Source: Candidatus Aminicenantes bacterium (lineage in GTDB: Bacteria > Acidobacteriota > Aminicenantia > Aminicenantales > JAFGBC01). From it: a stretch of DNA of 64,000 nt. The number at the start of each line of letters is the position of its first letter. Positions within the stretch are counted from its first letter, which is position 1. The translations under genes and the position numbers were made by a program. The notes below the pieces were generated by a model. The model was not told where the DNA came from and did no database searches. It was given only the letters and a program-made list of their open reading frames with translations. Of this stretch, positions 1-64,000 are shown one piece after another. The stretch spans positions 1,504,001-1,568,000 of the forward strand of contig OY969696.1 of the NCBI GenBank assembly GCA_963702005.1. Direction: 5' to 3'.

Positions 1-863
1 GCCAGGGCAGTATCCGTCCGCAGGCGGGGATTCGTGTTCTTGATGATAATCATGACGACGACGATCAGCAGATACTTTCCTGCCGCTCCCAGCCAGCCCA
101 TGCCCCGGAGGTTGAACCCCCCCCAGAAGAGTAGGATGAGCAGGAAGGGGAAAACGGCATACATCATGAACTGGGCGATTTTCCAGAAGGCGAGGAGCGG
201 GCCGCCGTATTCCATGAGCGGTCCCTCCACGATTTCGGTTTCGGCCTCGGGGATGTGAAAGGGCGGAAGGGCCATTTTAGCCTGGACGGAGAGGAGGCCC
301 ACGACGAAGGCCAGGACGCCCGAGATCGACCCTAAGAACACTCCGTGCTCGGCCTGGGCCGCCAGGATCCGGTCGAGCTCCAGCGAGTAGCCCGAACGGA
401 TGACGGGGACCAGGCAGACGAGAAGAAATGCCAGCTCGTCGGCGAGCAGTAGCTTGATTTCACGGCCCGCGCCCAGGCTGGAGAAAACGTTGCCGGTCGC
501 CGCGCCGCCCAGGACGATGGCAACCGAGTAGATCATCAGGAGATAGATCACGACGATAAGGTCGCCGCCGACCCCCCGCCCGAAGAATAAAGCGCCACCG
601 ACAAGGGTCGCCACGACCGAAAGCATGGCCAGCGCGACGATCGGGGCCGCCGTGAACAGCCAGGGAAGGCCGGATTTGGGCAGGATCGTCTCCTTGCCCA
701 TGAGCTTGAAAACGTCGTTGAAATTCTGAAAGAGCGGCGGCCCAACCCGATATTGGAAACGCGCCGAGACCTTTCGATCCAGCCAGCCGGCCATCAGGCC
801 CAACCCGGCCGAGAACAGGAACCCGGGAAAGAAGAGAAGCTGAACAACGATCGATCCGCTCAT
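1..863 (-). CDS. Complex I subunit 1 family membrane subunit (NuoH/HycD/MbhM-like), runs off window start
   Basis: Own translation from ATG at 863: MSGSIVVQLLFFPG..DRKVSARFQYRVGPP..FNDVFKLMGKE..PFHIPEAETEIVEGPLMEYGG; hydrophobic; overlaps stop of the upstream ferredoxin gene. Confidence 0.85.
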   Translation of the reverse strand, partial: MSGSIVVQLLFFPGFLFSAGLGLMAGWLDRKVSARFQYRVGPPLFQNFNDVFKLMGKETILPKSGLPWLFTAAPIVALAMLSVVATLVGGALFFGRGVGGDLIVVIYLLMIYSVAIVLGGAATGNVFSSLGAGREIKLLLADELAFLLVCLVPVIRSGYSLELDRILAAQAEHGVFLGSISGVLAFVVGLLSVQAKMALPPFHIPEAETEIVEGPLMEYGGPLLAFWKIAQFMMYAVFPFLLILLFWGGFNLRGMGWLGAAGKYLLIVVVMIIIKNTNPRLRTDTAL

Positions 864-1369
864 GGCCGGCCTTCCTTGCGCCGCCAGTTCGGGCTTTTCA
901 AAGCCAGGCGCTCGCCGACGAGATAGATATGATTCGCGGGATCTTCCTTTTCGACGTCTTTCATCGCGAAGCTCCCGGGCGGGGCCGTCCGGACGCAGAG
1001 AGGTTGATAGTCCGGATCGTCATGGAGCTGGTTCAGGCAGAGGTCGCAGTGGGCGCTGACGTAGTTGATGACCTCGGGGACAATCGTCCCGAACGGGCAG
1101 GCCAGGACGCAGCTTTTGCAGCCGACACAGCGCATGTTGAAGCGCTTGACGGTCCCGTTGGCCTGACGTTCCAGGGCCTCCTTGGGGCAGGCCTTGACGC
1201 AGAAGGCTTCCCGGCATTGCCGGCAGTAGGCGGCGAACTCGGCGACCTCGAGGAGCGAGAACACGCCGGGATTGATCCGGTGGAACAAGTACTCGCAGGC
1301 GATGGTCTCGGCGGAAACGCCGGACGCCAAGAGGACGGGGACGTCGATGAATAATTTCTTCAATCCCAT
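860..1369 (-). CDS. 4Fe-4S dicluster ferredoxin-like subunit
   Basis: CRQCREAFCVKACP and CVGCKSCVLACPFG motifs. Confidence 0.85.
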   Translation of the reverse strand: MGLKKLFIDVPVLLASGVSAETIACEYLFHRINPGVFSLLEVAEFAAYCRQCREAFCVKACPKEALERQANGTVKRFNMRCVGCKSCVLACPFGTIVPEVINYVSAHCDLCLNQLHDDPDYQPLCVRTAPPGSFAMKDVEKEDPANHIYLVGERLALKSPNWRRKEGRP

Positions 1370-2184
1370 AGTCCCTCCTCGTTCTTGATTTGGGCATAGG
1401 TGAAGACGGGGCCGTGTTTACAGACGTAGTATTCCCCCATCAGGCAGTGGCGGCACTGGCCGATCCCGCAGTACATTTTCTTTTCCATGGACAGGTAGAT
1501 GTTCTCCTCCCGGAATCCGAGCTTGAGGAGGTCCAACGTCCCGAATTTCATCATGACCGGCGGGCCGCAGACGACGGCCGGGTTGGTGCGGGGGTCGATC
1601 TTCAGCTTGGCGAGGAGTTTGGTCACCAGGCAGATGTCCTCGTCCCAGGTTTCGCCGGCGGGGACGGCGTCCACGGCCCGGAAGAGGCGGACCTTGGGGT
1701 GGCTGCGCCATTGGGGGAAGGCGTCCTTGTAAATGCAGTCCTGGGGGGTTTTGGAACCGGCGTAGAAAGTGATGCTGTTGTATTTGTCGCTCTCGTCAAG
1801 GAGCGTCAGGAACAACGAGCGGAGCGGCGCCAGCCCGCAACCGCCTCCGAGGATGAGAAGGTCCCTGCCTTCGAACTTGTCCAGCGGATAGAACGAACCG
1901 AAGGGTCCCCGCAAACCGACCCGATCTCCGGGCCGGGAGAGATGGACCTGCTCGGTGACAAACCCGGCTTTCATGACCGTCACGTCGATGACGTCCGAGA
2001 CGAAATGGGACGAGGACGGGGTAAACGGCGCTTCTCCGATGCCGGGAAGGCTGAGTTCGATGAACTGGCCGGTCCGAAACGGGATGGGGCGCTCGGGCCG
2101 GAGACGGAGGGTCAGGATAAGGGGCGATTCCGGGATGGTTTCCTCGATCACGGCCGGAATCACCTCATAAGGATTGGGGTTCAT
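1360..2184 (-). CDS. FAD/NAD(P)-binding oxidoreductase (sulfhydrogenase gamma / AsrB-like)
   Basis: LRGPFG, GGGCGLAPLRS, VCGPPVMM, MYCGIGQCRHC..VCKHGPVF. Confidence 0.88.
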   Translation of the reverse strand: MNPNPYEVIPAVIEETIPESPLILTLRLRPERPIPFRTGQFIELSLPGIGEAPFTPSSSHFVSDVIDVTVMKAGFVTEQVHLSRPGDRVGLRGPFGSFYPLDKFEGRDLLILGGGCGLAPLRSLFLTLLDESDKYNSITFYAGSKTPQDCIYKDAFPQWRSHPKVRLFRAVDAVPAGETWDEDICLVTKLLAKLKIDPRTNPAVVCGPPVMMKFGTLDLLKLGFREENIYLSMEKKMYCGIGQCRHCLMGEYYVCKHGPVFTYAQIKNEEGLWD

Positions 2185-2194
2185 GATCGACTCC

Positions 2195-3250
2195 TCATCG
2201 GGGAACGTTCCGGTCCTGCGGCTGAGCGGAGGGCGCCCCCAGCATCCGGCGAACCACGTCTCGGAACTCGATGCCGCCCGGACAAGCTTCCGTACAGCGT
2301 CCGCATCCGGTGCAGCCCAGGCGTCCGAATTGGCCGTTCATGAAGACGAATTTGCAGAGATACCTATGGCGGAAGCGCTCGGAGATTTGGGGCCGGGGCG
2401 ACGCCCCGCTGGCGACGCGGGCGTAACCGTGCCACTGACAGGAATCGTAGGAGCGAGCTTTGACGAACGGCCCGCCCTCGCCTTCCTCATTCAGGATGAG
2501 GCAGTAACACGTGGGGCAGATGTTGGTACAGGCTCCGCAGCCGACGCACTCGCCGGCCGCCTCCTTCCAGCCCTCCGGGGGAGCGGATCGGAGCCGGGCG
2601 TAGTCGTCCGGGCGCCGGAACGGCTCGTTCTGGGAACGGACGCGCCGAACCATTTCGGCGCGTCGCGCCTCGACCGCCGACATGATCCGGCTGCCGGGCT
2701 CTTCCAGGGAGGCGTTGGCTTTGAGTTCCTCCACGAACCGCTTCCCTTTTTCGCTCGCCGCGGTCAGGAGGTAGCTCCCCTCGACCGGGGAAGCGTTCAG
2801 GTCGAATCCCGTTTCCGCATAGGGTTTCCCCCCGACCAGCGTGCAGTGGCAGGTCGGCGCCGCGTCGGTGCAGTCGAACGCGATAAGGGTCGTGTCCTCA
2901 CGCCAGGCCGCGTAGGCGGGATCGATGAAGTCGTCGTTGATCAGGGCGCGGTCGAGGAGTTCGAGACCTTTGAGGTCACAGGCTTTCGCTCCCGCGATGA
3001 GGCGCCGGATGCGCTTCCGGCCGAACGGCGCGACGCGCTCCCGGGCCAGATAGAAAAGGGATTTGAGGGGGTCGATGGAGCGAAAGCCGTCGAGCGCGGG
3101 TCGTCCCCGGGCCGGGAACGGCTTGAAGAAGGATTTTCCTCCGAGGTCTTCTGGAGGCAAGATGGGAAGATAAACCTCTTCGTAGGGGCTGAATCTCTCT
3201 TCGGAACACCATCTGAGAAAGGCGAGGAACGGTTCGGCAGGAATAAGCAC
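2195..3250 (-). CDS. 4Fe-4S protein (sulfhydrogenase beta / AsrA-like)
   Basis: CVGCGACTNICPTCYC, RFRHRYLCKF, GCTGCGRCTEACP. Confidence 0.85.
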   Translation of the reverse strand: MLIPAEPFLAFLRWCSEERFSPYEEVYLPILPPEDLGGKSFFKPFPARGRPALDGFRSIDPLKSLFYLARERVAPFGRKRIRRLIAGAKACDLKGLELLDRALINDDFIDPAYAAWREDTTLIAFDCTDAAPTCHCTLVGGKPYAETGFDLNASPVEGSYLLTAASEKGKRFVEELKANASLEEPGSRIMSAVEARRAEMVRRVRSQNEPFRRPDDYARLRSAPPEGWKEAAGECVGCGACTNICPTCYCLILNEEGEGGPFVKARSYDSCQWHGYARVASGASPRPQISERFRHRYLCKFVFMNGQFGRLGCTGCGRCTEACPGGIEFRDVVRRMLGAPSAQPQDRNVPR

Positions 3251-3539
3251 TCGGCTACCTCCTTCAAGATGGGGAAACTGCGGAGAGAAAAAGAATGAAT
3301 GGCAAACCCAAATCTGCTTCGCTGTCGCGGCAAGCCGATAAATTCCTTTTCTACGGTAGCTACCGTTTGTTGGTTCGTTTATATAATGAGGGTCGGGATA
3401 TTGTCAATAAGTAATTTTTGGTTGAGTTTTGCCCTGGGTTTCGACCGGCCGCAGGGCGAGGTTCGGATCCCGCCAAGATTGACTCATCCCGGCATTTATG
3501 CTAATAATAAACTCTTGTAAATATAGAAATCAGGGAACC

Positions 3540-4358
3540 ATGGCGTTCGTTAACTATACGACCAACAACCTGGCCGTCAAGGTCGTCTGCTACGGCCCCG
3601 GCCTGAGCGGGAAGACGACGAACCTCCGCTACATCTATTTTAAGCTTGACGCCTCCTCCCGGGGCGACCTGGTCTGCCTGGAGACGGACACCGAGCGGAC
3701 CTTCTTCTTCGACCTCCTCCCCATCAAGGCCGGCCTGATCGGCGACTTCAAGGTCCATTTCCAGCTCCTGACCGTCCCCGGCCAGGTCTTCTACGAGGCT
3801 TCCCGCAAGAGCGTCCTCAAGGGCGCGGACGGGCTCATTTTCGTGGCCGATTCTCAGATCCCCCTCCTCGACGCCAACCTGGAAAGCTTCGACGGACTGC
3901 GCCGGAACCTCCTCGAGCAGGACGTCGACCTCAACCAGGTCCCGCTCGTCTTCCAGTACAACAAACGCGACCTGGAGCACCTCATTCCGGTCGAGACCTT
4001 CAACAACCTCCTCAACCCGCGGCGCCTGCCCTTCATCGAGGCTTCGGCCCTCAACGGCTGGGGCGTCTTCGAGACCCTGCGCGAGATCGCCAAGATCACG
4101 ATCCCGGTCGTCCGGGAGAAGGTCCTGGGCGACAAGCGGAAGCCGGACCAGAAAGAGATCGCCGAGAAGCGGATGGACGAGTACATCGAGAAGGAAGCCC
4201 AGCGGCGGAAGGAGATGAAGGACGCCAAGGTCGACGTCGAGTTCGCCTCGCCCGAGTCCGCCGCCCCGATCAAGGTCACCAAGATCAAGATCAAGCATCC
4301 CGACGAGATCGAAAAAGAAATCGAACGGCTGGCTCGGGAATTCACGAGCAAAAAATAA
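3540..4358 (+). CDS. mglA: MglA-family small GTPase with charged C-terminal extension
   Basis: YGPGLSGKTTNL, RTFFFDLLP, TVPGQVFY, QYNKRDL; start at ATG 3540 (MAFVNY). Confidence 0.85.
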   Translation: MAFVNYTTNNLAVKVVCYGPGLSGKTTNLRYIYFKLDASSRGDLVCLETDTERTFFFDLLPIKAGLIGDFKVHFQLLTVPGQVFYEASRKSVLKGADGLIFVADSQIPLLDANLESFDGLRRNLLEQDVDLNQVPLVFQYNKRDLEHLIPVETFNNLLNPRRLPFIEASALNGWGVFETLREIAKITIPVVREKVLGDKRKPDQKEIAEKRMDEYIEKEAQRRKEMKDAKVDVEFASPESAAPIKVTKIKIKHPDEIEKEIERLAREFTSKK

Positions 4359-4496
4359 AAACGGGGCAAACCCGCGCTTTTATTTCTCCTACAATTTCCT
4401 GAAATTTTCCGTTTTTCCCGGGTGCGAATGAAAAGCGCAGGCTAGCCCTTTGATATCTTCCCAGGCCGAGGCGCGTCTTTTCTCGATGGGGACGCC

Positions 4497-5545
4497 ATGC
4501 TCTTCCGGATCGCCTCGGCCGCCCTGCTGGGGATCGACGCCTACCTCGTCGAGGTCGAGGTGGACGTCTCGGCCGGGCTCCCCCAGTTCGTGATCGTGGG
4601 GCTCCCCGACGCCGCGGTCCGGGAGAGCAAAGAACGCGTTCAGGCGGCCCTCAAGAACTGCGGTTACGAAGGGATGCCCTCCAAGGTCGTCGTCAACCTC
4701 GCCCCCGCCAATCGGCGCAAGGAGGGCTCGTCCTTCGACCTGCCCATCGCGCTCGGCCTGCTCGCGGACCTTGGCGTCGTGCCCTCCGAGCGGCTCCGCG
4801 ACCGCCTCTTCCTGGCCGAACTGGCCTTGGATGGGCGGCTTAAGCCCGCTCGGGGGATCCTTGCGGCTACGGTTCTCGCCCGGAGCAAAGGATTCCATGG
4901 CGTCGTCGTCGCCAAGGACAACGAAAAGGAGGCCTGCTTGGTGGGGGATGTCTCCGTCCACGGCCCGGAGAACCTTGTCCAGGTCGTCCGGCTTCTCCAG
5001 GACCCCGAGGCCGTGCCGCCGTCCCGGTTCGAGCGCGAGCTCCTGCCGGCTTCCGAAGACCATGACCTCGATTTCGGGGATGTCAAGGGCCAGACCCATG
5101 CCAAGCGCGCCCTCGAAGTGGCCTCGGCGGGGGCCCATAACGTCTTGATGGTCGGGCCGCCGGGCGCCGGGAAGACCATGCTGGCCCGGCGTCTGCCGAC
5201 CATCCTTCCTCCCCTGAGCTTTGAGGAGATCATCGAGGCGACCCAGATCTACAGCGCCGCGGGGCTCCTCCGGGACCGGGCCTGCATAGCGTCCCGGCCC
5301 TTCCGCGCGCCCCATCACACGGTCACGGACTCGGCCATGATCGGAGGCGGGGCGATCCCTCGGCCCGGGGAGGTCAGCCTAGCCCACCACGGCGTCCTCT
5401 TCCTCGACGAGCTCCCCGAGTTCCGGCGCCCCGTCCTCGACGGCCTTCGCCAGCCGCTCGAGGACGGCCGGGTGACGGTCAGCCGCGTCCTGCATTCCGT
5501 CACGTTCCCGGCGCGGTTCATGCTCGTCGCGGCCATGAATCCCTG
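4497..5545 (+). pseudogene. comM: ComM/YifB Mg-chelatase-like AAA+ ATPase, 5' part, interrupted by island
   Basis: [52 protein letters not shown], then abrupt switch to AT-rich DNA; rejoined to 61240-61711 gives a 1521-nt (506 aa) open frame. Confidence 0.93.
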
Positions 5546-7023
5546 TAGTTGCGTTGCTCAGTTGCCATCATTTTAGAAGATGAGGGAAGGTAGGCAAGAT
5601 GAATCGTGACGTCTTCCTTGCCGATAATGATCTTCTCGGTAATATTTTCTATGATTTTTCTTTTTTCTTCAGCGGTAAGCTCAGGCCAGCGGGAGTAGAG
5701 GTCTTTAGCTTCGGCCAGTATTTGATCACTAGAAAGGAATTGAATCTTCAAGAAATCTATCTCTCCTTGAAGATCGGGTATCCGAGTCTCAAGCTGTTTG
5801 ACTCTCTCTTCCAAGGGCTTATGATATCGTCCAAAGACTTCTACGGAAAGCTCGTTATTGATATAGGCTCGATAGAGCTTTTCCATCTCTGATTCGAGCT
5901 TCTTCTTTTCTTCGTTTATCGCCCGAAGTAGCTCTTCTTTTTCTTTGATCACATGATCGGCTTGGCTGAGGTAATTGGCTATCTCTTTAGGAGAGAAAAA
6001 GAAGGTCTTCAGCTGCTCATGAAAAATGTCTTCTAAATCCTTTTCTCCGATCTTGTTCCGGCACTTGTAGCAGATATATTTAGGAGAATTCGAGGGCACG
6101 TACATCTTATATTCGCACTGGCAGTAGACATGCCCGGTGAATAAGTGGACCGGCTTCCTGGCCGGTCTTTTATTGGTTTTTTCCTGCTCGTCGAGGATGG
6201 CGTTGCACTGATCCCAGAGCTCTTCAGAGATAATCGGTTCAACTTTTATATATACCCACTCGTCCGTGGGCTTGATGATCCGTTTTTTGCCCTTCTCCGG
6301 CGGTCCTTTTGTCCAGTTTGCTCGATGAAGACCCTTGGCTGTGGTGTCTTTTATAAGCCTTACAACCGTTGTATCCGAAAATTTATGGCCTCTTCTTGTA
6401 CGATATCCAGCTTCATTAAGCACCCGAGCGACTGTCTTTTTTCTTCTGTGTTCCAGGAAAAGCTCGTAGATTAGCTTGCGGAGAGGCGCTTCCTTGGGAT
6501 CCGGGATGAGCTTTTTTTCTTTCCATTGATAGCCAAAGGGAGCTTGTCCGCCAGTGGGTTTTCCCAGCTTAGCCCTGATTGAGACCGAAGCAGCTACTCT
6601 TTCGGAAATCTCTTCCCTTTCCCATTGGGCCATGGCTGCGATCATGGTGTAGAAGAGCCTGCCTGCGGGGGAGGAGGTGTCGATAGCTTCTTGGAGGGAT
6701 ATAAGGTCGACATTGTGTTCCCTGAAGATGTCAGCGAATTCAAGGAGTTCTTTGGTGTTTCTGGCGAGCCTGGCGAGCTTTGAAAATATCAAGGCAGTGA
6801 TATGGCCTGATTTGATATGTCCGAGCATTTTCTGGGTCTCGGGCAAGCCCATGACGGACTTTCCGCTGACAGCCTCAAGGTGATAGACCTCTTTAACCTG
6901 CCAGCCCTTGGATTCGGCGTAAAACCGGGCTCTTTTCTCGTGATGTTCCGGGCTTTCGCCCCTGGCCTGGTCTTCGGTCGAGACCCGAATCCAGATGCCA
7001 ACGGGCCTGGAGTTGACTATCAT
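5518..7023 (-). CDS. Large serine recombinase LSR1 (island integrase); C-terminus reads across attL
   Basis: [10 protein letters not shown] catalytic motif, [17 protein letters not shown], zinc ribbon CQC..CYKC, coiled coil. Confidence 0.93.
5525..5570. other. attL of comM island
   Basis: comM ..ATGAAT-CCCTG-TAGTTGCGTTGCTCAGTTGCCAT; the right arm is an imperfect inverted repeat of the arm left of attR. Confidence 0.85.
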
Positions 7024-7093
7024 TAGAATCCTGAAATATAGAAGTAAACCTGAGATTATTTTATTCCGAGTAGGCCTTTATATCAATTAAATC

Positions 7094-7354
7094 TCATAGA
7101 ATCGATGAACGATGCGAGCTATGAGAGGCATGAGAAGAATGCGAACCGTGATTGGGGCCGCTTGGGATGTTGCAGGCGGCCATGCCTAATTTTAAGATCA
7201 GTCCTTGATTTTTTTGAAGGCCACTTTTATTGAAATTAAGTAATCTGCTTTTTATCGGACTGCCAAAATCACCTGAGGGCATTTTGGAAATAGAAAATCC
7301 TAAAAGTACAAATAACGATAACAATCCTTTAAGAACAATTTTGAATATTTTCAT
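7094..7354 (-). CDS. hxsA: His-Xaa-Ser repeat precursor peptide (HxsA-like), 86 aa
   Basis: Ends HGSHSSHASHSSHRSS; hydrophobic N-terminus; GGGAG RBS before ATG 7354. Confidence 0.75.
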   Translation of the reverse strand: MKIFKIVLKGLLSLFVLLGFSISKMPSGDFGSPIKSRLLNFNKSGLQKNQGLILKLGMAACNIPSGPNHGSHSSHASHSSHRSSIL

Positions 7355-7575
7355 CTCCCTTAAGCTCCTTTTAGCAATTCTGTGACTACCAGGCACTTTC
7401 TTAGGAACTTCCTTATAGCGCCTGATCTCTGTTGAAATAAATATAATCGGGATATTCTTAATTGTCAAACACCTTTTTTCGTGTTTGTAAGCGTGAAGTT
7501 TGATAAAATAATATCACTATTTTTGGACGTGCCTTTAGTTTAGTATTAAATAAAATGAGGATTGGGGGAACAGGA

Positions 7576-8385
7576 ATGGAGAAAATTAAGAAAAAAGTCT
7601 ATGCGCTTGTCGAGGTCGTTTCGCACAAAGATCTCATAACTCGTAAGTTCGATGTTTTCGATATCTTCATTATCGTTTTAATTGTCTTGAATATTCTTGC
7701 TGTAATCCTCGAAACCGTAAAAGGTATATATAACTCAATTCCACAGCTGTTTAGGTATTTTGAAATATTCTCGATAATAGCTTTTACGATTGAATATACG
7801 CTCAGGGTTTGGACTTGTACGGTCAACGAAAAATATAGAAATCCTATTACCGGGAGAATTAGATTTGTTTTGTCTCCTCTTGCCTTGGTCGATTTATTTG
7901 CTTTCTTGCCGTTCTATATCCCAATGATCATCCCTTTCGACCTGAGATTTCTGAGAGCTTTCAGATTATTGAGATTGATCCGCGTTCTTAAGATCGGAAG
8001 ATATTCGGAAGCGGTCAAGCTCTTCGGTCGAGTACTAAATGCTAAAAGGGCCGAATTATTTACAGCGATATTCGTCATTTTCGTGCTTCTGATCATATCT
8101 TCGAGCTTGCTATACTATATCGAGCACGAAGCGCAGCCGGATAAATTTTCAAGTATTCCCGAGGCAATGTGGTGGGGCGTAGTCACTCTGACGACCGTAG
8201 GCTACGGAGATATCTATCCGATTACACCTTTCGGAAAATTCATAGCGTCCGTCATTAGCCTTTTGGGCATAGGCTTGTTTGCTATGCCCGCAGGTATCTT
8301 GAGCGCGGGGTTTGTTGAAGAGATTAAAACAAAAAAAACGGCACGGGATAAATGCCCTCATTGTGGGGTGGACTTGAACGATTGA
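7576..8385 (+). CDS. Voltage-gated potassium channel family ion transporter
   Basis: TLTTVGYGD selectivity filter; S4-like RFLRAFRLLRLIRVLK. Confidence 0.9.
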   Translation: MEKIKKKVYALVEVVSHKDLITRKFDVFDIFIIVLIVLNILAVILETVKGIYNSIPQLFRYFEIFSIIAFTIEYTLRVWTCTVNEKYRNPITGRIRFVLSPLALVDLFAFLPFYIPMIIPFDLRFLRAFRLLRLIRVLKIGRYSEAVKLFGRVLNAKRAELFTAIFVIFVLLIISSSLLYYIEHEAQPDKFSSIPEAMWWGVVTLTTVGYGDIYPITPFGKFIASVISLLGIGLFAMPAGILSAGFVEEIKTKKTARDKCPHCGVDLND

Positions 8386-8449
8386 AAAAAGACGAAATGA
8401 AGAATAAAGTCCGAGATAGGATGATGAATAAGCGTAAGAGTAATCGGCA

Positions 8450-10129
8450 GTGACTCTAAATCCTTTTGAAGTGACGGGCATTTTCTTTTTCGGAAGCCTG
8501 GTTCTCGGATTTGGTTATTTAACGATAAACAAATACACAAGAAATGTATTCAAGAAGTATTGGAAAATCATCATCATCTTGATCTTGGTCAACATTGCTA
8601 TGAAGATTCCTTATAAATCGTATTTCTTTGATGGCTTGGAATATGAAGACTCTTATATCTACAAGGCTTCAGCCAGGGCACTCTATGAAGGAGAATACGA
8701 ATTCTCAGCTATCAACCCTTACTATCCGACATCTTGTATTTGTGGGAGTCTGAAAGACTGCCGAATGTCAGGGATTTTTGTTACGAACTTTTTAGGCTAT
8801 CCATATCTCATTAATCTCGGCTATCGCCTTTTTGGCTATCAGATAAATATCGCCAATATCGTTTCGCTGTTATTTTCGGGGATATCGATTGCTTTTTTAT
8901 TTACAGCGGCCCTTCTCATAATAGACAAGCTTCTTTTTGCCCTTATCTGTTGTTTTATCTATATCACGATCCCCATATTCAACGTATATGCTTCGACTTC
9001 GCTGACCGAACCATTGTCCAACGCCTATCTGATCCTAATACTTCTGCTATGTCTGACATTTATGAACCCGGACATAGAAGGAAAAAGAGTTCAATTTCAA
9101 AATATCCTTGGATTATCTGCTATTGTCTTCAGCCTGATATTCTCGATTCTGGTAAAGACCACCAATATATCTTTGGTCGTCTGTCTGCCGGTTGCCGGCC
9201 TGATATCTTTGGTGGCCGATAAGAAGATTAAAGATAAATATCAGAGGAACAGGCTCTTGATCTTTCTTTCGGTCATCTTTCTTGTATTTTTATTCAGCGC
9301 CCTGGTATTGAAATTTCAGGCGGCGGTTGAAATCAATAGAGGAGATATCGGGGCAAATCCCTTCTCACTTTCGTATTTTAAATCCCTGGCCCCGGTATTT
9401 GTTAAGTCTTTCTTTGATTTCCAATGGTATTTAGTCTATACGATATTTTTCCTTACTGGAATCGTTTTTGGGTTGAAAGAGAAGAACGGAATATTACCGA
9501 TTATTGTTTTTGTCTTCTACTTCGTTTTATATACGGTCCACTATCGGAGCTATTATTTTACACGGGGCCTTCCTGTGATGAAGGATGAAGCCCTGAGATA
9601 TATGACGAGCATCGTTTCGGTATACTCGCTTATTGTCGGTCTTGGCATTTATTATCTCTGGCGCTCGATCAAAAAAGCAACGACGAATAGCCAGGTAAGG
9701 CTTTTTGATAAATCATTAATCGCTTCGCTGCTTGTTATTATTCTGGGCGTATCTGTGTTCTTCACGCTCAAATGCCGAGCTCATTTCGTAGAAGACGAAC
9801 AAAACGTTCGAGTTGCACCAGTGATAAAAACCTTAGATTATTTATCCACCAAAGACGATGTCTTGATTACTTCCGAGCATGTTCTCTTCCAGATATACGG
9901 AAACGCTAATCTCAGGCTTATCGATTTCTGTTCCATTGGCACCCTAATTTCTAAAGAAGGAATCGATAGCCTGATTAGATCAGCTAGTGTCTATTACCTG
10001 GAAACGATATCCCGGGACAGCTTGGATGAAAAACGGTATCGACCGCAACTGCAATATCTCGATTCAAAGAGGAAAGAACGTGTTTATTCCGGTCAGGATT
10101 TCAGAATCTTTCGGTTGTTACCTGAGTAG
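8450..10129 (+). CDS. Polytopic membrane protein, possibly GT-C/ArnT/PMT-like glycosyltransferase
   Basis: Many TM segments; acidic YEDSYIY loop after first helices; LTEPL; RY motif late in protein. Confidence 0.5.
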   Translation: MTLNPFEVTGIFFFGSLVLGFGYLTINKYTRNVFKKYWKIIIILILVNIAMKIPYKSYFFDGLEYEDSYIYKASARALYEGEYEFSAINPYYPTSCICGSLKDCRMSGIFVTNFLGYPYLINLGYRLFGYQINIANIVSLLFSGISIAFLFTAALLIIDKLLFALICCFIYITIPIFNVYASTSLTEPLSNAYLILILLLCLTFMNPDIEGKRVQFQNILGLSAIVFSLIFSILVKTTNISLVVCLPVAGLISLVADKKIKDKYQRNRLLIFLSVIFLVFLFSALVLKFQAAVEINRGDIGANPFSLSYFKSLAPVFVKSFFDFQWYLVYTIFFLTGIVFGLKEKNGILPIIVFVFYFVLYTVHYRSYYFTRGLPVMKDEALRYMTSIVSVYSLIVGLGIYYLWRSIKKATTNSQVRLFDKSLIASLLVIILGVSVFFTLKCRAHFVEDEQNVRVAPVIKTLDYLSTKDDVLITSEHVLFQIYGNANLRLIDFCSIGTLISKEGIDSLIRSASVYYLETISRDSLDEKRYRPQLQYLDSKRKERVYSGQDFRIFRLLPE

Positions 10130-10169
10130 AAGGAAATTATTCGTAAGGATATTGTAAAGGAGAATTCAG

Positions 10170-10493
10170 ATGTCTGAGGAAGATAAGATCGAAATCAAAA
10201 TCGACCTATCAATTTACGATAAAGTGGCCACATTGAAGACCTGCTATGTTTTTCAGGATAGGTTTTATACTAGCCTTGAAACAGAGGTTGGATCCATTGC
10301 AATCGTTAAGCTGATACCTAAAAAAGAGTCAATTGACCTTGAAGAGATCGAAAAGCAGTTTAAAGATGAACTGATTGATCAACAAATTAGATTAGAAAAC
10401 GAAAAACTATTTTCCGAAATCAGAAAACTGATCGTCGAACAGGCATTCAAACCAATAAGCTATCCGGAGTTTAAAGCAAATATTGGGAAATGA
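10170..10493 (+). CDS. hxsD: His-Xaa-Ser system protein HxsD
   Basis: Short protein ending FKDELIDQQIRLENEKLFSEIRKLIVEQAF; directly upstream of hxsB. Confidence 0.8.
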   Translation: MSEEDKIEIKIDLSIYDKVATLKTCYVFQDRFYTSLETEVGSIAIVKLIPKKESIDLEEIEKQFKDELIDQQIRLENEKLFSEIRKLIVEQAFKPISYPEFKANIGK

Positions 10494-11953
10494 AATTTAA
10501 TAATCTGGCCTACACGATTCTTCCTTTTCGGTTCATGAGGTTCGGGCCTGATGTGCTGATTATCAATGAAGCTGGAGGATACGGTTTTCTATCCGGCAAA
10601 GACTTCAACCGGTTTATAAATTATCAGCTGGACCCGAAAGAGGACGTATTCTTGAATCTGAAAAATAGGCACATTGTAACTGACACAGACCTGGCGCTTC
10701 CAGTTTACCTTTTAGCTACCAAGTACAGAACGAAAAAAAGTTATTTATATGATTTCACGGCCCTGCACATTTTCATTATCACCCTGCGCTGCAGTCAAAA
10801 ATGCCGGTATTGCCAAGCGAGCAGTGAGGATGAAGCCCAGCTCGGATTTGATATGAGCGCAGAAATAGCAAAGAAGTGCGTTGATCTGGTTTTTCAGTCT
10901 CCTTCGCCGGCAATAAAGATTGAGTTCCAAGGCGGGGAGCCGCTTCTCAATTTCGAGGCGGTTAAATATGTTGTCAAATACGCGAAGAAACTCAATGGGG
11001 TGTATCGGAAGAATCTCGAATTCGTCATCTGCACCAATCTATTAGGACTAAATAAAGAAATTCTGAATTACCTCGCGGAACACCAAATATGGATTTCCAC
11101 TTCTTTGGACGGGCCGAGAAACTTGCACGATGCCAATCGAATAACTAGAAAAGGCACAGGGACATATGACGTGGTTAGAAATAATATCCGGCTAGCCCAG
11201 GACAGGCTCGGGATTGAGAGAGTTTCTGCGCTTATGGTCACTACGAGAGATAACGTTCATAAACTGAATGATGTTGTTGATGAATATATCGATCAAAGAT
11301 TCAATTCAATTTTTATCCGAACCATCCATCCTTATGGAAGGGCAGCCAAAGAAAAACTCGGCTGTGACGTTGAAGCCTTTATCGAGAATTACAAAAGAAC
11401 CTTGGATTACATAATCAGGCTTAACCTTGATGGAGTGATGTTTTCTGAGCAATATGCCACGATCATTCTAAAAAAGATATTAACTCCATTCGCCACGACG
11501 TTCGTTGATCTTCAATCTCCGGCTGGAACCGGAATCAGCTGCGTCGTCTACGGTTATAACGGCGATGTCTTTGTCTCTGATGAGGCAAGGATGCTCTCCA
11601 AGATGGGCGACAACCGGTTTATGATGGGAAATGTTTATAAAAACAAATATCAAGAAATATTTAAGGGCAAAGTTATTCGGGAAACCGTGGAAAATTCGTG
11701 CGTTGAAAACATGCCTCTTTGTTCTGAATGCGCTTTCCAGTTGTATTGCGGCGCTGATCCTGTCCGGAACTACAGCATGCAGGGTGATCTCATGGGACAC
11801 CGGCCCACTTCCGAATTCCATCAAACCAATTATCTGATTATCCGTCATTTAATAGAACTTATTAAACAAAACGACCCGGAGATCATGAACGTCTTTTGGT
11901 CATGGATCACAGCCCGGTCGATTGAAGAGATTAAGGGATCAAAAAGAGGATAA
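10490..11953 (+). CDS. hxsB: His-Xaa-Ser system radical SAM maturase HxsB
   Basis: LPFRF N-terminus, LHIFIITLRCSQKCRYCQAS, IKIEFQGGEPLLNF, VDLQSPAG, SDEARML, CGADPV. Confidence 0.9.
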   Translation: MKFNNLAYTILPFRFMRFGPDVLIINEAGGYGFLSGKDFNRFINYQLDPKEDVFLNLKNRHIVTDTDLALPVYLLATKYRTKKSYLYDFTALHIFIITLRCSQKCRYCQASSEDEAQLGFDMSAEIAKKCVDLVFQSPSPAIKIEFQGGEPLLNFEAVKYVVKYAKKLNGVYRKNLEFVICTNLLGLNKEILNYLAEHQIWISTSLDGPRNLHDANRITRKGTGTYDVVRNNIRLAQDRLGIERVSALMVTTRDNVHKLNDVVDEYIDQRFNSIFIRTIHPYGRAAKEKLGCDVEAFIENYKRTLDYIIRLNLDGVMFSEQYATIILKKILTPFATTFVDLQSPAGTGISCVVYGYNGDVFVSDEARMLSKMGDNRFMMGNVYKNKYQEIFKGKVIRETVENSCVENMPLCSECAFQLYCGADPVRNYSMQGDLMGHRPTSEFHQTNYLIIRHLIELIKQNDPEIMNVFWSWITARSIEEIKGSKRG

Positions 11954-11957
11954 TAAT

Positions 11958-13094
11958 TTGCGGCAGCTAAGTGGAATACCTTTGAATTCCAGGGCTAGGA
12001 TAATAGGGAAAATATCCAAAAACTCCGCTCAAACAAAGGAAATAAAGGACTGCATTCTTGTGACTGAATCAATTGAAAAGAGGATTAAGAGATTTAAGGC
12101 CATCTTATGCTTAGCTGCCATCGAAAAAACGACAGCTGAGCGGCTCAAAACGCCGATTGTTCATGGCGTTGAGAATATCGAAGCCTTAAGCGAGGGCGAT
12201 ATTGTCATCGTTGATATGGTAACCGGAGAGATTATTGTTGTTTACGAAAAGAACTCCGTTCACAATTCAATCCTCGCTTCAACGGACTGCAATTGCCGCT
12301 GTATCATGTGCCCTCAATCCTTGGTCGAGGATTCGCCGGAGAACCTTAAGAACAATATAGAAATCATCAGATTGATCGATAAAAACACCAAGGCTTTGGG
12401 AATCACAGGCGGAGAGCCCCTGATCCTGGGAGACGGCTTAATCAAGCTTTTAAAGGAATGCAAGAGACTATTGCCCGAGACTCAAATTCAGATTCTGACG
12501 AACGGGACATTGTTAAAAGATGATGCTTATATCAGACGCATAACCCTGCTGAGGCTGAAGAAACTGATTTTTTGCATTCCACTCTATGCTGATACAGATA
12601 GAGAACATGATTTCATAATGCAACGGAACGGCGCTTTCGAAGACACGATCCAGGGATTATATAACCTTGCGGCCAGAAAGCAGCTGGTCGAGATCCGAAC
12701 CGTTGTCATGTCGCTTAATTATCGGCGACTCCCTCAAATTGCCGAATTTATTTACCGTAATCTACCTTTTGCTATCCACGTTGCCTTTATGGGCATGGAA
12801 GTCGAGGGTCAGGCAAGAAAGAATATCCAGAAGCTCTGGGCCAGCCCTGTTGAATACGCGCCCTACTTGAAGGAGGCCGTCATTTATCTTTCGCGACAGA
12901 ATATGGATGTTTCGATCTATAACGAGCAATTGTGTTTGATGCCCAATGAGATATGGAATTTTATGCGAAAATCAATTTCCGAGTGGAAAAATACATACTT
13001 AGAAAAATGCAGCTGTTGTAGGGCTAAAAATGAATGTGCGGGCTTTTTCGCCCAACCGGTAGAGGAGCATAAACGCCTTATCAAGCCCCTCTGA
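11958..13094 (+). CDS. hxsC: His-Xaa-Ser system radical SAM maturase HxsC
   Basis: CNCRCIMCPQ, GITGGEP, RKSISEWKNTY..CSCC..CAGFF; probable TTG start at 11958 after AGAGGA (ORF track starts 11922). Confidence 0.88.
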   Translation: MRQLSGIPLNSRARIIGKISKNSAQTKEIKDCILVTESIEKRIKRFKAILCLAAIEKTTAERLKTPIVHGVENIEALSEGDIVIVDMVTGEIIVVYEKNSVHNSILASTDCNCRCIMCPQSLVEDSPENLKNNIEIIRLIDKNTKALGITGGEPLILGDGLIKLLKECKRLLPETQIQILTNGTLLKDDAYIRRITLLRLKKLIFCIPLYADTDREHDFIMQRNGAFEDTIQGLYNLAARKQLVEIRTVVMSLNYRRLPQIAEFIYRNLPFAIHVAFMGMEVEGQARKNIQKLWASPVEYAPYLKEAVIYLSRQNMDVSIYNEQLCLMPNEIWNFMRKSISEWKNTYLEKCSCCRAKNECAGFFAQPVEEHKRLIKPL

Positions 13095-13175
13095 ATCTCC
13101 ATAATAAGGGACGGTGAAAAATTATCCTTGACTTCTGGAAACGATTCGGATAATTTTTGGACTGAGGGGATTAAG

Positions 13176-13874
13176 ATGAAAACAATAAATAAAATTGGCT
13201 ACGGGCTTTTGTCTTTGGTCACTCTCTTTTTCTATACCGTAACGAACGGGTTGCCCAGAAGCAGAATTTTCAGTTCAATTAAAGAGAAAGTTTTAAAAAT
13301 TCAAAAAAATAATGCTAATGCTCCTGAGAGTTTGATATTAAAGCAATCAAATAGTTCATATGGTAATGAGTACGCGAGTCATACTTCCCATAGATCGCAT
13401 AGCTCTCATCGTTCGCATGCCTCACATCGGTCAGGTACGACTGGGACGGTCAGATCTGCACCCGCAAAAAAAACGGCTCCTGCCACCACATCAGTTTACG
13501 CAAATCCATATGCTCAATATCTTACCGTTGCTGATGTTGAAACAATAACGAGTTTCAGCGGCATCCAGCAAAACCTAGAGCCCTCCATTCTCCATTTTCT
13601 TCGCGAGGATGGGAAGGAAATCCTTCAGGTGAAGTTCTGGACGAAAGAATATTTCAGCAACTTCAAAAACGACAACAAATATAGCCCAATTAGTGGAATC
13701 GGGGAAGCGGCTCTTGTCGGCACACCGCAATTGCCGATCGAATTGGTTTTTACAAAAGGGAAACATTGTGTCGAGATTTCGACTTTCCCCGAGGAAGGAC
13801 TTATACTATTTGTGTCTTTAGATCAGCTGAAGACCGTTGCTAATTATATTTCATCTCGGCTGACAGATTATTAA
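13176..13874 (+). CDS. hxsA: Second His-Xaa-Ser repeat protein, with C-terminal globular domain
   Basis: SHTSHRSHSSHRSHASHRS repeat after a leader resembling the 7094-7354 peptide (LLSL..IK....LILK). Confidence 0.75.
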   Translation: MKTINKIGYGLLSLVTLFFYTVTNGLPRSRIFSSIKEKVLKIQKNNANAPESLILKQSNSSYGNEYASHTSHRSHSSHRSHASHRSGTTGTVRSAPAKKTAPATTSVYANPYAQYLTVADVETITSFSGIQQNLEPSILHFLREDGKEILQVKFWTKEYFSNFKNDNKYSPISGIGEAALVGTPQLPIELVFTKGKHCVEISTFPEEGLILFVSLDQLKTVANYISSRLTDY

Positions 13875-13907
13875 GCCCGAACCCCAATTCGGCTTGTCAG
13901 AACGAAG

Positions 13908-14999
13908 ATGAGAAAAATCAAAATAGGAATGTGGCCTATAATTCTGGGTTTCTTTTTTTTAATTGCCTGTGCTTCTTCACCTCAGCAGCCTGTCAAGGTC
14001 GCTGCAAGTCCGGAAAAGACTAAGACATTAGAGATTCATGTCATTAACGTCGGTCAGGGAGACAGCTTTCTGATTATCTCGCCGTCCGGGAAAAGAGTCC
14101 TCATTGACGCAGGAAATACTGGCCGTGGTGCTGGGTTTGTCCTTCCTTATCTTCAAAGCCATAAAATATCTTCAATCGATTATATCATTGCATCTCATTT
14201 TCACTCAGACCATATTGGCGGCCTTGACGAAGTTGTAAACGGCCTGGGCGGGAGTACGCAAATCTTGAGCGCTGCCTTTGACAGGGGCGGAACATATAAT
14301 TCTGGTGCTTTCAGAGAATACATAACGTCAGTCGGAAAAAAAAGAAAGACCATTTCTCCCGGCCAAATAATTGACTTGGGCGACGAAGTTATAATGAAAT
14401 GCATCGCCTCTAATGGAGATATTCCAAGTGGAAGGATATATTCAGGCACGGATGAGAATACGCTGTCGATTGTCCTTTTATTAAAGTATCGTACTTTCGA
14501 TATATACCTGGGCGGAGATAGCAATTCGGCAATTGAGCCTTCTCTTGTTCCCTATGCCGGCGATGTCGACGTTTATAAAGTAAGTCATCATTGCAGTGCC
14601 ACAAGCTCGACCCAAGAGCTTCTTGATTGTTTGAAACCCGAAGTCTCGGTAATTGCCGTTGGAAATGGCAATACCTATGGACATCCCAATTCTGAGACCC
14701 TTTCCAGATTAATCGCTATAAATAGTTATATTTATCAGACAGAATCAGGGGCTGCTGTGCCGCCGGTTGGAAAGGGCGAGGTTGCCAATGGGAATTTTTT
14801 GATAGTTACCGATGGCGATTCCTACACAATTTCTGGTTCAGCGCTAGTTAGTAAAACAAGATTGACCGATTCAAATCAAGCCTTCGCCTATTTGATGGAC
14901 GAATACTCAAGGCAATGGCCTTTTACTTATATTATATCTATCCAGAAAATGAAGCTGACGAGGGTGAGCGAATTAAACAGAATTTGGCATGGAGCCTGA
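13908..14999 (+). CDS. ComEC/Rec2-like metallo-beta-lactamase hydrolase, lipoprotein
   Basis: INVGQGDS, SHFHSDHIGG, KVSHH, YGHP; lipobox LIAC. Confidence 0.85.
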   Translation: MRKIKIGMWPIILGFFFLIACASSPQQPVKVAASPEKTKTLEIHVINVGQGDSFLIISPSGKRVLIDAGNTGRGAGFVLPYLQSHKISSIDYIIASHFHSDHIGGLDEVVNGLGGSTQILSAAFDRGGTYNSGAFREYITSVGKKRKTISPGQIIDLGDEVIMKCIASNGDIPSGRIYSGTDENTLSIVLLLKYRTFDIYLGGDSNSAIEPSLVPYAGDVDVYKVSHHCSATSSTQELLDCLKPEVSVIAVGNGNTYGHPNSETLSRLIAINSYIYQTESGAAVPPVGKGEVANGNFLIVTDGDSYTISGSALVSKTRLTDSNQAFAYLMDEYSRQWPFTYIISIQKMKLTRVSELNRIWHGA

Positions 15000-15031
15000 C
15001 AGGAAAGCAATAATAGAGATAAGGAGGTTTC

Positions 15032-15460
15032 ATGGGCAAAATAAAAGTCCTGTTTCCGTTTATATGTTTACTTATTATCTCCAACTCCCTTCTTAGCCAG
15101 ACACAAACATCCAGAACCCAAACTATCCTAACTACAGCAGAGGCGGCTCAGCATATTGGAGAAACGGTCACAGTGTGTGGCCTTGTAGTGGACACGCGTT
15201 ATGCTTCATCAAGCCGAGGAAGGCCGACCTTCCTAAACCTGGACAAACCCTATCCAAAACAAGTCTTTACTGTGGTGATATGGGGGGAGGACCGGGACAA
15301 ATTCGGAGAGCCTGAAGAGAAATACCGTGACAAGCATATTTGTGTGACAGGCAAGATTAGAAGTTATCGAGGCGTGCCCCAAATTCAGGTAACCGATCCA
15401 AAGCAAATTGAGGTTAAAGAAGAGCAGCAAACTATTGAAAGCGTTTCTAAGTCTCGTTAA
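15032..15460 (+). CDS. Secreted OB-fold nucleic-acid-binding protein
   Basis: Signal peptide; EAAQHIGETVTVCG..PTFLNL..YP..FTVVIW..VTGKI..YRGVPQI. Confidence 0.7.
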   Translation: MGKIKVLFPFICLLIISNSLLSQTQTSRTQTILTTAEAAQHIGETVTVCGLVVDTRYASSSRGRPTFLNLDKPYPKQVFTVVIWGEDRDKFGEPEEKYRDKHICVTGKIRSYRGVPQIQVTDPKQIEVKEEQQTIESVSKSR

Positions 15461-15931
15461 CAAATGAGGCGGCTGGAGGCCAGATTTTCCCTGGCCTCCC
15501 GATATCAGAATGACCGCCTTGAAGCAGGATATGCGCCTCATATGTATAGACGGTGGGAATAGCGTAAGATACCATCTAAAAAATATCGCTAGTTCATCCT
15601 CAGGATAAAAAGGTAGGTTCAATGCTCCGGCCGCAGTGAAACGAGGTCGCATCTCGATAACTTTATCTCTGAACGTTTGAAGAAGATGGCTCGAATAGTT
15701 TTCATTGAAGATTAAGCTTGGCAAACGAAAATTAGATTGCTTGCCTTGATTTGGTTCAATAATATCAACTCTTGACGATATCCCTTCTTTGAAGGATAAT
15801 ATTTCCGATATTGGAGGGGGGAGGTGCCTTTGATGGTCCTCGGGAACGCCACTCATTTCCAGTCCTAGAATTATGGGATTTTCTGGCTTCGGCAAGGGTA
15901 ATATTTAAATATTTCAAAGGGGAGGTTTTGT

Positions 15932-16279
15932 ATGAAAAAAATCACTGTCAAGCTTACGGGAGAAAATATCTTGAAACGTGCCTGGCTAAAAAAGAAGAAC
16001 GAGAAGAACCGTGATTGGGCTCAAGCGAAAGAGCTCCAGTTCAACGATAAAGGAATCGCCGAAGAAAATGTCGAGGAGAATGCCGAATATATCCTTTCTT
16101 GGACACTCGTGGGGACACCAGGAGACACATGGAGCCTTGAGGTCGATGATCCTTCAATCTATGTTTGGAACTACTATAGTAGTACGAGTCCATGGAAAAC
16201 GACGAAAATCTCAATAACAAAAGCCTTAGTAAGGGCTGGCTATGCTGATTTACGGGTCCTTAAGATAAATAAGGAGTAG
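15932..16279 (+). CDS. Hypothetical protein
   Basis: GGAGG RBS; 115 aa; coupled to next gene. Confidence 0.6.
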   Translation: MKKITVKLTGENILKRAWLKKKNEKNRDWAQAKELQFNDKGIAEENVEENAEYILSWTLVGTPGDTWSLEVDDPSIYVWNYYSSTSPWKTTKISITKALVRAGYADLRVLKINKE

Positions 16280-16282
16280 ACC

Positions 16283-17347
16283 ATGAAAACTTCTTTAGTG
16301 ACAATCCTAATATTTTTAATATGCTTTCCTGTTTTTATAGTAGGACAAACAAATCAAGAAGCAAACTCTAAAAAAGAGCCTGAGAAAAAGGGACAAGATT
16401 TTTTAGGCGCGATTAGTTTCGATCCCAGTCTTTCATCTAACTCGAGTGGGAAAAATATTCAGCTTATACTCGAAACCACAAAGCTGGACGCGAAGAGAGC
16501 AAAGGCGCAAATTGGATTTCAACAAGGCGATTCAATATTCAGTATTAAAATCGAAGGTCCAGTAGGAGCAAAAGCTGACCCAACTACTTGGGCGGATTTA
16601 AACGGACTAGCCAACTCTGTGGTCGCTGACATTGGCTTCTGCAATTATATTTGGCATCCTCGTGGCTCGATAGAGGATGCGATAAATCAATACCACAAGG
16701 ATCTCCTCGCACAGGGGATGACTGAAACCGAGTATCAGGAGCTACTTGAAAAAGTCCACGGCTTCAATAGTGATAATATACCCTATAAATATATTAAAAA
16801 CTTATTTGGAACGCCTCTGCAATGGGGCATGAGATTTAAAATTGGCCGCGAGAAATTCTCTTATCTCGATTCAGTTAATTATGATGAAAAGGATAAAGTA
16901 AAAACGAATTTTGCTATAGTCTGGTTCTATGGAATCGTTTTACCAGCCTCAAGCCTATACCTAGGGTTGAGTTATCGATATGAATCTGCTTTTAAAGCAG
17001 GAGATGCGCAAAAGATCAGTGTCCCTATTAAAGATGTTCCAGGAGCTCTTCGTAGTTATGAGTTGCCAATTGAAGAGCCAAAAAGCAAAATAGGCAGTAT
17101 CGGCCAGTTTGAAGCTCGATATTTCGTTTCCCCCCAATTCGCTTTGAACCCGAAAATCGCATATGACTTTAAAGCCAATGCCCTCGGGATAGAAATCCCC
17201 TTCTATTTCCTAACGAATACGGGAAAGGATCTCAAAAATCAGGAACAGGGTTTGAACGGAGGTATCTCTTTTGGCTGGCGTTCTGATACAAAAGATTTGG
17301 GCATAGCTTTATTTGTGGGAAACGTTTTCAATATATTCCGCGACTGA
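16283..17347 (+). CDS. Hypothetical secreted / outer-membrane protein
   Basis: Signal peptide; beta-strand-rich C-terminal half. Confidence 0.6.
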   Translation: MKTSLVTILIFLICFPVFIVGQTNQEANSKKEPEKKGQDFLGAISFDPSLSSNSSGKNIQLILETTKLDAKRAKAQIGFQQGDSIFSIKIEGPVGAKADPTTWADLNGLANSVVADIGFCNYIWHPRGSIEDAINQYHKDLLAQGMTETEYQELLEKVHGFNSDNIPYKYIKNLFGTPLQWGMRFKIGREKFSYLDSVNYDEKDKVKTNFAIVWFYGIVLPASSLYLGLSYRYESAFKAGDAQKISVPIKDVPGALRSYELPIEEPKSKIGSIGQFEARYFVSPQFALNPKIAYDFKANALGIEIPFYFLTNTGKDLKNQEQGLNGGISFGWRSDTKDLGIALFVGNVFNIFRD

Positions 17348-17540
17348 CCCCGGGATGAAATTCTACATCGTCATCGTCTCCTGCCCGCGCTGCGGATGGA
17401 TTCTTCCGGCCCATGACCGGAGCGATCCCAGACTCCACGACGCAACGTGTTTTGAACTGCGGGCTGGAGATCGAGATCGTCTTTGATCGGTTCGGGAATC
17501 TCAAGGAGGTCAAGCCGAAAACAATAAACTAGGGGGTTGC

Positions 17541-18923
17541 ATGAAAAAGAAAGCTTTATTTCTCGTCTTCGTCTTTCTTCTTCTCTCTCTTCCTTCGGAG
17601 GCCGTAAAGCTCGTCACCTGGAACCTGCTGAACTTCCCGGGATCCACGGGCGCCGCGCGCGAGGATGACTTCCGGCTGGTGATCAACAAGATCGCGCCCG
17701 ATATCCTGGTCGCCCAGGAGATGATCGATCTCACCGGCTGCAATCAGTTCCTCATTCAGGTGATGAACTTCACCATCCCCGGGAAGTACGCGGCCGCGCC
17801 TTTCTACGACAGTAGCGACACCGATAACGCGCTCTTCTACCGGAGAGCGACTATCACCTATCTTGGGAAGACCCAGATCAAAACACCTCTCCGGGACATC
17901 ACGGAATACGTCCTGAAAGTGAAGAGCGGGCCCGGGACGGGGACGACGTTTCGTGTCTACTCGATACACCTCAAAGCAGGATCCGAAGCAGCCGATAAGA
18001 CTGAGCGCACTGAGGAAGCGAAGAAACTCAGAAATCGTCTGAACGCGCTCTCCGTGAACACCCTGGCCCTTGCCTGCGGCGATCTCAACCTCTATACGAA
18101 CGATGAGGTCGCCTACCAGTACCTGGTTAACCACGACGCCCCCTACTACGCGCGGCTGAACGACCCCGTCCAGAAGCCCGGGAAGTGGCATGACGGATCC
18201 CAGTTCGCGCTGATTCATACCCAGTCGACCCGGACCACCCAGTTTGGCGGGGGCGCGTCGGGCGGCCTGGATGATCGCTTCGACTTTATCCTGATCTCGG
18301 ATCCGATGATGGCAAGCACGAAGTTGGGCTATGTCCAGGGGAGCTATAAGGCTTATGGGAATGATGGAAAGCATTTCAACAAGGCCGTCAACGCCGGCAC
18401 AAATTATGCCGTTGGTAAAGCCCAGGCCAATGCCCTGTGGGCGGCCTCTGATCATCTCCCGGTGATGGTGGAGCTCCTCCCCCAGTCTGGCGGGATCCCG
18501 AAGGCCCCGACCGGCCTGGTCGCCCCTTCGATCTCATCGACACAGATCCAGCTTTCCTGGAACGACAAGTCGAATAACGAGAAGGGCTTTAAGATCGAGC
18601 GGAAATCAACGGGCGACTGGGCCCAGATCTGCACGGTCCTGGCCAACACAGAGACCTATCTCAACGGGGGACTTTCCTCAGCTTACACCTACACTTATCG
18701 AGTTCGAGCGTACAACACGGACGGAGATTCAGAATATTCCAACGAAGCCTCCCGGAAGCCTGGCGAGGATATCACGGTCTACATCACGAACACCGGGACT
18801 AAATACCACCGGAGCAGCTGTCACTACCTCAGCTCGAGCAAGATCCCGATCAATCTGCTCGATGCAAAGGCACAGGGCTATACGCCGTGCTCGGTGTGCG
18901 ATCCGCCAACGAGCCATCGCTAG
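17541..18923 (+). CDS. Secreted endonuclease/exonuclease/phosphatase (DNase I-like) with FN3 and C-terminal Zn-binding (Ada-like) domain
   Basis: VTWNLLNF, AQE, GDLN, FDFIL, ASDHLPV; FN3 APTGL..LSWND..YRVRAYN; TGTKYH..C..GYTPCSVC. Confidence 0.85.
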   Translation: MKKKALFLVFVFLLLSLPSEAVKLVTWNLLNFPGSTGAAREDDFRLVINKIAPDILVAQEMIDLTGCNQFLIQVMNFTIPGKYAAAPFYDSSDTDNALFYRRATITYLGKTQIKTPLRDITEYVLKVKSGPGTGTTFRVYSIHLKAGSEAADKTERTEEAKKLRNRLNALSVNTLALACGDLNLYTNDEVAYQYLVNHDAPYYARLNDPVQKPGKWHDGSQFALIHTQSTRTTQFGGGASGGLDDRFDFILISDPMMASTKLGYVQGSYKAYGNDGKHFNKAVNAGTNYAVGKAQANALWAASDHLPVMVELLPQSGGIPKAPTGLVAPSISSTQIQLSWNDKSNNEKGFKIERKSTGDWAQICTVLANTETYLNGGLSSAYTYTYRVRAYNTDGDSEYSNEASRKPGEDITVYITNTGTKYHRSSCHYLSSSKIPINLLDAKAQGYTPCSVCDPPTSHR

Positions 18924-18945
18924 AAGTACAAATGGAGTGCAAAAA

Positions 18946-19500
18946 ATGAAAAATATATTCAAAAAAATAAAACAAACATTTAAATTAAATATATTGATTG
19001 GAGCGGTCTTCCTAGTAATCTTGATTGCAAATCTAATCTTTCTAATAAATATTCGAGACAACTACTCTCATATAAGCCAAGTATTAGATAAACGTTTCAG
19101 TCCCAATGAAGAAGATGCAATAACGGTTAAAGCCATATCTCCAATTCAATCCGATAAACAAAAAGTAAATGAAGCTTCACCTAAGGAGCTTTCTTCATCA
19201 CTCCAGACGCTTCCTCCAGCGAACAAAGGACGCACTATCCAAGAGAATTTCTTGAGCGTTTCTGTCCTATTATTTGGACTCTTAGTTTGTACTCTCCTTA
19301 CTATAGCTATGAAGAGCAAATCGGCTAAACTGTTAGAATCAACCTTTACAAAGCTCGTCGGCTTAACAGTTGTGATAACAGCAGGAGTATTCCTTATTTG
19401 TGCAGGCTATTCTCAATCTCAGATAGCAACCATGATGGGATTGCTTGGAACGATAGCAGGATATTTACTCGGTAAAGAAGTACGGAAGAGAACGTCATAA
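18946..19500 (+). CDS. Membrane protein, paralog of next gene
   Basis: C-terminal 3-TM domain QENFLSV..VITAG..AGYSQ.QIA..GLLG.IAGY.LGK. Confidence 0.7.
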   Translation: MKNIFKKIKQTFKLNILIGAVFLVILIANLIFLINIRDNYSHISQVLDKRFSPNEEDAITVKAISPIQSDKQKVNEASPKELSSSLQTLPPANKGRTIQENFLSVSVLLFGLLVCTLLTIAMKSKSAKLLESTFTKLVGLTVVITAGVFLICAGYSQSQIATMMGLLGTIAGYLLGKEVRKRTS

Positions 19501-19636
19501 AAAAGAAGCATAAAGGAGGCGCCCGGGGCCGGGGCCGCTAGCCCCCGGGGTATGATAGAAGCCAAAGGCGTAATTACGCCTCATTATGGATAGACGGATG
19601 AATGAGACTAATTTGCTCAATTTCAAAGGGGGATCT

Positions 19637-20179
19637 ATGAAATTATTTTTACTCGTTCTATTGGTTCTTATGGTTGTAGCGGCCGGGCTTTATGCCGACC
19701 ACAATCCCCAATTAAAACCTGAGAAGGCGCCAGAAGAAAAGCCAACGCCGAAGAAGCCAAAACTGACCACAGAGAAAACTGAACAAGTGCCCAGCCCATC
19801 AGAAATTCATGCGGCGGAGGTAGGGGAATATATGATGCCTGGTACAGTGGTGAAATCACAAGAAGAAGGCCAAATACAGGAGCCCCCGAAGAGCATCGGA
19901 CGCACTGCTCAGGAGAATTTTTTGAGTGTCTGTGTCCTTTTATTTGGGCTCTTATTTAGTGGTCTCTTAACTATGGTAGTTTTGAAGACTAGTCCAGCTA
20001 AGCCACTAGGGACAACCAACATTAAACTCTTCGGTTTAACGATTGTGATAACGGCCGGATTATTTCTTATTTGCGCCGGCTATTCTCAAAATCAGATCGC
20101 GCCAATGATTGGATTGCTTGGCTCAATAGCAGGATATATACTCGGAAAAGACGCGCCAAAGGAATCCGCAGAAAAATAG
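19637..20179 (+). CDS. Membrane protein, paralog of previous gene
   Basis: Same 3-TM domain; signal-like N-terminus. Confidence 0.7.
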   Translation: MKLFLLVLLVLMVVAAGLYADHNPQLKPEKAPEEKPTPKKPKLTTEKTEQVPSPSEIHAAEVGEYMMPGTVVKSQEEGQIQEPPKSIGRTAQENFLSVCVLLFGLLFSGLLTMVVLKTSPAKPLGTTNIKLFGLTIVITAGLFLICAGYSQNQIAPMIGLLGSIAGYILGKDAPKESAEK

Positions 20180-20294
20180 CGAGATGATAAATGACCCGGG
20201 TGGGCCCAAGTTGAGCCCAGGTCCCTGGTTTGAGATAGACGCTTAGCGCGGTGTCGCCTCAGATAGATAGACGTCCGAAGGGAGGTTTTGTGTC

Positions 20295-20471
20295 ATGAAA
20301 AATGCGTCTGAGATTGAGAGAATTCTTTCAAGGGTTCTTTTTGAGATTAACGAAATCAAGAAAATAATATCCCTTTCTAATATTTCTCGGCAGATAAAAC
20401 ATAACTTTGACCTAAAAATCGCTGAGGTAGAAAGACTAGTCAGAAACGCAAAAAAATTGATTGAAGAATGA
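20295..20471 (+). CDS. Small hypothetical protein (58 aa), not in ORF track
   Basis: GGAGG RBS; MKNASEIERILSRVLFEINEIKK..KLIEE*. Confidence 0.5.
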   Translation: MKNASEIERILSRVLFEINEIKKIISLSNISRQIKHNFDLKIAEVERLVRNAKKLIEE

Positions 20472-20750
20472 ATTGGCGATTTATTTAAATAGCAGTAGAA
20501 TCAGTCAAAGCAGGAGGAGATCATGCCCGATATCCTAGGACAGCAACAAAAAAATGAAATCATTAAAGCCCTAGAAAAGGCAAAAGCTACACAGCCTTGC
20601 CCGCGCTGTGGGAATAAAAAATTTGCTATAGTTGATGGCTATTTCACCCAGATGATACAGACAAAGCTAGGTATTTTAGTCTTCGGGGGGCCGAGCATCC
20701 CTTGTATAATAGCTGTCTGTGATCAATGTGGCTTCATGGCGCAGCATGCA

Positions 20751-21356
20751 CGAAAGCTTTACAGGCTGCCCCGTGGCTTGCCACGGGGTGGAATGTATGC
20801 CTTGCCGAGGGGGTGATCAGGGGGACCGGAAAGTCCCCCTGATCCACAAAGGCCCTTGCTCGGGAATATGGTAGAGTATATGGGTGACGCTGAAACGGAC
20901 GAGTCATTCGGTCTACGACACGTCCTACCATCTGGTCTGGTGTCCGAAGTACCGGAAGAAGATATTCGAGCGGGTGGAAGTCCGGGAACGAGCGAAACAG
21001 ATCGTGGGAGAGATTTGCGAATCGTACGATATTGAAATCATCGAGATGGAAATTACCGAAGATCATATTCATTTGCTAGTATCATTTCCGCCATCGCGAT
21101 CGATCGGGGAGGTCGTCAGGATCATAAAGAGCATGAGTGGGAGGGGGTTGTTTCGCGAGTTTGCGGGCTTGAAAAAGAAGCTATGGGGCGGGGAAGTGTG
21201 GGAGGACGGATATTTCGCAAGGACGGTCGGAGACCGGATGACGAGGGATGTGATCGCGAAGTACATCGTCAGTCACCGAGAACTGGAGCAAGGGCCTGCG
21301 CAGCTGGCCTTGAAGCTGCGCTCCTAATGCCCCGCGGCTTGCCGCGGGGATCTTTA
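20751..21356 (+). mobile_element. IS200/IS605-family element (tnpA only), ~606 bp
   Basis: Near-identical subterminal hairpins CCCCGTGGC-TT-GCCACGGGG (20769-20788) and CCCCGCGGC-TT-GCCGCGGGG (21330-21349); ends ambiguous by 1-2 nt. Confidence 0.88.
20884..21327 (+). CDS. tnpA: IS200 HUH (Y1) transposase
   Basis: YHLVWCPKYR, EDHIHLL, WEDGYF, KYI. Confidence 0.92.
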   Translation: MTLKRTSHSVYDTSYHLVWCPKYRKKIFERVEVRERAKQIVGEICESYDIEIIEMEITEDHIHLLVSFPPSRSIGEVVRIIKSMSGRGLFREFAGLKKKLWGGEVWEDGYFARTVGDRMTRDVIAKYIVSHRELEQGPAQLALKLRS

Positions 21357-21430
21357 CTTGGAACGCTCGGACTCATGTCCCCAGTTTCAGAACCGATGCC
21401 TACTGCGATGCCACAAGAGGGAGAAAATAA

Positions 21431-21913
21431 ATGAAAAGTCCCTCAGGAAAAATAACAACTAAATTTCTTAATGAAGATATCCAAAAACGTATCGCTCAAG
21501 AAACAAATATTTATTTCAATTTGGGACAAAACGCGATTGTTACTACTGAAGATAAACTTAAAATCGTACTAATGACGTGCTTACCTAAAATAGAATCACG
21601 TAGGGCTTGGATAGCGCCCACTGGTATTCTTGTTGCTATTGTCACAGCTATTGTCACAGCGAGTTTTAAAGATTTTCTTTTCATTGATGCTGCTACTTTG
21701 AAAGCATTGTTTTATTTTTTTGCCTTGACTTGTCTAGGCTGGCTCGTAATGACCTTCATTAAAGTGGAAAAAGCACCATCTGTTGAAACCATTTTATTGG
21801 ATATGAAGAGATCTTCGTCAGCAATTACAGGTATTAAAGGTCTCCTTCTATATGATCCACGTATAAATGGATACATTCCCTTTAATTCTGTATCAGAAAG
21901 AGAAATTCTATAA
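21431..21913 (+). CDS. Hypothetical 2-TM membrane protein
   Basis: Two hydrophobic helices; translationally coupled to upstream gene. Confidence 0.6.
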   Translation: MKSPSGKITTKFLNEDIQKRIAQETNIYFNLGQNAIVTTEDKLKIVLMTCLPKIESRRAWIAPTGILVAIVTAIVTASFKDFLFIDAATLKALFYFFALTCLGWLVMTFIKVEKAPSVETILLDMKRSSSAITGIKGLLLYDPRINGYIPFNSVSEREIL

Positions 21914-22075
21914 GTGATCAAAAAGCACGGTCGTTTCTTCTGGCTCGACATCCGCGCGGGCGGGCACCGCGTCCGCCGGTCGCTCAAGACGGACGAGTAC
22001 CATCTCGCGCTTGATCGAGCTAACAAGATTACGAAAGATCTCAGGGAAGCAGCGCATACGGAGGAGATCAATTAA
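21914..22075 (+). pseudogene. Fragment resembling an integrase N-terminal arm-binding domain
   Basis: VIKKHGRFFWLDIRAGGHRVRRSLKTDEYHLA; GC-rich patch in AT-rich DNA. Confidence 0.4.
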
Positions 22076-22080
22076 AAATA

Positions 22081-22110
22081 AAAAAGGAGACGCCTTAGGC
22101 ATCTCCTTTT
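22081..22110. terminator. Bidirectional intrinsic terminator
   Basis: AAAAAGGAGACGCC-TTA-GGCATCTCCTTTT between convergent genes. Confidence 0.7.
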
Positions 22111-22161
22111 CCTCTCTGCCCTTTATATAAACACAGGCATATTAGAAAATAAGGAACAAAT

Positions 22162-23145
22162 CTATAGCTCGTCCAGGGCCTTGAACTCCTCCATCGGAAG
22201 CGCGGCGAGTTTTCCACCCAGCCGTTCCAGTTCCACGCTTTTCTCCCAGGTTTCCTCTTTCTGAGCGGCCAGAGTCAGGGCGTTGGCGATTCCGTACTTG
22301 TCGTATTCAGGCTCCGCACCGAAGGCCATCAGAATATTCGCTTTTTGGACTTCGCTGAGCTTGTACTGGTCGACCACGTTCTGGATCACTCGCTGAGGAT
22401 TCCTGATCTTGATTTCCGTGGATTCCCTCATCATCAGAACAATCTCGCCGAATCTGTTGAACAGCTCTCGGATTGAGCGCCGAAGGGAGAGATATATGAT
22501 CTCATCTGATATCTCGTCGCCGTTCCCAATATGGATTTCCCGCGTGACCAGTTCTTCGACGATCATCCCGTTTGAGCATTTGACCCGGAACATTCTCGGT
22601 TCTACCCGAAGCGCCTTGTGGCCGGTTTCGGAATTCGTGAGAAAGAGTCCGCCCATGATCAGATCGTCTTTGTGCCGGACGAAGTCCCTGAGCTTTGCGC
22701 TTTTCACTTTGATGTTCATCTCGATCTCCGAGAGATAGCAATCCTCGATCTCGGCGTTATGAGCTTGGAGCTCGTTCAGGGCACAATAGAGAACGTCCAG
22801 GTGGTCGATCACCCGATAGCGGTCGCTGAGGAACGCTCGGACAGAATCACCCTGGCCGCGAATGAAAACATCTTTTCCGTTCTTTTTCAGCCAGGCGTTG
22901 ACGTTCTCGACAAGAAGTTCAGGCGCCGATTCCTCCATCTTGTGGTAGTACTTGAGCGGGATTTCAAGTTTCTCCGCAAACTGGGTGTGGCAGGGTTTAG
23001 AGATGGAGAATAATTCTTCGCCCGGTAGCCTGAGAATGGGTGTATTCTCAGCCAGAGCCATCGCGATCTGCGCAGCGTTCAGTTTCTTGTCCCATTTTAG
23101 GGGCTTTTGTTGCTCCAATTCTTTGATTAAAGACCTAATCTGCAT
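22162..23145 (-). CDS. DUF932-like mobile-element protein
   Basis: VRAFLSDRY, TNSETGH, RVKCSNGM. Confidence 0.7.
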   Translation of the reverse strand: MQIRSLIKELEQQKPLKWDKKLNAAQIAMALAENTPILRLPGEELFSISKPCHTQFAEKLEIPLKYYHKMEESAPELLVENVNAWLKKNGKDVFIRGQGDSVRAFLSDRYRVIDHLDVLYCALNELQAHNAEIEDCYLSEIEMNIKVKSAKLRDFVRHKDDLIMGGLFLTNSETGHKALRVEPRMFRVKCSNGMIVEELVTREIHIGNGDEISDEIIYLSLRRSIRELFNRFGEIVLMMRESTEIKIRNPQRVIQNVVDQYKLSEVQKANILMAFGAEPEYDKYGIANALTLAAQKEETWEKSVELERLGGKLAALPMEEFKALDEL

Positions 23146-23212
23146 AAAGACCTCCTCTTAAAGAAGTGTAGGCAGAGAGGGTATATGTGAATGGAAAGAG
23201 CAATAAGGTACT

Positions 23213-23722
23213 TTAGCGTCGAATGTCAGAATAAAGCCTCCAATTTTCGATTAGAAGTTTCATTCTCTTGGGCTTAGGGATTCCCTTGAACACCATCAGC
23301 CCTTGTGTCCCGGCTGATTCGATTATCAAATCTCCGTAACCCAGGATTCGCCCAAGAATTCCATAGCTGCAGACAATATCTTCGATATCCTTAAGATGAA
23401 TAGACATATATCGCTTTCCGATAATTGCTCTTTCCTTAATAAGTCTATAATTCGTCAGATAGAGTCGATTGAATTTCCAATCCAGATAAAAGATGAGGCT
23501 TATAAAAAATAGGACGAATGAGGCTGCAGCATAGCAGTAGTTTTTCAACGCACCAGCGATAAATCCTAAAATCGGGCAAGCGAAGAAATAGTACAGGAAG
23601 AAAAATAAGAAGATTTGACTCATGGAAACAAGAAGGAACAGCCAATGGGGATTGGATTGGAAAACGATCTGTTCATTCGGTAAAAGAAATTTATTTGATT
23701 TAGAAAGATAATTGTTGACCAT
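23213..23722 (-). CDS. Bacterial PH (bPH_2) domain membrane protein
   Basis: 2 TMs followed by YLTNYRLI..GRILGYGDLIIESAG. Confidence 0.75.
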   Translation of the reverse strand: MVNNYLSKSNKFLLPNEQIVFQSNPHWLFLLVSMSQIFLFFFLYYFFACPILGFIAGALKNYCYAAASFVLFFISLIFYLDWKFNRLYLTNYRLIKERAIIGKRYMSIHLKDIEDIVCSYGILGRILGYGDLIIESAGTQGLMVFKGIPKPKRMKLLIENWRLYSDIRR

Positions 23723-25019
23723 GAAAATTATCGGAATGATACGGCTGAGAAGCGAATTGTCGTTCTATAACGCCTCTCGGCTTTGTATATTTCTTTCTTG
23801 AAAAATCGATTATTTCCTCTTTATGAGAAGTATTGATTTCTCTGAGCCGTATGGTAACGGCGCTGAATGGCCGCGAAGTCACGCCGTCAATCATGAGCTT
23901 GAGGCAGATATGGAAATTGGGGAGGTTAATTAAGTCGGCTTCTTCAAATACGGGCTCAAATTCCTGAGCAAGATATTTTGCATCCTCAGCCCCGATTCTG
24001 AAGGATATGATCGTCCCGACATTCCCGAAGATCGCCGCCCTTATTTTTTCGTCCAATTGCTCGATATACTGATGGGCGAGAATAAGGTTCAAGCCGTACT
24101 TCCGGGATTCGGACATAATATCGGCAAAGGAGAGGGTTATGAAGCTGTGGATTTCGTCCACATAAAGATAGAACGGCGTTCTTTTCTCTTCCAGTAAATC
24201 TGCCCGGCTCAGCGCGGCTAACTGGATTTTGGTAAGAACCAGAGCGCCCAAAAGAGAGCAGTTGTCTTCACCGATCTTTCCTTTGGCGAGATTGACGATG
24301 AGAATCTTTCCTTCATCCATGGCTCTGCGGACATCGAAGGTATTTTCTTTCTGGCCGACTATGTTTCTAAGCGGAATGCTGACCAGGAATTGGCCGATTT
24401 TATTGAGTACGGGCGAAATCGCTTCTGACCGCAGCCAGGCGGAATATTTCTCAAACTCTGAGAGCCAGAATTCTCTGACCTGGGGATGGGTGATGTAATT
24501 GAGGACATTCCTTCTGAAATCCTTATCCAAGAGAAGCTTGGGCATGTCGAGAAGCGTACTATTTGGATATTCGAGAAGCGTGAGCAGGGCGTGCCGGAGA
24601 ATATGTTCCAATCTCGGCCCCCAGGATTCAGACCAAATCTTTTTGAAAGTCGAGATGATTCCCGAAGCCACAAGATGATGAAAATCTTTGGGGACTTTTT
24701 CCAGAGGATTAAATGCTATCGGATATTCAAGATCAGCGGGATTGAAGTAGATGACATCCTTAATTCTTTTTTTAGGAACGTAGTCCAATATTTCTTCCGC
24801 TATATCGCCGTGAGGATCGATAAGAGCTAAGCCACAGCCGTGCTTGATATCAGAGATCGCCATGTTCTCCATTAAGCTTGATTTTCCAGTGCCGGTCTTG
24901 CCGATGATATACATATGGCCTCTACGGTTTTTCTCTTTGATGCCGAAGATTCTTTTAATATCCCTGTAGTCGGTCACGGCAAAGGGGGTGATGCGATTGT
25001 TCTTATGAGAATCAGTCAT
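23700..25019 (-). CDS. TraD/TrwB-like (type IV coupling / HerA-FtsK) ATPase
   Basis: HMYIIGKTGTGKS, IDPHGD, WGPRLE, LYVDE, ESRKYGL..AHQY. Confidence 0.85.
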   Translation of the reverse strand: MTDSHKNNRITPFAVTDYRDIKRIFGIKEKNRRGHMYIIGKTGTGKSSLMENMAISDIKHGCGLALIDPHGDIAEEILDYVPKKRIKDVIYFNPADLEYPIAFNPLEKVPKDFHHLVASGIISTFKKIWSESWGPRLEHILRHALLTLLEYPNSTLLDMPKLLLDKDFRRNVLNYITHPQVREFWLSEFEKYSAWLRSEAISPVLNKIGQFLVSIPLRNIVGQKENTFDVRRAMDEGKILIVNLAKGKIGEDNCSLLGALVLTKIQLAALSRADLLEEKRTPFYLYVDEIHSFITLSFADIMSESRKYGLNLILAHQYIEQLDEKIRAAIFGNVGTIISFRIGAEDAKYLAQEFEPVFEEADLINLPNFHICLKLMIDGVTSRPFSAVTIRLREINTSHKEEIIDFSRKKYTKPRGVIERQFASQPYHSDNFHGQQLSF

Positions 25020-25078
25020 ATATTTTCAGCATAAGCCGGCAAAATATTGAATAAAAGACAGGAAATTTCCACTTTTTC

Positions 25079-25100
25079 GGCAATTTCTCCCGTCTTGTAT
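25079..25100 (+). promoter_or_regulatory. Putative operator/promoter motif, copy 1
   Basis: GGCAATTTCTCCCGTCTTGTAT; related copies at 36963-36984 (-) and 41932-41953 (+). Confidence 0.45.
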
Positions 25101-25159
25101 GTCTCTGTCCGTGCGCTAAGCTTGAAGTAGAACTTTAAAATTTAAAGGAGTAAGGAGAA

Positions 25160-25534
25160 ATGAAAGACAAAGCAAGACGGCTGGAACTCAGAACTGCGGA
25201 CGGCAAGGTTATCCTCGTTCTCTATCTCTCCGAGGAGATAGCTTTAGAGGATCAACCGAAGGCGAAGGAAAGCCCGAAACCGGACGCCGGTAAGTCCAAG
25301 CCTCAAACGAGCGCTCCGTCATCCGAGAATCCTCCGATGACAGATGCCCAGAAGCGCTACCTTTTCAGAATCATGGCTGAGAAAGGCTACGAAAACGACA
25401 AAGGCTACGCCAAGCTGAAGGAGCTTTTCCAGGTCGATTCTCTGAAAGAGGTCACGAAGCTTGAAGCTTCGCGGATGATCGAACGGCTTCTCGACGAAGC
25501 AAAAGGCGAAAACCATGACGCCGTACCTTTCTAG
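25160..25534 (+). CDS. Hypothetical protein
   Basis: AGGAG RBS; PMTDAQKRYL..TKLEASRMIERL motif common in phage/MGE proteins. Confidence 0.65.
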   Translation: MKDKARRLELRTADGKVILVLYLSEEIALEDQPKAKESPKPDAGKSKPQTSAPSSENPPMTDAQKRYLFRIMAEKGYENDKGYAKLKELFQVDSLKEVTKLEASRMIERLLDEAKGENHDAVPF

Positions 25535-26282
25535 CTCTCAGATCAATCTTTATCTGCTTTGCGGTCTGAAGTACAAATTCCAGTACATTGACGAGATCCC
25601 GAAACGCTTCAAATCTTCAGGATTGGCTTTTGGCAGCGCTATCCATTCGGCTCTTTCCTGGTATCACAAGCAGACGATGAACGGAAACGGAGTGACGATT
25701 GACCGGTTGCACAAGATTTTCGACGCTGACTGGTACAGCCTGAAAACGGAAAACGAGATTCGCTTCAAAGAAGGGGAAGAAGAGATGAAGCTCGTCGTCC
25801 TGGGAAAAGAGATGCTGGCTCAGTATTTTGATCTGCCGAGAAAAAAAATCAAAGGTACGGAGATTCCGTTTTCTGTCCCGCTTATCAATCCTGAAAACAG
25901 CAAGTGCGCAGCCATCGAGCTTGAAGGCGTGATCGATTTGATCGAGGAGGACGACACCATCACGGAATTCAAGACTTCGGCCCAGACCATGGACTCTCAG
26001 GAGCTTGGAAACCACGTCCAGCTGACAATCTACAGCTACGCTTTCGAAAGGATCAGCCACAAGCCGCCCAAGTCCTTAAAAATCGTCAACTTCGTCAAAT
26101 CCAAGAAGCCGAAGATGATTCAGATGGACACGAATCGAGACAACGACGACTATCAGCGGCTCTACTTCCTGGCCGGACAGATCCTCAAAGGAATTCAGCA
26201 GCGCATCTTTTTCCCGAGAACCGGATTCCTTTGCAAAGACTGCGAGTACGCGGAGAACTGCAAAATGTGGAAGGGGAACTAG
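25515..26282 (+). CDS. PD-(D/E)XK nuclease, RecB/Cas4-like
   Basis: LSSSQINLY.LC, GSAIH, GVIDLI..EFKT, QLTIY, CKDCEY..C. Confidence 0.85.
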   Translation: MTPYLSSSQINLYLLCGLKYKFQYIDEIPKRFKSSGLAFGSAIHSALSWYHKQTMNGNGVTIDRLHKIFDADWYSLKTENEIRFKEGEEEMKLVVLGKEMLAQYFDLPRKKIKGTEIPFSVPLINPENSKCAAIELEGVIDLIEEDDTITEFKTSAQTMDSQELGNHVQLTIYSYAFERISHKPPKSLKIVNFVKSKKPKMIQMDTNRDNDDYQRLYFLAGQILKGIQQRIFFPRTGFLCKDCEYAENCKMWKGN

Positions 26283-26303
26283 CTCATTTTCTTCCAACAA
26301 AGC

Positions 26304-26335
26304 AAGGAAGCAGGCAATCCTGCTTCCTTTTAATA
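26304..26335 (+). terminator. Intrinsic terminator
   Basis: AAGGAAGCAGG-CAAT-CCTGCTTCCTT followed by T/A-rich tail. Confidence 0.7.
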
Positions 26336-26406
26336 TTTTACAGGGTTTTCTAAATGTGCTAACATTTAAAAAAAGGGTTGATTATTAATTTTGGGCATTA
26401 ATAAAC

Positions 26407-29298
26407 ATGGCACAAGAAATGCTCTTCCCAGAAGGATCAAAATGGAGAAAATGGGACCTTCATATTCATAGTCCACTTTCTATACTTAATAATAAATATC
26501 CAAAATCTGCCAGTGGCAAGCCGGACTGGGGAGGCTTCATAGATAAACTAGAACGCTCGGACCTAGCTGTAATTGGAATTACAGACTATTTTTCTATCGA
26601 AGGCTATAAAAAGGTACTGGATCTTAAGAATAATGAGAAGAGATTATCGAACATATTCACCGTGCTTCCGAATATTGAATTTAGACTCAACAGTGTATTG
26701 TCTAGTAAAAAAAACGGGAGACATCCTCGAAGATTAAACTTCCATGTGATTTTTTCAGATGAGGTCTCTTGCCGAGACATCGAGGAGCATTTTTTACACG
26801 ATCTTCTTTTTTATTATGAAGGGAACCCTCAAGATAAAGACGAGAGACGAAAATTGAAATTATCTAATCTTAGGGAATTGGGGGCGAAACTCATATCTCA
26901 ACATAGCGGATTTGAAGGAAAGGATGCGCTTGAAGTTGGCGCAACGTGTGCAGTGGTCAACCATGAAGATATAACGGAAATTCTGAGTGGGGATAGCAGA
27001 TTTAAAGGGAAGTACATAATAGTTTTTCCTGAAGACCTATTCAGCCTGATAGATTGGGATGGACAGGATCACCATATAAGAAAAGGGGTGCTTCAGAAAT
27101 CGGATATGGTTTTTTCTTCTTCTCAAAAAACGATTCAGTGGTGCCTTGGGAAACCACCTTATCAGGAAGGCGAAAAGAAGTTTATTGAGGAGTTTAAGAC
27201 CCTGAAACCATGTGTTCACGGCTCTGACGCGCATCAAATTGAGGAAATTGCGGCTCCTTGTGCAAAAAGAGGAGAGCCGGATCATAAATGCGGAGAGTCT
27301 TCTTCAAAGTGCGAGATGAGGTACTGCTGGATCAAAGCTGATCCGATATTTGAGGGATTGAGACAGTTGCTTTATGAACCAGAAGAAAGAGTTAAGATTC
27401 AAGAAGATGACCCCACGCCTTCAAGAAGCAATATAACGCTGTCAAAAATCACCGTGCCGGGATCAGAAATTAATGAAGAGCTATCAATAGCTAAAACGGA
27501 AATAGATCTAAATATAGGCTTAGTGGCTGTTGCAGGAGGAAAGGGCACTGGGAAAACAGCCTTTGTTGATTTGATTGCGAATTGCTTTCAAGATCGCGTT
27601 AATACAGACGACAAGAACTCATTTGTGAAAAGAATAGTTGACCAAAAGCCTGATCTGGATGTTGAACTAGACTTTAAAAATAATATAATTTTCAAGAAAA
27701 AGATTAGGGATGATTCTTATTTCCAGGAGGGAGAGATATTATATATTGCCCAGGGCGAGCTCGAGCATTACATCGGAGAAGGATCTGATCTAGACAAGTA
27801 TGTAAATAATTTAATATTTCTTAATCCTAAGATCATAAATTCACTACAAAAATACGAATACTCGAAGATGGAAGCCGATCTCAAGGAAATAGAAGCGAAG
27901 ATACAAAAGAAGTCTGAGTCAATAGAGCGGCTAGAACAAGAAACTGTAAGTGCTGTTCTACGAGACGCCGAAATAAAAGAAAAACAGCTTCAGAATTCCC
28001 TGAGAGATATAAATCAGCGATTAGCTGAATTAGAAAAAAAGCTTAGTATCGATAAGGTAAAAATCGCCAAAGAAAAACAGGGAAGAATGGCTGAGTTAAA
28101 AACGAAAAAGGAATTATATGTTGGATTGAAAGAACAAATTGGATTAGCGATTAGTTTTTTTGATGAAGAATTAGTTGGATTAAATACGATAATAAGAAGG
28201 ATAAATAACATCCTCGAATCATTGGGGATCCCCGAAAAATATCCTGAGATTAATTATGCTGATCGCAGCAAATTGATAGAGCGGTCAAACCAAACCGATG
28301 GAATAGTTACGAAAATTATTGGAGAAATCGAAGTAATTCAAAAAGAGATAAACAAGTATGAGATTGGCATTCAAGATCATGCATCTCTGCTCAACAAGAA
28401 GAAAGACATAGAAACCTCAATAGAGAAAAGCAATACGAGGCTAAAGAACCTTGCTTTTAAGAAGACAAAGTTGTCTGAAGATATATTACAGAGAAAGAAC
28501 CTCTTCAAGGATATGATCATTGCAGTAGTGGCTCTAAAAACTAAATATGCAGAAGTTATAAAATTATTTTCCTCTCAAAAAGCCATAGTACTCTCCGATA
28601 TTGAATTCATCGCCGAGATGACGTTTGACGCTGAAGGTGTCTTGAAAAACGCAGAGGATGTATTAGATAACAGAAAGGTGATTGTCTACCCTGAAGGAGA
28701 TGGTTGGGTTTTTAAAAGAATGATAGAAATATATGGTCAAATAACGGCCGGAGATACAACAAAGGCTGACGAATTGGTTGAGGAAGTTGAGCGTCTAAAT
28801 AATGAATTGAAACCTAAAATTAAATCCTCAAGTGCAGTCAATGTGGGAGATTTCTATAAATTCTTATATACGAATTATTTAAATGTTCTTCCTGTCGTTA
28901 AGTATAAAAATACCAGGATCAATAAATTGTCGCTTGGACAAAAGGCGACAGTGCTTATAAAAATATATTTAGCTGAAGGAGATAATCCAATTATTATAGA
29001 TTCACATGATGAACACCTGGATAATGCGTATATCATGGAAGAATTAACAGGGTCGATTAGAGAAGCTAAAAAATATAGACAAGTGATCATGGTTTCAAAC
29101 AATGGCAACATAGTGGTAAATAGTGATGCGGAACAATTGATAATAGCGGAGCGGAATGATGAAGGAGAAATATCTTATATAGCTGGGTCAATCGAGAATC
29201 CTACCATACGAGAGAAAGCGATAAAAGTCTTAGAAGGCGGGCCGGAGGCATTTAAGAAACGACAGCAAAAGTATCGTATCTCTGGCTCAGCATTCTAA
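26407..29298 (+). CDS. PHP-domain + ABC/SMC-like ATPase (TrlF/Ppl-like, putative anti-phage)
   Basis: WDLHIHSP, ITDY, GSDAH, WIKADPIFEGL, GGKGTGKT, coiled coil, LSLGQ, LEGGPEAF. Confidence 0.8.
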   Translation: MAQEMLFPEGSKWRKWDLHIHSPLSILNNKYPKSASGKPDWGGFIDKLERSDLAVIGITDYFSIEGYKKVLDLKNNEKRLSNIFTVLPNIEFRLNSVLSSKKNGRHPRRLNFHVIFSDEVSCRDIEEHFLHDLLFYYEGNPQDKDERRKLKLSNLRELGAKLISQHSGFEGKDALEVGATCAVVNHEDITEILSGDSRFKGKYIIVFPEDLFSLIDWDGQDHHIRKGVLQKSDMVFSSSQKTIQWCLGKPPYQEGEKKFIEEFKTLKPCVHGSDAHQIEEIAAPCAKRGEPDHKCGESSSKCEMRYCWIKADPIFEGLRQLLYEPEERVKIQEDDPTPSRSNITLSKITVPGSEINEELSIAKTEIDLNIGLVAVAGGKGTGKTAFVDLIANCFQDRVNTDDKNSFVKRIVDQKPDLDVELDFKNNIIFKKKIRDDSYFQEGEILYIAQGELEHYIGEGSDLDKYVNNLIFLNPKIINSLQKYEYSKMEADLKEIEAKIQKKSESIERLEQETVSAVLRDAEIKEKQLQNSLRDINQRLAELEKKLSIDKVKIAKEKQGRMAELKTKKELYVGLKEQIGLAISFFDEELVGLNTIIRRINNILESLGIPEKYPEINYADRSKLIERSNQTDGIVTKIIGEIEVIQKEINKYEIGIQDHASLLNKKKDIETSIEKSNTRLKNLAFKKTKLSEDILQRKNLFKDMIIAVVALKTKYAEVIKLFSSQKAIVLSDIEFIAEMTFDAEGVLKNAEDVLDNRKVIVYPEGDGWVFKRMIEIYGQITAGDTTKADELVEEVERLNNELKPKIKSSSAVNVGDFYKFLYTNYLNVLPVVKYKNTRINKLSLGQKATVLIKIYLAEGDNPIIIDSHDEHLDNAYIMEELTGSIREAKKYRQVIMVSNNGNIVVNSDAEQLIIAERNDEGEISYIAGSIENPTIREKAIKVLEGGPEAFKKRQQKYRISGSAF

Positions 29299-29417
29299 AT
29301 CTAAATTTGTCTTTGAAATCATCATCGGCAACTCATCTTGCGACTCAAATATGATCTATCTATGGCTGTATTCCGGGTCTTTGGCCTTCGATGTGAAAAC
29401 TTTCTCAGCATTGTCGG

Positions 29418-29990
29418 TCATAACAGGTCAAACAACAAGCTTGGTGCGATATCTGCTCCTTCTCCAAAATACGGGCATAGCTCACATTCGGGACATGTCG
29501 ACATATCTCTATCTTTACTTCCGCAAGATGTAGCAATTCTTTTCTTTATCTCTAGAGCCCTCAGATTCCTTAGGCCTTGGAATTCCTTGAATTTACGATA
29601 ACCTTTTGCTGCACGGCGATACCATTTCACGAAATCTTCGACGTCGATGTGGATAATAGTCTGGGGTAACTTTTTCTTAATATCCCTTGGCGGCTTGAAG
29701 GGGCTCAGAACGACCAAAACATTTGCGCCCCTAAAACGCGGGTCTTTATGATGTCCATGCTTTATATATAATTCACAGGTTTTTTCAACTTCTACGATAA
29801 CCTCCATGCCTTCAAATACCGCTTTGAAGTCTGGCCCAAATTTAAAAGGTCCCTTAATCTTAGAAAAACCTAATTTTTTATAATTCTCTCTAACATATTC
29901 ATTAATCCAATATTCCCTAATGCCACCTTTCTCAGCACGTTCGTGTGCAGTTGGCTTTGTAGGTTGACTCGCAGCTTTTTCTTGCTTCAT
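29418..29990 (-). CDS. Hypothetical protein, possible PD-(D/E)XK nuclease with Cys cluster
   Basis: GPDF....IVEVEK; C-terminal CPECELCPY. Confidence 0.5.
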   Translation of the reverse strand: MKQEKAASQPTKPTAHERAEKGGIREYWINEYVRENYKKLGFSKIKGPFKFGPDFKAVFEGMEVIVEVEKTCELYIKHGHHKDPRFRGANVLVVLSPFKPPRDIKKKLPQTIIHIDVEDFVKWYRRAAKGYRKFKEFQGLRNLRALEIKKRIATSCGSKDRDMSTCPECELCPYFGEGADIAPSLLFDLL

Positions 29991-30161
29991 GCAGCACCCT
30001 TAACTGATTTTCTCTCCATTGCTTCGCCATTGTCAATTCCTTTACTGAGTCTTTCTATGTGCTAGATTAAAAGTATACCAACCAGTCAATCCTTATCAAT
30101 TGATAAATTCTTGGCTCAAATCTATTATTGACTCCGGCTTTCAGTTGATACATCCAGCGCT

Positions 30162-30275
30162 ATGAACTGTCTCCTCTACGCCCGTGTCTCCACGGACAAA
30201 CATGTTCAAAAAGACCTATCTATCCTGCCCCCGATCGATATGAGGGAACACTTTGCTGAAGAGTCCGGCCTTTAA
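30162..30275 (+). pseudogene. N-terminal fragment of a third serine recombinase
   Basis: MNCLLYARVSTDKHVQKDLSI.. then stop after 37 aa. Confidence 0.65.
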
Positions 30276-30322
30276 TCACCTCTTCAAATTCGGGATCATA
30301 GCCTCTTTATTAGTCTCGAAAA

Positions 30323-30380
30323 AGGTTCTAACGTCCTCTACTGCGGTGTACTAAAATTGCCGAAATAGGCAAAAATTCCC
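30323..30380. repeat. att-like repeat C (LSR2 cassette junction)
   Basis: AGGTTCTAACGTCCTCTACTGCGGTGTAC (25/29 to 35076-35104), then TAAAATTGCCGAAA-N4-CAAAAAT-CCC. Confidence 0.8.
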
Positions 30381-30511
30381 TTCTTGTGTGAAGCATTATT
30401 TTAAATGAGTTAAAATGCGAGAATCACGCTACAACAGATAGATATTGGGAGGGCGGTAGTTTCCCCGTTTCCCCCTTTACTTTGTATTTATTTGTTATAT
30501 AATCAAAATAT

Positions 30512-31039
30512 ATGAGCCGATTAGAACAATTTCTATTATTTGTCCTAGACAGAGCTCATAGGATCGGAATTAAAGACCTATCCCGTTTTCAGTTATTCAA
30601 GATATCCTATATTATTCAGGTACTGTCTTTAAAATACGCTGGTAAAGAATTTATCCCGAATTTAGTATTCGTTAGGCATAAACATGGACCGATATCTACG
30701 GATATATATCATGCGATAGATGATTTATATAAGAAAAAATATATTAGTAGAGAAATTAGTAAGAAAGAAGACTATGAATTTGCCCGTCATGGCCATAAAT
30801 TAATCAAGAAAATCCCCAGATTGAACTTTAGTAAAGGGGAAACTGTTTTTTTGGATAATTTTCTGTCGGAGTTATTGCCGTTATCTCAAAATAAGTTGAA
30901 ACAATACGCTTACACAACCGAACCGATGAAAGAAATCTTGAAAAAGGAAAAAGGCGAGATTAAGACAGGAGTAGTTATTGATTTTTCAACCGTTATTGTT
31001 GATCCAGATGTCGTAAATAGCTATGCTGACGAATTATGA
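30512..31039 (+). CDS. Panacea/SocA (DUF4065)-like antitoxin
   Basis: QLFKISY..FVRHKHGPIS..AYTTEPM. Confidence 0.65.
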   Translation: MSRLEQFLLFVLDRAHRIGIKDLSRFQLFKISYIIQVLSLKYAGKEFIPNLVFVRHKHGPISTDIYHAIDDLYKKKYISREISKKEDYEFARHGHKLIKKIPRLNFSKGETVFLDNFLSELLPLSQNKLKQYAYTTEPMKEILKKEKGEIKTGVVIDFSTVIVDPDVVNSYADEL

Positions 31040-31461
31040 GTTTTTCTGTCGGCGACATTCCCTTTTTTAAAGAATACCAGTTTACTGATACTGGACGATT
31101 CGCCCCTCATTTTGGGCTAGTACTTCTACCAGAAACCGCGACTAAATATCAGAATAGTCTTTTGTGTTGTGTAATTACCTCACGTGAACCTAAAAGAATC
31201 AAATGGAGTTTATTGTTGGAATGTTCCAAATATAGTTGTTTTTCGAAAAATAGTCATGCTTGTTTCGATAGAAAGGACCTCGTTTCTAAGAGCGGCCTCG
31301 GAGATAATCCTCAACCTAAAGCGCGACTGTGCGTGGATGATCTTAAGAGAGCTTATAAAATATTAAGAAGCTCTCTTTTTGTCATAAGAGATATTGCGAA
31401 TGATCCTTATATGCGAGGCGTAATTATTTATGAGTGGAAGAAGGCACTGGGGAAAAACTAG
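31036..31461 (+). CDS. Putative toxin, PemK/MazF-like fold
   Basis: VGDIPFF.EYQFTD....PH.GLVL..CCVITS; ATGA-coupled to the antitoxin. Confidence 0.5.
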   Translation: MSFSVGDIPFFKEYQFTDTGRFAPHFGLVLLPETATKYQNSLLCCVITSREPKRIKWSLLLECSKYSCFSKNSHACFDRKDLVSKSGLGDNPQPKARLCVDDLKRAYKILRSSLFVIRDIANDPYMRGVIIYEWKKALGKN

Positions 31462-31514
31462 TTGAATTTTGTCCCAGGATTACGCATCGGACTCTCTAAC
31501 GTTTGATTTGAAAT

Positions 31515-31571
31515 AAGTTCTAACGTCCTCCACGGTGGTGTACAAAATTGCCGAAACAATCAAAAATACCC
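31515..31571. repeat. att-like repeat B (LSR2 cassette junction)
   Basis: AAGTTCTAACGTCCTCCACGGTGGTGTAC identical to 35076-35104, then AAAATTGCCGAAA-N4-CAAAAAT-CCC. Confidence 0.85.
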
Positions 31572-31747
31572 GCCTTGCTACGGAGAGTAGGTTTTTATAA
31601 TTAATAAGTAAGATTAAGAAAATCGTTTGTGCTTAATTATAAGAAATAGGGTGTGGATAAATAACCTCTTGACAATATAAGTTACATAAGATATCATTCC
31701 CAATATGGGAACATATGCTAATGTAATATATTGTTCCACGGTAAGAA

Positions 31748-32035
31748 ATGAAACTAATAGGAAAATCAATATTAGACGAATTCAAACAAAAGCATGCCGA
31801 TGCTCGACCACAAATTGATTCTTGGGAAGCAGAAGTTAAGGAAGCAGAATGGAAAACCCCGCAGGATCTCAAAAACAGGTATCCCAAGGCTAGTATTTTA
31901 AGTAAGCAGCGTGTTGTTTTTAATATTTATGGAAATAAATATAGATTGCTAGCACTAGTCACCTATAAGACAGGAGTAGTATTGGTAATTAAAATAGGAA
32001 CGCACAAAGAATACGATAATTGGGTAATAGATTAA
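31748..32035 (+). CDS. higB: HigB-family toxin
   Basis: W..P.DLK.RYP.AS..RVVFNI.GNKYRL..IGTHKEYD. Confidence 0.9.
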   Translation: MKLIGKSILDEFKQKHADARPQIDSWEAEVKEAEWKTPQDLKNRYPKASILSKQRVVFNIYGNKYRLLALVTYKTGVVLVIKIGTHKEYDNWVID

Positions 32036-32051
32036 GATTAGGCAAAAAACT

Positions 32052-33266
32052 ATGAGCAAAATCAAAGTTATTAAAACAAAAAAAGACTACGAAGATGCAC
32101 TCAAATTAGTCGAAGTGCTAATGAGTCATGATCCCGACCCAGATTCAGAAGAAGGGGAACAGCTCAGTCTTCTCAGCACGCTTATTGAAGATTACGAAAC
32201 TAAGGTATTTCCAGAGACATTACCTAATCCTATTGATGCGATCAAATACAGAATGGAACAAATTGGGCTTAAACCAGCCGACCTCATACCATACATTGGC
32301 AGCCGAAGCAGAGTATCAGAAATTCTTTCAGGCAAACGTCAGCTAACTCTTGAGATGGTAAGAGCGCTAGAAGCTGGTCTTGGAATTCCCGCAAAAGTGT
32401 TAATTAAGAAACAGGAGCTGGACGAGAATCTCGATTATCAGAATTGGGACAATCGTTTACTAGCAGAATTGGAAGCACGTGGTTATTTCGGCAGCTATTC
32501 CATAAAGAAATATAATAAAGATGAACTTCTTAAAAACTTCTTTGCGCCAATCGGATCTCCTGCGCAGCTCGTCGGGATGCTACGAAAATCTAACTACAGA
32601 TCTTCGCCACTTACTGATAAGCGCGCGTTAAGCGCTTGGGCCGCTTGCGTGCTTAGAAAAGCGAATAAAATAAGAGTATCTGAGAAATACAGACATGGGT
32701 TCGTAAATTCCACGTTTATGCAGGAATTAGCAAAATTAAGTGTAAAAGGTAACGGACCAGTTCTAGCTCAGGAATTATTGAAAAAAGGGGGAATCAAATT
32801 GGTGATTGAACCTCACTTCCCCAAAACATACCTAGATGGAGCAACAATTCTTATCAACAAAGATAATCCGGTTATCGGATTAACCTTAAGATATGATCGA
32901 TTGGATAACTTTTGGTTCACAATGATGCATGAATTAGCGCACATAGCCTTGCATTATGACAGTGGCATTAATCTTTTTTATGATGAGATTGAGGGGATAA
33001 AAACGATCGATATAGATGAGAGAGAACGAGAAGCTGACGCATTAGCTGAAGAAACTCTTTTACCAAAGGCAAAATGGGAGATCAGCCCAGCCAGATTAAT
33101 TCCTTCTTTTATGGCAGCAAACAGTTTGGCCAATGAGCTTGGAGTACATGTAGCCATCATCGCCGGCCAAATCAGGCATAAAGGCAATAAATATATCTAC
33201 CTAAACAAAATTGTAAATGGGGCAAAAATTAGAAAATATTTTCCTCATGAAAAATGGAATAAATAA
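32052..33266 (+). CDS. higA: HigA antitoxin fused to ImmA/IrrE metallopeptidase
   Basis: PIDAIKYRMEQ..GSRSRVSEILSGKR; DRLDNFWFTMMHELAH; EREAD. Confidence 0.88.
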   Translation: MSKIKVIKTKKDYEDALKLVEVLMSHDPDPDSEEGEQLSLLSTLIEDYETKVFPETLPNPIDAIKYRMEQIGLKPADLIPYIGSRSRVSEILSGKRQLTLEMVRALEAGLGIPAKVLIKKQELDENLDYQNWDNRLLAELEARGYFGSYSIKKYNKDELLKNFFAPIGSPAQLVGMLRKSNYRSSPLTDKRALSAWAACVLRKANKIRVSEKYRHGFVNSTFMQELAKLSVKGNGPVLAQELLKKGGIKLVIEPHFPKTYLDGATILINKDNPVIGLTLRYDRLDNFWFTMMHELAHIALHYDSGINLFYDEIEGIKTIDIDEREREADALAEETLLPKAKWEISPARLIPSFMAANSLANELGVHVAIIAGQIRHKGNKYIYLNKIVNGAKIRKYFPHEKWNK

Positions 33267-33267
33267 T

Positions 33268-34347
33268 ATGTTTGATTCAAAACATTACGTGCCAATATTA
33301 AAATGGAAACGCGCCGAGCAAGGCGCGCTAAAGGAATTGGAAGAAAAACATAAAAGGATTATAACTCCTTTAATTCAATTCGTAATGCCGAAAAACAAGC
33401 CAGAAGACAAGCTTGAAGATGTTATTGCAAGATTTGATGGTCAATTAGCCGAAATACCAGGAAAAATAATTGATATCTGGGGCAAGTCCCCGATCTTTAT
33501 TGGTGTTAATTTGTTATATTCTACATCCCTGAAAGAAAAAGCTCTCGATGTTATTTCACATGGAGGGCATAAGCTCGGAGGTATTTTTATTCCCGTTATA
33601 CATCTTAATGATGACGAGAAGATTAAGAAATCAGCATTGAATGTCGCAAAAGAGACTGGGAGCGGCTTATGTGTAAGATTAATATGTTCTGATTTTTCCG
33701 ATATAACGAAATTAGATCACGATATTGGTAGCCTTCTTTCATTCGGATTAAACGAAAACGATATCGATCTATTAATTGATATCAAAGAAACCGAAAAAGA
33801 TGAGGAAAAATACGCTAAATATTTCAATTTGAGTCAAAAGGTTCCCAATCTAATGAAGTGGCGAACATTAATATTTGCCAGCGGATCATTTCCCGAAGAT
33901 TTATCTGAGTGTAAAGTTGATGAAGAAAATCTTATACCACGCAACGACTGGAAAAGTTGGAAAGAATGTATTGGTAAAAAGTTGCAAAGAAAACCAACCT
34001 TCTCGGACTACACTATTCAGCATCCTATTTACAAAGAAGCTGTCCAATTTTATCACCCGACTTCAAGCATTAAATATACATTAAAAAATGAATGGCTGAT
34101 TATGAAAGGTCAAAGGCAAAGATTTGAACAATATTTGGCACATGCAGCTGAGCTGGTAAAGGATAAAAGATATTGTGGGGAAGATTTTAGTAATGGTGAT
34201 AAATATATAGCCGAAAAGGCAAAACATTTTTATGTATATACAAAGAATCCCGCCATCAAGGGTACGGGAAGCACAGAAACTTGGCTTAAAGCTGGCCTTA
34301 GCCACCATTTAGTATTAGTGGCGCATCAGGTCTCCACTCTGGCCTGA
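33268..34347 (+). CDS. Beta-family protein (T4 beta-like)
   Basis: YVPILKWKRAE, ASGSFP, FSDYTIQHP, IKYT..W, SHHL. Confidence 0.75.
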   Translation: MFDSKHYVPILKWKRAEQGALKELEEKHKRIITPLIQFVMPKNKPEDKLEDVIARFDGQLAEIPGKIIDIWGKSPIFIGVNLLYSTSLKEKALDVISHGGHKLGGIFIPVIHLNDDEKIKKSALNVAKETGSGLCVRLICSDFSDITKLDHDIGSLLSFGLNENDIDLLIDIKETEKDEEKYAKYFNLSQKVPNLMKWRTLIFASGSFPEDLSECKVDEENLIPRNDWKSWKECIGKKLQRKPTFSDYTIQHPIYKEAVQFYHPTSSIKYTLKNEWLIMKGQRQRFEQYLAHAAELVKDKRYCGEDFSNGDKYIAEKAKHFYVYTKNPAIKGTGSTETWLKAGLSHHLVLVAHQVSTLA

Positions 34348-34924
34348 AAAATATTTTATCTCTTACTTTTTTTCCAAGAGTTTCTTTGTCAAAATAAATG
34401 GATAATTTTTCATAAATACAGTCTCTAGGCTTTGAATAGAGACCGATGGCTTTACCAGCCTCTTCTAAGATCTTCAATGCCTCTTCTCTCCACAAGAGCC
34501 TGGCAATAGAAATTCCATCCTGTTCTTTATTATTTTCTCCCTCTCGGATGAGATTAAAGATTACTGAGCCGTTAAGATCAATCTTGGCAACCGTGATACC
34601 CCACCAATCAGGCACCATGTTTATTGCATTATATAGATGACTTTTTCCGACTACCAAAGTGACCTTGTCGAACACAGCATTAAAAATATTCATCTGTTCT
34701 GGTAATCGTTGTAATGTATCTTGATCGCTCTTTATTTCATAACCGTGCATCATTCCATTAACAACAGCAATATCAATTCTTGAAGTGCCATGGTTGACAC
34801 CCAATTCTTCAATTATTCGTAATTTCTTATCTTGGGCGTGACGCTTTTTTAAATCCTCCATTAAGGCGGATCGTATAATCAAATCGGTTGTTGGAAGATT
34901 CTTCTTCGAATTGTTTTTCTTCAT
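34298..34924 (-). CDS. sce7726-family PD-(D/E)XK-like protein
   Basis: RIDIAVVNG..HGYEIKSDQDTLQRLPEQ..FDKVTLVVG..PDWWGI. Confidence 0.8.
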   Translation of the reverse strand: MKKNNSKKNLPTTDLIIRSALMEDLKKRHAQDKKLRIIEELGVNHGTSRIDIAVVNGMMHGYEIKSDQDTLQRLPEQMNIFNAVFDKVTLVVGKSHLYNAINMVPDWWGITVAKIDLNGSVIFNLIREGENNKEQDGISIARLLWREEALKILEEAGKAIGLYSKPRDCIYEKLSIYFDKETLGKKVRDKIFFRPEWRPDAPLILNGG

Positions 34925-35034
34925 AATTTATGTTTCTTTTTTTAAGTATAACATAAGATAAGACAGAACAACATATAGGATGACATGACCGACATGGCTT
35001 TATATCTTGTTGGAAATAATATCTTTTGTTAGAA

Positions 35035-36648
35035 TTAAACAAACACTTCTTCCGATTGGGGCAGTTTTTCATAAAAAGTTCTAACGTCCTCCACGGTGGT
35101 GTACCAGGAAAGAAATTGGGAAGTGGAGAGGTCCGATTTAGCTTCAAAAATGGCGTTTTTCGGAGATTCGAGCGTATTGTTTCTCCTTCGGACTACCATT
35201 AAGCCTTTTTCGATAATTTGGAGCGGTTTTTCAAGCCGAATTTCGAGTTCTTTATCTTTCAGAAAAAGGTTCGAGCCGAGTTCTTGGAGGATCGTCCGTT
35301 TGTCTTCCAAGGAGCCGTTTTGGAAGTTCTTTTTAGCCCGCGCTGCGAAAATGAAGGTTTCCGCAGTAAGATCGAGCGAGCGTTTTATCGGGTCCTCCAT
35401 TAAGCTTCTTTCTAGCCGGGCTCTTTCTTCTGCGAGCCGTTTCTTCTCTTCGACATATTCTTCGTCGTTGATTAAATCCTTGAGCCTCATCTGGTTCAGA
35501 TTAGCGAGTCGCTTCTCGCAATCGGCAAGGGCTTTCTCCAATGATCGCCGAACATTGTTTTCTTTTTGATGTCCATCCTTTTCTTCTTCGCGCAAATACT
35601 CGAAAGCTAAATCGAGAAGCGTTTGGGGAACGTGGACATTTTCCAGATATGCGGCGACCTGGCTTTCGAGGACTTTCAATTCGATATATTTCTGATGACA
35701 ACGCGGCCCGTGTTTCTTTTTTGTACAATGATAATAAGTGTAGTGATAGCCGTATCTATTGATTTTCTCCTCTGCTGTAATCATACAACCACACTCAGCG
35801 CATCTGATCAGGCCGGTAAATGCGAATTCATGGGTCTTCGGCCTTGGCCTTCCGCGCCGCCCGAGAATGTCTTGAGCTTTCCAGAATTCATCTTCGGTAA
35901 TCATAGGCTCGTGCTTTCCCGGATATGTGCCTTCTTTTCTCTCCATAAGGCCGTAGTAAAAAGGATTTCCGAAGATTTCATAAATTCCGCTCATACTCAA
36001 CGGCTTGCCGCCGATTTTATTCCCTTGTCTTGTCCTAAAGCCCCATTTATTGTTTGCGATATCGAGTATCTTGGAAGGCGAAACTCCTTTTAAAAGAAGC
36101 TCCCACATTCTGCGGACGATGGGGAAACGCTTCGGATCTATGACAATCGTTCTTTCTTTCGGCTCATTGAGATAGCCTAAAGGCGGGAGAGAAGGAAGCC
36201 AGCCCCTTTCGAGTTTCGCCCGAAGTCCTCTTTTCACGTTATCGCTCAGGTCGTCCACATACTTTTTCGCCATACCGAATTCGATTTGCATTAGGAATTT
36301 ATCGTTGCTGTTGTTCTTAAAGCTTCCATGCGGCGTTTGAATATCGGATATCTTGCCTTGATCCAGAGCCCAGACCAGGGCCGCGCCATCTATCGGATTT
36401 CGGGCTAAGCGATCAAGCTTCCAGCAGACGATCCCTTTGTATTGGCCCTTATAGAGTTTTTTCATCATATCGTTAAAGATCGGCCTGCCGGGAGATTTGG
36501 CAGATTTAGACTCAGTAAGAATATCGGAGATCGGAAGGCTCATTCTTTTGCCGAACTCCTCCAATTCCTTGATTTGGGAGTCGATTGATAAGACCTGTTT
36601 TTCTTCTGATTCCGTAGATTTACGACAGTAGAGAACATATTGGGACAT
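35035..36648 (-). CDS. Large serine recombinase LSR2
   Basis: YCRKSTESEEKQ, WKLDRLARN, PLGY, HEPMIT, GLIRCAECG, YYHCT; ends WYTTVEDVRTF. Confidence 0.93.
   Translation of the reverse strand: MSQYVLYCRKSTESEEKQVLSIDSQIKELEEFGKRMSLPISDILTESKSAKSPGRPIFNDMMKKLYKGQYKGIVCWKLDRLARNPIDGAALVWALDQGKISDIQTPHGSFKNNSNDKFLMQIEFGMAKKYVDDLSDNVKRGLRAKLERGWLPSLPPLGYLNEPKERTIVIDPKRFPIVRRMWELLLKGVSPSKILDIANNKWGFRTRQGNKIGGKPLSMSGIYEIFGNPFYYGLMERKEGTYPGKHEPMITEDEFWKAQDILGRRGRPRPKTHEFAFTGLIRCAECGCMITAEEKINRYGYHYTYYHCTKKKHGPRCHQKYIELKVLESQVAAYLENVHVPQTLLDLAFEYLREEEKDGHQKENNVRRSLEKALADCEKRLANLNQMRLKDLINDEEYVEEKKRLAEERARLERSLMEDPIKRSLDLTAETFIFAARAKKNFQNGSLEDKRTILQELGSNLFLKDKELEIRLEKPLQIIEKGLMVVRRRNNTLESPKNAIFEAKSDLSTSQFLSWYTTVEDVRTFYEKLPQSEEVFV
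35076..35104. repeat. att-like repeat A inside the LSR2 3' end
   Basis: Encodes YTTVEDVRT; similarity to copies B and C stops exactly at the palindrome GTAC. Confidence 0.85.
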
Positions 36649-36712
36649 AAAATTGTGGCCCTTGGAAGACGATTTGCGATAAATCTTAATCCGAAGACCG
36701 GTTAAGAGCTTA

Positions 36713-36934
36713 TTATTCTTTCAGCTTATCATCTTTTAAATGATCGTCAAATAAACGAGGCCCGGACAAAGCGTTTGCCCGGCTGCTAGTCGAAGGTTCT
36801 TTAAGAATCACCCTCAATAGATTAACCAGCCTAAGAAATTTCTCGTAGGCCTGGCTGTCGGATATTGTCTCGTTAAACTCATCCTGATAGATTTTCTTGA
36901 ATTCTTCGATTGTTTCCTTGCTTGGACTCATCAA
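36713..36934 (-). CDS. Small protein upstream of LSR2
   Basis: SKETIEEFKKIYQDEFNETISDSQAYE; co-oriented with the recombinase. Confidence 0.65.
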   Translation of the reverse strand: MMSPSKETIEEFKKIYQDEFNETISDSQAYEKFLRLVNLLRVILKEPSTSSRANALSGPRLFDDHLKDDKLKE

Positions 36935-36962
36935 TTATCAGGATAAGACAAGGAAAATCATG

Positions 36963-36984
36963 ATATAAGACAGGAAAAATTGCC
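36963..36984 (-). promoter_or_regulatory. Putative operator/promoter motif, copy 2
   Basis: Minus strand GGCAATTTTTCCTGTCTTATAT, ~30 nt before the LSR2 operon. Confidence 0.45.
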
Positions 36985-37419
36985 TATTAAAGCCATAAAG
37001 CAGGAGGAAGGATAGAGCAATTCTAAAGGAGGTCCAGTAAATGTCTTTCCGCGCCCACTAAAGAGGACATTTTCGAACAGATCGTGAGTTTTAATCTTTC
37101 AGCACAGAATTTAGAAATAAAGGGATTAGTTGAGCTCTTAATAGAAAAATCTGAATCTTTTTTGATAGTAGCAGGCTAATCTAGAAAATATTCAAATCTT
37201 ATATCCCGTAATAATAGGTTAATCTCCCTTTCTTCATCCAAAAAAACTAAACAAAAGTAATCCTTTTGTTTAGGAGATATTTTATAAATCAAAGAATAAA
37301 AAAAAACAAGCCCTTTGGCGCTAGCCAATGGCTTAGAGAAGGAAAGGAGGTGAGAATGGTTTGAATAAGGGGAAAAATCGGAAAAGGCGGAGGCAGAAAT
37401 ATTAAAAAAAGGAGGAACA

Positions 37420-37905
37420 ATGAAGATTTCAAAAATTTCCGTCTTTTTCTTTTCTATTCTTTCTGGACTCCTAGTCCTTGCTGCCTGTGCAACACTCCCG
37501 GAAGAAGGTTTAACTCCAAAAACCGAGGAGACAGCTATTGAGATCAATGCTCCCAAGCTGGATATTTTTGATGCAGCTAGTCAAGTATTTATTGAACACG
37601 GGTTTTCAATTTCGAGTTCAAATGAAAGACTGGGATTAATCGCTACCGACTACAAAGATGTAAAAAAGACATTCGGATCAAGCTTTGTTCTCGCTCTTTT
37701 TGGGAAAGAGGACGTGGAAGTCATGCTGACGACAAGCATTAAATCTTCAAGTACAGGCTGCACACTCACTATTTTGCCTAAAGGACGGGCTAGGAAGAGT
37801 AGCCGTTTCAAGTCAGAATATGATGAGGTCAAACTTTCCAAATCATTTTTAAAGAACGTTGAGAAAATAGCTGAGGAAATTAAAGACCTGGCCGAGAAAA
37901 AGTAA
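37420..37905 (+). CDS. Lipoprotein
   Basis: Lipobox LAAC; GGAGG RBS. Confidence 0.7.
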   Translation: MKISKISVFFFSILSGLLVLAACATLPEEGLTPKTEETAIEINAPKLDIFDAASQVFIEHGFSISSSNERLGLIATDYKDVKKTFGSSFVLALFGKEDVEVMLTTSIKSSSTGCTLTILPKGRARKSSRFKSEYDEVKLSKSFLKNVEKIAEEIKDLAEKK

Positions 37906-38133
37906 GACATCTTATATTTTGGCCCCTCTTTTCCATACTGGCAAAAAGATTACGGATCTCCGCCAAAGCGCAAGGCATATTTCAGCCCCGTGCTGGCGAA
38001 GTTGGAGACAGATAACTCTAGGACCACCTATAAAGCTATTTGCGCTTCAGCAGACGTCGAACAGGTATCAAACCTGTATCCATGGGCAAGATTGGGCCAG
38101 GTTCTGAGAAGAGTGGTTATGGAGTGAAAAATA

Positions 38134-38844
38134 GTGATGGAGCGGAAGATGAAAAGAATGACTATTTTATCAGGGATGCTGGCGCTTCTGCTTCAGCCGT
38201 GCATTCTTCAGGCCACATTAGACAAAAGTGACAGTAACAAGGATTATCTAAGCCTGCAACTGTATTTCATAGACTATTATTCAAGCTGGAGTTACTTCAA
38301 ATTTAAAGTATACGATGAACGCTGGAACGAATATGGGTGGATTAATAATGAGCCTGGATGTGCGGGTGGATATTTAGAATTAAATATTGGCGTTTCCTGG
38401 AAGCATTTTTTATCGAAAAGAGTATTCGGCGAATTATCTCTGGCAACGGGTGTCAGGGCATTGGAGAAGTCCGATATTTATCGCCGGAGTCCTGAAATAT
38501 TTGCGAGAATAAGAATCCCTCCTCCGGAATATATTGCTCAAGCAGGAATAGGATATTGTTTCTTTCAATCGAAAAGACTGCGTGTTTTTGCGGAAATTAC
38601 AGGCTCAATAAATTCTCTTAGAGAATTCCCTTCTGACATAAATGTAGCCTGCGAGCAATTCAGAAACCCGAATTTTGCCTGGAGAGGGGAACTAGGCGTA
38701 ATCCTCCATCTTGGAAAAAGCTCATTCCTTGAGGTGGAGGTAGGGCTTTTTCATAATTCCAACAACTACCACAATACCGGGCATCAGGTAAGACTGGGCA
38801 TTGGAAAGATATTTATACACAACGGTCCGCGGGCTTTGCCCTAA
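38134..38844 (+). CDS. Putative outer-membrane beta-barrel protein; 3' end overlaps IS relic
   Basis: Signal peptide; alternating beta-strand pattern ending VRLGIGKIF. Confidence 0.55.
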   Translation: MMERKMKRMTILSGMLALLLQPCILQATLDKSDSNKDYLSLQLYFIDYYSSWSYFKFKVYDERWNEYGWINNEPGCAGGYLELNIGVSWKHFLSKRVFGELSLATGVRALEKSDIYRRSPEIFARIRIPPPEYIAQAGIGYCFFQSKRLRVFAEITGSINSLREFPSDINVACEQFRNPNFAWRGELGVILHLGKSSFLEVEVGLFHNSNNYHNTGHQVRLGIGKIFIHNGPRALP

Positions 38845-39062
38845 AAGGGTTGCGATCTCATAAGAACTCATACCGGAACAGGAGAGAAGCACGCCGTGGA
38901 GTCGTTGGTCATAGCGAGATTCCTGGGACCTTTGGATTTCGTTCTGAATGGCGAGCCTCATGATGTCCGCATCCGCAATTTTCAAGCGACGCATGACGGC
39001 CCCTTTCGGAGTCCACCATACCAAAAATCGCAATAATGCGTGATTATTTATGACGCCATGTA
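38816..39062 (-). pseudogene. Truncated IS630-like transposase N-terminus
   Basis: From ATG 38994: MRRLKIAD..SQESRYDQRLHGVLL..GMSSYEIATLLGQSPRTV, then similarity ends. Confidence 0.55.
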
Positions 39063-39228
39063 TAGATTGTAGGAACACTCGGAAGATCCAAGCGCTCAAT
39101 ATTGAATTGGAGAACTAAACAAAAGGATTACTTTTGTCTAGTTACTGAAAGTTTACTTTTAATTCTGATGGAAGTCAAGCTTTTTTGATGCCAACTAATA
39201 AAAAGCCTTTATTGCTCAATTCTCAAAT

Positions 39229-39825
39229 ATGCGGAATAATATGTCAAATTTTAAATGTGGATCGTTCACGAGCTCATCTAGAATTGTCCCTTATCTGTTG
39301 TCGGATGAGGTTCAGAAGCTGGCCGCAGAAGCAGGAAAAAGGCGGAATGGAGAACGAGATTGTCTGTTTATTTTGCTTTTATATCAAACAGGGTTAAGGA
39401 TATCTGAGGCTTTATCTTTAACTCCAGCTAAAATTGATCAGTTCGATGGAAAGCCGGTCCTAAACATTATTGGGAAAGGCAACAAACCCCGCCTTGTCTC
39501 CTGCCCGCAAAATCTGGCAGGAAGAATGGCCGCCTATGGAAAGAAAATGGATCTGAATGCCCATGACAGATTCTTCCCCTTTAACAGAATACGCGGTTGG
39601 CAGATAATCAAGACGGCTGCGGAAAACGCGGGATTTCAAAAGAGAATTTTTCCGCATCTTCTAAGACATTCGGACGCAATTGAAAGATTGAGGCAGACGG
39701 GAAATCCCAAGGCCCTTCAGCACCACCTGGGCCACTCCTCGATTTCCATGGTGATGAGATATCTTTCAACTTTAACCCAGGAGGAGTCGTTGAGGATTCA
39801 GCAGAAAGTGGAATTTAAGAAATAG
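39229..39825 (+). CDS. Tyrosine recombinase, catalytic domain only
   Basis: TGLRISEAL, GKGNKPR, HLLRHS, HLGHSS...RY. Confidence 0.88.
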   Translation: MRNNMSNFKCGSFTSSSRIVPYLLSDEVQKLAAEAGKRRNGERDCLFILLLYQTGLRISEALSLTPAKIDQFDGKPVLNIIGKGNKPRLVSCPQNLAGRMAAYGKKMDLNAHDRFFPFNRIRGWQIIKTAAENAGFQKRIFPHLLRHSDAIERLRQTGNPKALQHHLGHSSISMVMRYLSTLTQEESLRIQQKVEFKK

Positions 39826-39931
39826 AGTTAATATTAGCCTTGGAATTTAAAAGTATATATTAAATTGCTCAGTTGTTTAAAAAAATCCTTGACGAATCCT
39901 AAATATGCCCCGGCGACTTGTAGCGAGTTGA

Positions 39932-40573
39932 TTACATTTTTTGACAAACAAATGTGACACGATGATCAAGGTATATTCTTTGCTTGAATTGAAAACTGGC
40001 TTTTTCTGCATAGTTCATCAACTCTTCTAATGTCATATTTTTATAAAATGTATAATAATTTCCTCTGGACATTATATAGCCATCCTCATAGGGTTTGGCA
40101 GTTTTTACTATATTTCTATAGTAAGTTTCATTAGAGGGTACATCTATAAAAATAAAGCCTCTCTTTTTTAAGTTTCGATGTACTCCATTTAAAAGTTCTA
40201 TCCTTTTTGTAATCAAGGGAAGTATATGCAAGACATTAATTATTATTGCACCATCAAGTTGTAGTTCTTTATTTAGAAAAGACTCGACATCCATAAATTC
40301 TTTATATGAAGAATAGATAGACTTTAAATCATCTAGTTTATTCTTGATACGCTGATATTGAGCCTTTGTATCAACTAATATAACAAATGGGAATGAATCG
40401 AGAATGTGAGGAGTATTGGCTAGTAAGCCACATCCTATTTCGGCAACTTTATTTAAGTTTTCTTGTTTGAAGGCTTCTGTTGCTGCCTGAACAGCTCTAG
40501 ATGGTCTAAAAGGATATTGTGCTGCAACTGCTGAATATTCAGGATTTATAATGATTTTATTCTTTTTAAGCAC
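39932..40573 (-). CDS. Class I SAM-dependent methyltransferase-like protein
   Basis: VAEIGCG, INVLHIL, LKKRGFIFI. Confidence 0.65.
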   Translation of the reverse strand: MLKKNKIIINPEYSAVAAQYPFRPSRAVQAATEAFKQENLNKVAEIGCGLLANTPHILDSFPFVILVDTKAQYQRIKNKLDDLKSIYSSYKEFMDVESFLNKELQLDGAIIINVLHILPLITKRIELLNGVHRNLKKRGFIFIDVPSNETYYRNIVKTAKPYEDGYIMSRGNYYTFYKNMTLEELMNYAEKASFQFKQRIYLDHRVTFVCQKM

Positions 40574-41303
40574 TATGACTCCTCTTATGAATTAAGGGAC
40601 AGTACTTACGGCATCCAATTCGATAATCGGGGAGTCTTTTTTTTAATGTTTGTTTATCCTGTGTTAATATCCTTTTTGTCTGTGCGTTGGCAGGATAAAT
40701 GAGCCTTTTTTTTGTTTTATAATGGAGCACATAAAAAGGAACAGGCAATATAAGAGATAATATGAAACTTAAATGAAGAAATTTACATAAATGTTGAGTA
40801 ACGCAAATAATAATGACGTATATTAGTGCTATTATAAAACCAATTGTAGAAAATACGCTTAAATTTGTTGAGACAAAATAATCTCCCCAATATTGAAAAG
40901 CTCGATGGCGTTCGGTATCATTGTCAGGAATAAAAGTATAAAAAAGATCCATCAACTTGCTTTCCTCATCCTTTAAAATACCTCTATCAGCTATTTTGCA
41001 TTTTTGATCCTTACAAGGTTTGGTAAGTTGCTCTCTAATAAAATTGTTAATCCTCTGTCTTTCTTTAAATATTTTTTTATCAAACCAATTATGTATATCA
41101 AAAATAATAAAATATGAAGCAAATGCAATAAGTGCTAACGGTACAATCCAAATAATAAGTGTGGCCTTAGAGTGAATATCAATAATAAAAATACTAAGCC
41201 ATTTAGGAAATATCAAATAAATTAACAGTATGAAGTATACTCCTATTATGAAAGCGGTAGCTTTTTTAATTTTATTTTTCATTTTTTCAAAAGGATCAGC
41301 CAT
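40566..41303 (-). CDS. Hypothetical 4-TM membrane protein
   Basis: Two pairs of hydrophobic helices; overlaps both neighbours. Confidence 0.65.
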   Translation of the reverse strand: MADPFEKMKNKIKKATAFIIGVYFILLIYLIFPKWLSIFIIDIHSKATLIIWIVPLALIAFASYFIIFDIHNWFDKKIFKERQRINNFIREQLTKPCKDQKCKIADRGILKDEESKLMDLFYTFIPDNDTERHRAFQYWGDYFVSTNLSVFSTIGFIIALIYVIIICVTQHLCKFLHLSFILSLILPVPFYVLHYKTKKRLIYPANAQTKRILTQDKQTLKKRLPDYRIGCRKYCPLIHKRSHSA

Positions 41304-41703
41304 TATTCTCTTTTACCTCCTTAATATTGTAGTATCTGCATAGGTAATGGTCTTTTTCAGAAAATTCAATAAAGCCTGAGATCTTTTCTTTTAGAAAAAT
41401 AGTGAAGTTTGTATACTCATTCTTAAAAACTATATGGTCAATTATTCCTTTTCGAAGTAATATTGCCCTTTTTTTTACTCCGATTTCCCAAATAGCAAAA
41501 ATCGCTTCAGTTCCAGATTTTATTTTTCTAGATTTTATTTGCTTAATAACAAGAGGATGAATATAATTTACAAAATAACCCCAGCTCATCCATTTAACAT
41601 CGGAATTATTTAATATATTTTTTACATAATGATACGGGCCTCTTGAACATACTCCCATTATAAGAATTGGAGTTTCAGTGCTGTTATTTTGTTCTTTTCT
41701 CAC
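41296..41703 (-). CDS. Hypothetical protein
   Basis: 135 aa ORF, first of an overlapping three-gene unit. Confidence 0.5.
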   Translation of the reverse strand: MRKEQNNSTETPILIMGVCSRGPYHYVKNILNNSDVKWMSWGYFVNYIHPLVIKQIKSRKIKSGTEAIFAIWEIGVKKRAILLRKGIIDHIVFKNEYTNFTIFLKEKISGFIEFSEKDHYLCRYYNIKEVKENNG

Positions 41704-41931
41704 TTTGAAGTATCTCTATGGACATTTTAGATAAAATCTTGGCTTTATTAGATGCTCTAATATTTTTTAAGTTCATACTCCTTTAAGAAAATGTTTTGTT
41801 CCTCCCCTTTATTCACTTTATAACAAAAATTTTATGTTTATTCAATTGAAATCTTTTTTCTGCTAATTTTAAGTGGTTTTCTAATTTTATCCCCATCTTC
41901 TCCACAATTGATATCAAAAATTGCCTTTTAG

Positions 41932-41953
41932 GGCAATTTTTTGTGTCTTGTCT
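41932..41953 (+). promoter_or_regulatory. Putative operator/promoter motif, copy 3
   Basis: GGCAATTTTTTGTGTCTTGTCT; left half lies in palindrome AAAAATTGCC-TTTTAG-GGCAATTTTT. Confidence 0.45.
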
Positions 41954-42005
41954 TGTATAAGCCCTCCATATATTCTTGAAAATATAACTATTAATCAAGG
42001 AGGGT

Positions 42006-42284
42006 ATGAGAAAAGATGATTTAAAAAGGATTCCGAACAACTTGAGAAGGTACAGAAGAGCCATGGGATTGAAACAGAAGGAAGTCGCTAGAATTCTGAA
42101 TCTCAAGAGCGCGGGAATGATCTCCCGTTGGGAGAATGGCGTATGCCTACCAAGCTTAATAAACGCGATTAAGTTGTCAGGCTTGTATAGTGTGTTATTA
42201 GACGCTTTGTTTTTTCCTTTGATACGGATGATAAAGAGAAAGATTATGGAACGGGAAGAATATCTGAAACACAAGCATGCCTAA
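42006..42284 (+). CDS. XRE-family HTH regulator
   Basis: LRRYRRAMGLKQKEVA..ISRWENG..PSL. Confidence 0.85.
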   Translation: MRKDDLKRIPNNLRRYRRAMGLKQKEVARILNLKSAGMISRWENGVCLPSLINAIKLSGLYSVLLDALFFPLIRMIKRKIMEREEYLKHKHA

Positions 42285-42435
42285 GAGAAAGAGACGCCCG
42301 GATATCTTTGAGAAATATCGCCGCATTCTCGGAATGCCGAGTTTGTCTAATAAAAGAATTGAGGAAATGAGGAGAAATCTTTGTCTTGTCGCTCAAATTA
42401 TCTGCGAGCACGTGTGGAGAAAGAAATTCTATTGA
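42277..42435 (+). CDS. Small hypothetical protein (52 aa), not in ORF track
   Basis: MPKRKRRPDIFEKYRRILGM..KKFY*; fills the gap between coupled genes. Confidence 0.5.
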   Translation: MPKRKRRPDIFEKYRRILGMPSLSNKRIEEMRRNLCLVAQIICEHVWRKKFY

Positions 42436-42438
42436 TTT

Positions 42439-42894
42439 ATGAACAATGATGAGAAGAACGAAATAAGGAGCATAACGGAAAGAGAGTGGTATTGGATAAG
42501 CAGAGCTTTATTGAAACGATATGGCAGAATTTTAAAAAGCTCAGGAATTGCCGTCTATAATGTTTTGGCTTCCTATGCGAATTCAAAAAGCCAAACCTGT
42601 TTTCCGTCTCAGAAATCCATAGCCGGGCATTTAGGGCTCAGCATAAGGACAGTAAACCGAAAAATCCGGCTAATGAAGGATTTCAGGCTAATAAAGGTTA
42701 GGAGAAAAGGAAGTCGGTGCTTCTATTTTTTACTCAGAGTTGATACGACAAAAGAGATACGACTATGCGACAAACGGGATATTAGAGATAGGACACTAGG
42801 GAAATCAAACAATATTAAACTAATAAGAATTAATAACAAAAATAACCACGGCAGCGAGAAAACTAATATTTTAAGACCTATGAACTACTTTTAA
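42439..42894 (+). CDS. Winged-HTH (HTH_36) replication-initiator-like protein
   Basis: AVYNVLASYAN....CFPSQKSIAGHLGLSIRTVNRKI. Confidence 0.7.
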   Translation: MNNDEKNEIRSITEREWYWISRALLKRYGRILKSSGIAVYNVLASYANSKSQTCFPSQKSIAGHLGLSIRTVNRKIRLMKDFRLIKVRRKGSRCFYFLLRVDTTKEIRLCDKRDIRDRTLGKSNNIKLIRINNKNNHGSEKTNILRPMNYF

Positions 42895-42903
42895 AAAAAA
42901 CGT

Positions 42904-43425
42904 ATGGTCAAAGAACCTCTAAAAGTCATCGGCATTAATCCGGGAACAAGATATCTAGGAATAGCCGTACTTCACGGAGCTGAGCTTTTAGATTGGAGGA
43001 TTAAGGTATTGGACGGAAGGTGGTCGAACTCCAAAATAGAAAAGGTAAAAGAAATCATTTCTGACCAGGTTGAGAGATATGAGACGCGATATGTGGCAAT
43101 TAAAAAAGTCCATGCCTCAAGAAGCTCTAAGAATTTAGATAAGATTGTTATGCGAATCAAAGAAATCGCCCGAAAGAAAAATTTGAAGCTCTGTCACTTT
43201 AGCATAAAGGATCTTGAAAATATCTTTGTAACAGAGGTTAAGCTTAACAGAAAGAACTTGGCCGAAGCGCTTGCCAGCCAGTATCCTGAACTCCGGGATG
43301 AACTTCAGAAGGAGCGATTAAACAAAAATCCATATTTCTTGAGAGCGCATGAAGCCGTAGCCCTGGCAGCTGCTTGTTATAAGAAATCCATGATATTTGA
43401 AGAATCAAAAACCCGGCTAAGCTGA
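42904..43425 (+). CDS. RuvC-like RNase H-fold protein, catalytic residues degenerate
   Basis: VIGINPGTRYLGIAV..EAVALA. Confidence 0.65.
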   Translation: MVKEPLKVIGINPGTRYLGIAVLHGAELLDWRIKVLDGRWSNSKIEKVKEIISDQVERYETRYVAIKKVHASRSSKNLDKIVMRIKEIARKKNLKLCHFSIKDLENIFVTEVKLNRKNLAEALASQYPELRDELQKERLNKNPYFLRAHEAVALAAACYKKSMIFEESKTRLS

Positions 43426-43861
43426 TGATAATATTGATCTGGGCTTGACATGAATTCTTAACCGCTTATACTTCAAAATAGAGGGAGCGTTGAGGGCGAA
43501 ATTAGTAAAACTGTGAAGTTGAGAATTTTATAGTCTAAGGATTTGTCTCAAGCACGGCTAAAAAGGCGATCTGCGGATATCGCAGGGCCAGTAGAAAAAG
43601 AGGTTGCTAACGCTCTCGTTTCAACATTCCCTGAGCTGACGGTATATTTAAGCCATGATAGAGCCTGGAAAGAGGAGTATCGCCAGAATATGTGATACTG
43701 TGGCGATGGAGATGATGGTTTAAGAATGCCATCAACGTCCATTAACCTTGACCTTTTTTGCCATATTTTGTAAGCTTACGCCAGATAAACTTATGATGGG
43801 GAGGATCTTAATTAAAGGTCGGAAATTTATCAATAAAATTCAAGGAGGGAAAATATAAAAT

Positions 43862-44995
43862 ATGAAAAAGATAAATATTCTCATTCTTGTTTTTTTAATC
43901 GTGATTATAGCCGTCGTGTTCGTTGTTTTTTTGAAGCGGGGGGAATCGAAAGAAATTGAATTAGGTGCTGTACTTGTGATGACTGGTCCGGATGCAAAGG
44001 CCGGTCAGAGCGCGAGACAAGGCATTGATCTGGCGGCCGACGAAATTAATAATTCTGGAGGAATCCAACGCAAGAAAATCCGAATTATTTATGAAGACGA
44101 CCAAGGAGATCCACAAAAGGCAGTTTCTGCGGTAACGAAATTAATAAATATAGACAGAGTTCCGGTGATAATCGGACCTATGTGGAGTTCTCCTGTTCTG
44201 GCAGTTGCACCGTTGGTGGAAAAGAAGCATGTTGTGCTTTTATCTCCCACAGCATCCAATCCGGATATCACTAATGCTGGAGATTATGTCTTCCGAAATA
44301 CATATTCCGATCTGTTCGAAGGAAGTAAAACCGCCGAATATGCTTATAAGAAATTAGGTTATAGGAAGATGGGTATTTTATATATTAACAATGATTTTGG
44401 AAGAGGGCTTGATCGAGTGTTTATGAATAAGTTTAAAAATATGGGCGGGGATGTATTAGTAGAAGAAAATTATGACCCAAAGGCTGTTGATTTCAAATCA
44501 CAACTCGCAAAAATAAAGGGGAGTGATATCGAGGCTATTTATCTTGTTGGCTATAGCGAAGTTGGCCAGATTCTTAAACAAGCAAAAGAGCTTGGATTAA
44601 GAACGGGATTCATTAGTACGATAATGTTTGAAATATCCGATGTAATTAAAATTGCAGGGGATGCCGCAGAAGGGGTAGTATATGCGTTTGTTTCTTTCGA
44701 TCCCGAACTTGGAGATGCAAAAGTAACAGATTTTTCTCAAAAGTATGAAATGAAATTTGGAATCCCGCCAGATCCTGAAGCAGCTTTTTCCTACGACGCT
44801 CTGAAAATAATAGCTTCGGTCATAGAACGTGTGGGGACGAACCCAGAAAATATAAAAAATGCTTTGTACCAAGTAAAAAATTATAATGGAGTCACGGGGG
44901 AAACTACATTTGATGTTAATGGGGATGTAAGCAAGCCAATAGGGTTTAAAAAAGTAAAAAATGGCAATTATACTTGGGAAGTGTATCAATTCTAG
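43862..44995 (+). CDS. livK: Branched-chain amino acid ABC transporter substrate-binding protein
   Basis: EINNSGGI..YEDDQGDP..IIGP..YVFR..YDAL..GVTG. Confidence 0.85.
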   Translation: MKKINILILVFLIVIIAVVFVVFLKRGESKEIELGAVLVMTGPDAKAGQSARQGIDLAADEINNSGGIQRKKIRIIYEDDQGDPQKAVSAVTKLINIDRVPVIIGPMWSSPVLAVAPLVEKKHVVLLSPTASNPDITNAGDYVFRNTYSDLFEGSKTAEYAYKKLGYRKMGILYINNDFGRGLDRVFMNKFKNMGGDVLVEENYDPKAVDFKSQLAKIKGSDIEAIYLVGYSEVGQILKQAKELGLRTGFISTIMFEISDVIKIAGDAAEGVVYAFVSFDPELGDAKVTDFSQKYEMKFGIPPDPEAAFSYDALKIIASVIERVGTNPENIKNALYQVKNYNGVTGETTFDVNGDVSKPIGFKKVKNGNYTWEVYQF

Positions 44996-45474
44996 ACACA
45001 TCCATTGTGGCGAAATCTATAACAGATAAATTTAAATATCCAGAAAGGCTGGGAACGCTGGGAATATGTAAGTATGGGGATGAATATCTTATTTTAAGGA
45101 TCGCGGAGGACTGGAAATATTGTCCCGGCGATTGGGATTTTGTAATGGGGACGTTCCAAGACGACAAAAAAACCCCTGAACAAAATGCAGTTATTAATAT
45201 AGAAATACATGCAGGTCTGCAGTCGATTAAGATTATAAACAGATTTCCTCTTTTTAAATGGAATGATGATGAAAGCAGGGTGTTATTCGTCTTACATCCA
45301 TTTCTGGTAAAAGCAAATGATAGAAAGCTCAAACTTAGCAGAAAATTTAGCGAAGGGAAGTGGGTCAAGTGGGAAAGCATCCTTGAAAACGATAGGAATG
45401 ATTACCTAAATAATGTATTGTCTCACATAGAAATAAATTTAATATTAGCAAGAGGACAACATGCCATGCTTTAA
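44974..45474 (+). CDS. NUDIX-like protein with degenerate box
   Basis: YLILR..YCPGDWDFVMG...TPEQNA..IEIHAGL. Confidence 0.45.
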   Translation: MGSVSILDTSIVAKSITDKFKYPERLGTLGICKYGDEYLILRIAEDWKYCPGDWDFVMGTFQDDKKTPEQNAVINIEIHAGLQSIKIINRFPLFKWNDDESRVLFVLHPFLVKANDRKLKLSRKFSEGKWVKWESILENDRNDYLNNVLSHIEINLILARGQHAML

Positions 45475-46162
45475 CGACGTGATTAATGTTAGTTCTCCTA
45501 TATTTTTTATTTATATCGGATTTAATATCGCTGCTTTTGCTTTTTTAACTCAGTACCTTACCTTTCCTAGGAGCATGTTATCAGATCTTAGTAATATGAA
45601 AAAAAACACGACAGCAAGTCCACGCATTATGGATTCTGAAGTTGTTAAAGTAGTGGATGATACTTATTGGCCGATTATTTCATATTTTTTTCAATTGGAT
45701 TATGTGACGTTTTCTCTATTAATGTTTATTCTTTATTCGATTCTACTGATAATAATTCTGACAGCAATCCACTTCGGGATCAAATTATTATCCGCAGCTG
45801 CAATTTTCCTCGTATCTTTTATTACAATTATATATTTTTTACTTAGGGCGTATTTAATAAAGGAATATGTATTAAAAAAGGAAACAATAAGGATTAAGGA
45901 AAAAGAAGTAAAGAGATATATAAGAGGAGATCCCTACTGGACCAAGACAGAAAGAGAAAGACTTGTAAAAATTGAAATATGCATTTCTTCATTTCTTTTA
46001 ATTGGAATTATAATAGCCTGTGCGATTAATAGTGGAATGGCGCTTTTTCTTTTTCTGGTTTTCATTTTGGTATGCAAATTAGCTTGGCACCTTTGGGTTA
46101 CTGCGAGCATAAATCCTGTTACTAGGTTAATAAAACTATGGGAGGAATTAACAAAGCTGTAG
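45461..46162 (+). CDS. Hypothetical membrane protein
   Basis: About 5 TM helices; AT-rich. Confidence 0.55.
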   Translation: MPCFNDVINVSSPIFFIYIGFNIAAFAFLTQYLTFPRSMLSDLSNMKKNTTASPRIMDSEVVKVVDDTYWPIISYFFQLDYVTFSLLMFILYSILLIIILTAIHFGIKLLSAAAIFLVSFITIIYFLLRAYLIKEYVLKKETIRIKEKEVKRYIRGDPYWTKTERERLVKIEICISSFLLIGIIIACAINSGMALFLFLVFILVCKLAWHLWVTASINPVTRLIKLWEELTKL

Positions 46163-46171
46163 GCAATCAAA

Positions 46172-47050
46172 ATGTTTAGTCAATTTTTTGTTAATGGAGT
46201 AATTGCGGGAATTATTTATGCTATTACAGCATTGGGATTTTCCATTATTTACAGGACAGTCAAATTCTTCCATTTTACCCATGGCATCGTTTATGCTGCA
46301 GGAGCCTATTTAGCTTATACTTTATTTAGTATTCTCCAAATTAATCCTCTTATAAGTTTATTTTTATCCATCATACTCGCGGCGATTCTGGGCGTAGCTA
46401 TTGATAGATTTGTGTATTATCCCCTTCGCAAAAATAAAACCTCGAGCTTGGTCTTTCTCCTCGCCTCTTTCGGCGTTTTTATATTCCTCCAAAACCTTCT
46501 CCAGCTTATCTTCGGCGCTCAAATCCTGACTCTGAGAGCAGGGCCGGTAAGAGAAGGGCATCATTTCCTCGGAGCCGTAATTACGGATAATCAGATTCTA
46601 ATAATCGTCTCAAGCCTTGTCTTATTCTTACTTTGCTGGTTCTTTATTCAGAAAACGAAATTCGGCAAAGCAATCCGGGCCGTCTCAGACGATCCGATTG
46701 GGGCGAGAGTGGTCGGTATCAATTCGGAAAAAATCATCATGATCGCCTTTGCCATCGGCTCGGCTCTCGCTGGAGCTGCTGGAATCCTTATTTCCCTTGA
46801 AACCAATATCGAGCCTACGATGGGCTTGAACGCCATACTTAAAGGCATTATCGCTTCAATAGTCGGCGGGATAGGAAGCATCCCCGGCGCCTTATTGGGT
46901 GGCCTTTTTCTAGGGCTAGCTGAGAATCTCGGAATTTGGCACATTCAGGCTGGATGGAAGGATGCGATCGCGTTTGGGATATTAATTCTATTTCTGCTTT
47001 TCCGGCCTTCGGGAATCATGGGCATAAGAACTGAGAAAGAAAAAATCTAA
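46172..47050 (+). CDS. livH: BCAA ABC transporter permease
   Basis: QFFVNG..ALGFSII..FGKAIRAVSDD..IVGGIGSIPGA. Confidence 0.9.
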   Translation: MFSQFFVNGVIAGIIYAITALGFSIIYRTVKFFHFTHGIVYAAGAYLAYTLFSILQINPLISLFLSIILAAILGVAIDRFVYYPLRKNKTSSLVFLLASFGVFIFLQNLLQLIFGAQILTLRAGPVREGHHFLGAVITDNQILIIVSSLVLFLLCWFFIQKTKFGKAIRAVSDDPIGARVVGINSEKIIMIAFAIGSALAGAAGILISLETNIEPTMGLNAILKGIIASIVGGIGSIPGALLGGLFLGLAENLGIWHIQAGWKDAIAFGILILFLLFRPSGIMGIRTEKEKI

Positions 47051-47053
47051 TTC

Positions 47054-47920
47054 ATGGAATACCTGATTCACATTCTTATAATCGCAGGCATATACATTAT
47101 TTATACTCTCAGCCTGAATCTGATCGTTGGCTATACGGGACTGGCCGCTTTGGGCCATATCGCCTTTGCCTGCGTTGGGGCCTATACCTCAAGCCTTCTC
47201 GCTTTGAATTTCGGAATCTCGCCTTGGATAGGGCTTTTAGTAGGAGCGATCCTGGCCTCCATTCTAGGCGCAATCGTTGCCTATCCGTCTTTAAGACTCA
47301 AAGGCGATTACCTTGCCCTGGCGACTTTCGGGTTGGGTGTTATTGTTTATTCGGTTGCCAAGAACTGGGTTAGCTTGACTCGGGGGCCGATGGGGCTCCC
47401 TGGTATTCCCTCGTTCTCCATATTCGGCTATCAGATCTCAAATGTCTGGAGCTATTTGATCCTGGTTTTAATCTTCGTTTTCATCACATATATAGTGATC
47501 AAAAACATCACCAACTCTCCCTTCGGAAGGATTCTTAAGGGAATCAGAGAGGATGAGATCGCTTCTCATGCGATGGGGAAGAATGTAAACAAATACAAGC
47601 TCATCGTCTTCATCGTCGGTGCGTTCTTCGCCGGAATTGCAGGGAGCCTCTACGCTCACTATATTTCATTCATCGACCCTTCAAGCTTCACAATTATGGA
47701 ATCCATCGCGGTTCTCCTCATGGTTGTGTTCGGAGGTTTGGGAAGCATAAAGGGGTCTTTTGTTGGGGCTTTTCTTCTTGTGATATTGCCTGAGCTTTTA
47801 AGATTCCTGGGCATGCCAAGCTCGGTCGCCGCTCCCCTGAGACAGATGATTTACGGGCTCTTGCTCGTTATCCTGATGATTTGGCGGCCACAGGGTTTAA
47901 TGGGAAAATACAAGTTTTAG
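47054..47920 (+). CDS. livM: BCAA ABC transporter permease
   Basis: NLIVGYTG, LRLKGDYLALAT, SPFGR..IREDE, RPQGL. Confidence 0.9.
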   Translation: MEYLIHILIIAGIYIIYTLSLNLIVGYTGLAALGHIAFACVGAYTSSLLALNFGISPWIGLLVGAILASILGAIVAYPSLRLKGDYLALATFGLGVIVYSVAKNWVSLTRGPMGLPGIPSFSIFGYQISNVWSYLILVLIFVFITYIVIKNITNSPFGRILKGIREDEIASHAMGKNVNKYKLIVFIVGAFFAGIAGSLYAHYISFIDPSSFTIMESIAVLLMVVFGGLGSIKGSFVGAFLLVILPELLRFLGMPSSVAAPLRQMIYGLLLVILMIWRPQGLMGKYKF

Positions 47921-47924
47921 TAGC

Positions 47925-48689
47925 ATGACCATGCTTCAGGTTCAGAATCTAAATAAGGAATTCGACGGAATTAAGGCTGTTGATAACCTTTCTTTTACCA
48001 TAGAAGACAATTCCATCGTTGCCCTGGTCGGCCCCAATGGATCAGGAAAGACAACGATCTTTAATATCATAAGCGGATTCTTAAAAGCCGAAAAAGGAAA
48101 GATTGTATTTGACGGCAGAAATATCACATTTTTGAATTCATTCAAGATAGCTCGTCTTGGTATCGGCAGGACTTTTCAAAATATTCGGCTTTTTCCTCAG
48201 ATTTCAGTCCTCGATAATGTAATGCTTGGGCTGAATTGTGAGACCGGAGAACGCTTCTTATCCGCGCTTTTTCAGACAAAGAGAATGAAGAAGGAAGAAG
48301 CGGAGAACATATTAAAAACCGAAGAGCTTCTAAAATTTGTAGGTTTATCTGAGAAACGAGATTCCTTGGCCGAGAACCTCTCCCATGGTCAAAGGAAACT
48401 GCTCGAATTAGCCCGTATTTTAGCCTTAGAGCCAAAAATCTTCCTCTTGGATGAGCCGGTAGCCGGGCTTTTCCCTGAGGCCAAAAAAACGGTGTTCGAC
48501 TTAATTAGAAAACTCAAAGATAGTGGGAAGACAATCCTTTTTATCGAGCACGATCTTCATTCGGCAATGGATATCGCTGAAAAAATCATTGTCCTGGATC
48601 ACGGGAAAAAGGTCGCGGAAGGTGCGCCGGAGGATATCAAACAAAACAGAGAAGTCTTAAAAGCCTATCTTGGAAAAGAATCCTTATGA
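47925..48689 (+). CDS. livG: BCAA ABC transporter ATPase
   Basis: GPNGSGKTT, GIGRTFQNIRLF, LLDEP, IEHD. Confidence 0.9.
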   Translation: MTMLQVQNLNKEFDGIKAVDNLSFTIEDNSIVALVGPNGSGKTTIFNIISGFLKAEKGKIVFDGRNITFLNSFKIARLGIGRTFQNIRLFPQISVLDNVMLGLNCETGERFLSALFQTKRMKKEEAENILKTEELLKFVGLSEKRDSLAENLSHGQRKLLELARILALEPKIFLLDEPVAGLFPEAKKTVFDLIRKLKDSGKTILFIEHDLHSAMDIAEKIIVLDHGKKVAEGAPEDIKQNREVLKAYLGKESL

Positions 48690-49405
48690 ATAAACTCCTT
48701 GAAGCGAACAACCTCACCGTCTATTACGGCACTATCCGGGCTTTGGAAAAAGCCTCTTTTTATGTAAATTCCGGCGAGATTGTAGCCATGATCGGCCCAA
48801 ATGGAGCCGGTAAATCCACGGCCCTTAATGTTGTTTGCGGATTGATTCCTGCTGAAGAGGGCGAGATTAAATTCAGAAGTGAAGATATAAAAGGTCATAC
48901 TCCTGATGAGCTGGTAAAAAAAGGTCTATCTTTAGTCCCAGAAGGCCGGAGAATCTTCTCTACAATGACGGTTCAAGAGAACATGGAGATGGGCGCGTTC
49001 ACGATTTCCGGCAAAGAGAAAATTCTTATCAAAGAAAGACTAGGGAAGATGTTTGGGCTTTTCCCGATTCTTGAAGAAAGACGAAAACAGAAAGCCGGGA
49101 CGCTCTCCAGCGGAGAGCAGCAAATGCTGGCCATCGGCAGGGCATTGATGTTGGAGCCGAAACTGCTTATGTTAGACGAGCCCTCATTAGGGCTTTCGCC
49201 TAACTATGTCGATATTGTCTTTGAAAAACTCCAGGAGATAAACAAAGCCGGAACTGCAATTCTTTTAGTTGAGCAGAACGCCTCGAAAGCTCTTGAGATC
49301 TGCAACAGAGGATATGTATTCGATATTGGGACGATTGCCTTGGAAGGAAGCCGGGATTCGCTCCTCAAAGATGGGCGGATAAAGAAGATCCTCGTAGGCG
49401 GATAA
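48686..49405 (+). CDS. livF: BCAA ABC transporter ATPase
   Basis: GPNGAGKST, VPEGRRIF, LSSGEQQMLA, DEPSLGL, VEQN. Confidence 0.9.
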   Translation: MNKLLEANNLTVYYGTIRALEKASFYVNSGEIVAMIGPNGAGKSTALNVVCGLIPAEEGEIKFRSEDIKGHTPDELVKKGLSLVPEGRRIFSTMTVQENMEMGAFTISGKEKILIKERLGKMFGLFPILEERRKQKAGTLSSGEQQMLAIGRALMLEPKLLMLDEPSLGLSPNYVDIVFEKLQEINKAGTAILLVEQNASKALEICNRGYVFDIGTIALEGSRDSLLKDGRIKKILVGG

Positions 49406-49556
49406 TTTTTCCTTGCTTTTTACTTAAGAATACGAATAAAATACTTCTCTTAAGGGGAAAAGTTGTTCGGCAAAGGGAAGAATCTTATTATCGATGAAAA
49501 TCAAGGGTTCCTGCCTTTCTTCTTTCCTCGACTAATATTAAGATAAGGGGGATTCT

Positions 49557-50081
49557 ATGTTCGGCAAAGTAACCTTAAAAGACGAAAAGATCATTGACCG
49601 CTGGTCAATGATCGTGGAGAACGCTCAAGGCTTGGCAGAGCAGATTTACGCGGACACCGAAGCCAATATCAAGGAAACAAAAGCGCCGGGGATTAATTTC
49701 GAGCGGGTTCAGGTCAGGCCAAGTTGGCTCAAGGGCCTCTTGGGAAACGAGCGAAGCTATATGATGGTCACAAACGACGCTCTGGGCGACTATCGAATGT
49801 TCATCAGCGCCAGGGATTATGGAAACAATCTTGATATTCAATGGTATATGACTTGTGAACCCGGCTTCTTTTCAAAAAAGCTGTCTAATGTCCTTACCAG
49901 CGGGGCTTCAGACAAGGCCTTGTCCCTGAATCTCGATATCTTCCAACAGCAAGACCTGAGTGCGTACGCGACCGTAGCGCACCATTGCTTTTTGAAGGCG
50001 ATCGAAAAAATGATGGCAGGGAAAGGCCAGGACACCTCGACGATAGACCGGAAGTCCAAAGGGTTCTTAGGAATTTCTTAA
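49557..50081 (+). CDS. Hypothetical protein
   Basis: GGGGG RBS; 174 aa; ends RKSKGFLGIS. Confidence 0.65.
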   Translation: MFGKVTLKDEKIIDRWSMIVENAQGLAEQIYADTEANIKETKAPGINFERVQVRPSWLKGLLGNERSYMMVTNDALGDYRMFISARDYGNNLDIQWYMTCEPGFFSKKLSNVLTSGASDKALSLNLDIFQQQDLSAYATVAHHCFLKAIEKMMAGKGQDTSTIDRKSKGFLGIS

Positions 50082-50120
50082 GGAAATTCTTTTTTATTTG
50101 TGTAAAATATCGTTGGGCAA

Positions 50121-52311
50121 ATGGGTCTATTCAAAAGAAAGGGAATACAGCTTTTTGAAGAACCTGAAGAATCCGCCCTGCCCGAGCAGAAAGTCGAAAA
50201 CAAACCCGTTGAAGAAGAATCCATAACTCAGACCGAAGTTAAGCCCGATAAGGAACCAGAAAAAACTCTTGATCTCGGCTGGTATTATTCCGATAACAAA
50301 GAAGAATTTCAGATTGCGAAAATCGCGGAAAAAGACCGAGCCACGCATTTATACGTTGTCGGAGCTACGGGAACGGGCAAGACGAAATTTCTCGAATACC
50401 TGATTAGCCAGGATATCGAGAAAGGAAACGGCTTCGGGGTCATTGATCCGCATGGCGATTTAATCGAAGACGTTAAAGGCTTTTTGATCCTGCAATACAA
50501 TCCGGACGATCCGGAGATAACGGACAAGGTTATTCTTATCGATCCGACAGATCCGATTTTCACCGTGACATTCAATCCTTTGGAGAAAATGCTTGGCGTC
50601 CCTCTTGCGGAACAGGCAAATGAACTTATCTGCGCTTTCCGAAAAATCTGGTCCGACTTCCTGGGGCGTAAGGATGGAAGACCTGATGCGGAATTCTCTG
50701 ATTGCTCTGGGAGAGGCCGGGTTGACATTAATCGAGCTTCCGGCGTTCCTGAGCGATCGGGCTGTTCGGCAGGGCGTCTTGGAGAAAATCACGCATCCTT
50801 TAGCCAGAGAGTATTTCCGAAGGTTTGATACCGTGACCGACCGGGGCCAGATCACCTGGATCGAGCCGGTAATGAATAAAATCAATGCCTTTTTCTCAGA
50901 TGAGAGAATTAGGCATATTTTTTCCTCCGCGAAAAGCTCTTTCAACCTTAGAGAGATCATGGATTCACAAAAAATCCTACTGATCAAGCTCGATAAGGGA
51001 AAATTGAAGGATTCGGCCGACCTTCTCGGCTCGCTTCTCATGGCCCAAATCCAGATGGCCGCGTTCTCAAGATCAGACGTTCCCCAGGGCAAACGAACTA
51101 CGTTTTATTTGTATATCGACGAATTCCAGAATTTTGCCAGCGAATCGTTCTCCGTAGTATTGTCCGAAGCCCGCAAGTACGGGCTTTCTTTAATCATGGC
51201 TCATCAGACGCTCGCTCAGGTTCCCGAAGAATTAAGAAGCTTGATCTTGGGGAATGCCGGAATCCAAGTCTATTTCCGGCTTAATCGCCACGATGCCTCG
51301 ATTCTCGCCAAAGAAGCTTTCGAGTATTCGGGATTCGAAGTGAAGAACGTCAGCGGGTTCAAGCCTCGATACTGGAGTCTTGGCGAAGAATGGGAGCAGC
51401 ATACTAAAGACCTTCAGACCTTAGAGCCGAGAATCTGCTATGTGAAGCATAAAGTCGAAGGCGGAGTGATTCCCGTCCAGACGGCCTATATCGAAACTGC
51501 CCAGGAGGTTTTCGTCGAATTATTAGGGCGGGCTGAAGATGAGTATCTCAAATGGTTTGGAACGATTCCTTTTGGCCGGAAATACCTCGTGGAGCGGGGA
51601 AAACTTGATGCCGAAAGCAGAGCGAGAGAAGCGGAGGTTCAAGGGAAAGCCAAGCCGTACCAGAAAGAGACGCCGTACCGAAAAGAACCAGCACCGGCAA
51701 AGCCTGTGCCGAAAGCAGAATTACCGGCCGGAGGAAGGGTAATTGACGTAGAATCCATCGTAGTTCTGCCTAAAATAGAACTCCCGCCCCCAAAGGATAA
51801 AGCCGTATCTCAGCATCGGTATCTTCAAAATCTCATTAAGAAGATAGCGGAGGATAAAGGATACAAAGCGTCTATTGAGCAAACGATTCTTAACGGCGCA
51901 GGGAAGATTGACGTAAGCTTAGAAAAAATGGGGAAGAAAATCGCTTGTGAAATATCTATTACTACAAGCGGCGATCAGGAGCTAAAGAATATCGATAAAT
52001 GCCTTTCCGCTGGATATAAACAAGTGGTTCTTTGCTCGCCCGACCAAAAGACATTAGAGAATGTGCGAACCTTGGCTTCTCAGAAGCTGGGTCAAACTGA
52101 TCTGCTAAAAGTATTATTTTTCAAGCCCGAAGATCTCTTTTATTATTTAGAAAAAGAAGCGGCAGCCGAAGCATCGAAGGAAGCGCGGGTGAAAGGATAT
52201 AAGGTCAAAGTTCAGTATCAGCCCGTTAAAGAATCCGAGAAGAAAGCCAAGCGAGAAGCCGTGGCCCAGGTCATCCTTCAGGCGATGAAGAGGATGAGGG
52301 ACAAAAAATGA
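50121..52311 (+). pseudogene. Second TraD/TrwB-like ATPase with +1 frameshift at ~50658
   Basis: GATGTGKT, IDPHGD in one frame; SWGVRME, LYIDEFQNF, EARKYGL..AHQ in the next; TGG TCC GAC T TCC TGG carries one extra T. Confidence 0.8.
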
Positions 52312-52475
52312 CTATTGCTGCAAAAATTCAAAATATGGTTTGTGAAATCGTCGAATCGAAAATATATTTTCTATTTCCCCCTAGTAAGACGACTAAATAT
52401 ATAAAAGGGAGAAATATATAAAATTGGAATATGGTTAGAAATCGCACATTATTATAGCAAAAAGGAGGTAAGACA

Positions 52476-52763
52476 ATGGCAACTCTCCACGAGGTGAAAT
52501 GCGTGAACAAGAGTGATAGGGATAATCCGCATGAGCGGATTCTCTCTATTGGCGGGCTTAATAGTGACGGAACCAGATGGAAATTAAAACAAGAGGAGGC
52601 TATTAAGGGAATTGAAGAAGGGAAATGGTCATTTTACGTCACCAAGAACGGGAAGACGGTCAAAGTCATAGTTGCTACAAGTAGGTTTGGACATAAGTAT
52701 TTAAAAACCGAAGCTGATGGAGAACAGCCGAATAACCTGCTAAGTCTTCCTGAATGTCTTTAA
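52476..52763 (+). CDS. DUF3892-like protein
   Basis: KYLKTEADGEQPNNLLSLPEC. Confidence 0.8.
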   Translation: MATLHEVKCVNKSDRDNPHERILSIGGLNSDGTRWKLKQEEAIKGIEEGKWSFYVTKNGKTVKVIVATSRFGHKYLKTEADGEQPNNLLSLPECL

Positions 52764-53046
52764 TTAGCAGTTTAATCTATGAGTGTCCAACATATGATTA
52801 TATCGGCAAAGCTAAATGAGATATAAAACTACATGAAATATGTAATCACGTGCAACCTGAGAATAGCTGATTAACTTTTTTACCTAAAATGTCGAAATTC
52901 ATCGTTAAAGGCTATCCAGCGCCAGGAGGCGGGGCTAAGCAGCGATTAATTTGGACGAAAAATGTCCACTCACTGAATTAAAGCCAAGAAAGAAGATAGT
53001 TATATCGCAAAAATGAATTCATAGTCCATAGATTTGAGGAGGGGGA

Positions 53047-54942
53047 ATGAGCCATATTGCTTCAAAGGAAAGTAAGTTAGAAAAAATACTGAATTACTTA
53101 CTCGAAGGTTTCCAGATTATTAGATTTGACTGGCGCTATTTATATGTCAATGATGCCGTTGCCAGGCAGGGGCGTATGACAAAGGAAAGACTGCTGGGCA
53201 AAACAATGATGGAAGCATATCCGGGAATAGATAAAACGCACATGTTCAGTGTGCTCAGAAGATGCATGGAAGAACGGACTTCAGCTTTTTTAGAAAATGA
53301 ATTCACTTTTCCAGACGGCTCTAAAGGTTGGTTTGAACTCAGAATGGAGCCCGTGCCAGAAGGTATTTCTATACTCTCTATTGAGATTAGTGAACGCAAG
53401 AAAGCGCTGGAAAGAAACGAGGAAATCGGCGAGCGATACCAAACGCTATTTGGCCGTTCAATGGACTGTGTCTATCTTCACGATTTCGAAGGAAGATTTA
53501 TCGATGCCAATCGTGCTGCTTTAGATCTCTTGGGCTACAGTATTGGGGAGTTTACATCTCTTAATTTTGCGTCTTTATTGACTCCAGACCAAATTCCAAC
53601 GGCACTTAAAGCCATAGAAGAAATTAAGAGAATTGGTTTCCAGAAAGATGTATCTGAATTTAGATTAACTAAAAAGAATGGCGAAAACATTTTTGTAGAG
53701 ACTAATGGATCTCTTATATATCGTGAGGGTCAACCTTATGCCATCCAAGGAATCGCCAGAGATATCACCAGCAGAAAGAAGATGGAAGATGAGTTAAGAA
53801 GGGTCAATCGTGCGCTCAAGACACTCAGTAAGTGTAACGATTCTGTAATCCGTGCTACAGATGAGAAATGTCTGCTGCAGAGCATCTGTAGAGATATTGT
53901 CGATATCGGAGGATATCGTTTAGCCTGGGTCGGATTCGCTGAACACGATGAAAAGAAATCTGTTCGGCCCATAGCTCAAGTCGGATATGAAGAAGGATAT
54001 ATCGAAACTTTGAACATCACGTGGGCAGATACAGAGCGGGGTCGAGGCCCGACCGGCAGGGCTATAAGAAAAGGCAAGCCTTCCATTGCCAGAAGAATCT
54101 TAACCGATCCCGATTTTGAGCCATGGAGAAAAGAAGCAGCAAAGCGGGGATATGCCTCATCTATCTCTCTTCCTTTATTCGCCAATGGCCTGTGCTTTGG
54201 AGCATTGAATATTTACTCTGTCGAACCGGATGCCTTTGACGATGAGGAAGAAAAGCTTCTTATAGACCTGGCGGATGATTTGGCCTATGGCATTGTTACG
54301 CTCCGCATGCGGGCTGAAGGAAAACGGGCAGAAGAAGAACTAAAGCATACGCTCGAAATGCTACGAAAAACTCACGGAGCGACTATTCAAGCCATCAATA
54401 GGATAGTTGAAAACAGAGATCCCTACACAGCCGGCCATCAAAGACGCGTCGCCGATCTTGCCCGGGCCATCGCCACTGAAATGAATTTATCAAGGCATAC
54501 CATCGATGGAATACGCGTTGCTGCCCAACTTCATGATCTAGGAAAAATATCTGTTCCATCCGAAATTCTCAGTAAGACGGGCAAGCTAACTGAAGCTGAA
54601 TATAGCTTGATAAAAAATCACCCCAAAGTTGCTTATGAAATATTGAGGACCATTGAATTCCCCTGGCCGATCGCTGATATTATTCTGCAGCATCATGAAA
54701 GAATGGATGGTTCAGGATACCCCCTGAGCTTAGCTGGTAATGATATATTAATAGAGGCAAGAATAATCGGGGTGGCTGATGTTGTTGAAGCAATGGTTTC
54801 TCACCGTCCCTATAGACCCGCCCTTCAATTAGAGGATGCTCTTAATGAAATATCTCAGAAGAGCGGCGTATTATATGATCCGAACGTGGCAGACGCTTGT
54901 ATAAGGCTTTTAAAAGAAAAAGATTTTCATTTCAGGGCATAA
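53047..54942 (+). CDS. PAS-PAS-GAF-HD-GYP phosphodiesterase
   Basis: DPYTAGHQRRV, LHDLGK, QHHERMDGSGYP, SHRPYR. Confidence 0.92.
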   Translation: MSHIASKESKLEKILNYLLEGFQIIRFDWRYLYVNDAVARQGRMTKERLLGKTMMEAYPGIDKTHMFSVLRRCMEERTSAFLENEFTFPDGSKGWFELRMEPVPEGISILSIEISERKKALERNEEIGERYQTLFGRSMDCVYLHDFEGRFIDANRAALDLLGYSIGEFTSLNFASLLTPDQIPTALKAIEEIKRIGFQKDVSEFRLTKKNGENIFVETNGSLIYREGQPYAIQGIARDITSRKKMEDELRRVNRALKTLSKCNDSVIRATDEKCLLQSICRDIVDIGGYRLAWVGFAEHDEKKSVRPIAQVGYEEGYIETLNITWADTERGRGPTGRAIRKGKPSIARRILTDPDFEPWRKEAAKRGYASSISLPLFANGLCFGALNIYSVEPDAFDDEEEKLLIDLADDLAYGIVTLRMRAEGKRAEEELKHTLEMLRKTHGATIQAINRIVENRDPYTAGHQRRVADLARAIATEMNLSRHTIDGIRVAAQLHDLGKISVPSEILSKTGKLTEAEYSLIKNHPKVAYEILRTIEFPWPIADIILQHHERMDGSGYPLSLAGNDILIEARIIGVADVVEAMVSHRPYRPALQLEDALNEISQKSGVLYDPNVADACIRLLKEKDFHFRA

Positions 54943-55012
54943 TGATGAGCTGCGATATATGAGAGCTACAATTGCAAGTGTTAAACAAAGTTCGCGGCAC
55001 AAATTAAATAGA

Positions 55013-55265
55013 CTATTTTAAAGATGTCATAAAAAAAGTAATTGTATCTGAAGGCTTCTTCGCAGGCTTATGTAAGTTTCTCTCCCACCCCGCAAGTGTC
55101 GTTGGATCAACTCCCAATTGCTCCGCCATCTTTTTCTGTGTCAGCCCGTGAACCCGCCGATATTCACGAATCCTTTCTCTTAAATTATCTGTCTTTATTT
55201 CGAACGGATCACGTCCCAGAGATTCGATTATTTCCGGAATTTGAGCCAAAGAGGCTTGAACTGTT
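55013..55265 (-). pseudogene. XRE-HTH relic homologous to 60789-61232
   Basis: SLAQIPEIIESLGRDPF..IREYRRVHGLTQKKMAEQLGVDPTTLAGWE. Confidence 0.75.
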
Positions 55266-55524
55266 TGCATGGTTTGAGGCAAATTGGGAGCACATAAAGG
55301 ACATAGTGGAGCGAACGGTTTTGATTTGGCTGCGTCCCTGGAACGTCCCCGGAATTCTGGGATCCCAGGTCGTTCTCTGCGCACAAAGGTGCCGGCTGTT
55401 AGCAAAAGGGGGGTTTTGATGGGAACCATCAAGGTGGGGGCTTTCTCCAACCGGCGAAAGAAAGCCATAAATATTATATCACAAGTCCGCGTGAAGAGGG
55501 TGAAGTCCGAGCCTCATCACGTGT

Positions 55525-55750
55525 CTATTCTTCAGGCGAAGAAAGATAGGTTTCGAGCTTTTCAAATAGCCTATTCGTGGGCCGATGCTCCCCTCTCTCC
55601 CACCCTGCCAGAGTTGTCTGATCGACCCCCAACTGTTCAGCCAACATCTTCTGGGTCAGCACATGAACCCGCCGGTATTCTCGAATCCTTTCTCCCAGAT
55701 TCTCTGTTTCTTTCTCAAAAGGGTCGCGGCCCAGAAACTCGGTGATCTTG
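55525..55750 (-). pseudogene. XRE-HTH relic homologous to 60789-61232
   Basis: KITEFLGRDPFEKETENLGERIREYRRVH..LGVDQTTLAGWERGEHRP. Confidence 0.75.
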
Positions 55751-55774
55751 GTGACGCTGAGGTCCACAAGTGAT

Positions 55775-55925
55775 CACGGGAGAGTCGTTCTTCCCAAAGG
55801 GTCTTACGATAGCGGGCGTTTTACGTAGTGATGCAAACAACGGTGAAGAACCGGCTCCAGGCGTTTTTGGCCCAGCAGGGGGAAGAGATACGCTCAGAGG
55901 TATCGCGGGTGGAGAACCTTCCCGC
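55775..55925 (+). pseudogene. IS110-like transposase fragment
   Basis: SQRVLR*RAFYVVMQTTVKNRLQAFLAQQG resembles the IS110 R..LV..T..KNR motif; contains a stop. Confidence 0.4.
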
Positions 55926-56005
55926 CCCTCAGACATACGACATATTCCCGCTGACCTCCAAAAACATCATGGCGGAATGGAGGGCAGACCAGGAGAGCGA
56001 TCGTT

Positions 56006-57382
56006 TTATACGTTCTTTATCCTGAGCTTTGAAACCTTGCTTTCATTGAGAACAATGGGTATTCCTTTTATCCTTCCATTTCGCTCAATGGTCACATCAA
56101 CTTTTTTGCCCCATTTGCCATTCATAATGTCTTGCCTGATTTTGTTAAACTCAGGGATGCTCTTGATGGTCTCTTTTCCCACCTTAATGACCCGATCATT
56201 AACTAATAAACCGGCGTTTTGAGCGCTTGAACCATAAGATATCCAATTCACATAAAACTTCCCTTCCTTTTCGTAAAGATCAAATGAAAAATCTAGGACG
56301 ATCTCTTCAAATGGTTCCAATTGATCAAGCAGGGAAAGAATTTCGGGGAAAAAGGATTCATAGGTGGGGAATTTCGACCTATTCTTTTCGTAATCACCCA
56401 ATTTTTCGTAGATAAAAGGGATGAGCAGAAAGGGAGTGTGTCCTCCCTCCCACTTGTCTTTGGGTGTCTGTCTCGTGACGTATTTATAGATTCTTGTCGT
56501 TGCCGCTCTGACAATATTCTCATTCAGACAGCTTCCCCATGTGGGATAATAAAGCTTCGTCATCACGTCATCTTGGTTTAACGTTTTGAATAGCCATTCT
56601 CTCTTGGCCACTTCAGATTGAAATTTGGCGGTGACGGGGTTGACGAACGAATGGCCAAATTCGTGGATGGCTCCACCGATCAAATCCTTGCCACTCGTCT
56701 GGTCATAGCTGGCTGAATCCGGGGGGACAGGCGTCGGGCTGATGACAGAATATCTGACCTTATGTTCTTCAAGTTCAGGGGACCCAAACAAGAATCCGGC
56801 TGGAGTGAGGAACGAGACATAGATATTAAATCTAAATTCTGGCTTAGATTGACCAAAATAATCTTCAAGGGGCTTTCTTACCGAAATTTGAGCAATCTCT
56901 TGATTAAACCTTTCAGCTACTCTCGCGTACTCATTGACGTGTTCTTCCCAGAATTTTTCAAAATGCGTGTCTTGATAAAAGTCTTTCACCGCCTTGGCAA
57001 AGTCCTCCAGAATCTTAGAATTACCAATTTCCAGGCCAATGTTCTGCGGAAATTTGCTGACGGTGAGGTCAGAAATGCTCCGGAACGAAAGGGCAAGGCC
57101 AGGGAAACGATCCAAGAAAATGTGATCGAGAATTTCGTCGGCTATCTGAACGGCTTTGTGATTTTTGTAGGATTCAAAGTATTCTAGGGCACTCCTTCGG
57201 ATAGGATGGACAAATTGGGCTTGTTGGGAACTGCCGTGGGGAGTCAGAATTCCAATACAGGTGAGCAATTCTATGCGTTCATCAAAGCTCACCACCACTT
57301 CATTTTGGGAATGGCCAGAGATCGTCATGAAAAATATCAGGAATACTAGAAGAGTTAAAATATGCTTGCTTTGCTTTTTCAT
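56006..57382 (-). CDS. Secreted DUF4932-like HExxH protein with C-terminal PDZ
   Basis: DERIELL, HEFGHSFVNP, ENIVRA; SSAQNAGLLVNDRVIKV..VTIERNG. Confidence 0.75.
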   Translation of the reverse strand: MKKQSKHILTLLVFLIFFMTISGHSQNEVVVSFDERIELLTCIGILTPHGSSQQAQFVHPIRRSALEYFESYKNHKAVQIADEILDHIFLDRFPGLALSFRSISDLTVSKFPQNIGLEIGNSKILEDFAKAVKDFYQDTHFEKFWEEHVNEYARVAERFNQEIAQISVRKPLEDYFGQSKPEFRFNIYVSFLTPAGFLFGSPELEEHKVRYSVISPTPVPPDSASYDQTSGKDLIGGAIHEFGHSFVNPVTAKFQSEVAKREWLFKTLNQDDVMTKLYYPTWGSCLNENIVRAATTRIYKYVTRQTPKDKWEGGHTPFLLIPFIYEKLGDYEKNRSKFPTYESFFPEILSLLDQLEPFEEIVLDFSFDLYEKEGKFYVNWISYGSSAQNAGLLVNDRVIKVGKETIKSIPEFNKIRQDIMNGKWGKKVDVTIERNGRIKGIPIVLNESKVSKLRIKNV

Positions 57383-57509
57383 CCACTCAATATATTATTT
57401 TATATCATAATGATATTTAAAAGCATTATATTATTAGTATAAAATAATACCTCCAGGCAGTGTCAACTCTTATTCGCAATTTCGGGGGCCGAGGAGCCAA
57501 AAAGGTTAG

Positions 57510-57716
57510 TGAAAATAAGCAAGTAATTTGGCCAAATTATCAACAAGTTTCTTCGAGGGCTGATGTTCTCCTCTTTTCCACCCCGCTAGGGTCGATTCCG
57601 ATTTGCTCGGCAAATATTTTTTGCGATACCCCATGAACCCGTTGATAATCCCGAATCGTATCTCGTAGGCTTCTTGAAGTGACCTCAGACGGATCGCGGC
57701 TCAGGAATTCGATCAT
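57510..57716 (-). pseudogene. Degenerate XRE-HTH relic
   Basis: Own translation: IEFLSRDP..IRDYQRVHGVSQKIFAEQIGIDP / frameshift / LAGWKRGEHQP. Confidence 0.65.
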
Positions 57717-57859
57717 AAGGCAATGATTCCTTAGCTCGATTTATTTCTTATAGATGCATCTCTGGTGTGGACCTCCTTGATCTAAATGCAAGCTATTAGG
57801 TAACTTTTTTCTTATAAAAAGAGTCTTATAAAGGAGAAGATATTATTAGGAGTCACGCA

Positions 57860-59848
57860 ATGCGAACCAGGCCGCTCATTTCTATATTGTTTATTTTTCC
57901 TGGGGTGGAAAATATAGGCCCGATAAAGCAATTGCATTCCATAATGAGGCGAATTCTCATTTCTATCATGCTTTTAATATCCAGTTTAAATAACCCAGGT
58001 ATTTGCAAAGATCAAAAACCGTGTTCGATAAAATCTCATAATCTTAAGATAGAGTTTAACTCCGATATTCATGAGATGAGAGTAGTCGATAAAATCTTTT
58101 TATCTGAAAATTGGAATAAGAATTCTCCTTTCCTAGCTAAAATTGACTCTCTCTTCTTGATTTCCAGCATTTGTTCACAAGAAGGAAGGCCCGTGGCCTA
58201 TAAATATCAAGACGGCAAACTTGAAATACCGAGTCTGGCTGGAATGGAGAGCTTCACTGTCGAATATTCGGGCGTTCTTAATACGGATTTGAGAAGCGAT
58301 CCCTTTGCCAAAGTGGCTGGTTCATTTTATCTTCTGAAGGAGCTCGATTGGATTTTTACTCCTGCGGGCACTGAAGCAGAAAAGGCCGTTATGGAGTATC
58401 GTATTCCTAAGGAATTTGACATCATCACAGAAGGTCACCCGGTCAGTGAAAGGGTCATAGGCGACAAAAAAATAAGCGTCTGGGAAGTGGATGGGTGCGA
58501 ATCGTGGTTGTACTGCATGATAGGCAAATGGCATAAGACGAACAGGAAAGTCGGTCAATCTGAAGTTAGAGTCTGGCTGGCCTCCCATAAACCGGAATTG
58601 GCGGAAAAGCTTGTTGAAACAATAGAGAAAATCTTCTGTTTCTATTCAGAGATCTACACTGCTTATCCGCGTCCCGACTTTACTTACCTGGAATTTCCAA
58701 ACGATTATGCGGCCTGGAATGGCTATCTGAAAGTGGTTTTTATGCGCGAATCCGCAACTTGGGGAATTCCAGACGATATTGAATTTGTGGCCCACGAGAT
58801 AGCTCATAACTGGTGGCCCAACTACATCGGTTTGAAAAGGGATGAAGAACTCGACCTTGATGGCGAAGCGTTTTGTGACTTTTCTGCCGCGCTGGCCAAT
58901 GAATTTCTGTTCGGCTCAGTAAAAAAGCAGGAACGTGCAAAAGAATTGGTATGGTTCATGGCCTATCCAGAAGAGAAATATCGAAAAGGCAAGTTTCTTC
59001 TGCACAATCTTAGACTGATTTATGGGGATAAACTATTTTTCAAGTGGGTTAAAGACTTTTCTGAAAGATATAAAGGAAGAAGAACAAGCACAGAGGATTT
59101 CTTTGCTATGGCTCCTCGGAAAGAAGGATTTGATTTGAATGGATTCCTGGCAACTTGGAAGGAGGTTAAGATCCTTCCTGTTTTCGAGCTACAATATGAT
59201 AAAAAGAAAATGAAATCGGGAAACCGGTATGAGATAACGATAAGTATTCATCAACAGCCGAATCCGCCGATTATTGGGTGGCATATCCCCGTTCTTGTTC
59301 GCTCAAAAGACACGGAAGTTCAGAAACTCGTGGAATTAACTGGGGAAGTTACAAAAAGTCGCTTGGAGACGGAGTTTGAACCTGAAGAGGTTTTGCTCGA
59401 TCCAAATTATATAATTCCCAGGCGAGTGCCAGAATTTCAAAAGTATGCCGAAGCCCTGATTTTAATAGACGCCAAGGCATTCCCGCTTATCTTCAAGAAG
59501 AATTTTCAAGACTGCCTCCCCTTTCTATTTCAGGCCCTGGAACTGGACACGGAAAATGCCGAAACACACTACCTCATCGGGAGGGCATACAAGAATCTTA
59601 ATCAGCCAGACAAGGCAAAAGAGTTTTTTTCCACGGCGACTGCCAAAATCCTTGGCTGGTATATGGGGAATCGTTACACGACGGACCAGCTCCATGTTTA
59701 TTCTCTTTGGGAATTGGCCCAGATCTTTCTCAAAGAAGGGAATTATGCTTTAGCTCGGAAAAACCTCGAAGCGATATTAATAAAGCCCGACATTGAAGGT
59801 TATCACGCAAAAGCATCAGATGAGCTAAAGAAGATCAAGAATATCTAA
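57860..59848 (+). CDS. M1-family metallo-aminopeptidase with C-terminal TPR
   Basis: AHEIAHNWW..GEAF, YRKG..LHNLR, LDPNY, TPR helices. Confidence 0.8.
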   Translation: MRTRPLISILFIFPGVENIGPIKQLHSIMRRILISIMLLISSLNNPGICKDQKPCSIKSHNLKIEFNSDIHEMRVVDKIFLSENWNKNSPFLAKIDSLFLISSICSQEGRPVAYKYQDGKLEIPSLAGMESFTVEYSGVLNTDLRSDPFAKVAGSFYLLKELDWIFTPAGTEAEKAVMEYRIPKEFDIITEGHPVSERVIGDKKISVWEVDGCESWLYCMIGKWHKTNRKVGQSEVRVWLASHKPELAEKLVETIEKIFCFYSEIYTAYPRPDFTYLEFPNDYAAWNGYLKVVFMRESATWGIPDDIEFVAHEIAHNWWPNYIGLKRDEELDLDGEAFCDFSAALANEFLFGSVKKQERAKELVWFMAYPEEKYRKGKFLLHNLRLIYGDKLFFKWVKDFSERYKGRRTSTEDFFAMAPRKEGFDLNGFLATWKEVKILPVFELQYDKKKMKSGNRYEITISIHQQPNPPIIGWHIPVLVRSKDTEVQKLVELTGEVTKSRLETEFEPEEVLLDPNYIIPRRVPEFQKYAEALILIDAKAFPLIFKKNFQDCLPFLFQALELDTENAETHYLIGRAYKNLNQPDKAKEFFSTATAKILGWYMGNRYTTDQLHVYSLWELAQIFLKEGNYALARKNLEAILIKPDIEGYHAKASDELKKIKNI

Positions 59849-59906
59849 TTGTTTGATCCGCTAGCGTATAGCAATGTTTGCTCTAGAGGAGGAGCGATCG
59901 TAGACT

Positions 59907-60058
59907 CTGGAAACCGGCTTTTTTGTCCTTAAGGCTAAATAGCAGAAAAGCATCACGACCCTGCGAGGAGGTTCTGCGTGCGCCGGGACGATCCGGAAAG
60001 GTCCGGGGCGACTCGCGGACGCGTACTGGCCGCCCGCGAGCGTCAGCTCCGCCGATTC
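59907..60058 (+). repeat. Degenerate second attR plus collapsed comM 3' relic
   Basis: 59907-59978 aligns without gaps to 61183-61254 (CCCTG at 59959); 60027-60058 matches comM 61434-61465. Confidence 0.85.
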
Positions 60059-60100
60059 TGCATGTGATATAATATCTTGGGAAGCGAGTGGGTAGTGGAC

Positions 60101-60643
60101 ATGAGAAAAAGAGGATTGTTTTCAGCCGGCCTCATCCTTTTCCTGTGGGCCGGACTCCTGGCCCCCGCTCCGAACGATTTTCCTAAAAAGACGCCAGGAA
60201 AGGAGCAGCCGCAACGGCCGATATTTTATGCCCTCCAGGTCGTTTGCGAAAAGGACGTCCAAAACTCAAGAGATTCGCTGGGTGCGCCGGATGGCCGCTC
60301 TGCGGAGATCCTTCCGGGCGGCGGGCTCGTCGTGCTCATGGAGAAAAAGCTTTATCCCTTCCCGAGTTCCCCCTCGCCGGAGGGAGAAGGAGGACTGGCG
60401 GAAAGCGGCTCAGTAGTTGGCAAAGGAGGGCCGGACTTCATCCTCGAAGGCTGGTTCCTAGTACAGGATACGCAGGCCAAGCACCGCTATGTCTGGGTGC
60501 CTCTAGGATTGTCGGCGGGCGGCTTTTGCGTCGGGCTTGAAGGCAGTGAGGGTGTGAACATGATCAGGATCACGAACCCAGGCAACAAATCCTTGTTTGT
60601 GGACGCCGTAGTCGGACGCGGCAGGGAAACACAAGGAAGATAG
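60101..60643 (+). CDS. Hypothetical secreted protein
   Basis: Signal peptide MRKRGLFSAGLILFLWAG. Confidence 0.6.
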   Translation: MRKRGLFSAGLILFLWAGLLAPAPNDFPKKTPGKEQPQRPIFYALQVVCEKDVQNSRDSLGAPDGRSAEILPGGGLVVLMEKKLYPFPSSPSPEGEGGLAESGSVVGKGGPDFILEGWFLVQDTQAKHRYVWVPLGLSAGGFCVGLEGSEGVNMIRITNPGNKSLFVDAVVGRGRETQGR

Positions 60644-60788
60644 AAGGCACTAGCCGCCCTTGCCAGCGGCACCCTTGACTTTCCCGCGCTCGAGGATGCC
60701 AAGAAGAAGCTGGCGGCGCTGAAGTGAATGTGATTTCTTCATAGGGACTTATAGCCGCATCGAGATTATCTACCATCCCAAGCCTCGA

Positions 60789-61232
60789 TTAAATTTGAGT
60801 TTGAAATAGCTCAATTCCGGTCAATTTTTCAAGAAACCTTTTCATCGGCCGATGCTTCCCTCTCTCCCATCCCGCCAACGTCGTCTGATCAATTCCTAAT
60901 AGAGTAGCAAATTTCTTCTGCGTCAGCCCGTGGATCCGCCGGTATTCCCGAATCTTTTCGCCTAAATTCTCTGTCCTTTTCTCAAACGGATCGCAGCCAA
61001 GGAACTCGATAATCTTAGGAATCTGGGCTAGAGACGGCTGGACTCGGTTCTTTTCCCAAAGATATATCGTGAGGTCCGAAACATTAAGCTTTAGGGAAAG
61101 TTGGCGCTTGGTGAGCTTCAAATCAATCCTTCGGGCTCTAATCCAGTCGCCCCACGTCTTCATAAAATCAGGGTATTTCTCCCTGGAAACCGGCTTTTTT
61201 GCCTTTAAGGTTAAATGGCAGAAAGGCAACAC
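60789..61232 (-). CDS. Tandem XRE-HTH domains; predicted C-terminal part of LSR1 after excision
   Basis: Two HTH repeats (IRARR..LWEKNR; IREYRR..GWERG); frame begins at attR. Confidence 0.8.
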   Translation of the reverse strand: MLPFCHLTLKAKKPVSREKYPDFMKTWGDWIRARRIDLKLTKRQLSLKLNVSDLTIYLWEKNRVQPSLAQIPKIIEFLGCDPFEKRTENLGEKIREYRRIHGLTQKKFATLLGIDQTTLAGWERGKHRPMKRFLEKLTGIELFQTQI

Positions 61233-61255
61233 AACCCTGCGAGGAGGTCCTGCGC
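61212..61255. other. attR of comM island
   Basis: ATGGCAGAAAGGCAACACAA-CCCTG-CGAGGAGGTC (comM resumes CEEVLRG). Confidence 0.85.
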
Positions 61256-61711
61256 GGGCTGGCCGGGACCGGGGTCGAATGCACGGAGAGCCAACGGCGG
61301 CGCTACTACTCCAAGATCTCCGGCCCGCTCCTCGACCGTATCGACATCCTCATCGAAGTCCCCGCCGTCCGCTTCCACGAGGTCGTGGGGCGCGTTGAAA
61401 CCGAGAGCTCAGAAAAAATTCGAGCCCGCGTTGTGGCCGCCCGCGAACGTCAGCTCGGCCGCTTCCGGAAGAAGCGGATCTTCGCCAACGCCCACATGGG
61501 GCCGCGCGAGGTCAGGGCCCACTGCCGGGTGGACGGGGAAGGGGAGAGGCTCCTGGAGGCGGCGATTAAAAGGCTGGGGTTAAGCGCGAGGGGCTACGAC
61601 CGGGTCCTCAAGGTCGCCCGGACCATCGCTGATCTGGCGGGTGAAGAGGCGATTTCCCCCGCTCATTTGAGCGAAGCCATCCAGTACCGCATGATGGACA
61701 GGTACCCGTGA
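61240..61711 (+). pseudogene. comM: comM 3' part
   Basis: KISGPLLDRIDI, LSARGYDRVLKVARTIADL, HLSEAIQYR. Confidence 0.92.
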
Positions 61712-61863
61712 TTCCCTCCCCTATTCAGGTGAGAAAAGCTCCCCATAAATCACCCCTTCAATCATTCTTAGTGGTGATTTACTTATTTTAAATTAAACTA
61801 TATAAATAATATTTAGATTTCATTATCTAGCAAAGGAATCAAGTCTATGAAAGGGTTACTGAA

Positions 61864-63675
61864 GTGGGAACGACTGGAGCTAAGTACAAGTTAACTGAGG
61901 AAGTACTTCGAGATAAAGAGAGTATATATAATTTCCTTTTGGATAATTCAAAAGGGATTATTCTCATCCTTAGCAGAAGAGGGAAAATACTTTTTGCCGA
62001 TAAAACCATCTTAGACAACTTTGGTTATTCTGAAGAAGAAATAGCCGGCAAATCAATCACAAGTTTCTTAACGAAAGATAGCATCACGAGGGCATTATAT
62101 GCTCTTGCGCAAGAATTTCTTGGTCAGCCTCAACCAGAGATGGAAGTTCGAGCTAAGACGAAATCTGGTGAAATAAGATATTTAAAAGTCGCCAAGGGCT
62201 CATCCCCTATTTATGAAGAAGGCAAATTGATTGGGGTAATGGTTAGCGCCAGCGACATCACTGATTCCAAGAAAGCCGAGAAAGAGCTGGGGGAAAGCGA
62301 GCAACGCTTCAAGGAATTGTGGGATAATGCCCCTGTTGCCTATCACATATTGGATGCCAAAGGGATTATCACTAATGTAAATCAAACCGAAGCGAAAATG
62401 CTCGGATATGCCAAGGAAGAAATGACAGGGAAATCAATATTCGAATTTATTTTGCCTGATCAGAAAGAAGAAGCAAAAAAACGATTTCAACACAAGATGT
62501 CCGGTCGGCATGTCCCAAAAGCAGGTAACAGGATATATGTTAAAAAAGATGGTTCAAAGATTTATGTTGATATCGATGAGGTATTGGAACGAGATTATGA
62601 CGACAAGATCATCGGTGTCCGGACAACGATGATTGATATTACAAAACAAAAAGAGACAGATGCGGGTTTAAAGACATCGATGGAACTTTATAGAGACCTG
62701 GTTGAAGGGGCGGGTGTCGCTATTCTAGTTGATGACAGAGAAGGAAGTTCCAAATATATAAATGAAAAATATGCTGAGATTTTCGGATACTCTGTGGAGG
62801 AGATAAAAAAACAATCTATTCGATCGATTGTTTATCCTGATGATGTTGAGAGAGTACTAGCCTATCATACAAGACAAATTCAGGGTAGCGAGACTCACTC
62901 CAAATATGAATTTAGAGGAGTCAAGAAGGATGGAACTGTCATATATCTTGAAGTGGCATCAATTGCCTTAAAAGAAGGGGAAAACATTGTGGGAACTCGC
63001 TCATACCTATGGGATATTTCCGAGCGTAAGACGACAGAAATGGAACTAAAAAATGTTCTGGAGACGCTGCGTAAAGCTATGGGCGCAACTGTTCAAGCCA
63101 TTAGCAGGCTCGTCGAAATGAAGGACCCTTATACTGCTGGGCATCAAAGACGCGTTGCTGACCTTGCTCGTGCAATAGCCAAAGAAATGGGGCTTTCGAA
63201 TGACCAAATCGATGGTATTCGTGTTACAGCATTAATTCATGATATAGGCAAAATATCTATTCCGGCCGAAATCCTCAGCAAGCCAGGTCGATTAACAGAA
63301 GTAGAATTCAATATGATTAAGACTCACCCACAATGTGGTTATGAAATATTAAGATCAATAGAATTTCCATGGCCCGTTGCTCAAATTGTTCTTCAGCATC
63401 ATGAAAGGATCGATGGATCAGGTTATCCATCAGGCATATCAGACAAAGAAATTACCCAAGAAGCAAAAATATTGGCAGTAGCGGATGTTGTTGAAGCCAT
63501 GATCTCTCACCGACCTTATCGACCAGCTCTCGGCATAGATAAAGCCCTCGAGGAGATATCTAAAAATAGTGGGGTTCTTTTTGATCCTAAGGTGGTAGAA
63601 GTTTGCACAAACCTTTTTGTCCAGAAAGGCTTTAACTTCAGAAAACAGAAAAATCTGTCAGTTTTGCCTTATTAA
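61864..63675 (+). CDS. PAS x3 HD-GYP phosphodiesterase
   Basis: DPYTAGHQRRV, IHDIGK, QHHERIDGSGYP, SHRPYR. Confidence 0.92.
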   Translation: MGTTGAKYKLTEEVLRDKESIYNFLLDNSKGIILILSRRGKILFADKTILDNFGYSEEEIAGKSITSFLTKDSITRALYALAQEFLGQPQPEMEVRAKTKSGEIRYLKVAKGSSPIYEEGKLIGVMVSASDITDSKKAEKELGESEQRFKELWDNAPVAYHILDAKGIITNVNQTEAKMLGYAKEEMTGKSIFEFILPDQKEEAKKRFQHKMSGRHVPKAGNRIYVKKDGSKIYVDIDEVLERDYDDKIIGVRTTMIDITKQKETDAGLKTSMELYRDLVEGAGVAILVDDREGSSKYINEKYAEIFGYSVEEIKKQSIRSIVYPDDVERVLAYHTRQIQGSETHSKYEFRGVKKDGTVIYLEVASIALKEGENIVGTRSYLWDISERKTTEMELKNVLETLRKAMGATVQAISRLVEMKDPYTAGHQRRVADLARAIAKEMGLSNDQIDGIRVTALIHDIGKISIPAEILSKPGRLTEVEFNMIKTHPQCGYEILRSIEFPWPVAQIVLQHHERIDGSGYPSGISDKEITQEAKILAVADVVEAMISHRPYRPALGIDKALEEISKNSGVLFDPKVVEVCTNLFVQKGFNFRKQKNLSVLPY

Positions 63676-63729
63676 TCATTTATGACATTTCAAACCATTT
63701 TTTTCACTGTTTCTGTGAATAAGTTTATT

Positions 63730-64000
63730 GAAAAAGAGGAAATTCCTTTCAAAGAAATATTGCCATTTGGTCAAGGTTCAGTGTCGGCCTTTTCCCACCC
63801 TGCCAGCGTGGTCTGGTCGACTCCCAACTGTCCGGCCATCTTTTTCTGTGTCAGCCTATGAGCTCGCCTATATTCCCGAATTTTATCTCCTAAATTCTCC
63901 TTTTCTTTTTCAAACGGATCACGGCCAAGGAACTCGATGATCTTCGGAATCTGGGCCAAAGACGGCTTGACCTTGTTCTTTTCCCAGAGATATATCGTGA
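63730..64000 (-). pseudogene. Further XRE-HTH copy beyond comM 3', cut by window end
   Basis: TIYLWEKNKVKPSLAQIPKIIEFLGRDPFEK..; colinear with ~60840-61072; frameshift near its 3' end. Confidence 0.8.

Follow-up and report, generated by a model that had tools for sequence, protein, structure and literature searches.

In this part of a Candidatus Aminicenantes genome (GCA_963702005.1, OY969696.1) the gene comM is interrupted by an island which carries a recombinase gene at one end and a reading frame for a double helix-turn-helix (HTH) protein at the other, both on the minus strand. The question raised by this locus is whether the two are separate genes or the halves of a single gene that was cut when the island integrated and, if so, what the cut may do. 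The features are listed below, numbered from the first letter of the window, by which we mean the whole 64,000-nucleotide stretch that was analysed.

4497–5545, plus strand: comM 5' fragment (Pfam Mg_chelatase, E = 6.9e-77; ChlI, E = 1.5e-42)
5518–7023, minus strand: large serine recombinase (LSR), short or integrated form, 501 residues (Pfam matches Resolvase, Recombinase and Zn_ribbon_recom)
5541–5545: attL core CCCTG, direct repeat with 61235–61239; probable crossover TG at 5544–5545
5546–5568, minus strand: attP P half-site, coding strand ATGGCA..GCAACGCAAC, mirror image of 61215–61237
5546–61234: integrative island, 55.7 kb, of low G+C (composition and Pfam analysis of 58 ORFs)
55013–55468 and 55525–55767, minus strand: two truncated HTH-module copies, second HTH only (tblastn, 67–73% identity)
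57540–57716, minus strand: third, decayed HTH-module remnant (tblastn and ORFs)
60789–61232, minus strand: HTH-HTH ORF, putative C-terminal part of the unrecombined gene (2 x HTH_3, E = 4.7e-22)
61215–61237, minus strand: attP P' half-site, coding strand GTTGTGTTGCC..TGCCAT, reverse complement of the P half-site
61235–61239: attR core CCCTG, direct repeat with 5541–5545; probable crossover TG at 61238–61239
61240–61711, plus strand: comM 3' fragment (Pfam Mg_chelatase_C, E = 1.4e-35)
63771–64000, continuing past the window to the equivalent of 64091, minus strand: stand-alone HTH-HTH paralogue (72% identity)

Attachment sites and the joined frame

The split in comM falls at the CCCTG repeat. 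The 5' fragment, from a Mg-chelatase-like AAA+ competence gene, ends in ..AAMNP and the TG of a Cys codon, and rejoining the two halves at CCCTG in silico gives an open comM of 506 codons. The attB site corresponds to the MNPC codons, a motif that is nearly universal in comM. The G+C content of the island is mostly 0.27–0.55, compared with 0.57–0.65 in the left flank. Its backbone, which is common to a 30 kb comM island in genome G001, comprises DUF932, TrwB/TraG-like ATPases, a PD-(D/E)XK nuclease, a second LSR and an HTH_36 protein. The cargo includes an ion channel, two radical-SAM genes, a metallo-beta-lactamase fold, an IS200-like element, HigB and SocA toxin-antitoxin genes, a branched-chain amino-acid ABC transporter, a PAS-GAF-HD protein and peptidases. 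Neither capsid nor type IV secretion genes were seen in the Pfam analysis of the 58 ORFs, and no relatives of the island were found among 2.9 million viral contigs.

The recombinase matches Resolvase (PF00239, E = 4.4e-31, residues 10–155), Recombinase (PF07508, E = 4.2e-18) and, weakly and under the curated cut-off, Zn_ribbon_recom (PF13408, E = 0.0012). The catalytic residue S15, together with R13 and the LARLARN block, is unchanged across 45 sequences, and C301, C303, C318 and C321 are likewise invariant in 45 sequences. A catalytic domain with a serine nucleophile is followed by the Recombinase domain and then by a zinc ribbon with a coiled coil; the enzyme is associated with a dyad attP of about 50 bp, an attB within a host gene and hybrid attL and attR sites. 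These are the features of a serine integrase (large serine recombinase), to which class we assign the comM-island enzyme on the basis of its sequence. In the integrated form its last seven residues, DSWPRRA, are antisense comM sequence, as the initial annotation had pointed out, and so is its stop codon. The initial annotation also held that joining the island ends at CCCTG would fuse the LSR in frame to the HTH ORF. In-silico excision reproduces this fusion: the junction reads ..EQRNYR-VV-LPFCHLTLKAKKP.., in frame with ORF 60789–61232, and the virtual gene consists of 642 codons specifying LSR-HTH-HTH in a single frame. The HTH ORF comprises a linker of about 25 residues (LPFCH..KP....YP) and two Cro/CI-type HTH domains; its dN/dS values of 0.16–0.27 against its two closest relatives show that purifying selection acts on the module.

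Among the dyads of the entire 1929-nucleotide virtual gene, the virtual attP ranks first: 15 of its 24 arm positions are paired, the mean being 5.9 (SD 2.2). Its symmetry is imperfect and its half-sites are confined to 24 bp on either side of the central CA; no symmetric or repeated sequence, including flanking arm-type sites, was found beyond these limits. An operator was not found either, the 160 nucleotides 5' of the LSR start having no common conserved sequence in 15 loci. The P half-site encodes ..MATEQRNY of the LSR and its motif GGCAAC(G/A)CAAC is kept in relatives, while the P' half-site encodes VVLPFCH and in relatives GCGTTGCC is conserved 5 nucleotides past the central CA. Because the half-sites are reverse complements of each other, they are seen at the protein level as the paired peptides ..QRN.. 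and ..(V/A)LP.., and MA.. and ..CH. As a coding shadow of the attP palindrome, the junction peptide is conserved because attP is, and its conservation is no evidence of a protein function. On the LSR coding strand the crossover is CA in all eight aligned attP sites (six contiguous and two virtual), and CA is present on both the attL and attR sides in 19 of the 19 island-end pairs that passed an automatic rule. The crossover dinucleotide is most likely the TG within CCCTG, which across the family belongs to the first Cys codon in the comM motif MNPC.

Fused and split states in relatives

Among the best 120 LSR homologues (69–87% identity), eight are natural LSR-HTH-HTH proteins of 635–656 residues, in which the HTH Pfam domains are present and the junction reads QRNF-IPA-LPFCH. 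A search for fusions of this kind, LSR-XRE-XRE containing LPFCHL, had been suggested as a check in the initial annotation. A further 108 are 492–521 residues long and mostly end in QRN.R[DG]S(W..A), which is antisense comM, with integrated tails closing in ..RRA, ..PPA or ..RPA; the outliers are P0041 (541 residues), P0051 (432), P0059 (621) and P0068 (464).

A scan of about 185,000 species representatives gave 345 relatives, of which the best 80 loci were kept (61–80% identity, labelled from Acidobacteria to Patescibacteria). The LSR abuts antisense comM 5' in 49 of these and is contiguous with the HTH module in ten; the rest are 16 other arrangements, two with comM 3' in the sense orientation and three at a contig end. 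Seven of the ten contiguous loci are intact double-HTH fusions, L067 being frameshifted, L063 truncated and L028 interrupted, and an uninterrupted comM frame of 514–542 residues is present in seven of the ten genomes. The HTH module adjoins antisense comM 3' in four of five genomes and in 21 of 24 further paired loci.

Both island ends were recovered in 26 genomes, and joining them at the central dinucleotide gave one open LSR-HTH frame in every case: in four of four pairs and in 24 of 24 others, which come from 22 genomes; of these 24, 19 passed the automatic rule and five were resolved individually. Linker lengths in 11 aligned sequences differ by whole codons only. In G038 and G040 the attP half-sites are read in another frame on both sides and the fusion is still open. 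A frame that is not conserved across attP would have counted against the fused reading as originally put forward, but the frame is kept in all 26 genomes. These comparisons indicate that the frame across attP is under selection, that the split layout is a family trait and not chance, and that its conservation extends over relatives from many bacterial phyla.

It had also been proposed that the protein is short when the element is integrated and long when it is circular. By comparison of the loci, the association of the long form with unrecombined elements and of the short form with integrated ones is strongly supported; the view of the circle as the only state with the long form is not, as in G012 a single 302 kb contig carries both a fused gene and, 105 kb from it, an intact comM. 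None of five contigs of 55–91 kb showed a terminal overlap. A search for a near-identical sequencing run for the genome reported here found none, the best run sharing 0.21 of the sampled words.

The AlphaFold2 model of the HTH pair (pLDDT 89.2, pTM 0.75) has P22 c2 and 434 Cro as its best fold matches, each with one domain; the r.m.s. difference for P22 c2 is 1.8 over 60 columns, and the Foldseek E-values are 5.5e-3 and weaker. The HTH domains show the five helices of a Cro/CI-like fold in this model and are predicted to bind DNA. The model of P0104, an LSR homologue and natural fusion, has long helices (326–447) between flanking strands, and its residues 461–507 around the junction have pLDDT values below 50; together with the whole-model pTM of 0.33, this indicates a flexible tether. 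The junction peptide is accordingly placed within a predicted disordered linker. Since the crossover falls in this segment, after the last folded LSR element, the short form is predicted to keep every folded LSR domain, in agreement with the initial claim that the catalytic part remains whole on integration.

Comparison with known systems

SSV1-type integrases are archaeal-virus tyrosine recombinases whose gene is partitioned on integration, which disrupts the enzyme. In these fuselloviruses attP is described as lying 'within the integrase gene' (PMC8371274). The integrase gene of the comM island likewise harbours its own attP and is partitioned on integration. Unlike the SSV1-type enzymes, however, it encodes no tyrosine recombinase with a divided catalytic unit: the folded catalytic and DNA-binding LSR domains are all retained, and the loss is limited to an additional C-terminal module.

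In the mycobacteriophages BPs and Brujita, and in similar Bifidobacterium prophages, attP is reported inside a gene near its 3' end; the product of that gene is therefore longer when it is made from the free genome than when it is made from the prophage, and the shorter form has different properties (PMC6109161). This integration-dependent immunity combines a tyrosine integrase with a split repressor, from which integration removes an 18-residue ssrA-like degradation tag. The comM-island element would similarly read out its own integration state. It differs in that its integrase is of the serine type, in that integration splits the integrase gene itself and not a repressor gene, and in that a folded double HTH of about 120 residues is lost. 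The initial annotation had drawn both analogies; the similarity in working holds, but membership in either class does not, as the enzyme is a serine recombinase and an integrase-HTH gene is what is split. TnpX of Tn4451 and Tn4453 is a large serine recombinase with state-dependent expression, circularisation creating a promoter at the joint. There the joint alters transcription, whereas in the comM island it would alter the encoded protein.

Of the predicted site-specific LSRs, 12.4% target Mg-chelatase/ATP-dependent protease homologues, and LSR targets are enriched in competence genes (Durrant et al., 2022, PMC10083194). The comM-island LSR shares its target gene with these enzymes. The main text of that paper contains 'helix-turn-helix', 'C-terminal' and 'within the LSR' zero times each, and describes neither an attP inside an LSR gene nor isoforms. 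In the sr1WO group of Wolbachia prophage WO, a serine recombinase located at one end is described with integration into a Mg-chelatase gene and with HTH_XRE regulator genes at the opposite (3') end (PMC9203015). By this description, WO resembles the comM island in its target and in having recombinase and HTH genes at opposite ends; it differs in being a tailed phage, and the available text of PMC9203015 mentions no recombinase-HTH fusion across attP. An architecture of this kind in a cultured temperate phage is that of the integrase gp44 of the Paenibacillus larvae phages Harrison and Paisley (695 residues; Resolvase, Recombinase, Zn_ribbon_recom and 2 x HTH_3), which has the domain order of LSR-HTH-HTH in one gene but only 23% identity to P0104. 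Two of the three best dyads in the gp44 gene lie in the linker, with 14 of 24 positions paired, which is within the chance range; its HTH part is not discussed in the available text of PMC6070908. We rate the LSR-HTH-HTH split as integration-dependent gene remodelling, in a self-splitting layout of which we found no description in print.

What the split gene may do

In our view, the probable interpretation is that a comM-specific LSR-linker-HTH-HTH gene carries its own attP, yields two state-dependent isoforms and ties the HTH module to the pre-integration state. As sequence and comparison show, the unrecombined gene encodes a single protein of about 640 residues, with attP in the linker-coding DNA directly after the last folded LSR domain. 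Integration cuts the gene past ..QRN(Y/F), leaving a complete 501-residue LSR core with a seven-residue tail and stop from antisense comM. The remainder of the gene, coding for the linker and the two HTH domains, is stranded at the opposite end of the island, at a distance of 55.7 kb, where it faces antisense comM and is separated from the LSR promoter. With attP inside the integrase gene, the integrase of the free element is long and has a predicted DNA-binding tail, whereas that of the inserted element is short, and we infer that both isoforms are made, each in its own state. As the HTH pair is of the Cro/CI type and sits on a flexible linker, the long form is expected to have DNA targets that the short one is unable to bind. 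The module would thereby make a DNA-binding function, regulatory or accessory, depend on the element not yet being integrated, candidates being operator binding (autoregulation or establishment) and extra contacts that favour attP x attB. This activity would end automatically upon integration, so that the element would in effect register whether it has integrated.

It is conceivable, though we consider it unlikely, that the tethered HTH pair is needed for attP x attB or biases the enzyme towards it. The HTH domains may contact flanking DNA or the recombinase, and their loss may lock the element or alter attL x attR, so that direction would depend in part on which state the gene is in, beyond a separate directionality factor. 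The module indeed belongs to the gene only until integration, which itself takes it away, and in the P0104 model a flexible linker some 45 residues long carries it beside the zinc-ribbon/coiled-coil domain. Engineered fusions of integrases with directionality factors change direction. The zinc-ribbon/coiled-coil domain is reported to control direction in the serine integrases studied, but those enzymes are already one-way without an HTH domain (10.1101/2025.05.02.651858), so such a switch is not needed for directionality. The lack of flanking arm-type sites around attP and the retention of all folded LSR domains in the short form also argue against it.

We regard it as quite improbable that the split has no functional consequence, the HTH pair being a free regulator and read-through being tolerated as attP happens to lie between. 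The HTH ORF does contain an internal ATG (Met24), and the stand-alone paralogue starts at the matching ATG, with a stop 18 codons upstream and no P' half-site, and is under purifying selection with respect to the island copy (dN/dS 0.13); a free HTH protein may therefore also act here. Unfused HTH modules of full length form arrays in several relatives, and the best 150 representatives matched by the HTH ORF are mostly stand-alone calls of 140–230 residues. These calls, however, mostly begin at the attP-encoded LPFCH, as would be expected from gene callers on integrated copies. Nor is the HTH start codon conserved: the counterpart of Met24 in four relatives is L, C, L and L, and the sole shared candidate is a TTG within the half-site. 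Linker positions 5' of Met24 (P14 and Y20-P21) show conservation of 90% or more in 41 sequences, and this protein-level conservation indicates that the region is translated. The indels are all whole codons, and one subclade has shifted its reading frame on both sides of attP together. No stop lies between LSR and HTH in the eight natural proteins and seven intact loci, and without a stop before that of the HTH module a fusion protein is unavoidable from the unrecombined gene. The relatives all come from metagenome assemblies, and the database fusions might be attL/attR mis-assemblies and the open frame here a matter of chance. We consider this extremely improbable; it is contradicted by the recurrence of the fusions in many independent assemblies and phyla (eight protein clusters and ten loci), by the intact comM that accompanies fused loci in seven of ten genomes, by a shared core of 2–5 bp, which cannot drive mis-assembly, and by the cultured phage Harrison, where the same architecture occurs in one gene.

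Beyond the preferred coupling of the module to the pre-integration state, we raise only tentatively, as a doubtful extension, that the self-splitting gene is a built-in integration sensor which sets the abilities of the recombinase, with free HTH modules as competitors, immunity factors or cassettes. In a naive cell, full-length LSR-HTH-HTH would then perform attP x attB and might also repress or limit this reaction, and the truncated LSR made after insertion would have a different site preference or direction. If true, direction control in serine integrases would not rest solely on a separate directionality factor, and this would apply to a family that occurs in more than a dozen phyla and targets a single invariant Cys codon of comM. 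Free HTH modules that retain the P' half-site accumulate as arrays inside related islands and could counter incoming relatives or serve as alternative C-terminal cassettes.

Serine integrases are prized as genome-engineering tools because they are simple and one-way, and how this one-way behaviour is tuned in nature is an active question. The arrangement proposed here would add a new state dependence, in which the domain make-up of the integrase changes with the state of the element through the integration reaction itself, and the long and short LSRs form a directly testable pair of natural isoforms. The conserved target in comM, TG within a Cys codon, makes the family interesting for practical work on integration in a broad range of hosts. 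For annotation, we note that a 'recombinase' and an 'XRE regulator' called at opposite ends of a comM island are two halves of one gene.

The stand-alone paralogue lies outside the island, in a 2.3 kb block of low G+C 3' of comM, and beyond it the G+C content jumps at about 64150 in window-equivalent coordinates.

Interruption of comM and division of the recombinase gene

The gene comM, which encodes a Mg-chelatase-like AAA+ ATPase, is present in the window as two halves separated by an island of 55.7 kb. The G+C content of the island lies mostly between 0.27 and 0.55, compared with 0.57-0.65 in the left flank. Both comM breakpoints carry the sequence CCCTG, and the two ends of the island are occupied by a large serine recombinase (LSR) gene and a frame encoding a double helix-turn-helix (HTH) module.

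4497-5545: 5' part of comM (Pfam Mg_chelatase, E = 6.9e-77; ChlI, E = 1.5e-42)
5518-7023, minus strand: LSR, 501 aa, left island end
5541-5545 and 61235-61239: CCCTG at the two comM breakpoints
60789-61232, minus strand: 147-codon frame with two HTH_3 domains, right island end
61240-61711: 3' part of comM (Mg_chelatase_C, E = 1.4e-35)

The final seven residues of the LSR and its stop codon are supplied by antisense comM. Scripted removal of the island at CCCTG and closure of the circle gave an uninterrupted comM of 506 codons and, in the circularised island, a single frame of 642 codons (..EQRNYRVVLPFCHLTLKAKKP..) that begins at the LSR start and ends at the HTH stop. The initial annotation had placed attP within the integrase gene, such that excision would fuse the LSR to the HTH pair, and its statements about the sequence were all borne out by this in silico excision. 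Among the sequencing runs listed, none shares more than 0.21 of sampled words, and no matching RNA run was listed. In the contigs of four of these runs, related contigs bridge attR and two stop exactly at 61235; no contig spans an attP or attB junction of this genome, which weighs neither for nor against excision. We note that the restored comM is of the usual length at the NPCPCG motif and has a diverged Cys pattern, reading ..AAMNPC-EEVLRGLAGTGVEC.. where five other genomes have NPCPCG.

The LSR consists of catalytic, recombinase and zinc-ribbon/coiled-coil domains, and Ser15 and four cysteines are invariant in 45 sequences. The model of the HTH module (pLDDT 89.2, pTM 0.75) contains two helical sub-domains, each of which resembles P22 c2, 434 Cro and similar repressors, with weak Foldseek E-values (5.5e-3 at best). 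Only single-domain matches were returned by the fold search, with no two-domain analogue of the HTH pair. Among the three closest inserted copies the module has a dN/dS of 0.16-0.27, which argues that it is functional. In the model of a natural fusion protein, P0104 (pTM 0.33), residues 461-507, which extend from the last part of the zinc-ribbon domain across the joint and along the linker, have pLDDT values below 50. This suggests that attP is encoded within a disordered tether and that the 501-aa short form would retain all of the folded LSR domains.

Natural fusions and the reading frame across attP

The LSR protein search gave 6409 proteins at E <= 0.001 among 7998 scored candidates, and the best 120 (69-87% identity) were examined. 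Most are short: 108 have 492-521 aa, the majority ending in QRN.R[DG]S(W..A) and a stop, which is the antisense-comM tail. Eight (P0071, P0086, P0102, P0103, P0104, P0107, P0110 and P0116) have 635-656 aa, contain HTH Pfam domains and read ..QRNF-IPA-LPFCH(V/I)(S/T)LKA.. at the joint. Natural LSR-XRE-XRE fusions of the kind envisaged in the initial annotation are thus present among the best homologues, with the junction LPFCH(V/I). The outliers in length are P0041 (541 aa), P0051 (432 aa), P0059 (621 aa) and P0068 (464 aa). A word-index search for longer proteins using the HTH ORF as the query returned nothing, which we attribute to a limit of the index because fused forms do exist.

When one genome per species was surveyed, 345 stretches were found to encode an LSR relative, and the best 80 loci were kept. 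Their assembly labels include Acidobacteria, Bacteroidota, Planctomycetota, Armatimonadota, Elusimicrobia, Patescibacteria, Proteobacteria and Firmicutes. The 3' end of the LSR lies against antisense comM 5' sequence at 49 of these loci and is contiguous with an HTH module at ten; other sequence follows at 16, comM 3' sequence in the sense orientation at two, and three loci reach a contig end. Seven of the ten contiguous loci encode intact double-HTH fusions, the others being truncated (L063, from a genome flagged unpublished), frameshifted at the joint (L067) or interrupted after about 50 residues (L028). In seven of the ten genomes with a contiguous locus, comM is present as an uninterrupted frame of 514-542 aa; the query used detected none in the remaining three, whose assemblies are incomplete or small. 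Among 72,556 plasmids and 50,697 phages no relative exceeded 31% identity, and 2.9 million viral contigs yielded none.

Identity to the LSR is 61-80% over the 80 loci (L001-L080), which carry the labels of more than a dozen phyla, and the mean column identity in an alignment of 45 LSR proteins is 76%. Such conservation is remarkable for this taxonomic spread and suggests either recent, very broad horizontal transfer or strong constraint.

In genomes with an LSR inserted in comM, the HTH module adjoins antisense comM 3' sequence in four of five cases. Four pairs of an LSR locus and an HTH locus were joined at the central CA of attP, and each gave an open fusion frame. A profile of the HTH module matched 25 of 25 further genomes, and the 22 with usable matches yielded 24 paired loci; G021, G025 and G036 had partial profile matches and were left unpaired. 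The HTH copy adjoins antisense comM 3' sequence at 21 of the 24 paired loci, and all 24 pairs are open when joined at the central CA. An automatic rule passed 19 of these; in the other five it had searched the wrong place or frame, and when located by their half-site motifs these were all in frame, with ORFs of 624-654 codons. The frame across attP, on the conservation of which in related comM islands the initial annotation had made its proposal depend, is thus kept in every pair joined.

Linker lengths in 11 aligned sequences vary by whole codons only. In two genomes, G038 and G040, the LSR end and the HTH start both read the half-sites in another frame (..GKATKL-H-GRVAMLSFGR..) and the fusion is still in frame. 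Furthermore, the linker residues Pro3, Pro14 and Tyr20-Pro21, all of which precede any candidate internal start, reach at least 90% conservation across 41 sequences. These three observations argue for selection on the frame, rather than mere inheritance. There is no conserved start codon for the HTH part: the internal Met24 of the HTH ORF in the window is Leu, Cys, Leu and Leu in four relatives, and the sole start candidate shared by the HTH parts is a TTG within the half-site. Since an unrecombined LSR has no stop before that of the HTH module, the long protein is the only product of that frame.

We also note that G025, which has an LSR inserted in comM (L041), contains a short contig (L131; G025:C73:1-1620) that ends just as an LSR has read directly into the start of an HTH module. 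The contig may represent a second, unrecombined copy or an excised form in the same sample.

The attachment site and its proposed working

The coding-strand sequence of the virtual attP is ATGGCA-N5-GCAACGCAAC-TA-CA-GG-GTTGTGTTGC-N5-TGCCAT. Its symmetry is limited to +/-24 bp, and it is the top dyad of the whole virtual gene: 15 of its 24 arm positions are paired, whereas the mean is 5.9 (SD 2.2). Eight aligned attP sites (six contiguous and two virtual) have in common GGCAAC(G/A)CAAC, 3 nt, CA, 5 nt and GCGTTGCC, with CA central in each; the 19 locus pairs accepted by the automatic rule likewise have CA at the central position on both sides. Apart from the site and a single unrelated pair, no symmetric or repeated 9-mers occur within +/-300 bp of attP. 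On the comM side the dinucleotide corresponds to the TG with which the first Cys codon of the motif AAMNPC(PCG) begins; the motif is intact in five of seven uninterrupted comM genes inspected, the other two having been missed by the motif search. As a Cys codon necessarily begins with TG, the crossover point in comM is an unusually stable target.

The P and P' half-sites are mutually reverse-complementary and so are translated as ..QRN.. and ..(V/A)LP.., and as MA.. and ..CH; the junction peptide is a coding shadow of the DNA site. We therefore rejected a protein-motif interpretation of the conserved junction peptide, which mirrors the attP palindrome and is alone no evidence of protein function.

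Judged from the sequences, the finding is real and is conserved across a large, widespread family. We are highly confident of the gene layout alone, namely that attP lies inside the LSR-HTH-HTH gene and that this is conserved. From the frames we infer two integrase isoforms: the long form would be made as long as attP remains unrecombined, and insertion into comM would give the short form, leaving the HTH part stranded without the integrase promoter and facing antisense comM. With the HTH module as a tethered DNA binder of the Cro/CI type, the long form should reach DNA that is inaccessible to the short form. In our preferred reading this would provide DNA binding of a regulatory or accessory kind that is linked to the pre-integration state and that integration itself would turn off. 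We consider the whole package, comprising the layout, the isoforms and this activity, to be probable, and hold any particular function of HTH gain or loss much less firmly than either the package or the layout. A bolder explanation is a true directionality switch, which would likewise draw on the gain and loss of a DNA-binding module but which we regard as unlikely. Less probable again is the duller explanation that the two forms do not differ in function. A predicted complex of LSR 1-494 with the HTH module scored 0.31 against a mark of 0.32, without controls, and speaks neither for nor against binding. No operator was recognized; the region upstream of the LSR is not conserved in the 15 loci compared.

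The initial annotation equated integration with the short form and circularity with the long form. The fused form does go with an uninterrupted comM (seven of ten genomes), but the equation with a circle is less well served: a single 302-kb contig of G012 carries both the fused gene and, 105 kb away from it, an intact comM, and terminal overlaps were found in none of five contigs of 55-91 kb carrying a fused gene. In G012 the G+C content also shifts just past the HTH stop, and this element may have entered the chromosome by another route, perhaps via a second recombinase. The second LSR of the island (35035-36648) could offer such a route and might explain chromosomal fused genes with an intact comM.

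As analogues, SSV1-type integrases and mycobacteriophages with attP in the repressor gene had been proposed. SSV1-type integrases are a tyrosine-system case of attP lying inside a gene whose product is changed by integration. Integration-dependent immunity is another, in which attP lies inside the repressor gene and the repressor loses its degradation tag on integration (PMC6109161). The likeness in working stands, in that our system resembles integration-dependent remodelling, but membership does not, since it differs from the tyrosine systems in recombinase class and in which gene is split. Targeting of comM by serine integrases is itself known, with Mg-chelatase homologues being the target of 12.4% of predicted site-specific LSRs according to Durrant et al. 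(PMC10083194); the term 'helix-turn-helix' is absent from its main text. In prophage WO sr1WO a serine recombinase has entered a Mg-chelatase gene and HTH_XRE genes lie at the far end, an outer anatomy the same as that of our island, and the accessible text of PMC9203015 does not mention a recombinase-HTH fusion. The cultured Paenibacillus phages Harrison and Paisley encode a 695-aa integrase with the domain order of LSR-HTH-HTH, which is not discussed in the available part of their published description; a dyad scan of the Harrison integrase gave values within the chance range. Our literature search gave no account of a serine integrase gene that contains its attP, nor of LSR-XRE isoforms, although supplementary att-site tables (e.g. 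of PMC10083194) may hold some. The natural pair of isoforms allows a direct test.

Island contents and further HTH copies

The island has a backbone in common with a comM island of 30 kb in G001, a relative's genome, consisting of DUF932, TrwB/TraG-like ATPases, a PD-(D/E)XK nuclease, the second LSR and an HTH_36 protein. We saw neither capsid nor type IV secretion genes in the island, and from its gene content we interpret it as an integrative element, perhaps a mobilisable one, rather than a prophage.

20884-21327: IS200-like Y1 transposase, in island
30512-31039: SocA/Panacea antitoxin-domain protein, in island
31748-33266: HigB toxin beside M78/IrrE-like peptidase protein, in island
35035-36648, minus strand: second LSR, 537 aa (Resolvase, Recombinase and Zn_ribbon_recom), mid-island, conserved in the G001 island
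39229-39825: tyrosine-integrase fragment, 198 aa, in island
55013-55468, 55525-55767 and 57540-57716: three decayed HTH-module copies, inside island
61864-63675: PAS-HD protein, in a low-G+C block with the HTH paralogue
63771 to the equivalent of 64091 (just beyond the window end): intact stand-alone HTH paralogue, outside comM

The stand-alone paralogue begins at the counterpart of the Met24 ATG, and its dN/dS of 0.13 indicates purifying selection, so a free HTH protein may also be active in this genome. Each of the four extra HTH copies comes after a convergent cargo gene. The paralogue and the PAS-HD gene occupy a 2.3-kb block of about 0.40 G+C from the end of comM to the next host gene (61864 to about 64150, window-equivalent), an arrangement that mirrors the PAS-GAF-HD gene (53047-54942) and HTH remnants within the island. 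This block is probably what is left of an older, related element.

A 27-nt stretch, CCGGTTnnnAGGGAGAAATACCCTGAT (61166-61192, minus strand), ends 3 nt before the Met24 ATG (61161-61163). It shows no synonymous change among the window, the paralogue, G001 and G002, compared with a dS of about 1 elsewhere, includes the palindrome CAGGG-N7-CCCTG and is absent from more distant relatives. Possible roles for the stretch are those of an operator, an RNA hairpin or a ribosome-binding element.

Some relatives carry arrays of two to six full-length HTH copies, a few kilobases apart and on one strand (L109, L133, L134, L136, L126 and L124). Internal copies retain the central CA and the P' half-site, and have neither comM nor a P half-site upstream. 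In the four-copy array of G018 (G018:C4:123149-146189) the three internal copies are 93-97% identical to one another and have 145 nt upstream in common. Such arrays could be accreted attR-type ends or cassettes. Finally, when representatives were searched with the HTH ORF, the matches included long poly-XRE proteins in which 4-13 HTH stretches were matched (P0122, P0124, P0125, P0130, P0211 and P0236); P0124, for instance, has 1002 aa and 11 HTH_3 stretches.

Follow-up and report, generated by a model that had tools for sequence, protein, structure and literature searches.

The window, the whole stretch of 64,000 nucleotides analysed here, lies in a 42% GC block of a 60% GC genome and carries the gene of a 537-residue protein, LSR2, with Pfam matches to Resolvase (2.4e-21, residues 5 to 149), Recombinase (4.8e-10) and Zn_ribbon_recom (1.6e-10). 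Across 60 homologs, the serine motif YCRKS (Y7, C8, R9, K10, S11) is nearly invariant and the cysteines C283, C286, C308 and C317 are invariant, while the AlphaFold2 model places a long coiled coil or long helices at residues 342 to 444. LSR2 thus has the catalytic, Recombinase and zinc-ribbon domains and the coiled coil of large serine recombinases (serine integrases), and is one of them. Residues 489 to 537 were modeled with a pLDDT below 50 (AlphaFold2, 60 homologs), giving no confident structure for the C-terminal motif and tail described below. The genome has no second LSR2-like gene, LSR1 being merely 26% identical over 168 residues. The viral-contig collection contained no relative of LSR2, and a phage origin therefore finds no support in that collection. 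The gene lies in the backbone of what looks like a conjugative element, a low-GC island of ~60 kb. The DNA around the small ORF just upstream of LSR2 is kept among close relatives (blastn matches reach 36982 in 8 close loci), and this ORF had no Pfam or PADLOC match. A 198-residue Phage_integrase fragment is found 2.6 kb away, at 39229-39825, and adjoins no site.

A repeat search revealed a ~38-nt site present in three direct copies, at 35071-35108 (A), 31510-31547 (B) and 30318-30355 (C), copy A being inside the 3' end of LSR2 (Table 1). Copies A and B have 28 exact bases in common, where 100 shuffles gave an expectation of 0 matches, and do not differ at all over 27 nt. In the 4.31-Mb genome, a degenerate 25-mer matched only these three sites, all on a single strand, and its reversed control matched nothing. 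Read on the minus strand, site A gives W-YTTVEDVRTFYEKLPQSEEVFV and a stop, which is the end of the LSR2 ORF (35035..36648), with the W codon at 35104-35106 and VEDVRT at 35077-35094; site B gives YTTVEDVRTYFKSNVRESDA and a stop; and site C gives YTAVEDVRTFFETNKEAMIPNLKR and a stop at 30276-30278. These are exactly the three readings proposed earlier from the sequence alone, and the four mismatches of C are also as that reading had them: ACC to GCA (T to A, two bases) and the synonymous changes GTG to GTA and ACT to ACC. Between GTAC and the VEDVRT codons none of the copies has an indel, so that the frame would be preserved wherever in the shared block a crossover took place. The genome has no X arm or P' arm (the two arms flanking the core of B and C) besides those of B and C. 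As the window contains no tRNA or tmRNA gene, its sites are not tRNA fragments, an origin that was considered and ruled out.

Table 1. Features of the LSR2 locus, in window coordinates.
Feature	Position	Strand	Basis
73-aa ORF just upstream of LSR2, candidate accessory factor	36713..36934	-	blastn
LSR2 (P0001), large serine recombinase, 537 aa	35035..36648	-	Pfam, homolog alignment
Site A, attP-type (P arm, core, P' arm), across last LSR2 codons	35066..35125	-	repeat search, shuffles, motif position
Tail A (FYEKLPQSEEVFV, stop), currently used; encoded by LSR-proximal end of cassette 1	35035..35076	-	minus-strand reading
Cassette 1, PD-Lambda-2 defence system	31578..35034		PADLOC, Pfam
cll-like gene, cassette 1	34298-34924	-	PADLOC 7.5e-30
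PD-Lambda-2_C/Beta protein, cassette 1	33217-34347	+	PADLOC 1.2e-40
PD-Lambda-2_B (HTH + M78), cassette 1	32052-33266	+	PADLOC 4.1e-141
PD-Lambda-2_A (HigB-like), cassette 1	31748-32035	+	PADLOC 1.5e-39
X arm of site B, conserved cassette-side left arm	31544..31577	-	repeat D2, 82% identical to X arm of C
Core, P' arm and tail B (YTTVEDVRTYFKSNVRESDA, stop)	31480..31543	-	repeats, minus-strand reading
Cassette 2, SocA/Panacea pair	30387..31479		Pfam
141-aa ORF overlapping SocA/Panacea gene, cassette 2	31036-31461	+	ORF
SocA/Panacea-domain protein, cassette 2	30512-31039	+	Pfam SocA_Panacea 2.7e-09
X arm of site C	30353..30386	-	repeats, X-arm comparison
Core, P' arm and tail C (YTAVEDVRTFFETNKEAMIPNLKR, stop)	30276..30352	-	repeats, minus-strand reading
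Terminal module, tail C + ~115 nt	30161..30351	-	blastn
Variable DNA between array and conserved backbone	26407..29990		blastn, Pfam, PADLOC

The copies delimit two cassettes, neither of which has a recombinase gene according to Pfam. The first carries genes A, B and C of PD-Lambda-2 adjacent to each other (31748-34347), in the single-operon arrangement of this system. It also lies behind the LSRs of loci L036 and L064 and, inverted, in L063 (blastn). The 141-residue ORF of the second cassette had no family match in Pfam or PADLOC. Beyond site C, the terminal module is kept after the last copy in other arrays (blastn; 91% identity in L038, and also in L039, L089 and L028), and in L038 it stands directly behind the LSR. 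The variable DNA that follows encodes a Ppl-like AAA_23 protein of 963 residues (plus strand) and a 190-residue ORF (minus strand); no decayed or flanking site was found at its far end in the inspected positions 26250-26430 and 29280-29440. Across loci, the arrays carry PD-Lambda-2, CBASS, restriction-modification, Lamassu-, Gabija- and Ppl-like genes, and whatever PADLOC matched among the cargo belongs to anti-phage defence. Cassettes span 1.2 to 6 kb and typically hold one defence or toxin-antitoxin system apiece. In the close clade, their genes are mostly directed towards the recombinase, as judged by eye from the ORF list.

Sequence comparison places LSR2 in a large family of serine integrases that spans phyla and has an attP-type site across the last ~13 codons (S-W-x3-V-E-D-V-R-T-F). 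The LSR 3' end is complete in 62 loci, of which 48 have the motif; the other 14 had different tails, 11 of them with an [ED]S[ND] signature. Of 15 loci scanned, 6 have a tRNA gene convergent to the LSR: these genes abut or overlap its end in L008, L010, L016, L058 and L071, and lie 72 nt beyond the end of the match in L020. All 11 tRNA-fused junctions have TCGAAC at nt 19-24 after the W codon, and all 20 intact family sites, like site A, have T[AC]GAAC at nt 24-29. The same 5-nt offset, with the outer motif nearer the centre in attB, is reported to separate attB from attP half-sites of serine integrases (PMC11722253). In the printed arms, AATTT was seen by eye 5 to 6 nt nearer the core in X arms than in P arms. 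The X arm would thus have attB-type geometry, and B and C would be attL-type (X-core-P') hybrid sites. A 5-bp hairpin of the X arm is, by eye, absent from copy B. The X arm is kept across genomes and is clade specific, the type of the window being also present in L006, L028, L029, L035, L039 and L089. In L028, the LSR gene runs into a tRNA-like arm; behind it come a foreign element, which encodes another LSR (24% identical), and an X-core-P' site. We read this arrangement as the product of a canonical attP x attB reaction. Estimates of the crossover point differ: the symmetry of the arms suggests a position near nt 10-11 after the W codon, and the L028 junction suggests nt 2-9.

This anatomy recurs among relatives. 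Downstream sequence of 2 kb or more was available for 32 distinct motif loci; 11 of these had at least one strict distal copy, 3 more had weaker ones, and 13 had none by search or by eye. All distal copies in the 32 loci were downstream of the LSR and on its strand, with none upstream or on the reverse strand, and in each of the 11 arrays that follow a motif-bearing LSR, the LSR end was of full attP type. Compared with the site of the LSR of their own array, 6 of 13 distal copies had at most 1 difference in 27 nt (5 had none); between loci, this was the case for 6 of 435 pairs. The low GC content of the window might cast doubt on its assembly, but chance similarity or an assembly artefact is scarcely credible given the expectation of 0 matches in shuffles, the architecture shared by 11 loci in independent assemblies and the contigs of four sequencing runs that cover LSR2 and cassette 1.

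The site also carries a coding signature. It had been proposed from the sequence alone that the site is under coding as well as binding constraint, which should be visible as a codon-position bias. This is what we found in 42 distinct LSR 3' ends located by protein homology, where the VEDVRT codons had 62 synonymous and 18 nonsynonymous differences from the consensus, distributed as 28, 3 and 57 over the three codon positions; those at the first position were mostly AGA/CGA (Arg). The GTT codon was almost invariant as DNA, being kept in 40 of 42 LSR ends. Tail families had dN < dS, and L078 carries three 38-codon tails with no indel and no stop. The sequence-only reading had also expected other copies to be largely free of frameshifts and stops within the YTTVEDVRT stretch. 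This held for 12 of the 19 distal copies in relatives, which are intact and in register, and failed for 5 that are frameshifted, decayed or stopped. Together with 2 more that are degraded, these show that many distal copies are not maintained. In L006_B and L097_B, insertions of 5 and 10 nt, respectively, between the core and the P' arm would put the tail out of frame.

Judging from these sequences, tails are uncoupled from the enzyme phylogeny: among 24 LSR pairs whose cores share at least 85% identity, just 3 had like tails, and one tail type was found on LSRs that are 60 to 70% identical. The homolog P0005 (86% identical to LSR2) uses exactly tail C, which supports the earlier proposal that cassette gain or loss swaps the tail and leaves the recombinase intact.

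Cassettes are modular across samples, with breakpoints at the sites. Contigs of 4 sequencing runs were compared with the window, of whose sampled words the best run shared 0.32. Cassette 1 is present in run X2 at ~98% identity together with tail A, and its P' arm is preceded by an X arm, not by an LSR. In runs X1 and X6, the DNA behind cassette 1 differs from that of the window once past the P' arm at 31511. Run X8 has a joint of 30386 to 35072 that rests on 34 letters on one side and is not taken as evidence here. Cassette 2 was covered in none of the 4 runs, which indicates its absence from those samples alone. The contigs of these runs, none of which shares more than 0.32 of the sampled words, contained neither circular cassettes nor deletion joints of this genome. 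Contig breakpoints can be placed no more finely than the shared block, and the 27-nt block is often identical within arrays. Both points would be expected if the ~70-nt X-core-P' repeats were mere portable homology, swapped by RecA-type recombination after transfer with no role for LSR2. We nevertheless regard this as unlikely: the repeats are short, with only ~80% similarity beyond their 28-nt block, the copies are strictly co-oriented and all downstream, and the sites are built as half-sites of this family and overlap the integrase gene in every member, including those integrated in a tRNA gene.

We consider it probable that a resident LSR2 with its own unrecombined attP shuffles recombinase-less cassettes through hybrid sites and thereby renews its tail. 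In other family members, recombination has joined the site to a tRNA gene at its 3' end; the W codon TGG is then the complement of CCA, and the integrase gene continues into the tRNA. In the clade of the window, the integrase retains an unrecombined attP, followed by cassettes without recombinase that each close with a hybrid site composed of the conserved arm X, the core common to the sites and a duplicate of the P' arm. This duplicate repeats the last codons of the integrase in frame and supplies its own short tail and stop. Recombination of the integrase site with a distal site, or with an excised circle bearing X-core-P', would delete, insert or reorder cassettes, and every such event would restore the integrase to full length, keeping its conserved motif and giving it another tail. 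We infer that the cassettes are moved by LSR2 itself, in an exchange that would be ongoing, that, unlike canonical enzymes restricted to attP x attB, it may use a pair of attP-type and attL-type sites, and that tails may matter for the LSR2 protein by altering its stability or activity.

That shuffling by LSR2 would need attP-type and attL-type partners counts against it, as do the broken distal copies and the 13 loci without a copy. Canonical large serine integrases are reported to recombine attP with attB, and their attL products to be inert without a directionality factor (PMC11722253). For LSR2, the 73-residue ORF upstream is no more than a candidate for such a factor. Sites B and C could then be inert attL-type leftovers of canonical events or of the accretion of attB-bearing DNA, with the attP-type end restored later by deletion or homologous recombination; nothing would move today, and the tails would be relics of former LSR ends. 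The canonical product seen in L028 and the 7 of 19 distal copies that are broken or degraded agree with this, and it may be right, although we think it rather improbable. A canonical event gives the LSR a B' tail, yet the LSR ends of all 11 arrays are of full attP type. The X arm is kept across genomes and cassettes, which is unexpected for random attB flanks, cassette 1 occurs at ~98% identity in differing array contexts with breaks at the sites, and distal tails have dN < dS with no indels over 38 codons. A further elaboration of the shuffling model is tentative, and we hold it as a possibility rather than an expectation: the system might be a serine-recombinase counterpart of the integron, with reversible capture, excision and reordering of single-system defence cassettes through a pairing of attP-type with attL-type sites that is not known from this enzyme class, in which cassettes are selected to bring the C-terminal motif and this motif, lost on tRNA integration, is a read-out of the state of the site that tunes the enzyme.

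The layout recalls integrons and the arrays of staphylococcal SCC elements, although a different enzyme stands at its centre. As in integrons, a resident recombinase with its own adjoining site is followed by small promoter-independent cassettes that each end in a conserved site, with toxin-antitoxin and defence cargo and an array that varies among relatives. LSR2, however, has serine recombinase domains alone, whereas IntI is a tyrosine recombinase; the sites resemble double-strand integrase half-sites instead of folded single-strand attC hairpins; the cassette genes mostly converge on the LSR, while integron cassettes are co-oriented away from Pc; and the reading frame of LSR2 itself crosses the site. 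In SCC, the site nearest the anchor gene provides the end of that gene. The present locus has, likewise, direct-repeat att sites that bound recombinase-less cassettes behind an anchor whose 3' end bears the site. The CcrAB and CcrC enzymes of SCC/SCCmec are also large serine recombinases, reported to act at att sites in the 3' end of the anchor gene, and tandem recombinase-less cassettes, enriched in defence, are reported between direct-repeat att sites (PMC11470126). The anchor here is the recombinase gene and in SCC it is rlmH, and LSR2 is outside the cassettes, in the element backbone, whereas SCC recombinase genes are on one cassette. Moreover, the cassettes here are small, typically with one defence system each, and the sites, known here from sequence alone, are attP- or attL-type and related to those of tRNA-targeting integrases.

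Tycheposons and other tRNA-targeting islands are reported to integrate site-specifically in tRNA genes, to have junctions with tandem repeats and to carry cargo for defence or adaptation (10.1101/2020.12.28.424599). There, the recombinase is part of the mobile element and tRNA fragments make up the repeats, whereas here the array follows an unrecombined attP in a window without tRNA genes. None of the titles and abstracts found in literature searches describes a cassette array anchored in the 3' end of its own serine recombinase gene. If LSR2-type enzymes truly shuffle cassettes, there would be at least three unrelated routes to a library of defence cassettes (integrons, SCC/Ccr and LSR2-type), the last one spread, by record titles, over many uncultivated lineages. 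It would also be a case of a large serine integrase acting outside the attP x attB rule, with a bearing on the directionality model and on landing-pad tools. Serine integrases of this family, whose attB is tRNA-like and whose attP is part of the integrase gene, are a source of many natural pairs of enzyme and site that are readable from sequence. Phage Mx8 also has attP within its int gene, and the new 3' end that int acquires was reported to change the specificity of the integrase, not to inactivate it (PMC6070905). That enzyme is a phage tyrosine recombinase with one swap (free versus integrated), whereas the array here offers a series of alternative tails. Swapping them would give a simple handle on whether the recombinase senses the state of its own site, as reported for Mx8.

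Three direct repeats found in a repeat search of the window define sites A, B and C, with cassettes 1 and 2 between them (see the table of features). Site A is the 3' end of a 537-aa open reading frame whose Resolvase, Recombinase and Zn_ribbon_recom domains identify it as a large serine recombinase (LSR), LSR2. Sites A and B have 28 exact bases in common, where 0 were expected in 100 shuffles, and a degenerate 25-mer matched the 4.31-Mb genome only at the places of A, B and C, all on a single strand. The sequence-only reading had proposed that each junction supplies an interchangeable in-frame C-terminus for LSR2. Re-read here, the minus-strand peptides of all three copies are those it gave, and the four mismatches in C are, as it stated, two synonymous changes and one two-base T-to-A codon change.

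Coordinates of features in the window
Feature	Position	Strand	Remarks
Direct repeat, copy C	30318-30355
Direct repeat, copy B	31510-31547
Direct repeat, copy A	35071-35108	minus	3' end of LSR2
Second repeat (82% alike), beside C and B	30353-30386, 31544-31577		absent at A
LSR2	35035-36648	minus	537 aa
LSR1, second serine recombinase	5518-7023	minus	unrelated to LSR2; 3' end at left GC break, ~5.5 kb
T4SS coupling-protein-like genes	23700-25019, 50593-52311		in low-GC block
IS200/Y1-type transposase gene	20884-21327		Y1_Tnp 5e-40; inside island
198-aa ORF, only catalytic part of tyrosine recombinase	39229-39825		Phage_integrase 4.7e-23
963-aa AAA_23 protein and 190-aa ORF	26407-29990		between last recognisable site and conserved backbone

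The search for LSR2 homologs scored 7999 candidates and gave 4690 proteins at E ≤0.001. Among the best 120 of these 4690, the usual C-terminus was W-x3-V-[ED]-D-V-R-T-F plus a short tail, these tails being unrelated, and the motif lay within the last 70 residues in 101 of 121 proteins (LSR2, P0001, included). Some motif-less homologs, read by eye, end in peptides such as ESNL or DSNQRP, as a tRNA T-loop would encode in reverse complement. The LSR 3' end was complete in 62 of the 68 related loci fetched from other assemblies (L-numbers), with the motif present in 48 and absent from 14. ARAGORN, run on 15 loci, identified tRNA genes for Tyr, Leu, Trp, Trp, and Asn in L008, L010, L016, L058, and L071, respectively, all convergent with the LSR and abutting or overlapping its end; in L020, the convergent gene is a tRNA-Val, 72 nt beyond the match end. 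In 11/11 tRNA junctions, TCGAAC occupies nt 19-24 from the W codon, versus T[AC]GAAC at nt 24-29 in 20/20 intact LSR ends. Serine integrase half-sites are described as having the outer motif 5 bp further inward in attB than in attP (PMC11722253). The offset seen here therefore marks the intact gene end as attP, the stretch encoding VEDVRT as its right half (P'), and tRNA 3' ends as the natural attB sites of the LSR2 family. At 35095-35103 (codons 2-4 of the LSR, counted after the conserved W), nine bases are hypervariable, also in comparisons of LSRs 86-92% identical, yet usually the same among copies of one array; in tRNA-integrated relatives, their counterparts belong to the acceptor stem of the tRNA targeted.

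Site A is a full attP, unlike B and C. In the conserved cassette-side arm of B and C (X), AATTT is 5-6 nt nearer the core than in the LSR-side arm (arms read by eye), and both sites therefore look like attL-type hybrids with a B-type left arm and P' on the right. L006, L028, L029, L035, L039, and L089 share the X arm caagRRgggnATTTTGCCTATTTCGGCAATTT; X arms differ by clade, other clades having their own versions. One or two strict extra copies of the site were found in 11 of 32 distinct motif-bearing loci (each with at least 2 kb downstream), all downstream and on the strand of the LSR, with no strict copy upstream or inverted. Weaker copies occur in 3 further loci of the 32, and L036 has a decayed copy, seen by eye. 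The tRNA-fused loci L008, L088/L015, and L073 have the extra copy upstream, as expected of an integrated element, with L028 as the exception. Within arrays, 6/13 distal copies match the site of the resident LSR with no more than 1 difference in 27 nt, versus 6/435 pairs between loci. In L038, the terminal module of the window (30161-30351, 91% identical) stands straight behind the LSR, apparently an empty array state. X arms lacking P' were also seen (L072:1463-1520, L089:611-645, L035:13915-13955, L053:14449-14507, and L034:12223-12284), in the first three of these loci ~60-90 nt past an LPESE-type tail. The X arm of L072 is followed by TCTAGAAC in attB register, so that a full attB-like site seemingly lies ~100 nt behind an intact attP.

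Cassette 1 of the window carries a complete PD-Lambda-2 system and a cll-like gene, and cassette 2 a SocA/Panacea pair. Cassettes of related loci encode a CBASS cyclase with a 2TM effector (L039), PDC-S54 (L029), a GajB-like helicase (L035), an LmuB-like ATPase (L028), a Ppl-like protein (L059), restriction-modification genes (L025), an Mrr-type nuclease (L097), and methyltransferases with a dCTP-deaminase-like gene (L006 and L089). In the close clade, nearly all cassette genes are oriented towards the LSR (ORF lists, by eye).

In the simplest reading, cassettes would be units bounded by X-core-P'. Exchange at the shared core, between such a site and the P-core-P' site of the LSR itself, would restore LSR2 every time and leave it with the tail (the codons beyond the motif) of whichever cassette has come to stand first. 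This would require LSR2 to recombine an attP-type with an attL-type site, which differs from the known reaction. Candidate crossover points are nt 3-4 and nt 10-11 after the W codon. The main alternative, that B and C may be inert scars, explains the decayed copies and also L028:4290-10201. The LSR2-type integrase there ends in a fusion with a tRNA-like fragment (ARAGORN found no full tRNA); directly after it come the genes of a foreign element, among them a serine recombinase of a different family (24% identical) and a D12 adenine methylase, and beyond these an X-core-P' site. This locus looks like the canonical event, the capture of a whole foreign element. The scar explanation nevertheless leaves unexplained the intact attP heading every array, the conserved X arm and the presence of cassette 1 in different contexts. 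The last was seen when contigs from four sequencing runs of other samples were aligned to the window at ≥90% likeness (best share of sampled words in any run, 0.32). A 3,862-nt contig of run X2 matches cassette 1 over 31635-35104, apart from 74 differences, and continues with TA and a C-like X arm in place of the window's LSR. Contigs of X1 and X6 hold the distal end of cassette 1 with the X and P' arms and part from the window at 31511, and several distinct continuations begin at 35066-35071 and 35099-35105 in contigs of the four runs, none of which covered cassette 2. In L036 and L064, too, cassette 1 follows an LSR, and in L063 it is inverted and without sites. Less probably, judging from sequence alone, cassettes may instead be exchanged by homologous recombination at the 70-nt repeats.

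In several comparisons, tails are uncoupled from the relatedness of the enzymes. The C-terminus of P0005, 86% identical to LSR2, is exactly tail C. The distal tail of L006 shares 9/10 residues with the tail in use in L025 and also matches those of P0010 and P0016. Like tails were found in only 3 of 24 LSR pairs with cores ≥85% identical, and LPESE-type tails are common to LSRs 60-70% identical. Across 42 distinct ends, the VEDVRT codons showed 62 synonymous versus 18 nonsynonymous differences from the consensus, and the codon-position bias proposed as a check of coding constraint was borne out (28/3/57 differences at positions 1/2/3). The Arg codon is AGA in 25, CGA in 14, and CGG in 3; the GTT codon is unchanged in 40/42, which points to a constraint on the DNA as well as on coding. 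In tail families, dN is lower than dS, a modest support since the stretches are short; the three tails of 38 codons in L078 are free of indels and stops despite differences at 37-51% of their bases. Frequent frameshifts or stops in the VEDVRT stretch had been named as evidence against interchangeable tails. Among 19 distal copies, the in-frame claim stands for 12 that are intact and in register and fails for 5 that are broken (L006_B by +5 nt, L097_B by +10 nt, L028_C and L036_B by decay, L050_B by an in-frame TAG), while 2 (L025 and L046) are substituted without shift. The inserts in the copies at L006:5885-5970 and L097:14408-14488 (in the latter a repeated CCCTA unit) lie between core and VEDVRT arm, and their lengths are multiples of the half-turn offset separating attB-type from attP-type arms; they may reflect chance decay or a means of inactivating a site. 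In the AF2 model of LSR2, residues 489-537, motif and tail included, have pLDDT <50.

Among known systems, the SCC/Ccr array, in which tandem defence cassettes are mobilised by serine recombinases (PMC11470126), comes nearest, and integrons are a functional analogue. Mx8 offers a precedent for an attP within int that alters the C-terminus of the enzyme (PMC6070905). Our literature search, by title and abstract, found no cassette array anchored in the 3' end of a serine recombinase's own gene.

GC content is ~42% over ~5.5-64 kb of the window versus 60% in the genome. This low-GC block of ~60 kb (window 5500-64000 and beyond; genome 1,509,000-1,569,000) also codes for DUF932, an HTH_36 protein, and a PD-(D/E)XK nuclease; it probably represents a conjugative or mobilisable element that has integrated. 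Other low-GC 100-kb bins of the genome lie at 0.1-0.2 and 3.1-3.2 Mb. A search of 40 relatives gave no close LSR2 homolog, the sole matches, in 2 of them, being 28-30% identical. The flanks of the LSR2 region (≤26331 and ≥41887) are kept in many related loci, and what varies is the interval between the LSR's site and the backbone; this makes LSR2 with its array a variable spot within a mobile-element backbone. The C-terminus of the AAA_23 protein is Ppl-like (PADLOC 4.7e-23, residues 837-954 only), and the region at 26407-29990 could be an older cassette that has lost its distal site. The Phage_integrase ORF, with 72-76% DNA identity in at least 5 related loci, could be either the remnant of a longer gene or a small Xer-like backbone enzyme. 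Two adjoining radical-SAM genes and a metallo-beta-lactamase-fold gene, at 10490-14999 in the island, may form a small peptide-modification cluster.

Follow-up and report, generated by a model that had tools for sequence, protein, structure and literature searches.

A large serine recombinase gene with an apparent attachment site in its own coding end, and a tandem array of defence units beside it

Relation to known systems

ICEs and CIMEs accrete in tandem and site-specifically at tRNA genes or gene ends, and in SCC the half-site held in common sits in the coding end of the target gene. In staphylococci, SCC and SCC-like cassettes line up one behind another, flanked by repeats, at the end of rlmH, and the large serine recombinases CcrAB mobilise them (PMC11470126). 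A serine-recombinase array of such form is thus described, contrary to what a first-pass annotation of the present DNA supposed. The locus considered here lies in the window, by which is meant the whole 64,000-nucleotide stretch analysed from a Candidatus Aminicenantes bacterium (GCA_963702005.1, contig OY969696.1, positions 1,504,001 to 1,568,000). It is like SCC, as that source portrays it, in having what would be serine-recombinase-driven tandem units at one gene's 3′ end with direct repeats that restore that end, in that some units have no recombinase of their own and would depend on one acting in trans, and in a cargo rich in anti-phage defences (PMC11470126). It differs in that the docking gene is the recombinase's own rather than rlmH (orfX), in having one recombinase gene and not a CcrA/CcrB pair, the enzyme here, LSR2, scoring far below the NCBIfam Ccr cut-offs (CcrB 89 of 900 bits, CcrA 76 of 700, CcrC 62.8 of 900), and in unit size, 0.3–9.8 kb across the arrays described below against 24–68 kb for SCC. 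By analogy, the closest known counterpart is SCC tandem accretion and not the integron.

How integron-like is it then? That was the term used in the first-pass annotation, and as to geometry it stands: the docking site is beside the recombinase, capture would be serial with the newest unit nearest, the cassettes have no recombinase, and the cargo is of defence and toxin–antitoxin (TA) type, defence cargo being also carried by chromosomal integrons (bioRxiv 10.1101/2024.07.02.601686). As to parts it does not stand. The enzyme beside the docking site is a serine recombinase and not a tyrosine recombinase of IntI type; the sites appear to be double-stranded arm/core/tail sequences in contrast to the hairpins of folded single-stranded attC; and each unit has several genes and signals of its own, most run antisense to the recombinase, and there is no Pc-type promoter logic.

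The ‘suicidal’ SSV-type tyrosine integrases carried by viruses and plasmids of archaea also have their attachment site within the recombinase gene, which integration splits; the review cited places such enzymes only in archaea (PMC8371274). Integration there leaves the gene in large pieces, whereas here only about 23 C-terminal codons would be exchanged. The present family is moreover bacterial and of serine type, and array genes are always re-completed. With the canonical phage serine integrases (A118/LI, phiC31, Bxb1) the family has its domain make-up in common, as it does the length of the attP half-site, about 25 bp, and a ZD motif which, as reported for LI integrase, lies closer to the centre by 5 bp in attB than in attP (PMC3783163). 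Unlike them, attP here overlaps the enzyme's coding end, and many members target the 3′ end and T-arm of tRNAs of many isotypes. The array sites also have one half-site in common; because canonical enzymes are described as rejecting attP with a site that has the same P′ half (PMC3783163), the body/tail by arm/tail pairing proposed below would be non-canonical. Tycheposons are likewise site-specific, in some cases with large serine recombinases, and have tandem repeat junctions and cargo modules, 910 of 937 using tyrosine recombinases (bioRxiv 10.1101/2020.12.28.424599). No tycheposon, ICE or CIME is described as docking in the recombinase gene.

The recombinase gene and its repeat sites

The proposed docking gene, that of LSR2, is intact and on the minus strand (35035–36648; 537 aa). 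Its product has the make-up of a large serine recombinase, with a resolvase catalytic domain containing the nucleophilic serine, and Recombinase and four-cysteine zinc-ribbon domains, the Pfam matches all being above cut-off (Resolvase, residues 5–149, 2.4e-21; Recombinase, 4.8e-10; Zn_ribbon_recom, 1.6e-10). All invariant columns of the family alignment (A1) are present, R9, K10 and S11 included, and the zinc-ribbon cysteines C283, C286, C308 and C317 are invariant in it. We infer that LSR2 would be the catalyst at the sites described next. Just upstream, on the same strand, is a conserved 73-aa ORF (36713–36934), matched by no Pfam or NCBIfam family, whose phmmer relatives adjoin the recombinase in 33–38 of 99 other loci, depending on the query; nearly all of these relatives share its strand, and most are upstream of it by no more than about 300 bases. 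The 73-aa ORF is a candidate accessory or directionality factor. A 198-aa tyrosine recombinase (39229–39825, plus strand; Pfam Phage_integrase 4.7e-23), a rival enzyme, is 2.3 kb past this partner, divergent from it, and 2.6 kb from LSR2.

Read directly, sites A (35076–35104) and B (31515–31543) are the same plus-strand 29-mer ending in GTAC, and site C (30323–30351), also plus strand, matches A at 25 of 29 positions (4 mismatches); A and B are 3561 bp apart, and B and C 1192 bp. The recurrence, orientation and unit lengths noted earlier were thus found again on rereading, and with up to 7 mismatches allowed A, B and C are the sole copies in the genome (4,309,361 bases searched). What is on either side of GTAC? 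At A, where GTAC is 35101–35104, the recombinase body is to its right and tail A to its left. At B (31515–31572, the arm being 31544–31572) and C (30323–30381, arm 30352–30381), both read on the plus strand, there is instead to the right a common sequence, AAAATTGCCGAAA-N4-CAAAAAT-N-CCC, absent at A and unlike the recombinase body. In a whole-genome search its 27-nt consensus occurs at B and C only. The arm GGGWWTTTTTGNNTNTTTCGGCAATTT adjoins the core not only at B and C but also at the second tail in a related locus (L015) from a Dehalococcoidaceae MAG whose recombinase is 78% identical to LSR2. By eye the sites read as tail, GTAC and arm, with an arm stem of at most 4–5 bp.

Read in frame with the recombinase, each of the three copies remains open until a stop is reached after 20–24 codons, as YTTVEDVRTFYEKLPQSEEVFV at A, YTTVEDVRTYFKSNVRESDA at B and YTAVEDVRTFFETNKEAMIPNLKR at C, the orphan tails being open for lengths similar to those of gene-linked tails. 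The family motif V-E-D-V-R-T is encoded by all three, and 2 of the 4 changes in C relative to A are synonymous. Tail A (35035–35103, minus strand) is the last 23 residues of the recombinase, and the frame of tail B, also on the minus strand, is open to a stop near 31470. Tail C (30276–30351, minus strand), which has the 25 of 29 match to A, resembles the native tail of L015 also beyond the 29-mer (..VEDVRTFFETNKEA.. and ..VEDVRTFFETNREA.. respectively), and from its sequence is likely to be the original gene end. Back to back with its stop is the end of a 37-codon N-terminal fragment of another serine recombinase (30162–30275, plus strand; MNCLLYARVSTDK...), which marks the distal end of the array.

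The units and their cargo

Unit 2 (31544–35075; 3561 bp including tail A) has three adjacent plus-strand genes that match the PADLOC models PD-Lambda-2_A (31748–32035; 1.5e-39), PD-Lambda-2_B (32052–33266; 4.1e-141) and PD-Lambda-2_C (33217–34347; 1.2e-40), and 31748–34347 is accordingly a predicted PD-Lambda-2 anti-phage system; a minus-strand sce7726-family gene (34298–34924; NCBIfam sce7726_fam 6.9e-48) follows. The Pfam domains of this unit are HigB_toxin, HTH_3 with Peptidase_M78, and Beta_protein. Unit 1 (30352–31514; 1192 bp including tail B) encodes on the plus strand a Panacea-domain antitoxin (30512–31039; Pfam SocA_Panacea 2.7e-09) and, overlapping its gene, a 141-aa ORF (31036–31461) with no family in Pfam, NCBIfam or PADLOC, presumed to be the toxin of the pair. 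The gene content is as first assigned (higB, higA-ImmA, beta protein and sce7726, all matched in Pfam or NCBIfam; Panacea, matched in Pfam, with a presumed toxin), and a profile search of both units gave no recombinase-like stretch, as would follow from the earlier statement that neither has an integrase of its own. The units are multi-gene and mostly point away from the recombinase.

The crossover point of the family

Of 95 family loci examined, 33 have a recombinase ORF that reads on into a tRNA gene in antisense, entering it at its 3′ end; 11 isotypes are represented. Homology to intact-tail members stops where the window's tail starts (alignment A1). The tRNA-integrated relatives show this break point to be a crossover site of the family. 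In five elements (L017, L073, L078, L087 and L111, of which L073 was not called tRNA-fused by ARAGORN in the 95-locus count) a split-off V/I-x-D/E-V/I-R-T tail is 4.6–10.3 kb upstream, at the element's other end, and has a 5–9 nt core in common with the recombinase/tRNA junction; the flank in L111 is the terminator of the tRNA itself. In 5 of 5, TTMGAAC (in L111 the variant TCCGAAC) stands closer to the core on the tRNA side than on the tail side, by 5 bp, which is the attB/attP rule reported for LI integrase (PMC3783163). It tells against the account proposed below that, where 5 kb or more of upstream sequence was available, an upstream tail at a score of at least 10 was found in only 4 of the 18 tRNA-fused loci. 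Sequence comparison leads to the conclusion that the family recombines at a crossover point in its own gene.

A proposed route to the array

How could such an array be built? The attachment site of the LSR2 family would lie within the gene for the enzyme itself, some 23 codons ahead of the stop, with crossover in or beside GTAC, 16 nt 5′ of the GAC-GTT-AGA-AC(T) codons for D-V-R-T; the last codons would then also serve as the P′ half-site, and TTAGAAC within them looks like the zinc-ribbon-domain motif. A circle with arm, core and tail would recombine with this intragenic site, converting body/old tail to body/new tail, cargo and arm/old tail, in that order. With every insertion the enzyme would acquire a fresh, functional C-terminal tail, earlier tails and units would be pushed downstream, and the newest unit would therefore be nearest the gene. 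In the window, tail C would be the original, unit 1 with its Panacea pair would have brought tail B, and the later arrival of unit 2, with PD-Lambda-2 and the sce7726 gene, would have brought tail A. LSR2, perhaps aided by its 73-aa partner, would act in trans to move the recombinase-less units. As the tail half-site would be identical in substrate and product, the reaction would be reversible without change of site type. Serial integration of this kind, newest nearest, is the account we favour and regard as reasonably probable; that there are circles, and the order of the insertions, we infer.

More tentatively, and with some doubt, the self-attachment codons (V-R-T as GTT-MGA-AC) may copy the tRNA T-arm, one branch of the family having become a reversible platform that captures defence and TA cassettes and rewrites its own C-terminus. 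If the mimicry is real, almost any tRNA gene could offer the enzyme a docking site at its 3′ end; if the platform is, it would be a counterpart of the integron built on a serine recombinase, with cassettes that carry a spare tail and a conserved arm.

Assembled metagenome contigs of at least 90% likeness favour serial integration. One (X2 record 9) matches unit 2 (31635–35104) with 74 differences and past GTAC has TA and 29 nt of arm, then unlike sequence which is not recombinase, the short side of this joint, at 29 letters, being under the tool's caution limit of 30. An X1 contig matches the tail to 35105 and then becomes arm-like (CAAATTTGCCGAATTAGG), and another (X9 record 30) departs from the window at 35099. 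Two more (X1 record 2 and X6 record 17) cover the arm end of unit 2 and continue unlike the window's unit 1, through a variant of site B in which arm–core spacing differs by 8–9 nt. On the other side, the arm motif was met with at three assembled sites and two contig ends only. Among these contigs no circle or empty junction was seen, and the arm-plus-tail pattern was in 0 of 400 other sampled genomes of the phylum and in no viral contig searched.

Arrays in relatives and other explanations

Besides the window there are 30 intact-tail loci, 20 of them with at least 2 kb downstream. One or two extra downstream tails are present in 7 of the 20 (L015, L020, L026, L042, L075, L079 and L088; L079 has three tails in total), with different cargo. 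The comparative test put forward in the first-pass annotation for LSR2 homologues thus came out positive; overall, its interpretation is partly supported. Similarity starts sharply in each of the seven, 16–20 nt before GAYGTT. Cargo across the arrays includes PD-Lambda-2, Panacea TA, AbiEii/AbiEi, methyltransferase with a dCTP-deaminase-like protein, UvrD-like helicase, HIT with 2′-5′ RNA ligase, an IS200-like transposase and transporters. In the distant arrays (L020, L075, L079, L088) the arms are unrelated and resemble terminator-bearing flanks.

Are the units relics rather than cassettes? Whole elements may have inserted in tandem at a resident's intragenic site (attP × attP), with later decay of the downstream recombinase, in which case there would be no cassette class. 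The L026 unit has, between tails 1 and 2 and directly before the second, a decayed second recombinase (49% identical over 348 residues, coiled-coil region lost, stop about 50 codons ahead of tail 2), and because of it units may be descended from whole elements. Two same-strand recombinases are 3.5–5.8 kb apart in L029 and L082, and the repeated tails of L020, L026 and L079 are alike past the stop codon too, as expected of a true gene end. However, the 40 nt before the L026 junction are a hairpin and not coding, the 27-nt motif at B, C and the second L015 tail is unlike any recombinase body, and there is no recombinase-profile match in the window's units. The first-pass concern about relics of integrase-bearing elements applies in part, to L026. 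We consider decay of whole elements unlikely as the general origin. On that explanation the docking site would be unchanged, only the origin of the units being different.

Serial capture of circles has also to be set against LSR2 being a mere neighbour, the arm/tail sites being attL (B/P′) of present or past downstream elements that repeatedly hit adjacent targets. Flank/tail is exactly the left junction in tRNA-integrated relatives, the arms of L026, L075, L079 and L088 have terminator-like hairpins as those flanks do, and the 37-codon recombinase fragment adjoins tail C. Yet that fragment, at 30162, is in the wrong orientation, the 5.9–8 kb available beyond the last tail in each of L026, L042, L079 and L088 yielded no second recombinase, and two regularities would go unexplained, namely an intact same-orientation recombinase with a near-identical tail always upstream, and 0 of 30 intact-tail loci with an upstream tail. 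The chance that it is right seems slim.

Slightly slimmer is the chance that the 3′ end of the LSR2 gene served a tyrosine recombinase, that at 39229–39825 or a lost one, as a target for inserting the units, as tRNA genes do, the repeat being the restored end. One-sided identity blocks of 27–139 nt at the junction are usual for tyrosine systems, and 4 of 8 arrays (the window, L020, L026 and L042) have such an enzyme near the recombinase, in the last three a related one directly upstream. Against this, the 10 kb searched upstream of L075 and the available sequence of L015, L079 and L088 gave no such enzyme, that of the window is but a remote relative of the L020 type (E about 1e-6), and 0 of 5 two-junction relatives match either tyrosine-recombinase query in available locus sequence; moreover the junction is the crossover of the tRNA-integrated relatives, and the motif shift of 5 bp seen in them is a signature of serine integrases. 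Local duplication or chance, without any site-specific event, has in its favour only the shortness of the repeat and is scarcely credible, given 2 window matches to the 29-mer at up to 3 mismatches against 0.00 expected (100 shuffles), and the same architecture with the same junction codon in 7 unrelated metagenomic loci.

The three sites and the end of the recombinase gene

LSR2, the gene at 35035-36648 (-), encodes a 537-aa large serine recombinase with the Pfam domains Resolvase, Recombinase and Zn_ribbon_recom, and the recurrence of part of its 3′ end, claimed in the first-pass annotation, was borne out. Site A (35076-35104, within the gene) and site B (31515-31543) are identical 29-mers with GTAC at their end, site C (30323-30351) agrees at 25 of 29 positions, 0.00 matches to the 29-mer are expected by chance, and a search allowing up to 7 mismatches gave no fourth copy in the 4.31-Mb genome. 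To the right of GTAC, site A continues into the body of the recombinase; sites B and C continue into a common arm, of which the genome has no further copy elsewhere. As all three copies are open in the recombinase frame, with the C-terminal tails YTTVEDVRTFYEKLPQSEEVFV (A), YTTVEDVRTYFKSNVRESDA (B) and YTAVEDVRTFFETNKEAMIPNLKR (C), each closed by a stop codon, copies B and C can be regarded as spare gene ends. Between A and B is unit 2 (3561 bp), and between B and C unit 1 (1192 bp).

Sites B and C share their 27-nt arm with L015, a locus encoding a recombinase 78% identical to LSR2, where it likewise adjoins the core, at the second of the tails; more distant arrays have different arms. A search with just the arm through five genomes with LSR2 relatives (L015, L016, L018, L020 and L026) gave a single exact match, at the known L015 site. 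The combined arm and tail pattern occurs in none of a sample of 400 other genomes of the phylum, by which its absence there is not implied, and viral contigs contained neither the pattern nor an LSR2 relative. The arm search also returned two 2-mismatch matches in G043. In the window itself, 25060-25086 (+) is a 27-nt stretch that differs from the arm consensus at 4 positions and includes TTTTTCGGCAATTT; it is opposite in orientation to arms B and C, has no tail after it, and is probably due to chance.

Relatives at tRNA genes and the point of crossover

The relatives of LSR2 (34-78% identical; 19 loci from species genomes and 80 from metagenomes) carry labels as diverse as Dehalococcoidaceae, Nitrospira, Gemmatimonadaceae, Acidobacteria and candidate-phyla MAGs. 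None of 40 genomes from the same order encodes a close homologue (best 31% identity), which leaves no empty site for comparison and means that the gene was acquired horizontally. The C-termini in the family are of two main kinds. In 30 loci the gene ends with the motif present in the window, x-V-x-D-V-R-T-F-F, and in 33 of 95 examined loci the reading frame continues into an antisense tRNA gene, entering at its 3′ end, with 11 isotypes involved; in the recombinase alignment, homology between the two kinds ends where the window’s tail starts. In a more distant subgroup (L101, L103, L105, L109, L110, L067 and L028) the last 39-97 nt of the gene have a perfect inverted copy, in most of these seven loci upstream of the gene start; the arrangement may be that of an invertible segment, or of an attP whose inverted arms are very long, with the copies of L109 and L028 being at a contig end and so possibly an assembly artefact.

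Where is the tail that the tRNA-type genes lack? A tail-profile search located it 4.6-10.3 kb upstream on the same strand in five loci (L017, L073, L078, L087 and L111), including L017 where a blastn search for direct repeats around the junction of recombinase and tRNA had been empty. Each of these split-off tails is joined to the host flank via a core of 5-9 nt which is also present at the recombinase:tRNA junction, and in L111 the flank is the tRNA’s own terminator. Integration therefore occurred at tRNA 3′ ends with crossover inside the recombinase gene, and the layout of these elements is flank joined to tail, cargo, and recombinase body joined to tRNA. At a score of at least 10 an upstream tail is present in only 4 of the 18 tRNA-type loci whose upstream sequence reaches 5 kb or more, a count made with a profile built from the other, intact-tail subgroup and among elements that may exceed the flank length searched.

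In all five elements TTMGAAC, which is the V-R-T codons in the tail and the antisense T-arm in the tRNA, is separated from the core by 5 bp less in the tRNA half than in the tail half. The same displacement has been published for a serine integrase, whose attB half-sites differ from those of attP in this way (PMC3783163). The agreement is good evidence that this recombinase family acts on the window’s GTAC region. The T-arm-like zinc-ribbon-domain motif, displaced between tRNA and tail, lends the structural model for attP/attB discrimination independent confirmation from natural sites and, because the tail marks them, the family’s natural att sites can be read directly from genomes. In the left half-sites (recombinase body, arms and tRNA flanks) no consistent mirror image of the motif was apparent by eye.

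Recurring arrays and their cargo

Further tails in direct orientation are present downstream in 7 of the 20 intact-tail loci that have at least 2 kb of downstream sequence (L015, L020, L026, L042, L075, L079 and L088), and upstream in none of the total of 30. In every array the similarity between gene-linked and orphan tails starts abruptly 16-20 nt before GAYGTT, and the orphans stay open for roughly the same length as their gene-linked counterparts. L079 has three tails in one array, at 3298, 3570 and 7455, of which the middle one follows the first by ~270 bp with homology over ~35 residues (..GDVRTFL...IANIRKIL..), and so units can be nearly empty. The cargo varies: in the window, unit 2 has a complete PD-Lambda-2 system (PADLOC: component A 1.5e-39, B 4.1e-141, C 1.2e-40) together with a gene of the sce7726 family and unit 1 a Panacea-domain pair, and elsewhere there are AbiEii/AbiEi (L042), a methyltransferase with a dCTP-deaminase-like protein (L015), a UvrD-like helicase (L026), HIT and 2′-5′ RNA ligase proteins (L079), an IS200-like transposase (L088) and transporters (L075). 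Neither units 1 and 2 nor their proteins have a match in the 99 other loci, and no locus has the terminal overlap of a circular contig.

Contigs of four public metagenome runs (X1, X2, X6 and X9), possibly from other strains or species, were compared with the window at 90% likeness or more; X1, X6 and X9 are sediment metagenomes in which the locus occurs, and among the public runs none contained over one third of the 7-kb stretch. Record 9 of X2 (3835 nt) matches unit 2 over 31635-35104 and, past GTAC, has TA and 29 arm-like nt, a short side under the caution limit of the method, followed by sequence unlike the window and with no recombinase. A contig of X1 follows the tail to 35105 and continues as CAAATTTGCCGAATTAGG, a third arm variant, and record 30 of X9 departs from the window at 35099. 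On the arm end of unit 2, X1 record 2 and X6 record 17 have a variant of site B beyond which they are unlike unit 1 for 2576 and 322 nt, respectively. These joints are hints that unit 2 and its type of site occur in other contexts, and do not amount to proof of movement itself. Record 21 of X6 was dropped as a bridge of site A as just 21 letters are within the recombinase body. Unit 1 was nearly uncovered in X1, X6 and X9, and the contig depths of recombinase and unit 2 varied from run to run; under the rule of the method, such holes and depths do not count as evidence and were left aside.

How the array may have been built

A circle in which an arm is joined to a first tail would, on inserting where the recombinase body is joined to a second tail, yield body with first tail, unit, and arm with second tail. 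Such insertion is the favoured reading, being the only simple site-specific history that would give that order. On balance it is probable that the units entered the recombinase gene serially, the newest nearest to it and the tail swapped each time, with LSR2 as the presumed catalyst; the preference reflects the failure to see traces predicted by the alternatives, an upstream arm with tail or a downstream junction of recombinase and target. Both partners share the tail half-site; recombination would hence leave the site type unchanged, from which reversibility is predicted. Phage integrases pair attP strictly with attB (PMC3783163), a rule to which the proposed pairing does not conform. Directly upstream of LSR2 is a 73-aa ORF of no known family (36713-36934 (-)), whose relatives are similarly placed in 33-38 of the 99 other loci, depending on the query, and are present in both tRNA-type and intact-tail members; it may be an accessory or directionality factor, and the encoded protein may serve the proposed reaction in the former role.

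Did the units always lack a recombinase? They may be descendants of whole elements that docked at the same site. At the end of the L026 unit is the decayed gene of a second recombinase (identity 49% over 348 residues), which has lost the coiled-coil region and has a stop ~50 codons ahead of tail 2; with the same-strand recombinase pairs of L029 and L082, this means that whole elements can dock there, though the non-recombinase arm shared by B, C and L015 argues for a distinct non-autonomous form, at least in that lineage. Two other histories, entry of LSR2 and its upstream genes into a target already consisting of arm and tail, and tandem whole elements at an ordinary attB, were set aside, as each predicts one of the two traces just mentioned and neither was seen. 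For the other end of an LSR2-borne element, no further tail was found in the genome (29-mer, up to 7 mismatches) or by profile in the window to 64000, and no further arm in window or whole genome, so that the first of these histories is unsupported. That a tyrosine recombinase moves the units is very improbable: one is near the recombinase in the window (39229-39825), L020, L026 and L042, but none was found in the sequenced parts of L015, L075, L079 or L088, or in any of the five tRNA-type elements.

Relation to described systems

Insertion of successive units at one gene end by a serine recombinase has a precedent, and the initial supposition that no serine-recombinase array of such form had been described fails: SCC and SCC-like arrays, the nearest described system, are in tandem at the 3′ end of rlmH, involve Ccr serine recombinases and are defence-rich (PMC11470126). 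In contrast to SCC, the docking gene here is that of the recombinase itself, and every event would swap the recombinase C-terminus. Archaeal SSV-type tyrosine integrases, restricted to archaea according to one review (PMC8371274), are known to have their att sites within the integrase gene; for a serine recombinase with an att site in its own gene, a word search of open-access text found no report. If LSR2 does move the units, it would be a compact one-enzyme collector of anti-phage and toxin-antitoxin modules at a defined site, such collection would operate in lineages distant from staphylococci, and the known routes by which defence genes are pooled and exchanged would become wider.

Surroundings of the array

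A serine recombinase other than LSR2 is represented at 30162-30275 (+) by an N-terminal fragment of 37 codons (MNCLLYARVSTDK...), which ends back to back with the tail C stop codon. A fragment 58% identical to it (DNA 82% over 91 nt) is at 9463-9645 of L018, upstream of the partner ORF and recombinase and in the other relative orientation, and contigs of X1, X6 and X9 matching 30161-30351 diverge just ahead of the fragment’s start codon. A second, distantly related large serine recombinase of 501 aa (5518-7023 (-)) is on LSR2’s strand 28 kb off, with 26% identity to it over residues 46-213. To the left of the array, 20884-29298 is a mobile and defence-like neighbourhood with an IS200-type transposase (20884-21327), DUF932 (22162-23145), a coupling-protein-like ATPase (23700-25019), a PD-(D/E)XK nuclease (25515-26282) and a 963-aa TrlF-family AAA-like ATPase (26407-29298; NCBIfam 1.4e-144). 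To the right of LSR2, 39229-43425 encodes the short tyrosine recombinase (198 aa), a methyltransferase and an HTH_36 protein, and also has a weak match of RuvC-like type. As close relatives of the HTH_36 protein are near the recombinase in L015, L016, L021 and L049, it may share an element backbone with LSR2.

Follow-up and report, generated by a model that had tools for sequence, protein, structure and literature searches.

Recombinase-less cassettes with spare comM 3' ends are stacked at the right end of an island in an Aminicenantes genome

Introduction

The gene comM codes for a helicase needed for natural transformation and is often split by mobile elements, an arrangement thought to shield the element from removal by transformation. 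In the 64,000-nucleotide stretch analyzed here (hereafter the window) from a Candidatus Aminicenantes bacterium (GCA_963702005.1 OY969696.1:1504001-1568000), comM is split by a 58-kb island with a GC content of 40%. The right end of this island raises a question: how did several junctions of one integration site come to lie in series behind a single gene? From position 53047 to the window end, and on to 64208 in the genome, there are three junction copies, each consisting of the start of a helix-turn-helix (HTH) gene, an island arm of 72 nucleotides, the motif CCCTG and a comM 3' end (the tail). The tail is complete in one copy (61235-61711) and a deletion relic in the other two (59959-60058 and 64134-64208). 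Our analysis confirms that small cassettes without a recombinase are stacked at the right end of the comM island, and that each has its own spare comM 3' end.

Results

The split comM gene and its attachment sites

The comM 5' part, 349 codons plus TG, occupies 4497-5545 on the forward strand, where it is cut at the attachment site; it spans the Pfam ChlI domain and positions 1-162 of the 207 of Mg_chelatase, and is 88% and 85% identical to the 5' part of the intact comM of two genomes of the same genus (G001 and G002). The attL core CCCTG (5541-5545), with the crossover dinucleotide TG at 5544-5545, recurs as the same five nucleotides at attR (61235-61239). TG is the only invariant center, kept in 23 of 25 aligned junctions and found also in loci of the attP form. 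At attL, CCCTG runs straight into the 3' end of a recombinase gene and the comM frame stops 31 nucleotides on. This gene, LSR1 (5518-7023, reverse strand), encodes a large serine recombinase with the Resolvase (PF00239, 4.4e-31) and Recombinase (PF07508, 4.2e-18) domains, and its stop codon falls across attL, placing the recombinase beside its att site as in large-serine-recombinase elements.

A preliminary description of the right end had taken a CCCTG at 61181 for the comM junction; that motif lies inside the island arm, and the partner of 5541-5545 is the CCCTG at 61235-61239. The latter closes attR copy 2 (61164-61239), whose full P arm (61164-61234) is at least 80% conserved in most columns across the 25 junctions. 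The inner arm of this copy forms the left half of the inverted repeat of attP, which is uninterrupted in eight attP-form loci, and an attP rebuilt from the two island ends at TG forms an inverted repeat that aligns with these eight uninterrupted recombinase-HTH intergenic sites. From the same CCCTG runs the complete tail R2 (61235-61711, forward strand; 158 codons and the stop), which holds positions 155-205 of Mg_chelatase together with Mg_chelatase_C and shares 88% amino acid identity with the tail of G001. In G001 and G002 comM is uninterrupted and an M20 peptidase gene directly follows it, so all of the DNA in between here is inserted; the site that is empty in these relatives is precisely interrupted in the window, where joining the 5' part to R2 at TG keeps the reading frame. 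That LSR1 inserted the 40%-GC island at the TG of CCCTG, in comM codons 349-350, is directly supported.

The second junction, attR copy 1 (59907-59963), has a partial P arm and CCCTG and aligns with 24 other junctions; the segment 59907-59986 is 86% identical to 61183-61262 and comprises island arm, CCCTG and the first 23 nucleotides of comM beyond it. The start of an HTH gene had been placed here, followed by a collapsed comM 3' relic. The attR and the relic behind it hold, and the HTH coding sequence is absent, having been deleted. The relic itself (R1, 59959-60058, forward strand) is genuine, internally deleted and truncated: it matches 61235-61262 and 61427-61465 by blastn, the latter segment being matched by 60020-60058 at 87%. 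A third junction had been predicted past position 64000, and att and comM sequence indeed follow the last HTH copy: the HTH start at 64091 is succeeded by a partial P arm (64092-64133) and a tail relic (R3, 64134-64208), then by 50 nucleotides and the backbone M20 peptidase gene (64258-65736). A deletion at this junction took the crossover core and most of the tail. The aligned pieces of R1 and R3, 20-51 nucleotides long, do not tell R2, G001 and G002 apart.

As the genome is metagenome-derived, the repeats might be an artefact of assembly, and no public sequencing run with this genome was found: the best contains 0.13 of the sampled words, and the contigs of four metagenome runs gave fragments of the window only. 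Nevertheless, the copies are 68-86% identical in nucleotides, which makes them too diverged for collapse or mis-joining, and independent assemblies show the same arrangement, among them the single-contig genomes G017, G023 and G056, so that we consider an artefact extremely improbable. Several short metagenome contigs end or begin exactly at 61234/61235. Together with a 1.9-kb contig from one soil metagenome run that is 97% alike to the cargo gene at 61864-63675, such ends hint that related junctions exist elsewhere.

HTH genes and cargo of the cassettes

A tblastn search of the whole 4.31-Mb genome with the 124-residue HTH protein returned five matches, all within 55037-64091, and none elsewhere; copies scattered through the genome would have counted against the earlier proposal. 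Six HTH-related copies had been listed, and tblastn with repeat and blastn comparison places them at the same positions. The complete one (60789-61163, reverse strand, with its real ATG at 61163) encodes an XRE-type regulator of 124 residues with two HTH_3 domains (two stretches, 4.7e-22; tblastn 60792-61163, 100%). Another (63720-64091, reverse strand, running past the window end at 64000; tblastn 70%) has a premature stop. The three leftmost, which had been counted as modules at 55013, 55525 and 57510, contain the second HTH domain only, all on the reverse strand: one at 55037-55261 inside the ORF 55013-55468 (nucleotide alignment; tblastn residues 41-115, 67%), an 80-residue ORF at 55525-55767 (tblastn 55555-55755, residues 48-114, 73%; HTH_3 9.4e-11) and a frameshifted copy at 57506-57716 (two overlapping ORFs with an 8-nucleotide alignment gap; tblastn 57585-57716, 48%). 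Blastn and alignment found neither an arm nor a comM relic adjoining these three, which may be common paralogues and not the remains of old units. The partial copies begin at about residues 41, 48 and 51, for which a domain boundary is the favored explanation; recombination at a second point within the HTH gene was considered and dropped, as the breakpoints differ by 10-30 nucleotides and a start codon of its own is present in each of two copies.

The cargo genes named in the preliminary description are borne out by Pfam. A PAS/GAF/HD-GYP sensor protein (53047-54942, forward strand; HD_5, PAS and GAF) is a paralogue of the PAS/HD-GYP sensor protein at 61864-63675 (forward strand), the two belonging to a repeat family 71% identical. 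Between them lie genes for a DUF4932/PDZ protein (56006-57382, reverse strand), an M1-peptidase/TPR protein (57860-59848, forward strand) and, by ORF and Pfam search, a 188-residue protein with a hydrophobic N-terminus, a GC content of 55% and no Pfam family (60077-60643, forward strand). ORFs and Pfam reveal no recombinase in the units 59959-61239 and 61235-64133, as in cis-mobilizable elements. There is direct support for the view that the DNA downstream of the island consists of older recombinase-less cassettes, each made of a tail running from CCCTG to the stop codon, one or more cargo genes, an XRE-type HTH gene and the arm of 72 nucleotides.

The comM site in related genomes

Our search recovered 346 relatives of LSR1, of which 80 loci were kept for analysis. 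At 51 of these 80, drawn from many phyla, the 3' end of the recombinase gene adjoins a comM 5' part interrupted at the codon that is cut in the window, and at eight the recombinase gene is directly followed by an HTH gene. The same cut accompanies LSR1 homologues in G028 and G010 (81% and 79%). Among 21 related loci, a comM tail lies divergently beside an HTH gene in 16, and six have at least two tails; across 201 genomes of the order, 30 show two or more tail matches, at least one of which (G003) owes its count to one tail divided by a frameshift. The HTH proteins encoded beside comM tails in Aminicenantes loci are 62-78% identical to the product of 60789-61163.

At present the LSR1 island splits comM in the window. 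In five further genomes of the order (L014, L018, which is G030, and the closed single-contig G017, G023 and G056) comM is intact, with cargo, an HTH gene, the arm and a displaced full tail behind it; G023 has two to three cassette units. The comparison thereby supports the repeat unit of comM 3' end, cargo, HTH gene and att site that had been proposed for the window. In all five, tblastn matches the comM 5' part and the tail without a gap between them, as expected of 3'-end replacement. Open frames of 508, 515 and 522 residues span the 5' part in G017, G030 and G023 respectively, while in G056 a frame of 519 residues spans the in-gene tail and the displaced tail lies downstream. No LSR1 homologue was found in G017 and G023, the two closed genomes searched, and the units there are accordingly recombinase-less.

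Divergence of the tails

The homology between in-gene and displaced tails has exact limits, from CCCTG to the comM stop codon, and no conserved element end was found past the stop codon among 21 tails. Tails of one genome differ mostly by synonymous changes (pN/pS 0.04-0.25, with pS up to 0.50). Between G023 and G010 the tails have a pS of 0.20-0.26, against 0.109 for the 5' parts; a control pair with empty sites gives a tail to 5' ratio of 1.26. In-frame expression of displaced tails was considered and set aside: a reading of the aligned junctions shows the frame of the displaced tail to be open through the arm in some and closed in L018, with no consistent start codon.

These data bear on whether anything arrived horizontally at all, as the attR/comM-tail region could have been duplicated in place, in tandem, and then diverged. 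The units are indeed direct repeats in one orientation, and R2 resembles the host lineage no less than the 5' part does, the two being equally diverged from G001. Against this, the cargo differs from unit to unit, the HTH copies of the window are only 48-73% identical in protein (tblastn), the almost purely synonymous differences of the tails in other genomes are unexpected of a silent duplicate, and the G023 tails are more diverged than the 5' parts of the two host genomes. We therefore hold in-place duplication to be improbable.

Discussion

How the cassettes could accrete

We favor, as the probable reading, serial accretion at an integrative-element site in comM, of which the stretch is the right end, by cis-mobilizable cassettes that restore both comM and attB, the insertion chemistry being our inference. 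A cassette lying beside the comM 5' part would complete the gene with its tail and rebuild attB, whereupon the next element would insert at the same TG and shift the earlier units, and finally the native tail, rightward. The oldest part would then be the native tail R3, now decayed, to which the unit of R2, HD-GYP gene and HTH gene (61235-64133) and subsequently that of R1, the gene for a secreted protein and the HTH gene (59959-61234) would have been added, the LSR1 island, with its right end in the arm at 59907, being the newest. Excision at 61235 would restore comM here via R2. The decay pattern in the window fits this accretion model: R2, the tail that excision would return to service, is intact, and the displaced tails are relics.

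Several observations count against the model. Canonical large serine recombinases of the phiC31/Bxb1 type are not known to integrate at attL or attR; since a cassette released as a circle would have a site of the attR type, its direct insertion into attB is not expected. The LSR1 island has no tail beside attL, and every tail resembles those of the host's own lineage, a host-likeness to be expected from homology-dependent exchange or gene conversion no less than from selection. The problem of the attR circle could be sidestepped if LSR1 pairs attL with any intact attR, several of which could share one attL: use of a distal attR would pick up cassettes within a composite island, and use of a proximal attR after transfer would leave them behind beside a repaired comM. 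The origin of the first tail is not covered by this route.

Alternatively, the cassettes could move by homologous recombination, and not by the serine recombinase. RecA-dependent exchange between two array tails would free a circle of tail, cargo, HTH gene and arm, which would re-integrate into any similar comM tail through one Campbell-type crossover, and the arm would be a fossil of the island end where the first circle arose by aberrant excision. The duplicated segment coincides with the region of homology, and the tails of a genome are either nearly identical or mosaic (98% nucleotide identity in L018; differences clustered 3'-ward in L014, L040 and L042). The nearness of tails to the host lineage, and the persistence of cassettes in closed genomes without a detected LSR1 homologue, point the same way. 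Yet the recombinase half-site of the arm and TG are kept in nearly all of the aligned junctions despite the divergence of the HTH proteins, even if this region is also the upstream region of the HTH gene and could be conserved for another reason. Moreover, internal tails all end at the stop codon with no common flank, where random aberrant excision predicts otherwise, and a pS of 0.4-0.5 for some tail pairs is high for efficient exchange. We rate this alternative as rather unlikely and retain accretion by the recombinase as the preferred account.

A more tentative extension is conceivable, in which the comM-tail cassettes form an integron-like platform for gene capture that depends on a serine recombinase. 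Because each cassette rebuilds comM and attB, single-cargo cassettes could be taken up and released without limit, with the LSR1 islands of many phyla as shuttles and a competence gene doubling as the dock; in a bolder form, displaced tails would be under selection through re-use or expression. The array is itself no integron, for its recombinase is of the serine type and not the tyrosine IntI, and the boundary that it repeats, made up of gene, arm and tail, extends over about 0.9 kb and is not an attC hairpin.

The locus thus sets one recombinase family, which cuts comM at a single codon across many phyla, beside what may be a countermeasure or companion in one bacterial order, namely small cassettes whose 158-codon tail remakes the gene and re-arms the site. 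The element family could in this way insert repeatedly at one codon while the gene still becomes whole, giving serine recombinases a route to accretion arrays although their product sites, attL and attR, do not serve for insertion. It also offers naturally occurring variants of attB, attP and attR for a single enzyme family, along with a possible route for the spread of sensor, peptidase and defence-like genes in uncultured bacteria of sediment and soil.

Comparison with known systems

Recombinase-less, att-bounded units that share a site and travel with an autonomous element are known from the CIMEs of ICESt1/ICESt3 at fda and the SCC/pseudo-SCC composites at rlmH. SCC uses large serine recombinases, and both systems show serial insertion at one regenerated site. 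Their sites, however, are placed at the very 3' terminus of the target, with repeats of 15-30 bp, and they are not known to have a duplicated long coding tail or a conserved regulator gene in each unit, both of which the comM array has.

The searched literature yielded no published description of comM-tail cassette arrays, a search by the name comM being confounded by journal abbreviations, and an earlier description may exist. Large serine recombinases that target one conserved gene have been reported (Durrant et al., bioRxiv 10.1101/2021.11.05.467528); by our inference, and not by the paper's own statement, this gene would be ComM/YifB, which often bears the annotation used there. Tail-bearing cassettes or arrays are not mentioned in the part of that paper drawn on here.

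The ssrA-specific islands of Dehalococcoides, as far as the portion of the account used here describes them, lie in tandem downstream of one single-copy gene, carry a CcrB-like large serine recombinase on the reverse strand beside attL, and include units without an integration module that are proposed to be cis-mobilizable by accretion (McMurdie et al. 2011, PMC3146451). The comM array resembles them in stacking at one gene, in the reverse-strand recombinase at attL, in a boundary that is a direct repeat of the target 3' end and in its recombinase-less units. In contrast, the ssrA repeat is 20 bp of an RNA gene, whereas the comM repeat has 477 bp and makes up the final third of a protein gene that is interrupted within its coding sequence. 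The ssrA recombinase islands themselves carry the repeat and leave their target intact, while the LSR1 island has no tail and splits comM; in the comM array the small cassettes alone restore the target gene.

Replacement of a target's 3' end by integrating elements appears in the tycheposon stacks (bioRxiv 10.1101/2020.12.28.424599). The comM array is like such 3'-end replacers, which include phage 21 and e14 at icd and the tRNA/tmRNA islands, in that the element gives a substitute 3' end and so keeps the gene whole, the native end is left as a partial copy and newcomers push older units inward. Those systems, though, are almost all of the tyrosine-recombinase kind, with attL or attR still usable, whereas a serine recombinase needs a full attB rebuilt; and in comM the substitute end rides on recombinase-less cassettes. 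The best reading, in our view, is that the comM cassette stack is a variant of the known accretion arrays.

An island inserted within comM

The genome is a single contig of 4.31 Mb with 60% GC, of which the window takes up positions 1504001-1568000, and in which the GC content drops to roughly 40% over ~5546 to ~64210 and is back at 63% just beyond the window. The low-GC island separates the 5' two-thirds of comM/YifB (ORF 4497-5576; Pfam ChlI and Mg_chelatase positions 1-162 of 207), which has a single match in the whole genome, from the remainder of the gene (ORF 61199-61711; Mg_chelatase positions 155-205 and Mg_chelatase_C). The pentanucleotide CCCTG is common to both parts (5541-5545 and 61235-61239), and they join in frame there. 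On the strand opposite to the comM 5' ORF lies LSR1, a large serine recombinase (ORF 5518-7023). The empty site exists in relatives: two same-genus genomes (L035, L036) have an uninterrupted comM with an M20 peptidase gene directly after it, and in two more genomes of the order comM is cut at the identical place by LSR1 homologues (81% and 79%).

Searching with LSR1 yielded 346 relatives, from which 80 loci of many phyla were kept. A single crossover point and a recombinase family cognate to it are shown, with the 3' end of the recombinase gene adjoining a comM 5' part that ends at the same codon in 51 of these loci. A same-strand HTH gene directly follows the recombinase gene in eight others and a same-strand comM tail in three (L062, L105, L111), the latter arrangement suggesting a sub-lineage whose insertion runs the other way round; nothing was detected after the recombinase gene in 14/80, and in four the contig ends there. 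When the right arm and left end of the island are joined at the TG, the product aligns with the uninterrupted recombinase-HTH spacers, with GGCAAC-type arms repeated in inverted orientation on either side of the central TG. The cut site, the empty site and this joined-end repeat, all read from sequence, are as predicted for integration by a serine recombinase with crossover at the TG. Across 25 junctions the majority of columns in the 72-nt arm between the HTH gene start and CCCTG are at least 80% conserved, those of the GGCAAC half-site among them, and the three bases preceding the TG vary (CCC, GGG, CGG, ATG). The TG itself is retained in 23/25, being mutated in one (L018) and deleted in the rightmost junction of the present genome. 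As the arm also includes the upstream region of the HTH gene, it may be conserved for more than one reason.

An LSR1-type island of an Armatimonadota genome (L051, 4391-8512), which likewise splits the host comM, has its own complete comM gene immediately upstream of that for the recombinase; the disruption would there be offset in a different way.

The island encloses a second large serine recombinase, LSR2 (35035-36648), and a short tyrosine-recombinase gene (39229-39825), and is therefore composite, built from several elements. In another genome (L013), a homologue of LSR2 (44%) is located 6.5 kb from an HTH/tail junction. Two genes for type-IV coupling-protein-like products with a TraG/TrwB domain (23700-25019 and 50121-52311, the latter broken into two overlapping frames) are also present, and a conjugative or mobilizable element, now decayed, may be what the island represents. 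It further carries an IS200-like (Y1 transposase) gene (20884-21327), a defence-like cluster (25515-34347) of a PD-(D/E)XK nuclease, a 963-aa AAA/SMC-like protein, a SocA/Panacea antitoxin-like gene, an IrrE/HTH protein and a 'Beta protein', and a complete operon for a branched-chain amino-acid ABC transporter (43862-49405) with a binding protein, two permeases and two ATPases.

Repeated junctions at the right end

The 124-aa two-domain XRE-type protein encoded by 60789-61163 has five copies genome-wide by tblastn, all within 55037-64091. Those at 55037, 55555 and 57585 retain the second HTH domain only, the last being frameshifted, and blastn with 61100-61720 as the query found neither an arm nor a comM relic next to any of the three. 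The same search recovered three copies of the junction formed by the HTH start, arm, CCCTG and comM 3' end. The complete copy spans 61164-61711; that at 59907-60058 has lost its HTH gene, and its comM part is down to two pieces. The preliminary description had predicted a further junction past 64000, and one is indeed found at 64028-64208, but its crossover core is lost to a deletion running from mid-arm into comM, leaving two comM pieces that stop 50 nt short of the backbone M20 peptidase gene. The PDZ protein, M1 peptidase, secreted protein and HD-GYP genes reported between the HTH copies are present; with HTH copies, junctions and cargo all found where listed, every coordinate of that description is borne out (tblastn, blastn and cargo identification).

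Cassettes beside intact comM genes

A scan with the HTH protein yielded 21 loci, mostly from Candidatus Aminicenantes genomes assembled from metagenomes; a divergent comM tail adjoins the HTH gene in 16 and two or more tails occur in six. In five genomes (L014; L018, which is also G030; G017; G023; and G056) comM is intact, and after 2-7.5 kb of low-GC cargo come the HTH gene, the arm, CCCTG and a displaced tail; two full units and one further relic are present in G023. Intact comM genes in other genomes adjoin units which lack a recombinase of their own and each bear a full coding tail, and a search of G017 and G023 at E <= 1e-10 found no LSR1 homologue. The array could in principle be a mis-assembly, but G017, G023 and G056 are single contigs, and we consider this unlikely. 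The cargo is varied, comprising HD-GYP sensors, TPR proteins, a subtilase, radical-SAM enzymes, a GTPase and nuclease- or protease-like genes. Of 201 sampled genomes of the order, 30 show more than one tail match, a count that includes at least one frameshift-split single tail (G003). A cargo-less unit was also observed (L011, 9345-9452), in which, 6 nt past the stop of a comM tail, only the first 40 codons of an HTH gene are found, and then an arm.

Divergence of the tails

Homology between in-gene and displaced tails starts at CCCTG and ends at the stop codon (L018, L014), and no conserved sequence past the stop was found in 21 tails. Tails within one genome, about 90-98% identical in nucleotides, resemble each other much more closely than do those of different genera, at 57-72% in amino acids. 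The within-genome differences are nonetheless overwhelmingly synonymous (seven pairs have a pN/pS of 0.04-0.25, and pS reaches 0.44-0.50); selection therefore acts on the tails, whose copies diverged as coding sequences and not as silent in-place duplicates, making in-place duplication an unlikely origin for the array. Within the genus that includes G023 and G010, pS between tails is 0.20-0.26 as against 0.109 between the 5' parts of these two genomes (Fisher p 0.0004-0.025), the tail/5' ratio being only 1.26 in a control pair with empty sites; this comparison of sequences indicates an exchange of tails between related strains. In the present genome, the complete tail (61235-61711) diverges from that of a same-genus genome with an empty site (G001) to the same degree as the 5' part (ratio 1.26), and is thus host-like at the genus level. 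Tails are host-like throughout, which may reflect selection acting on the chimeric ComM, gene conversion templated by the displaced native tail, or homology-dependent entry. The main rival to site-specific insertion is that the cassettes move by homologous recombination between tails.

A model for accretion, and its relation to known systems

Under site-specific insertion, the arrival of a tail beside the comM 5' part would restore both ComM and attB, so that further insertions at the same TG could stack units, the oldest being rightmost. LSR1 would pair attL (5541-5545) with any intact attR; hence, composite islands could either carry cassettes along, by using a distal attR, or leave them behind, by using a proximal one. 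Cassettes left behind in this way would account for arrays beside a whole comM in genomes with no recombinase homologue found, and the intact state of the tail at 61235-61711, as against the decayed ones at 59959-60058 and 64134-64208, would follow from its return to service upon excision.

The closest described system is the Dehalococcoides ssrA island stack, in which a CcrB-like serine recombinase lies beside attL, 20-bp repeats of the target 3' end occur, and movement by accretion was proposed for units without integration modules (PMC3146451). Tycheposons likewise stack with partial target copies (bioRxiv 10.1101/2020.12.28.424599). In a survey of serine recombinases, one 'ATP-dependent protease' gene is reported to be the common target of many (bioRxiv 10.1101/2021.11.05.467528); we infer it to be ComM. 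New here are the mid-gene site with its 477-bp coding tail, the placement of that tail on recombinase-less cassettes and not on the island with the recombinase, and the conserved regulator marking each unit.
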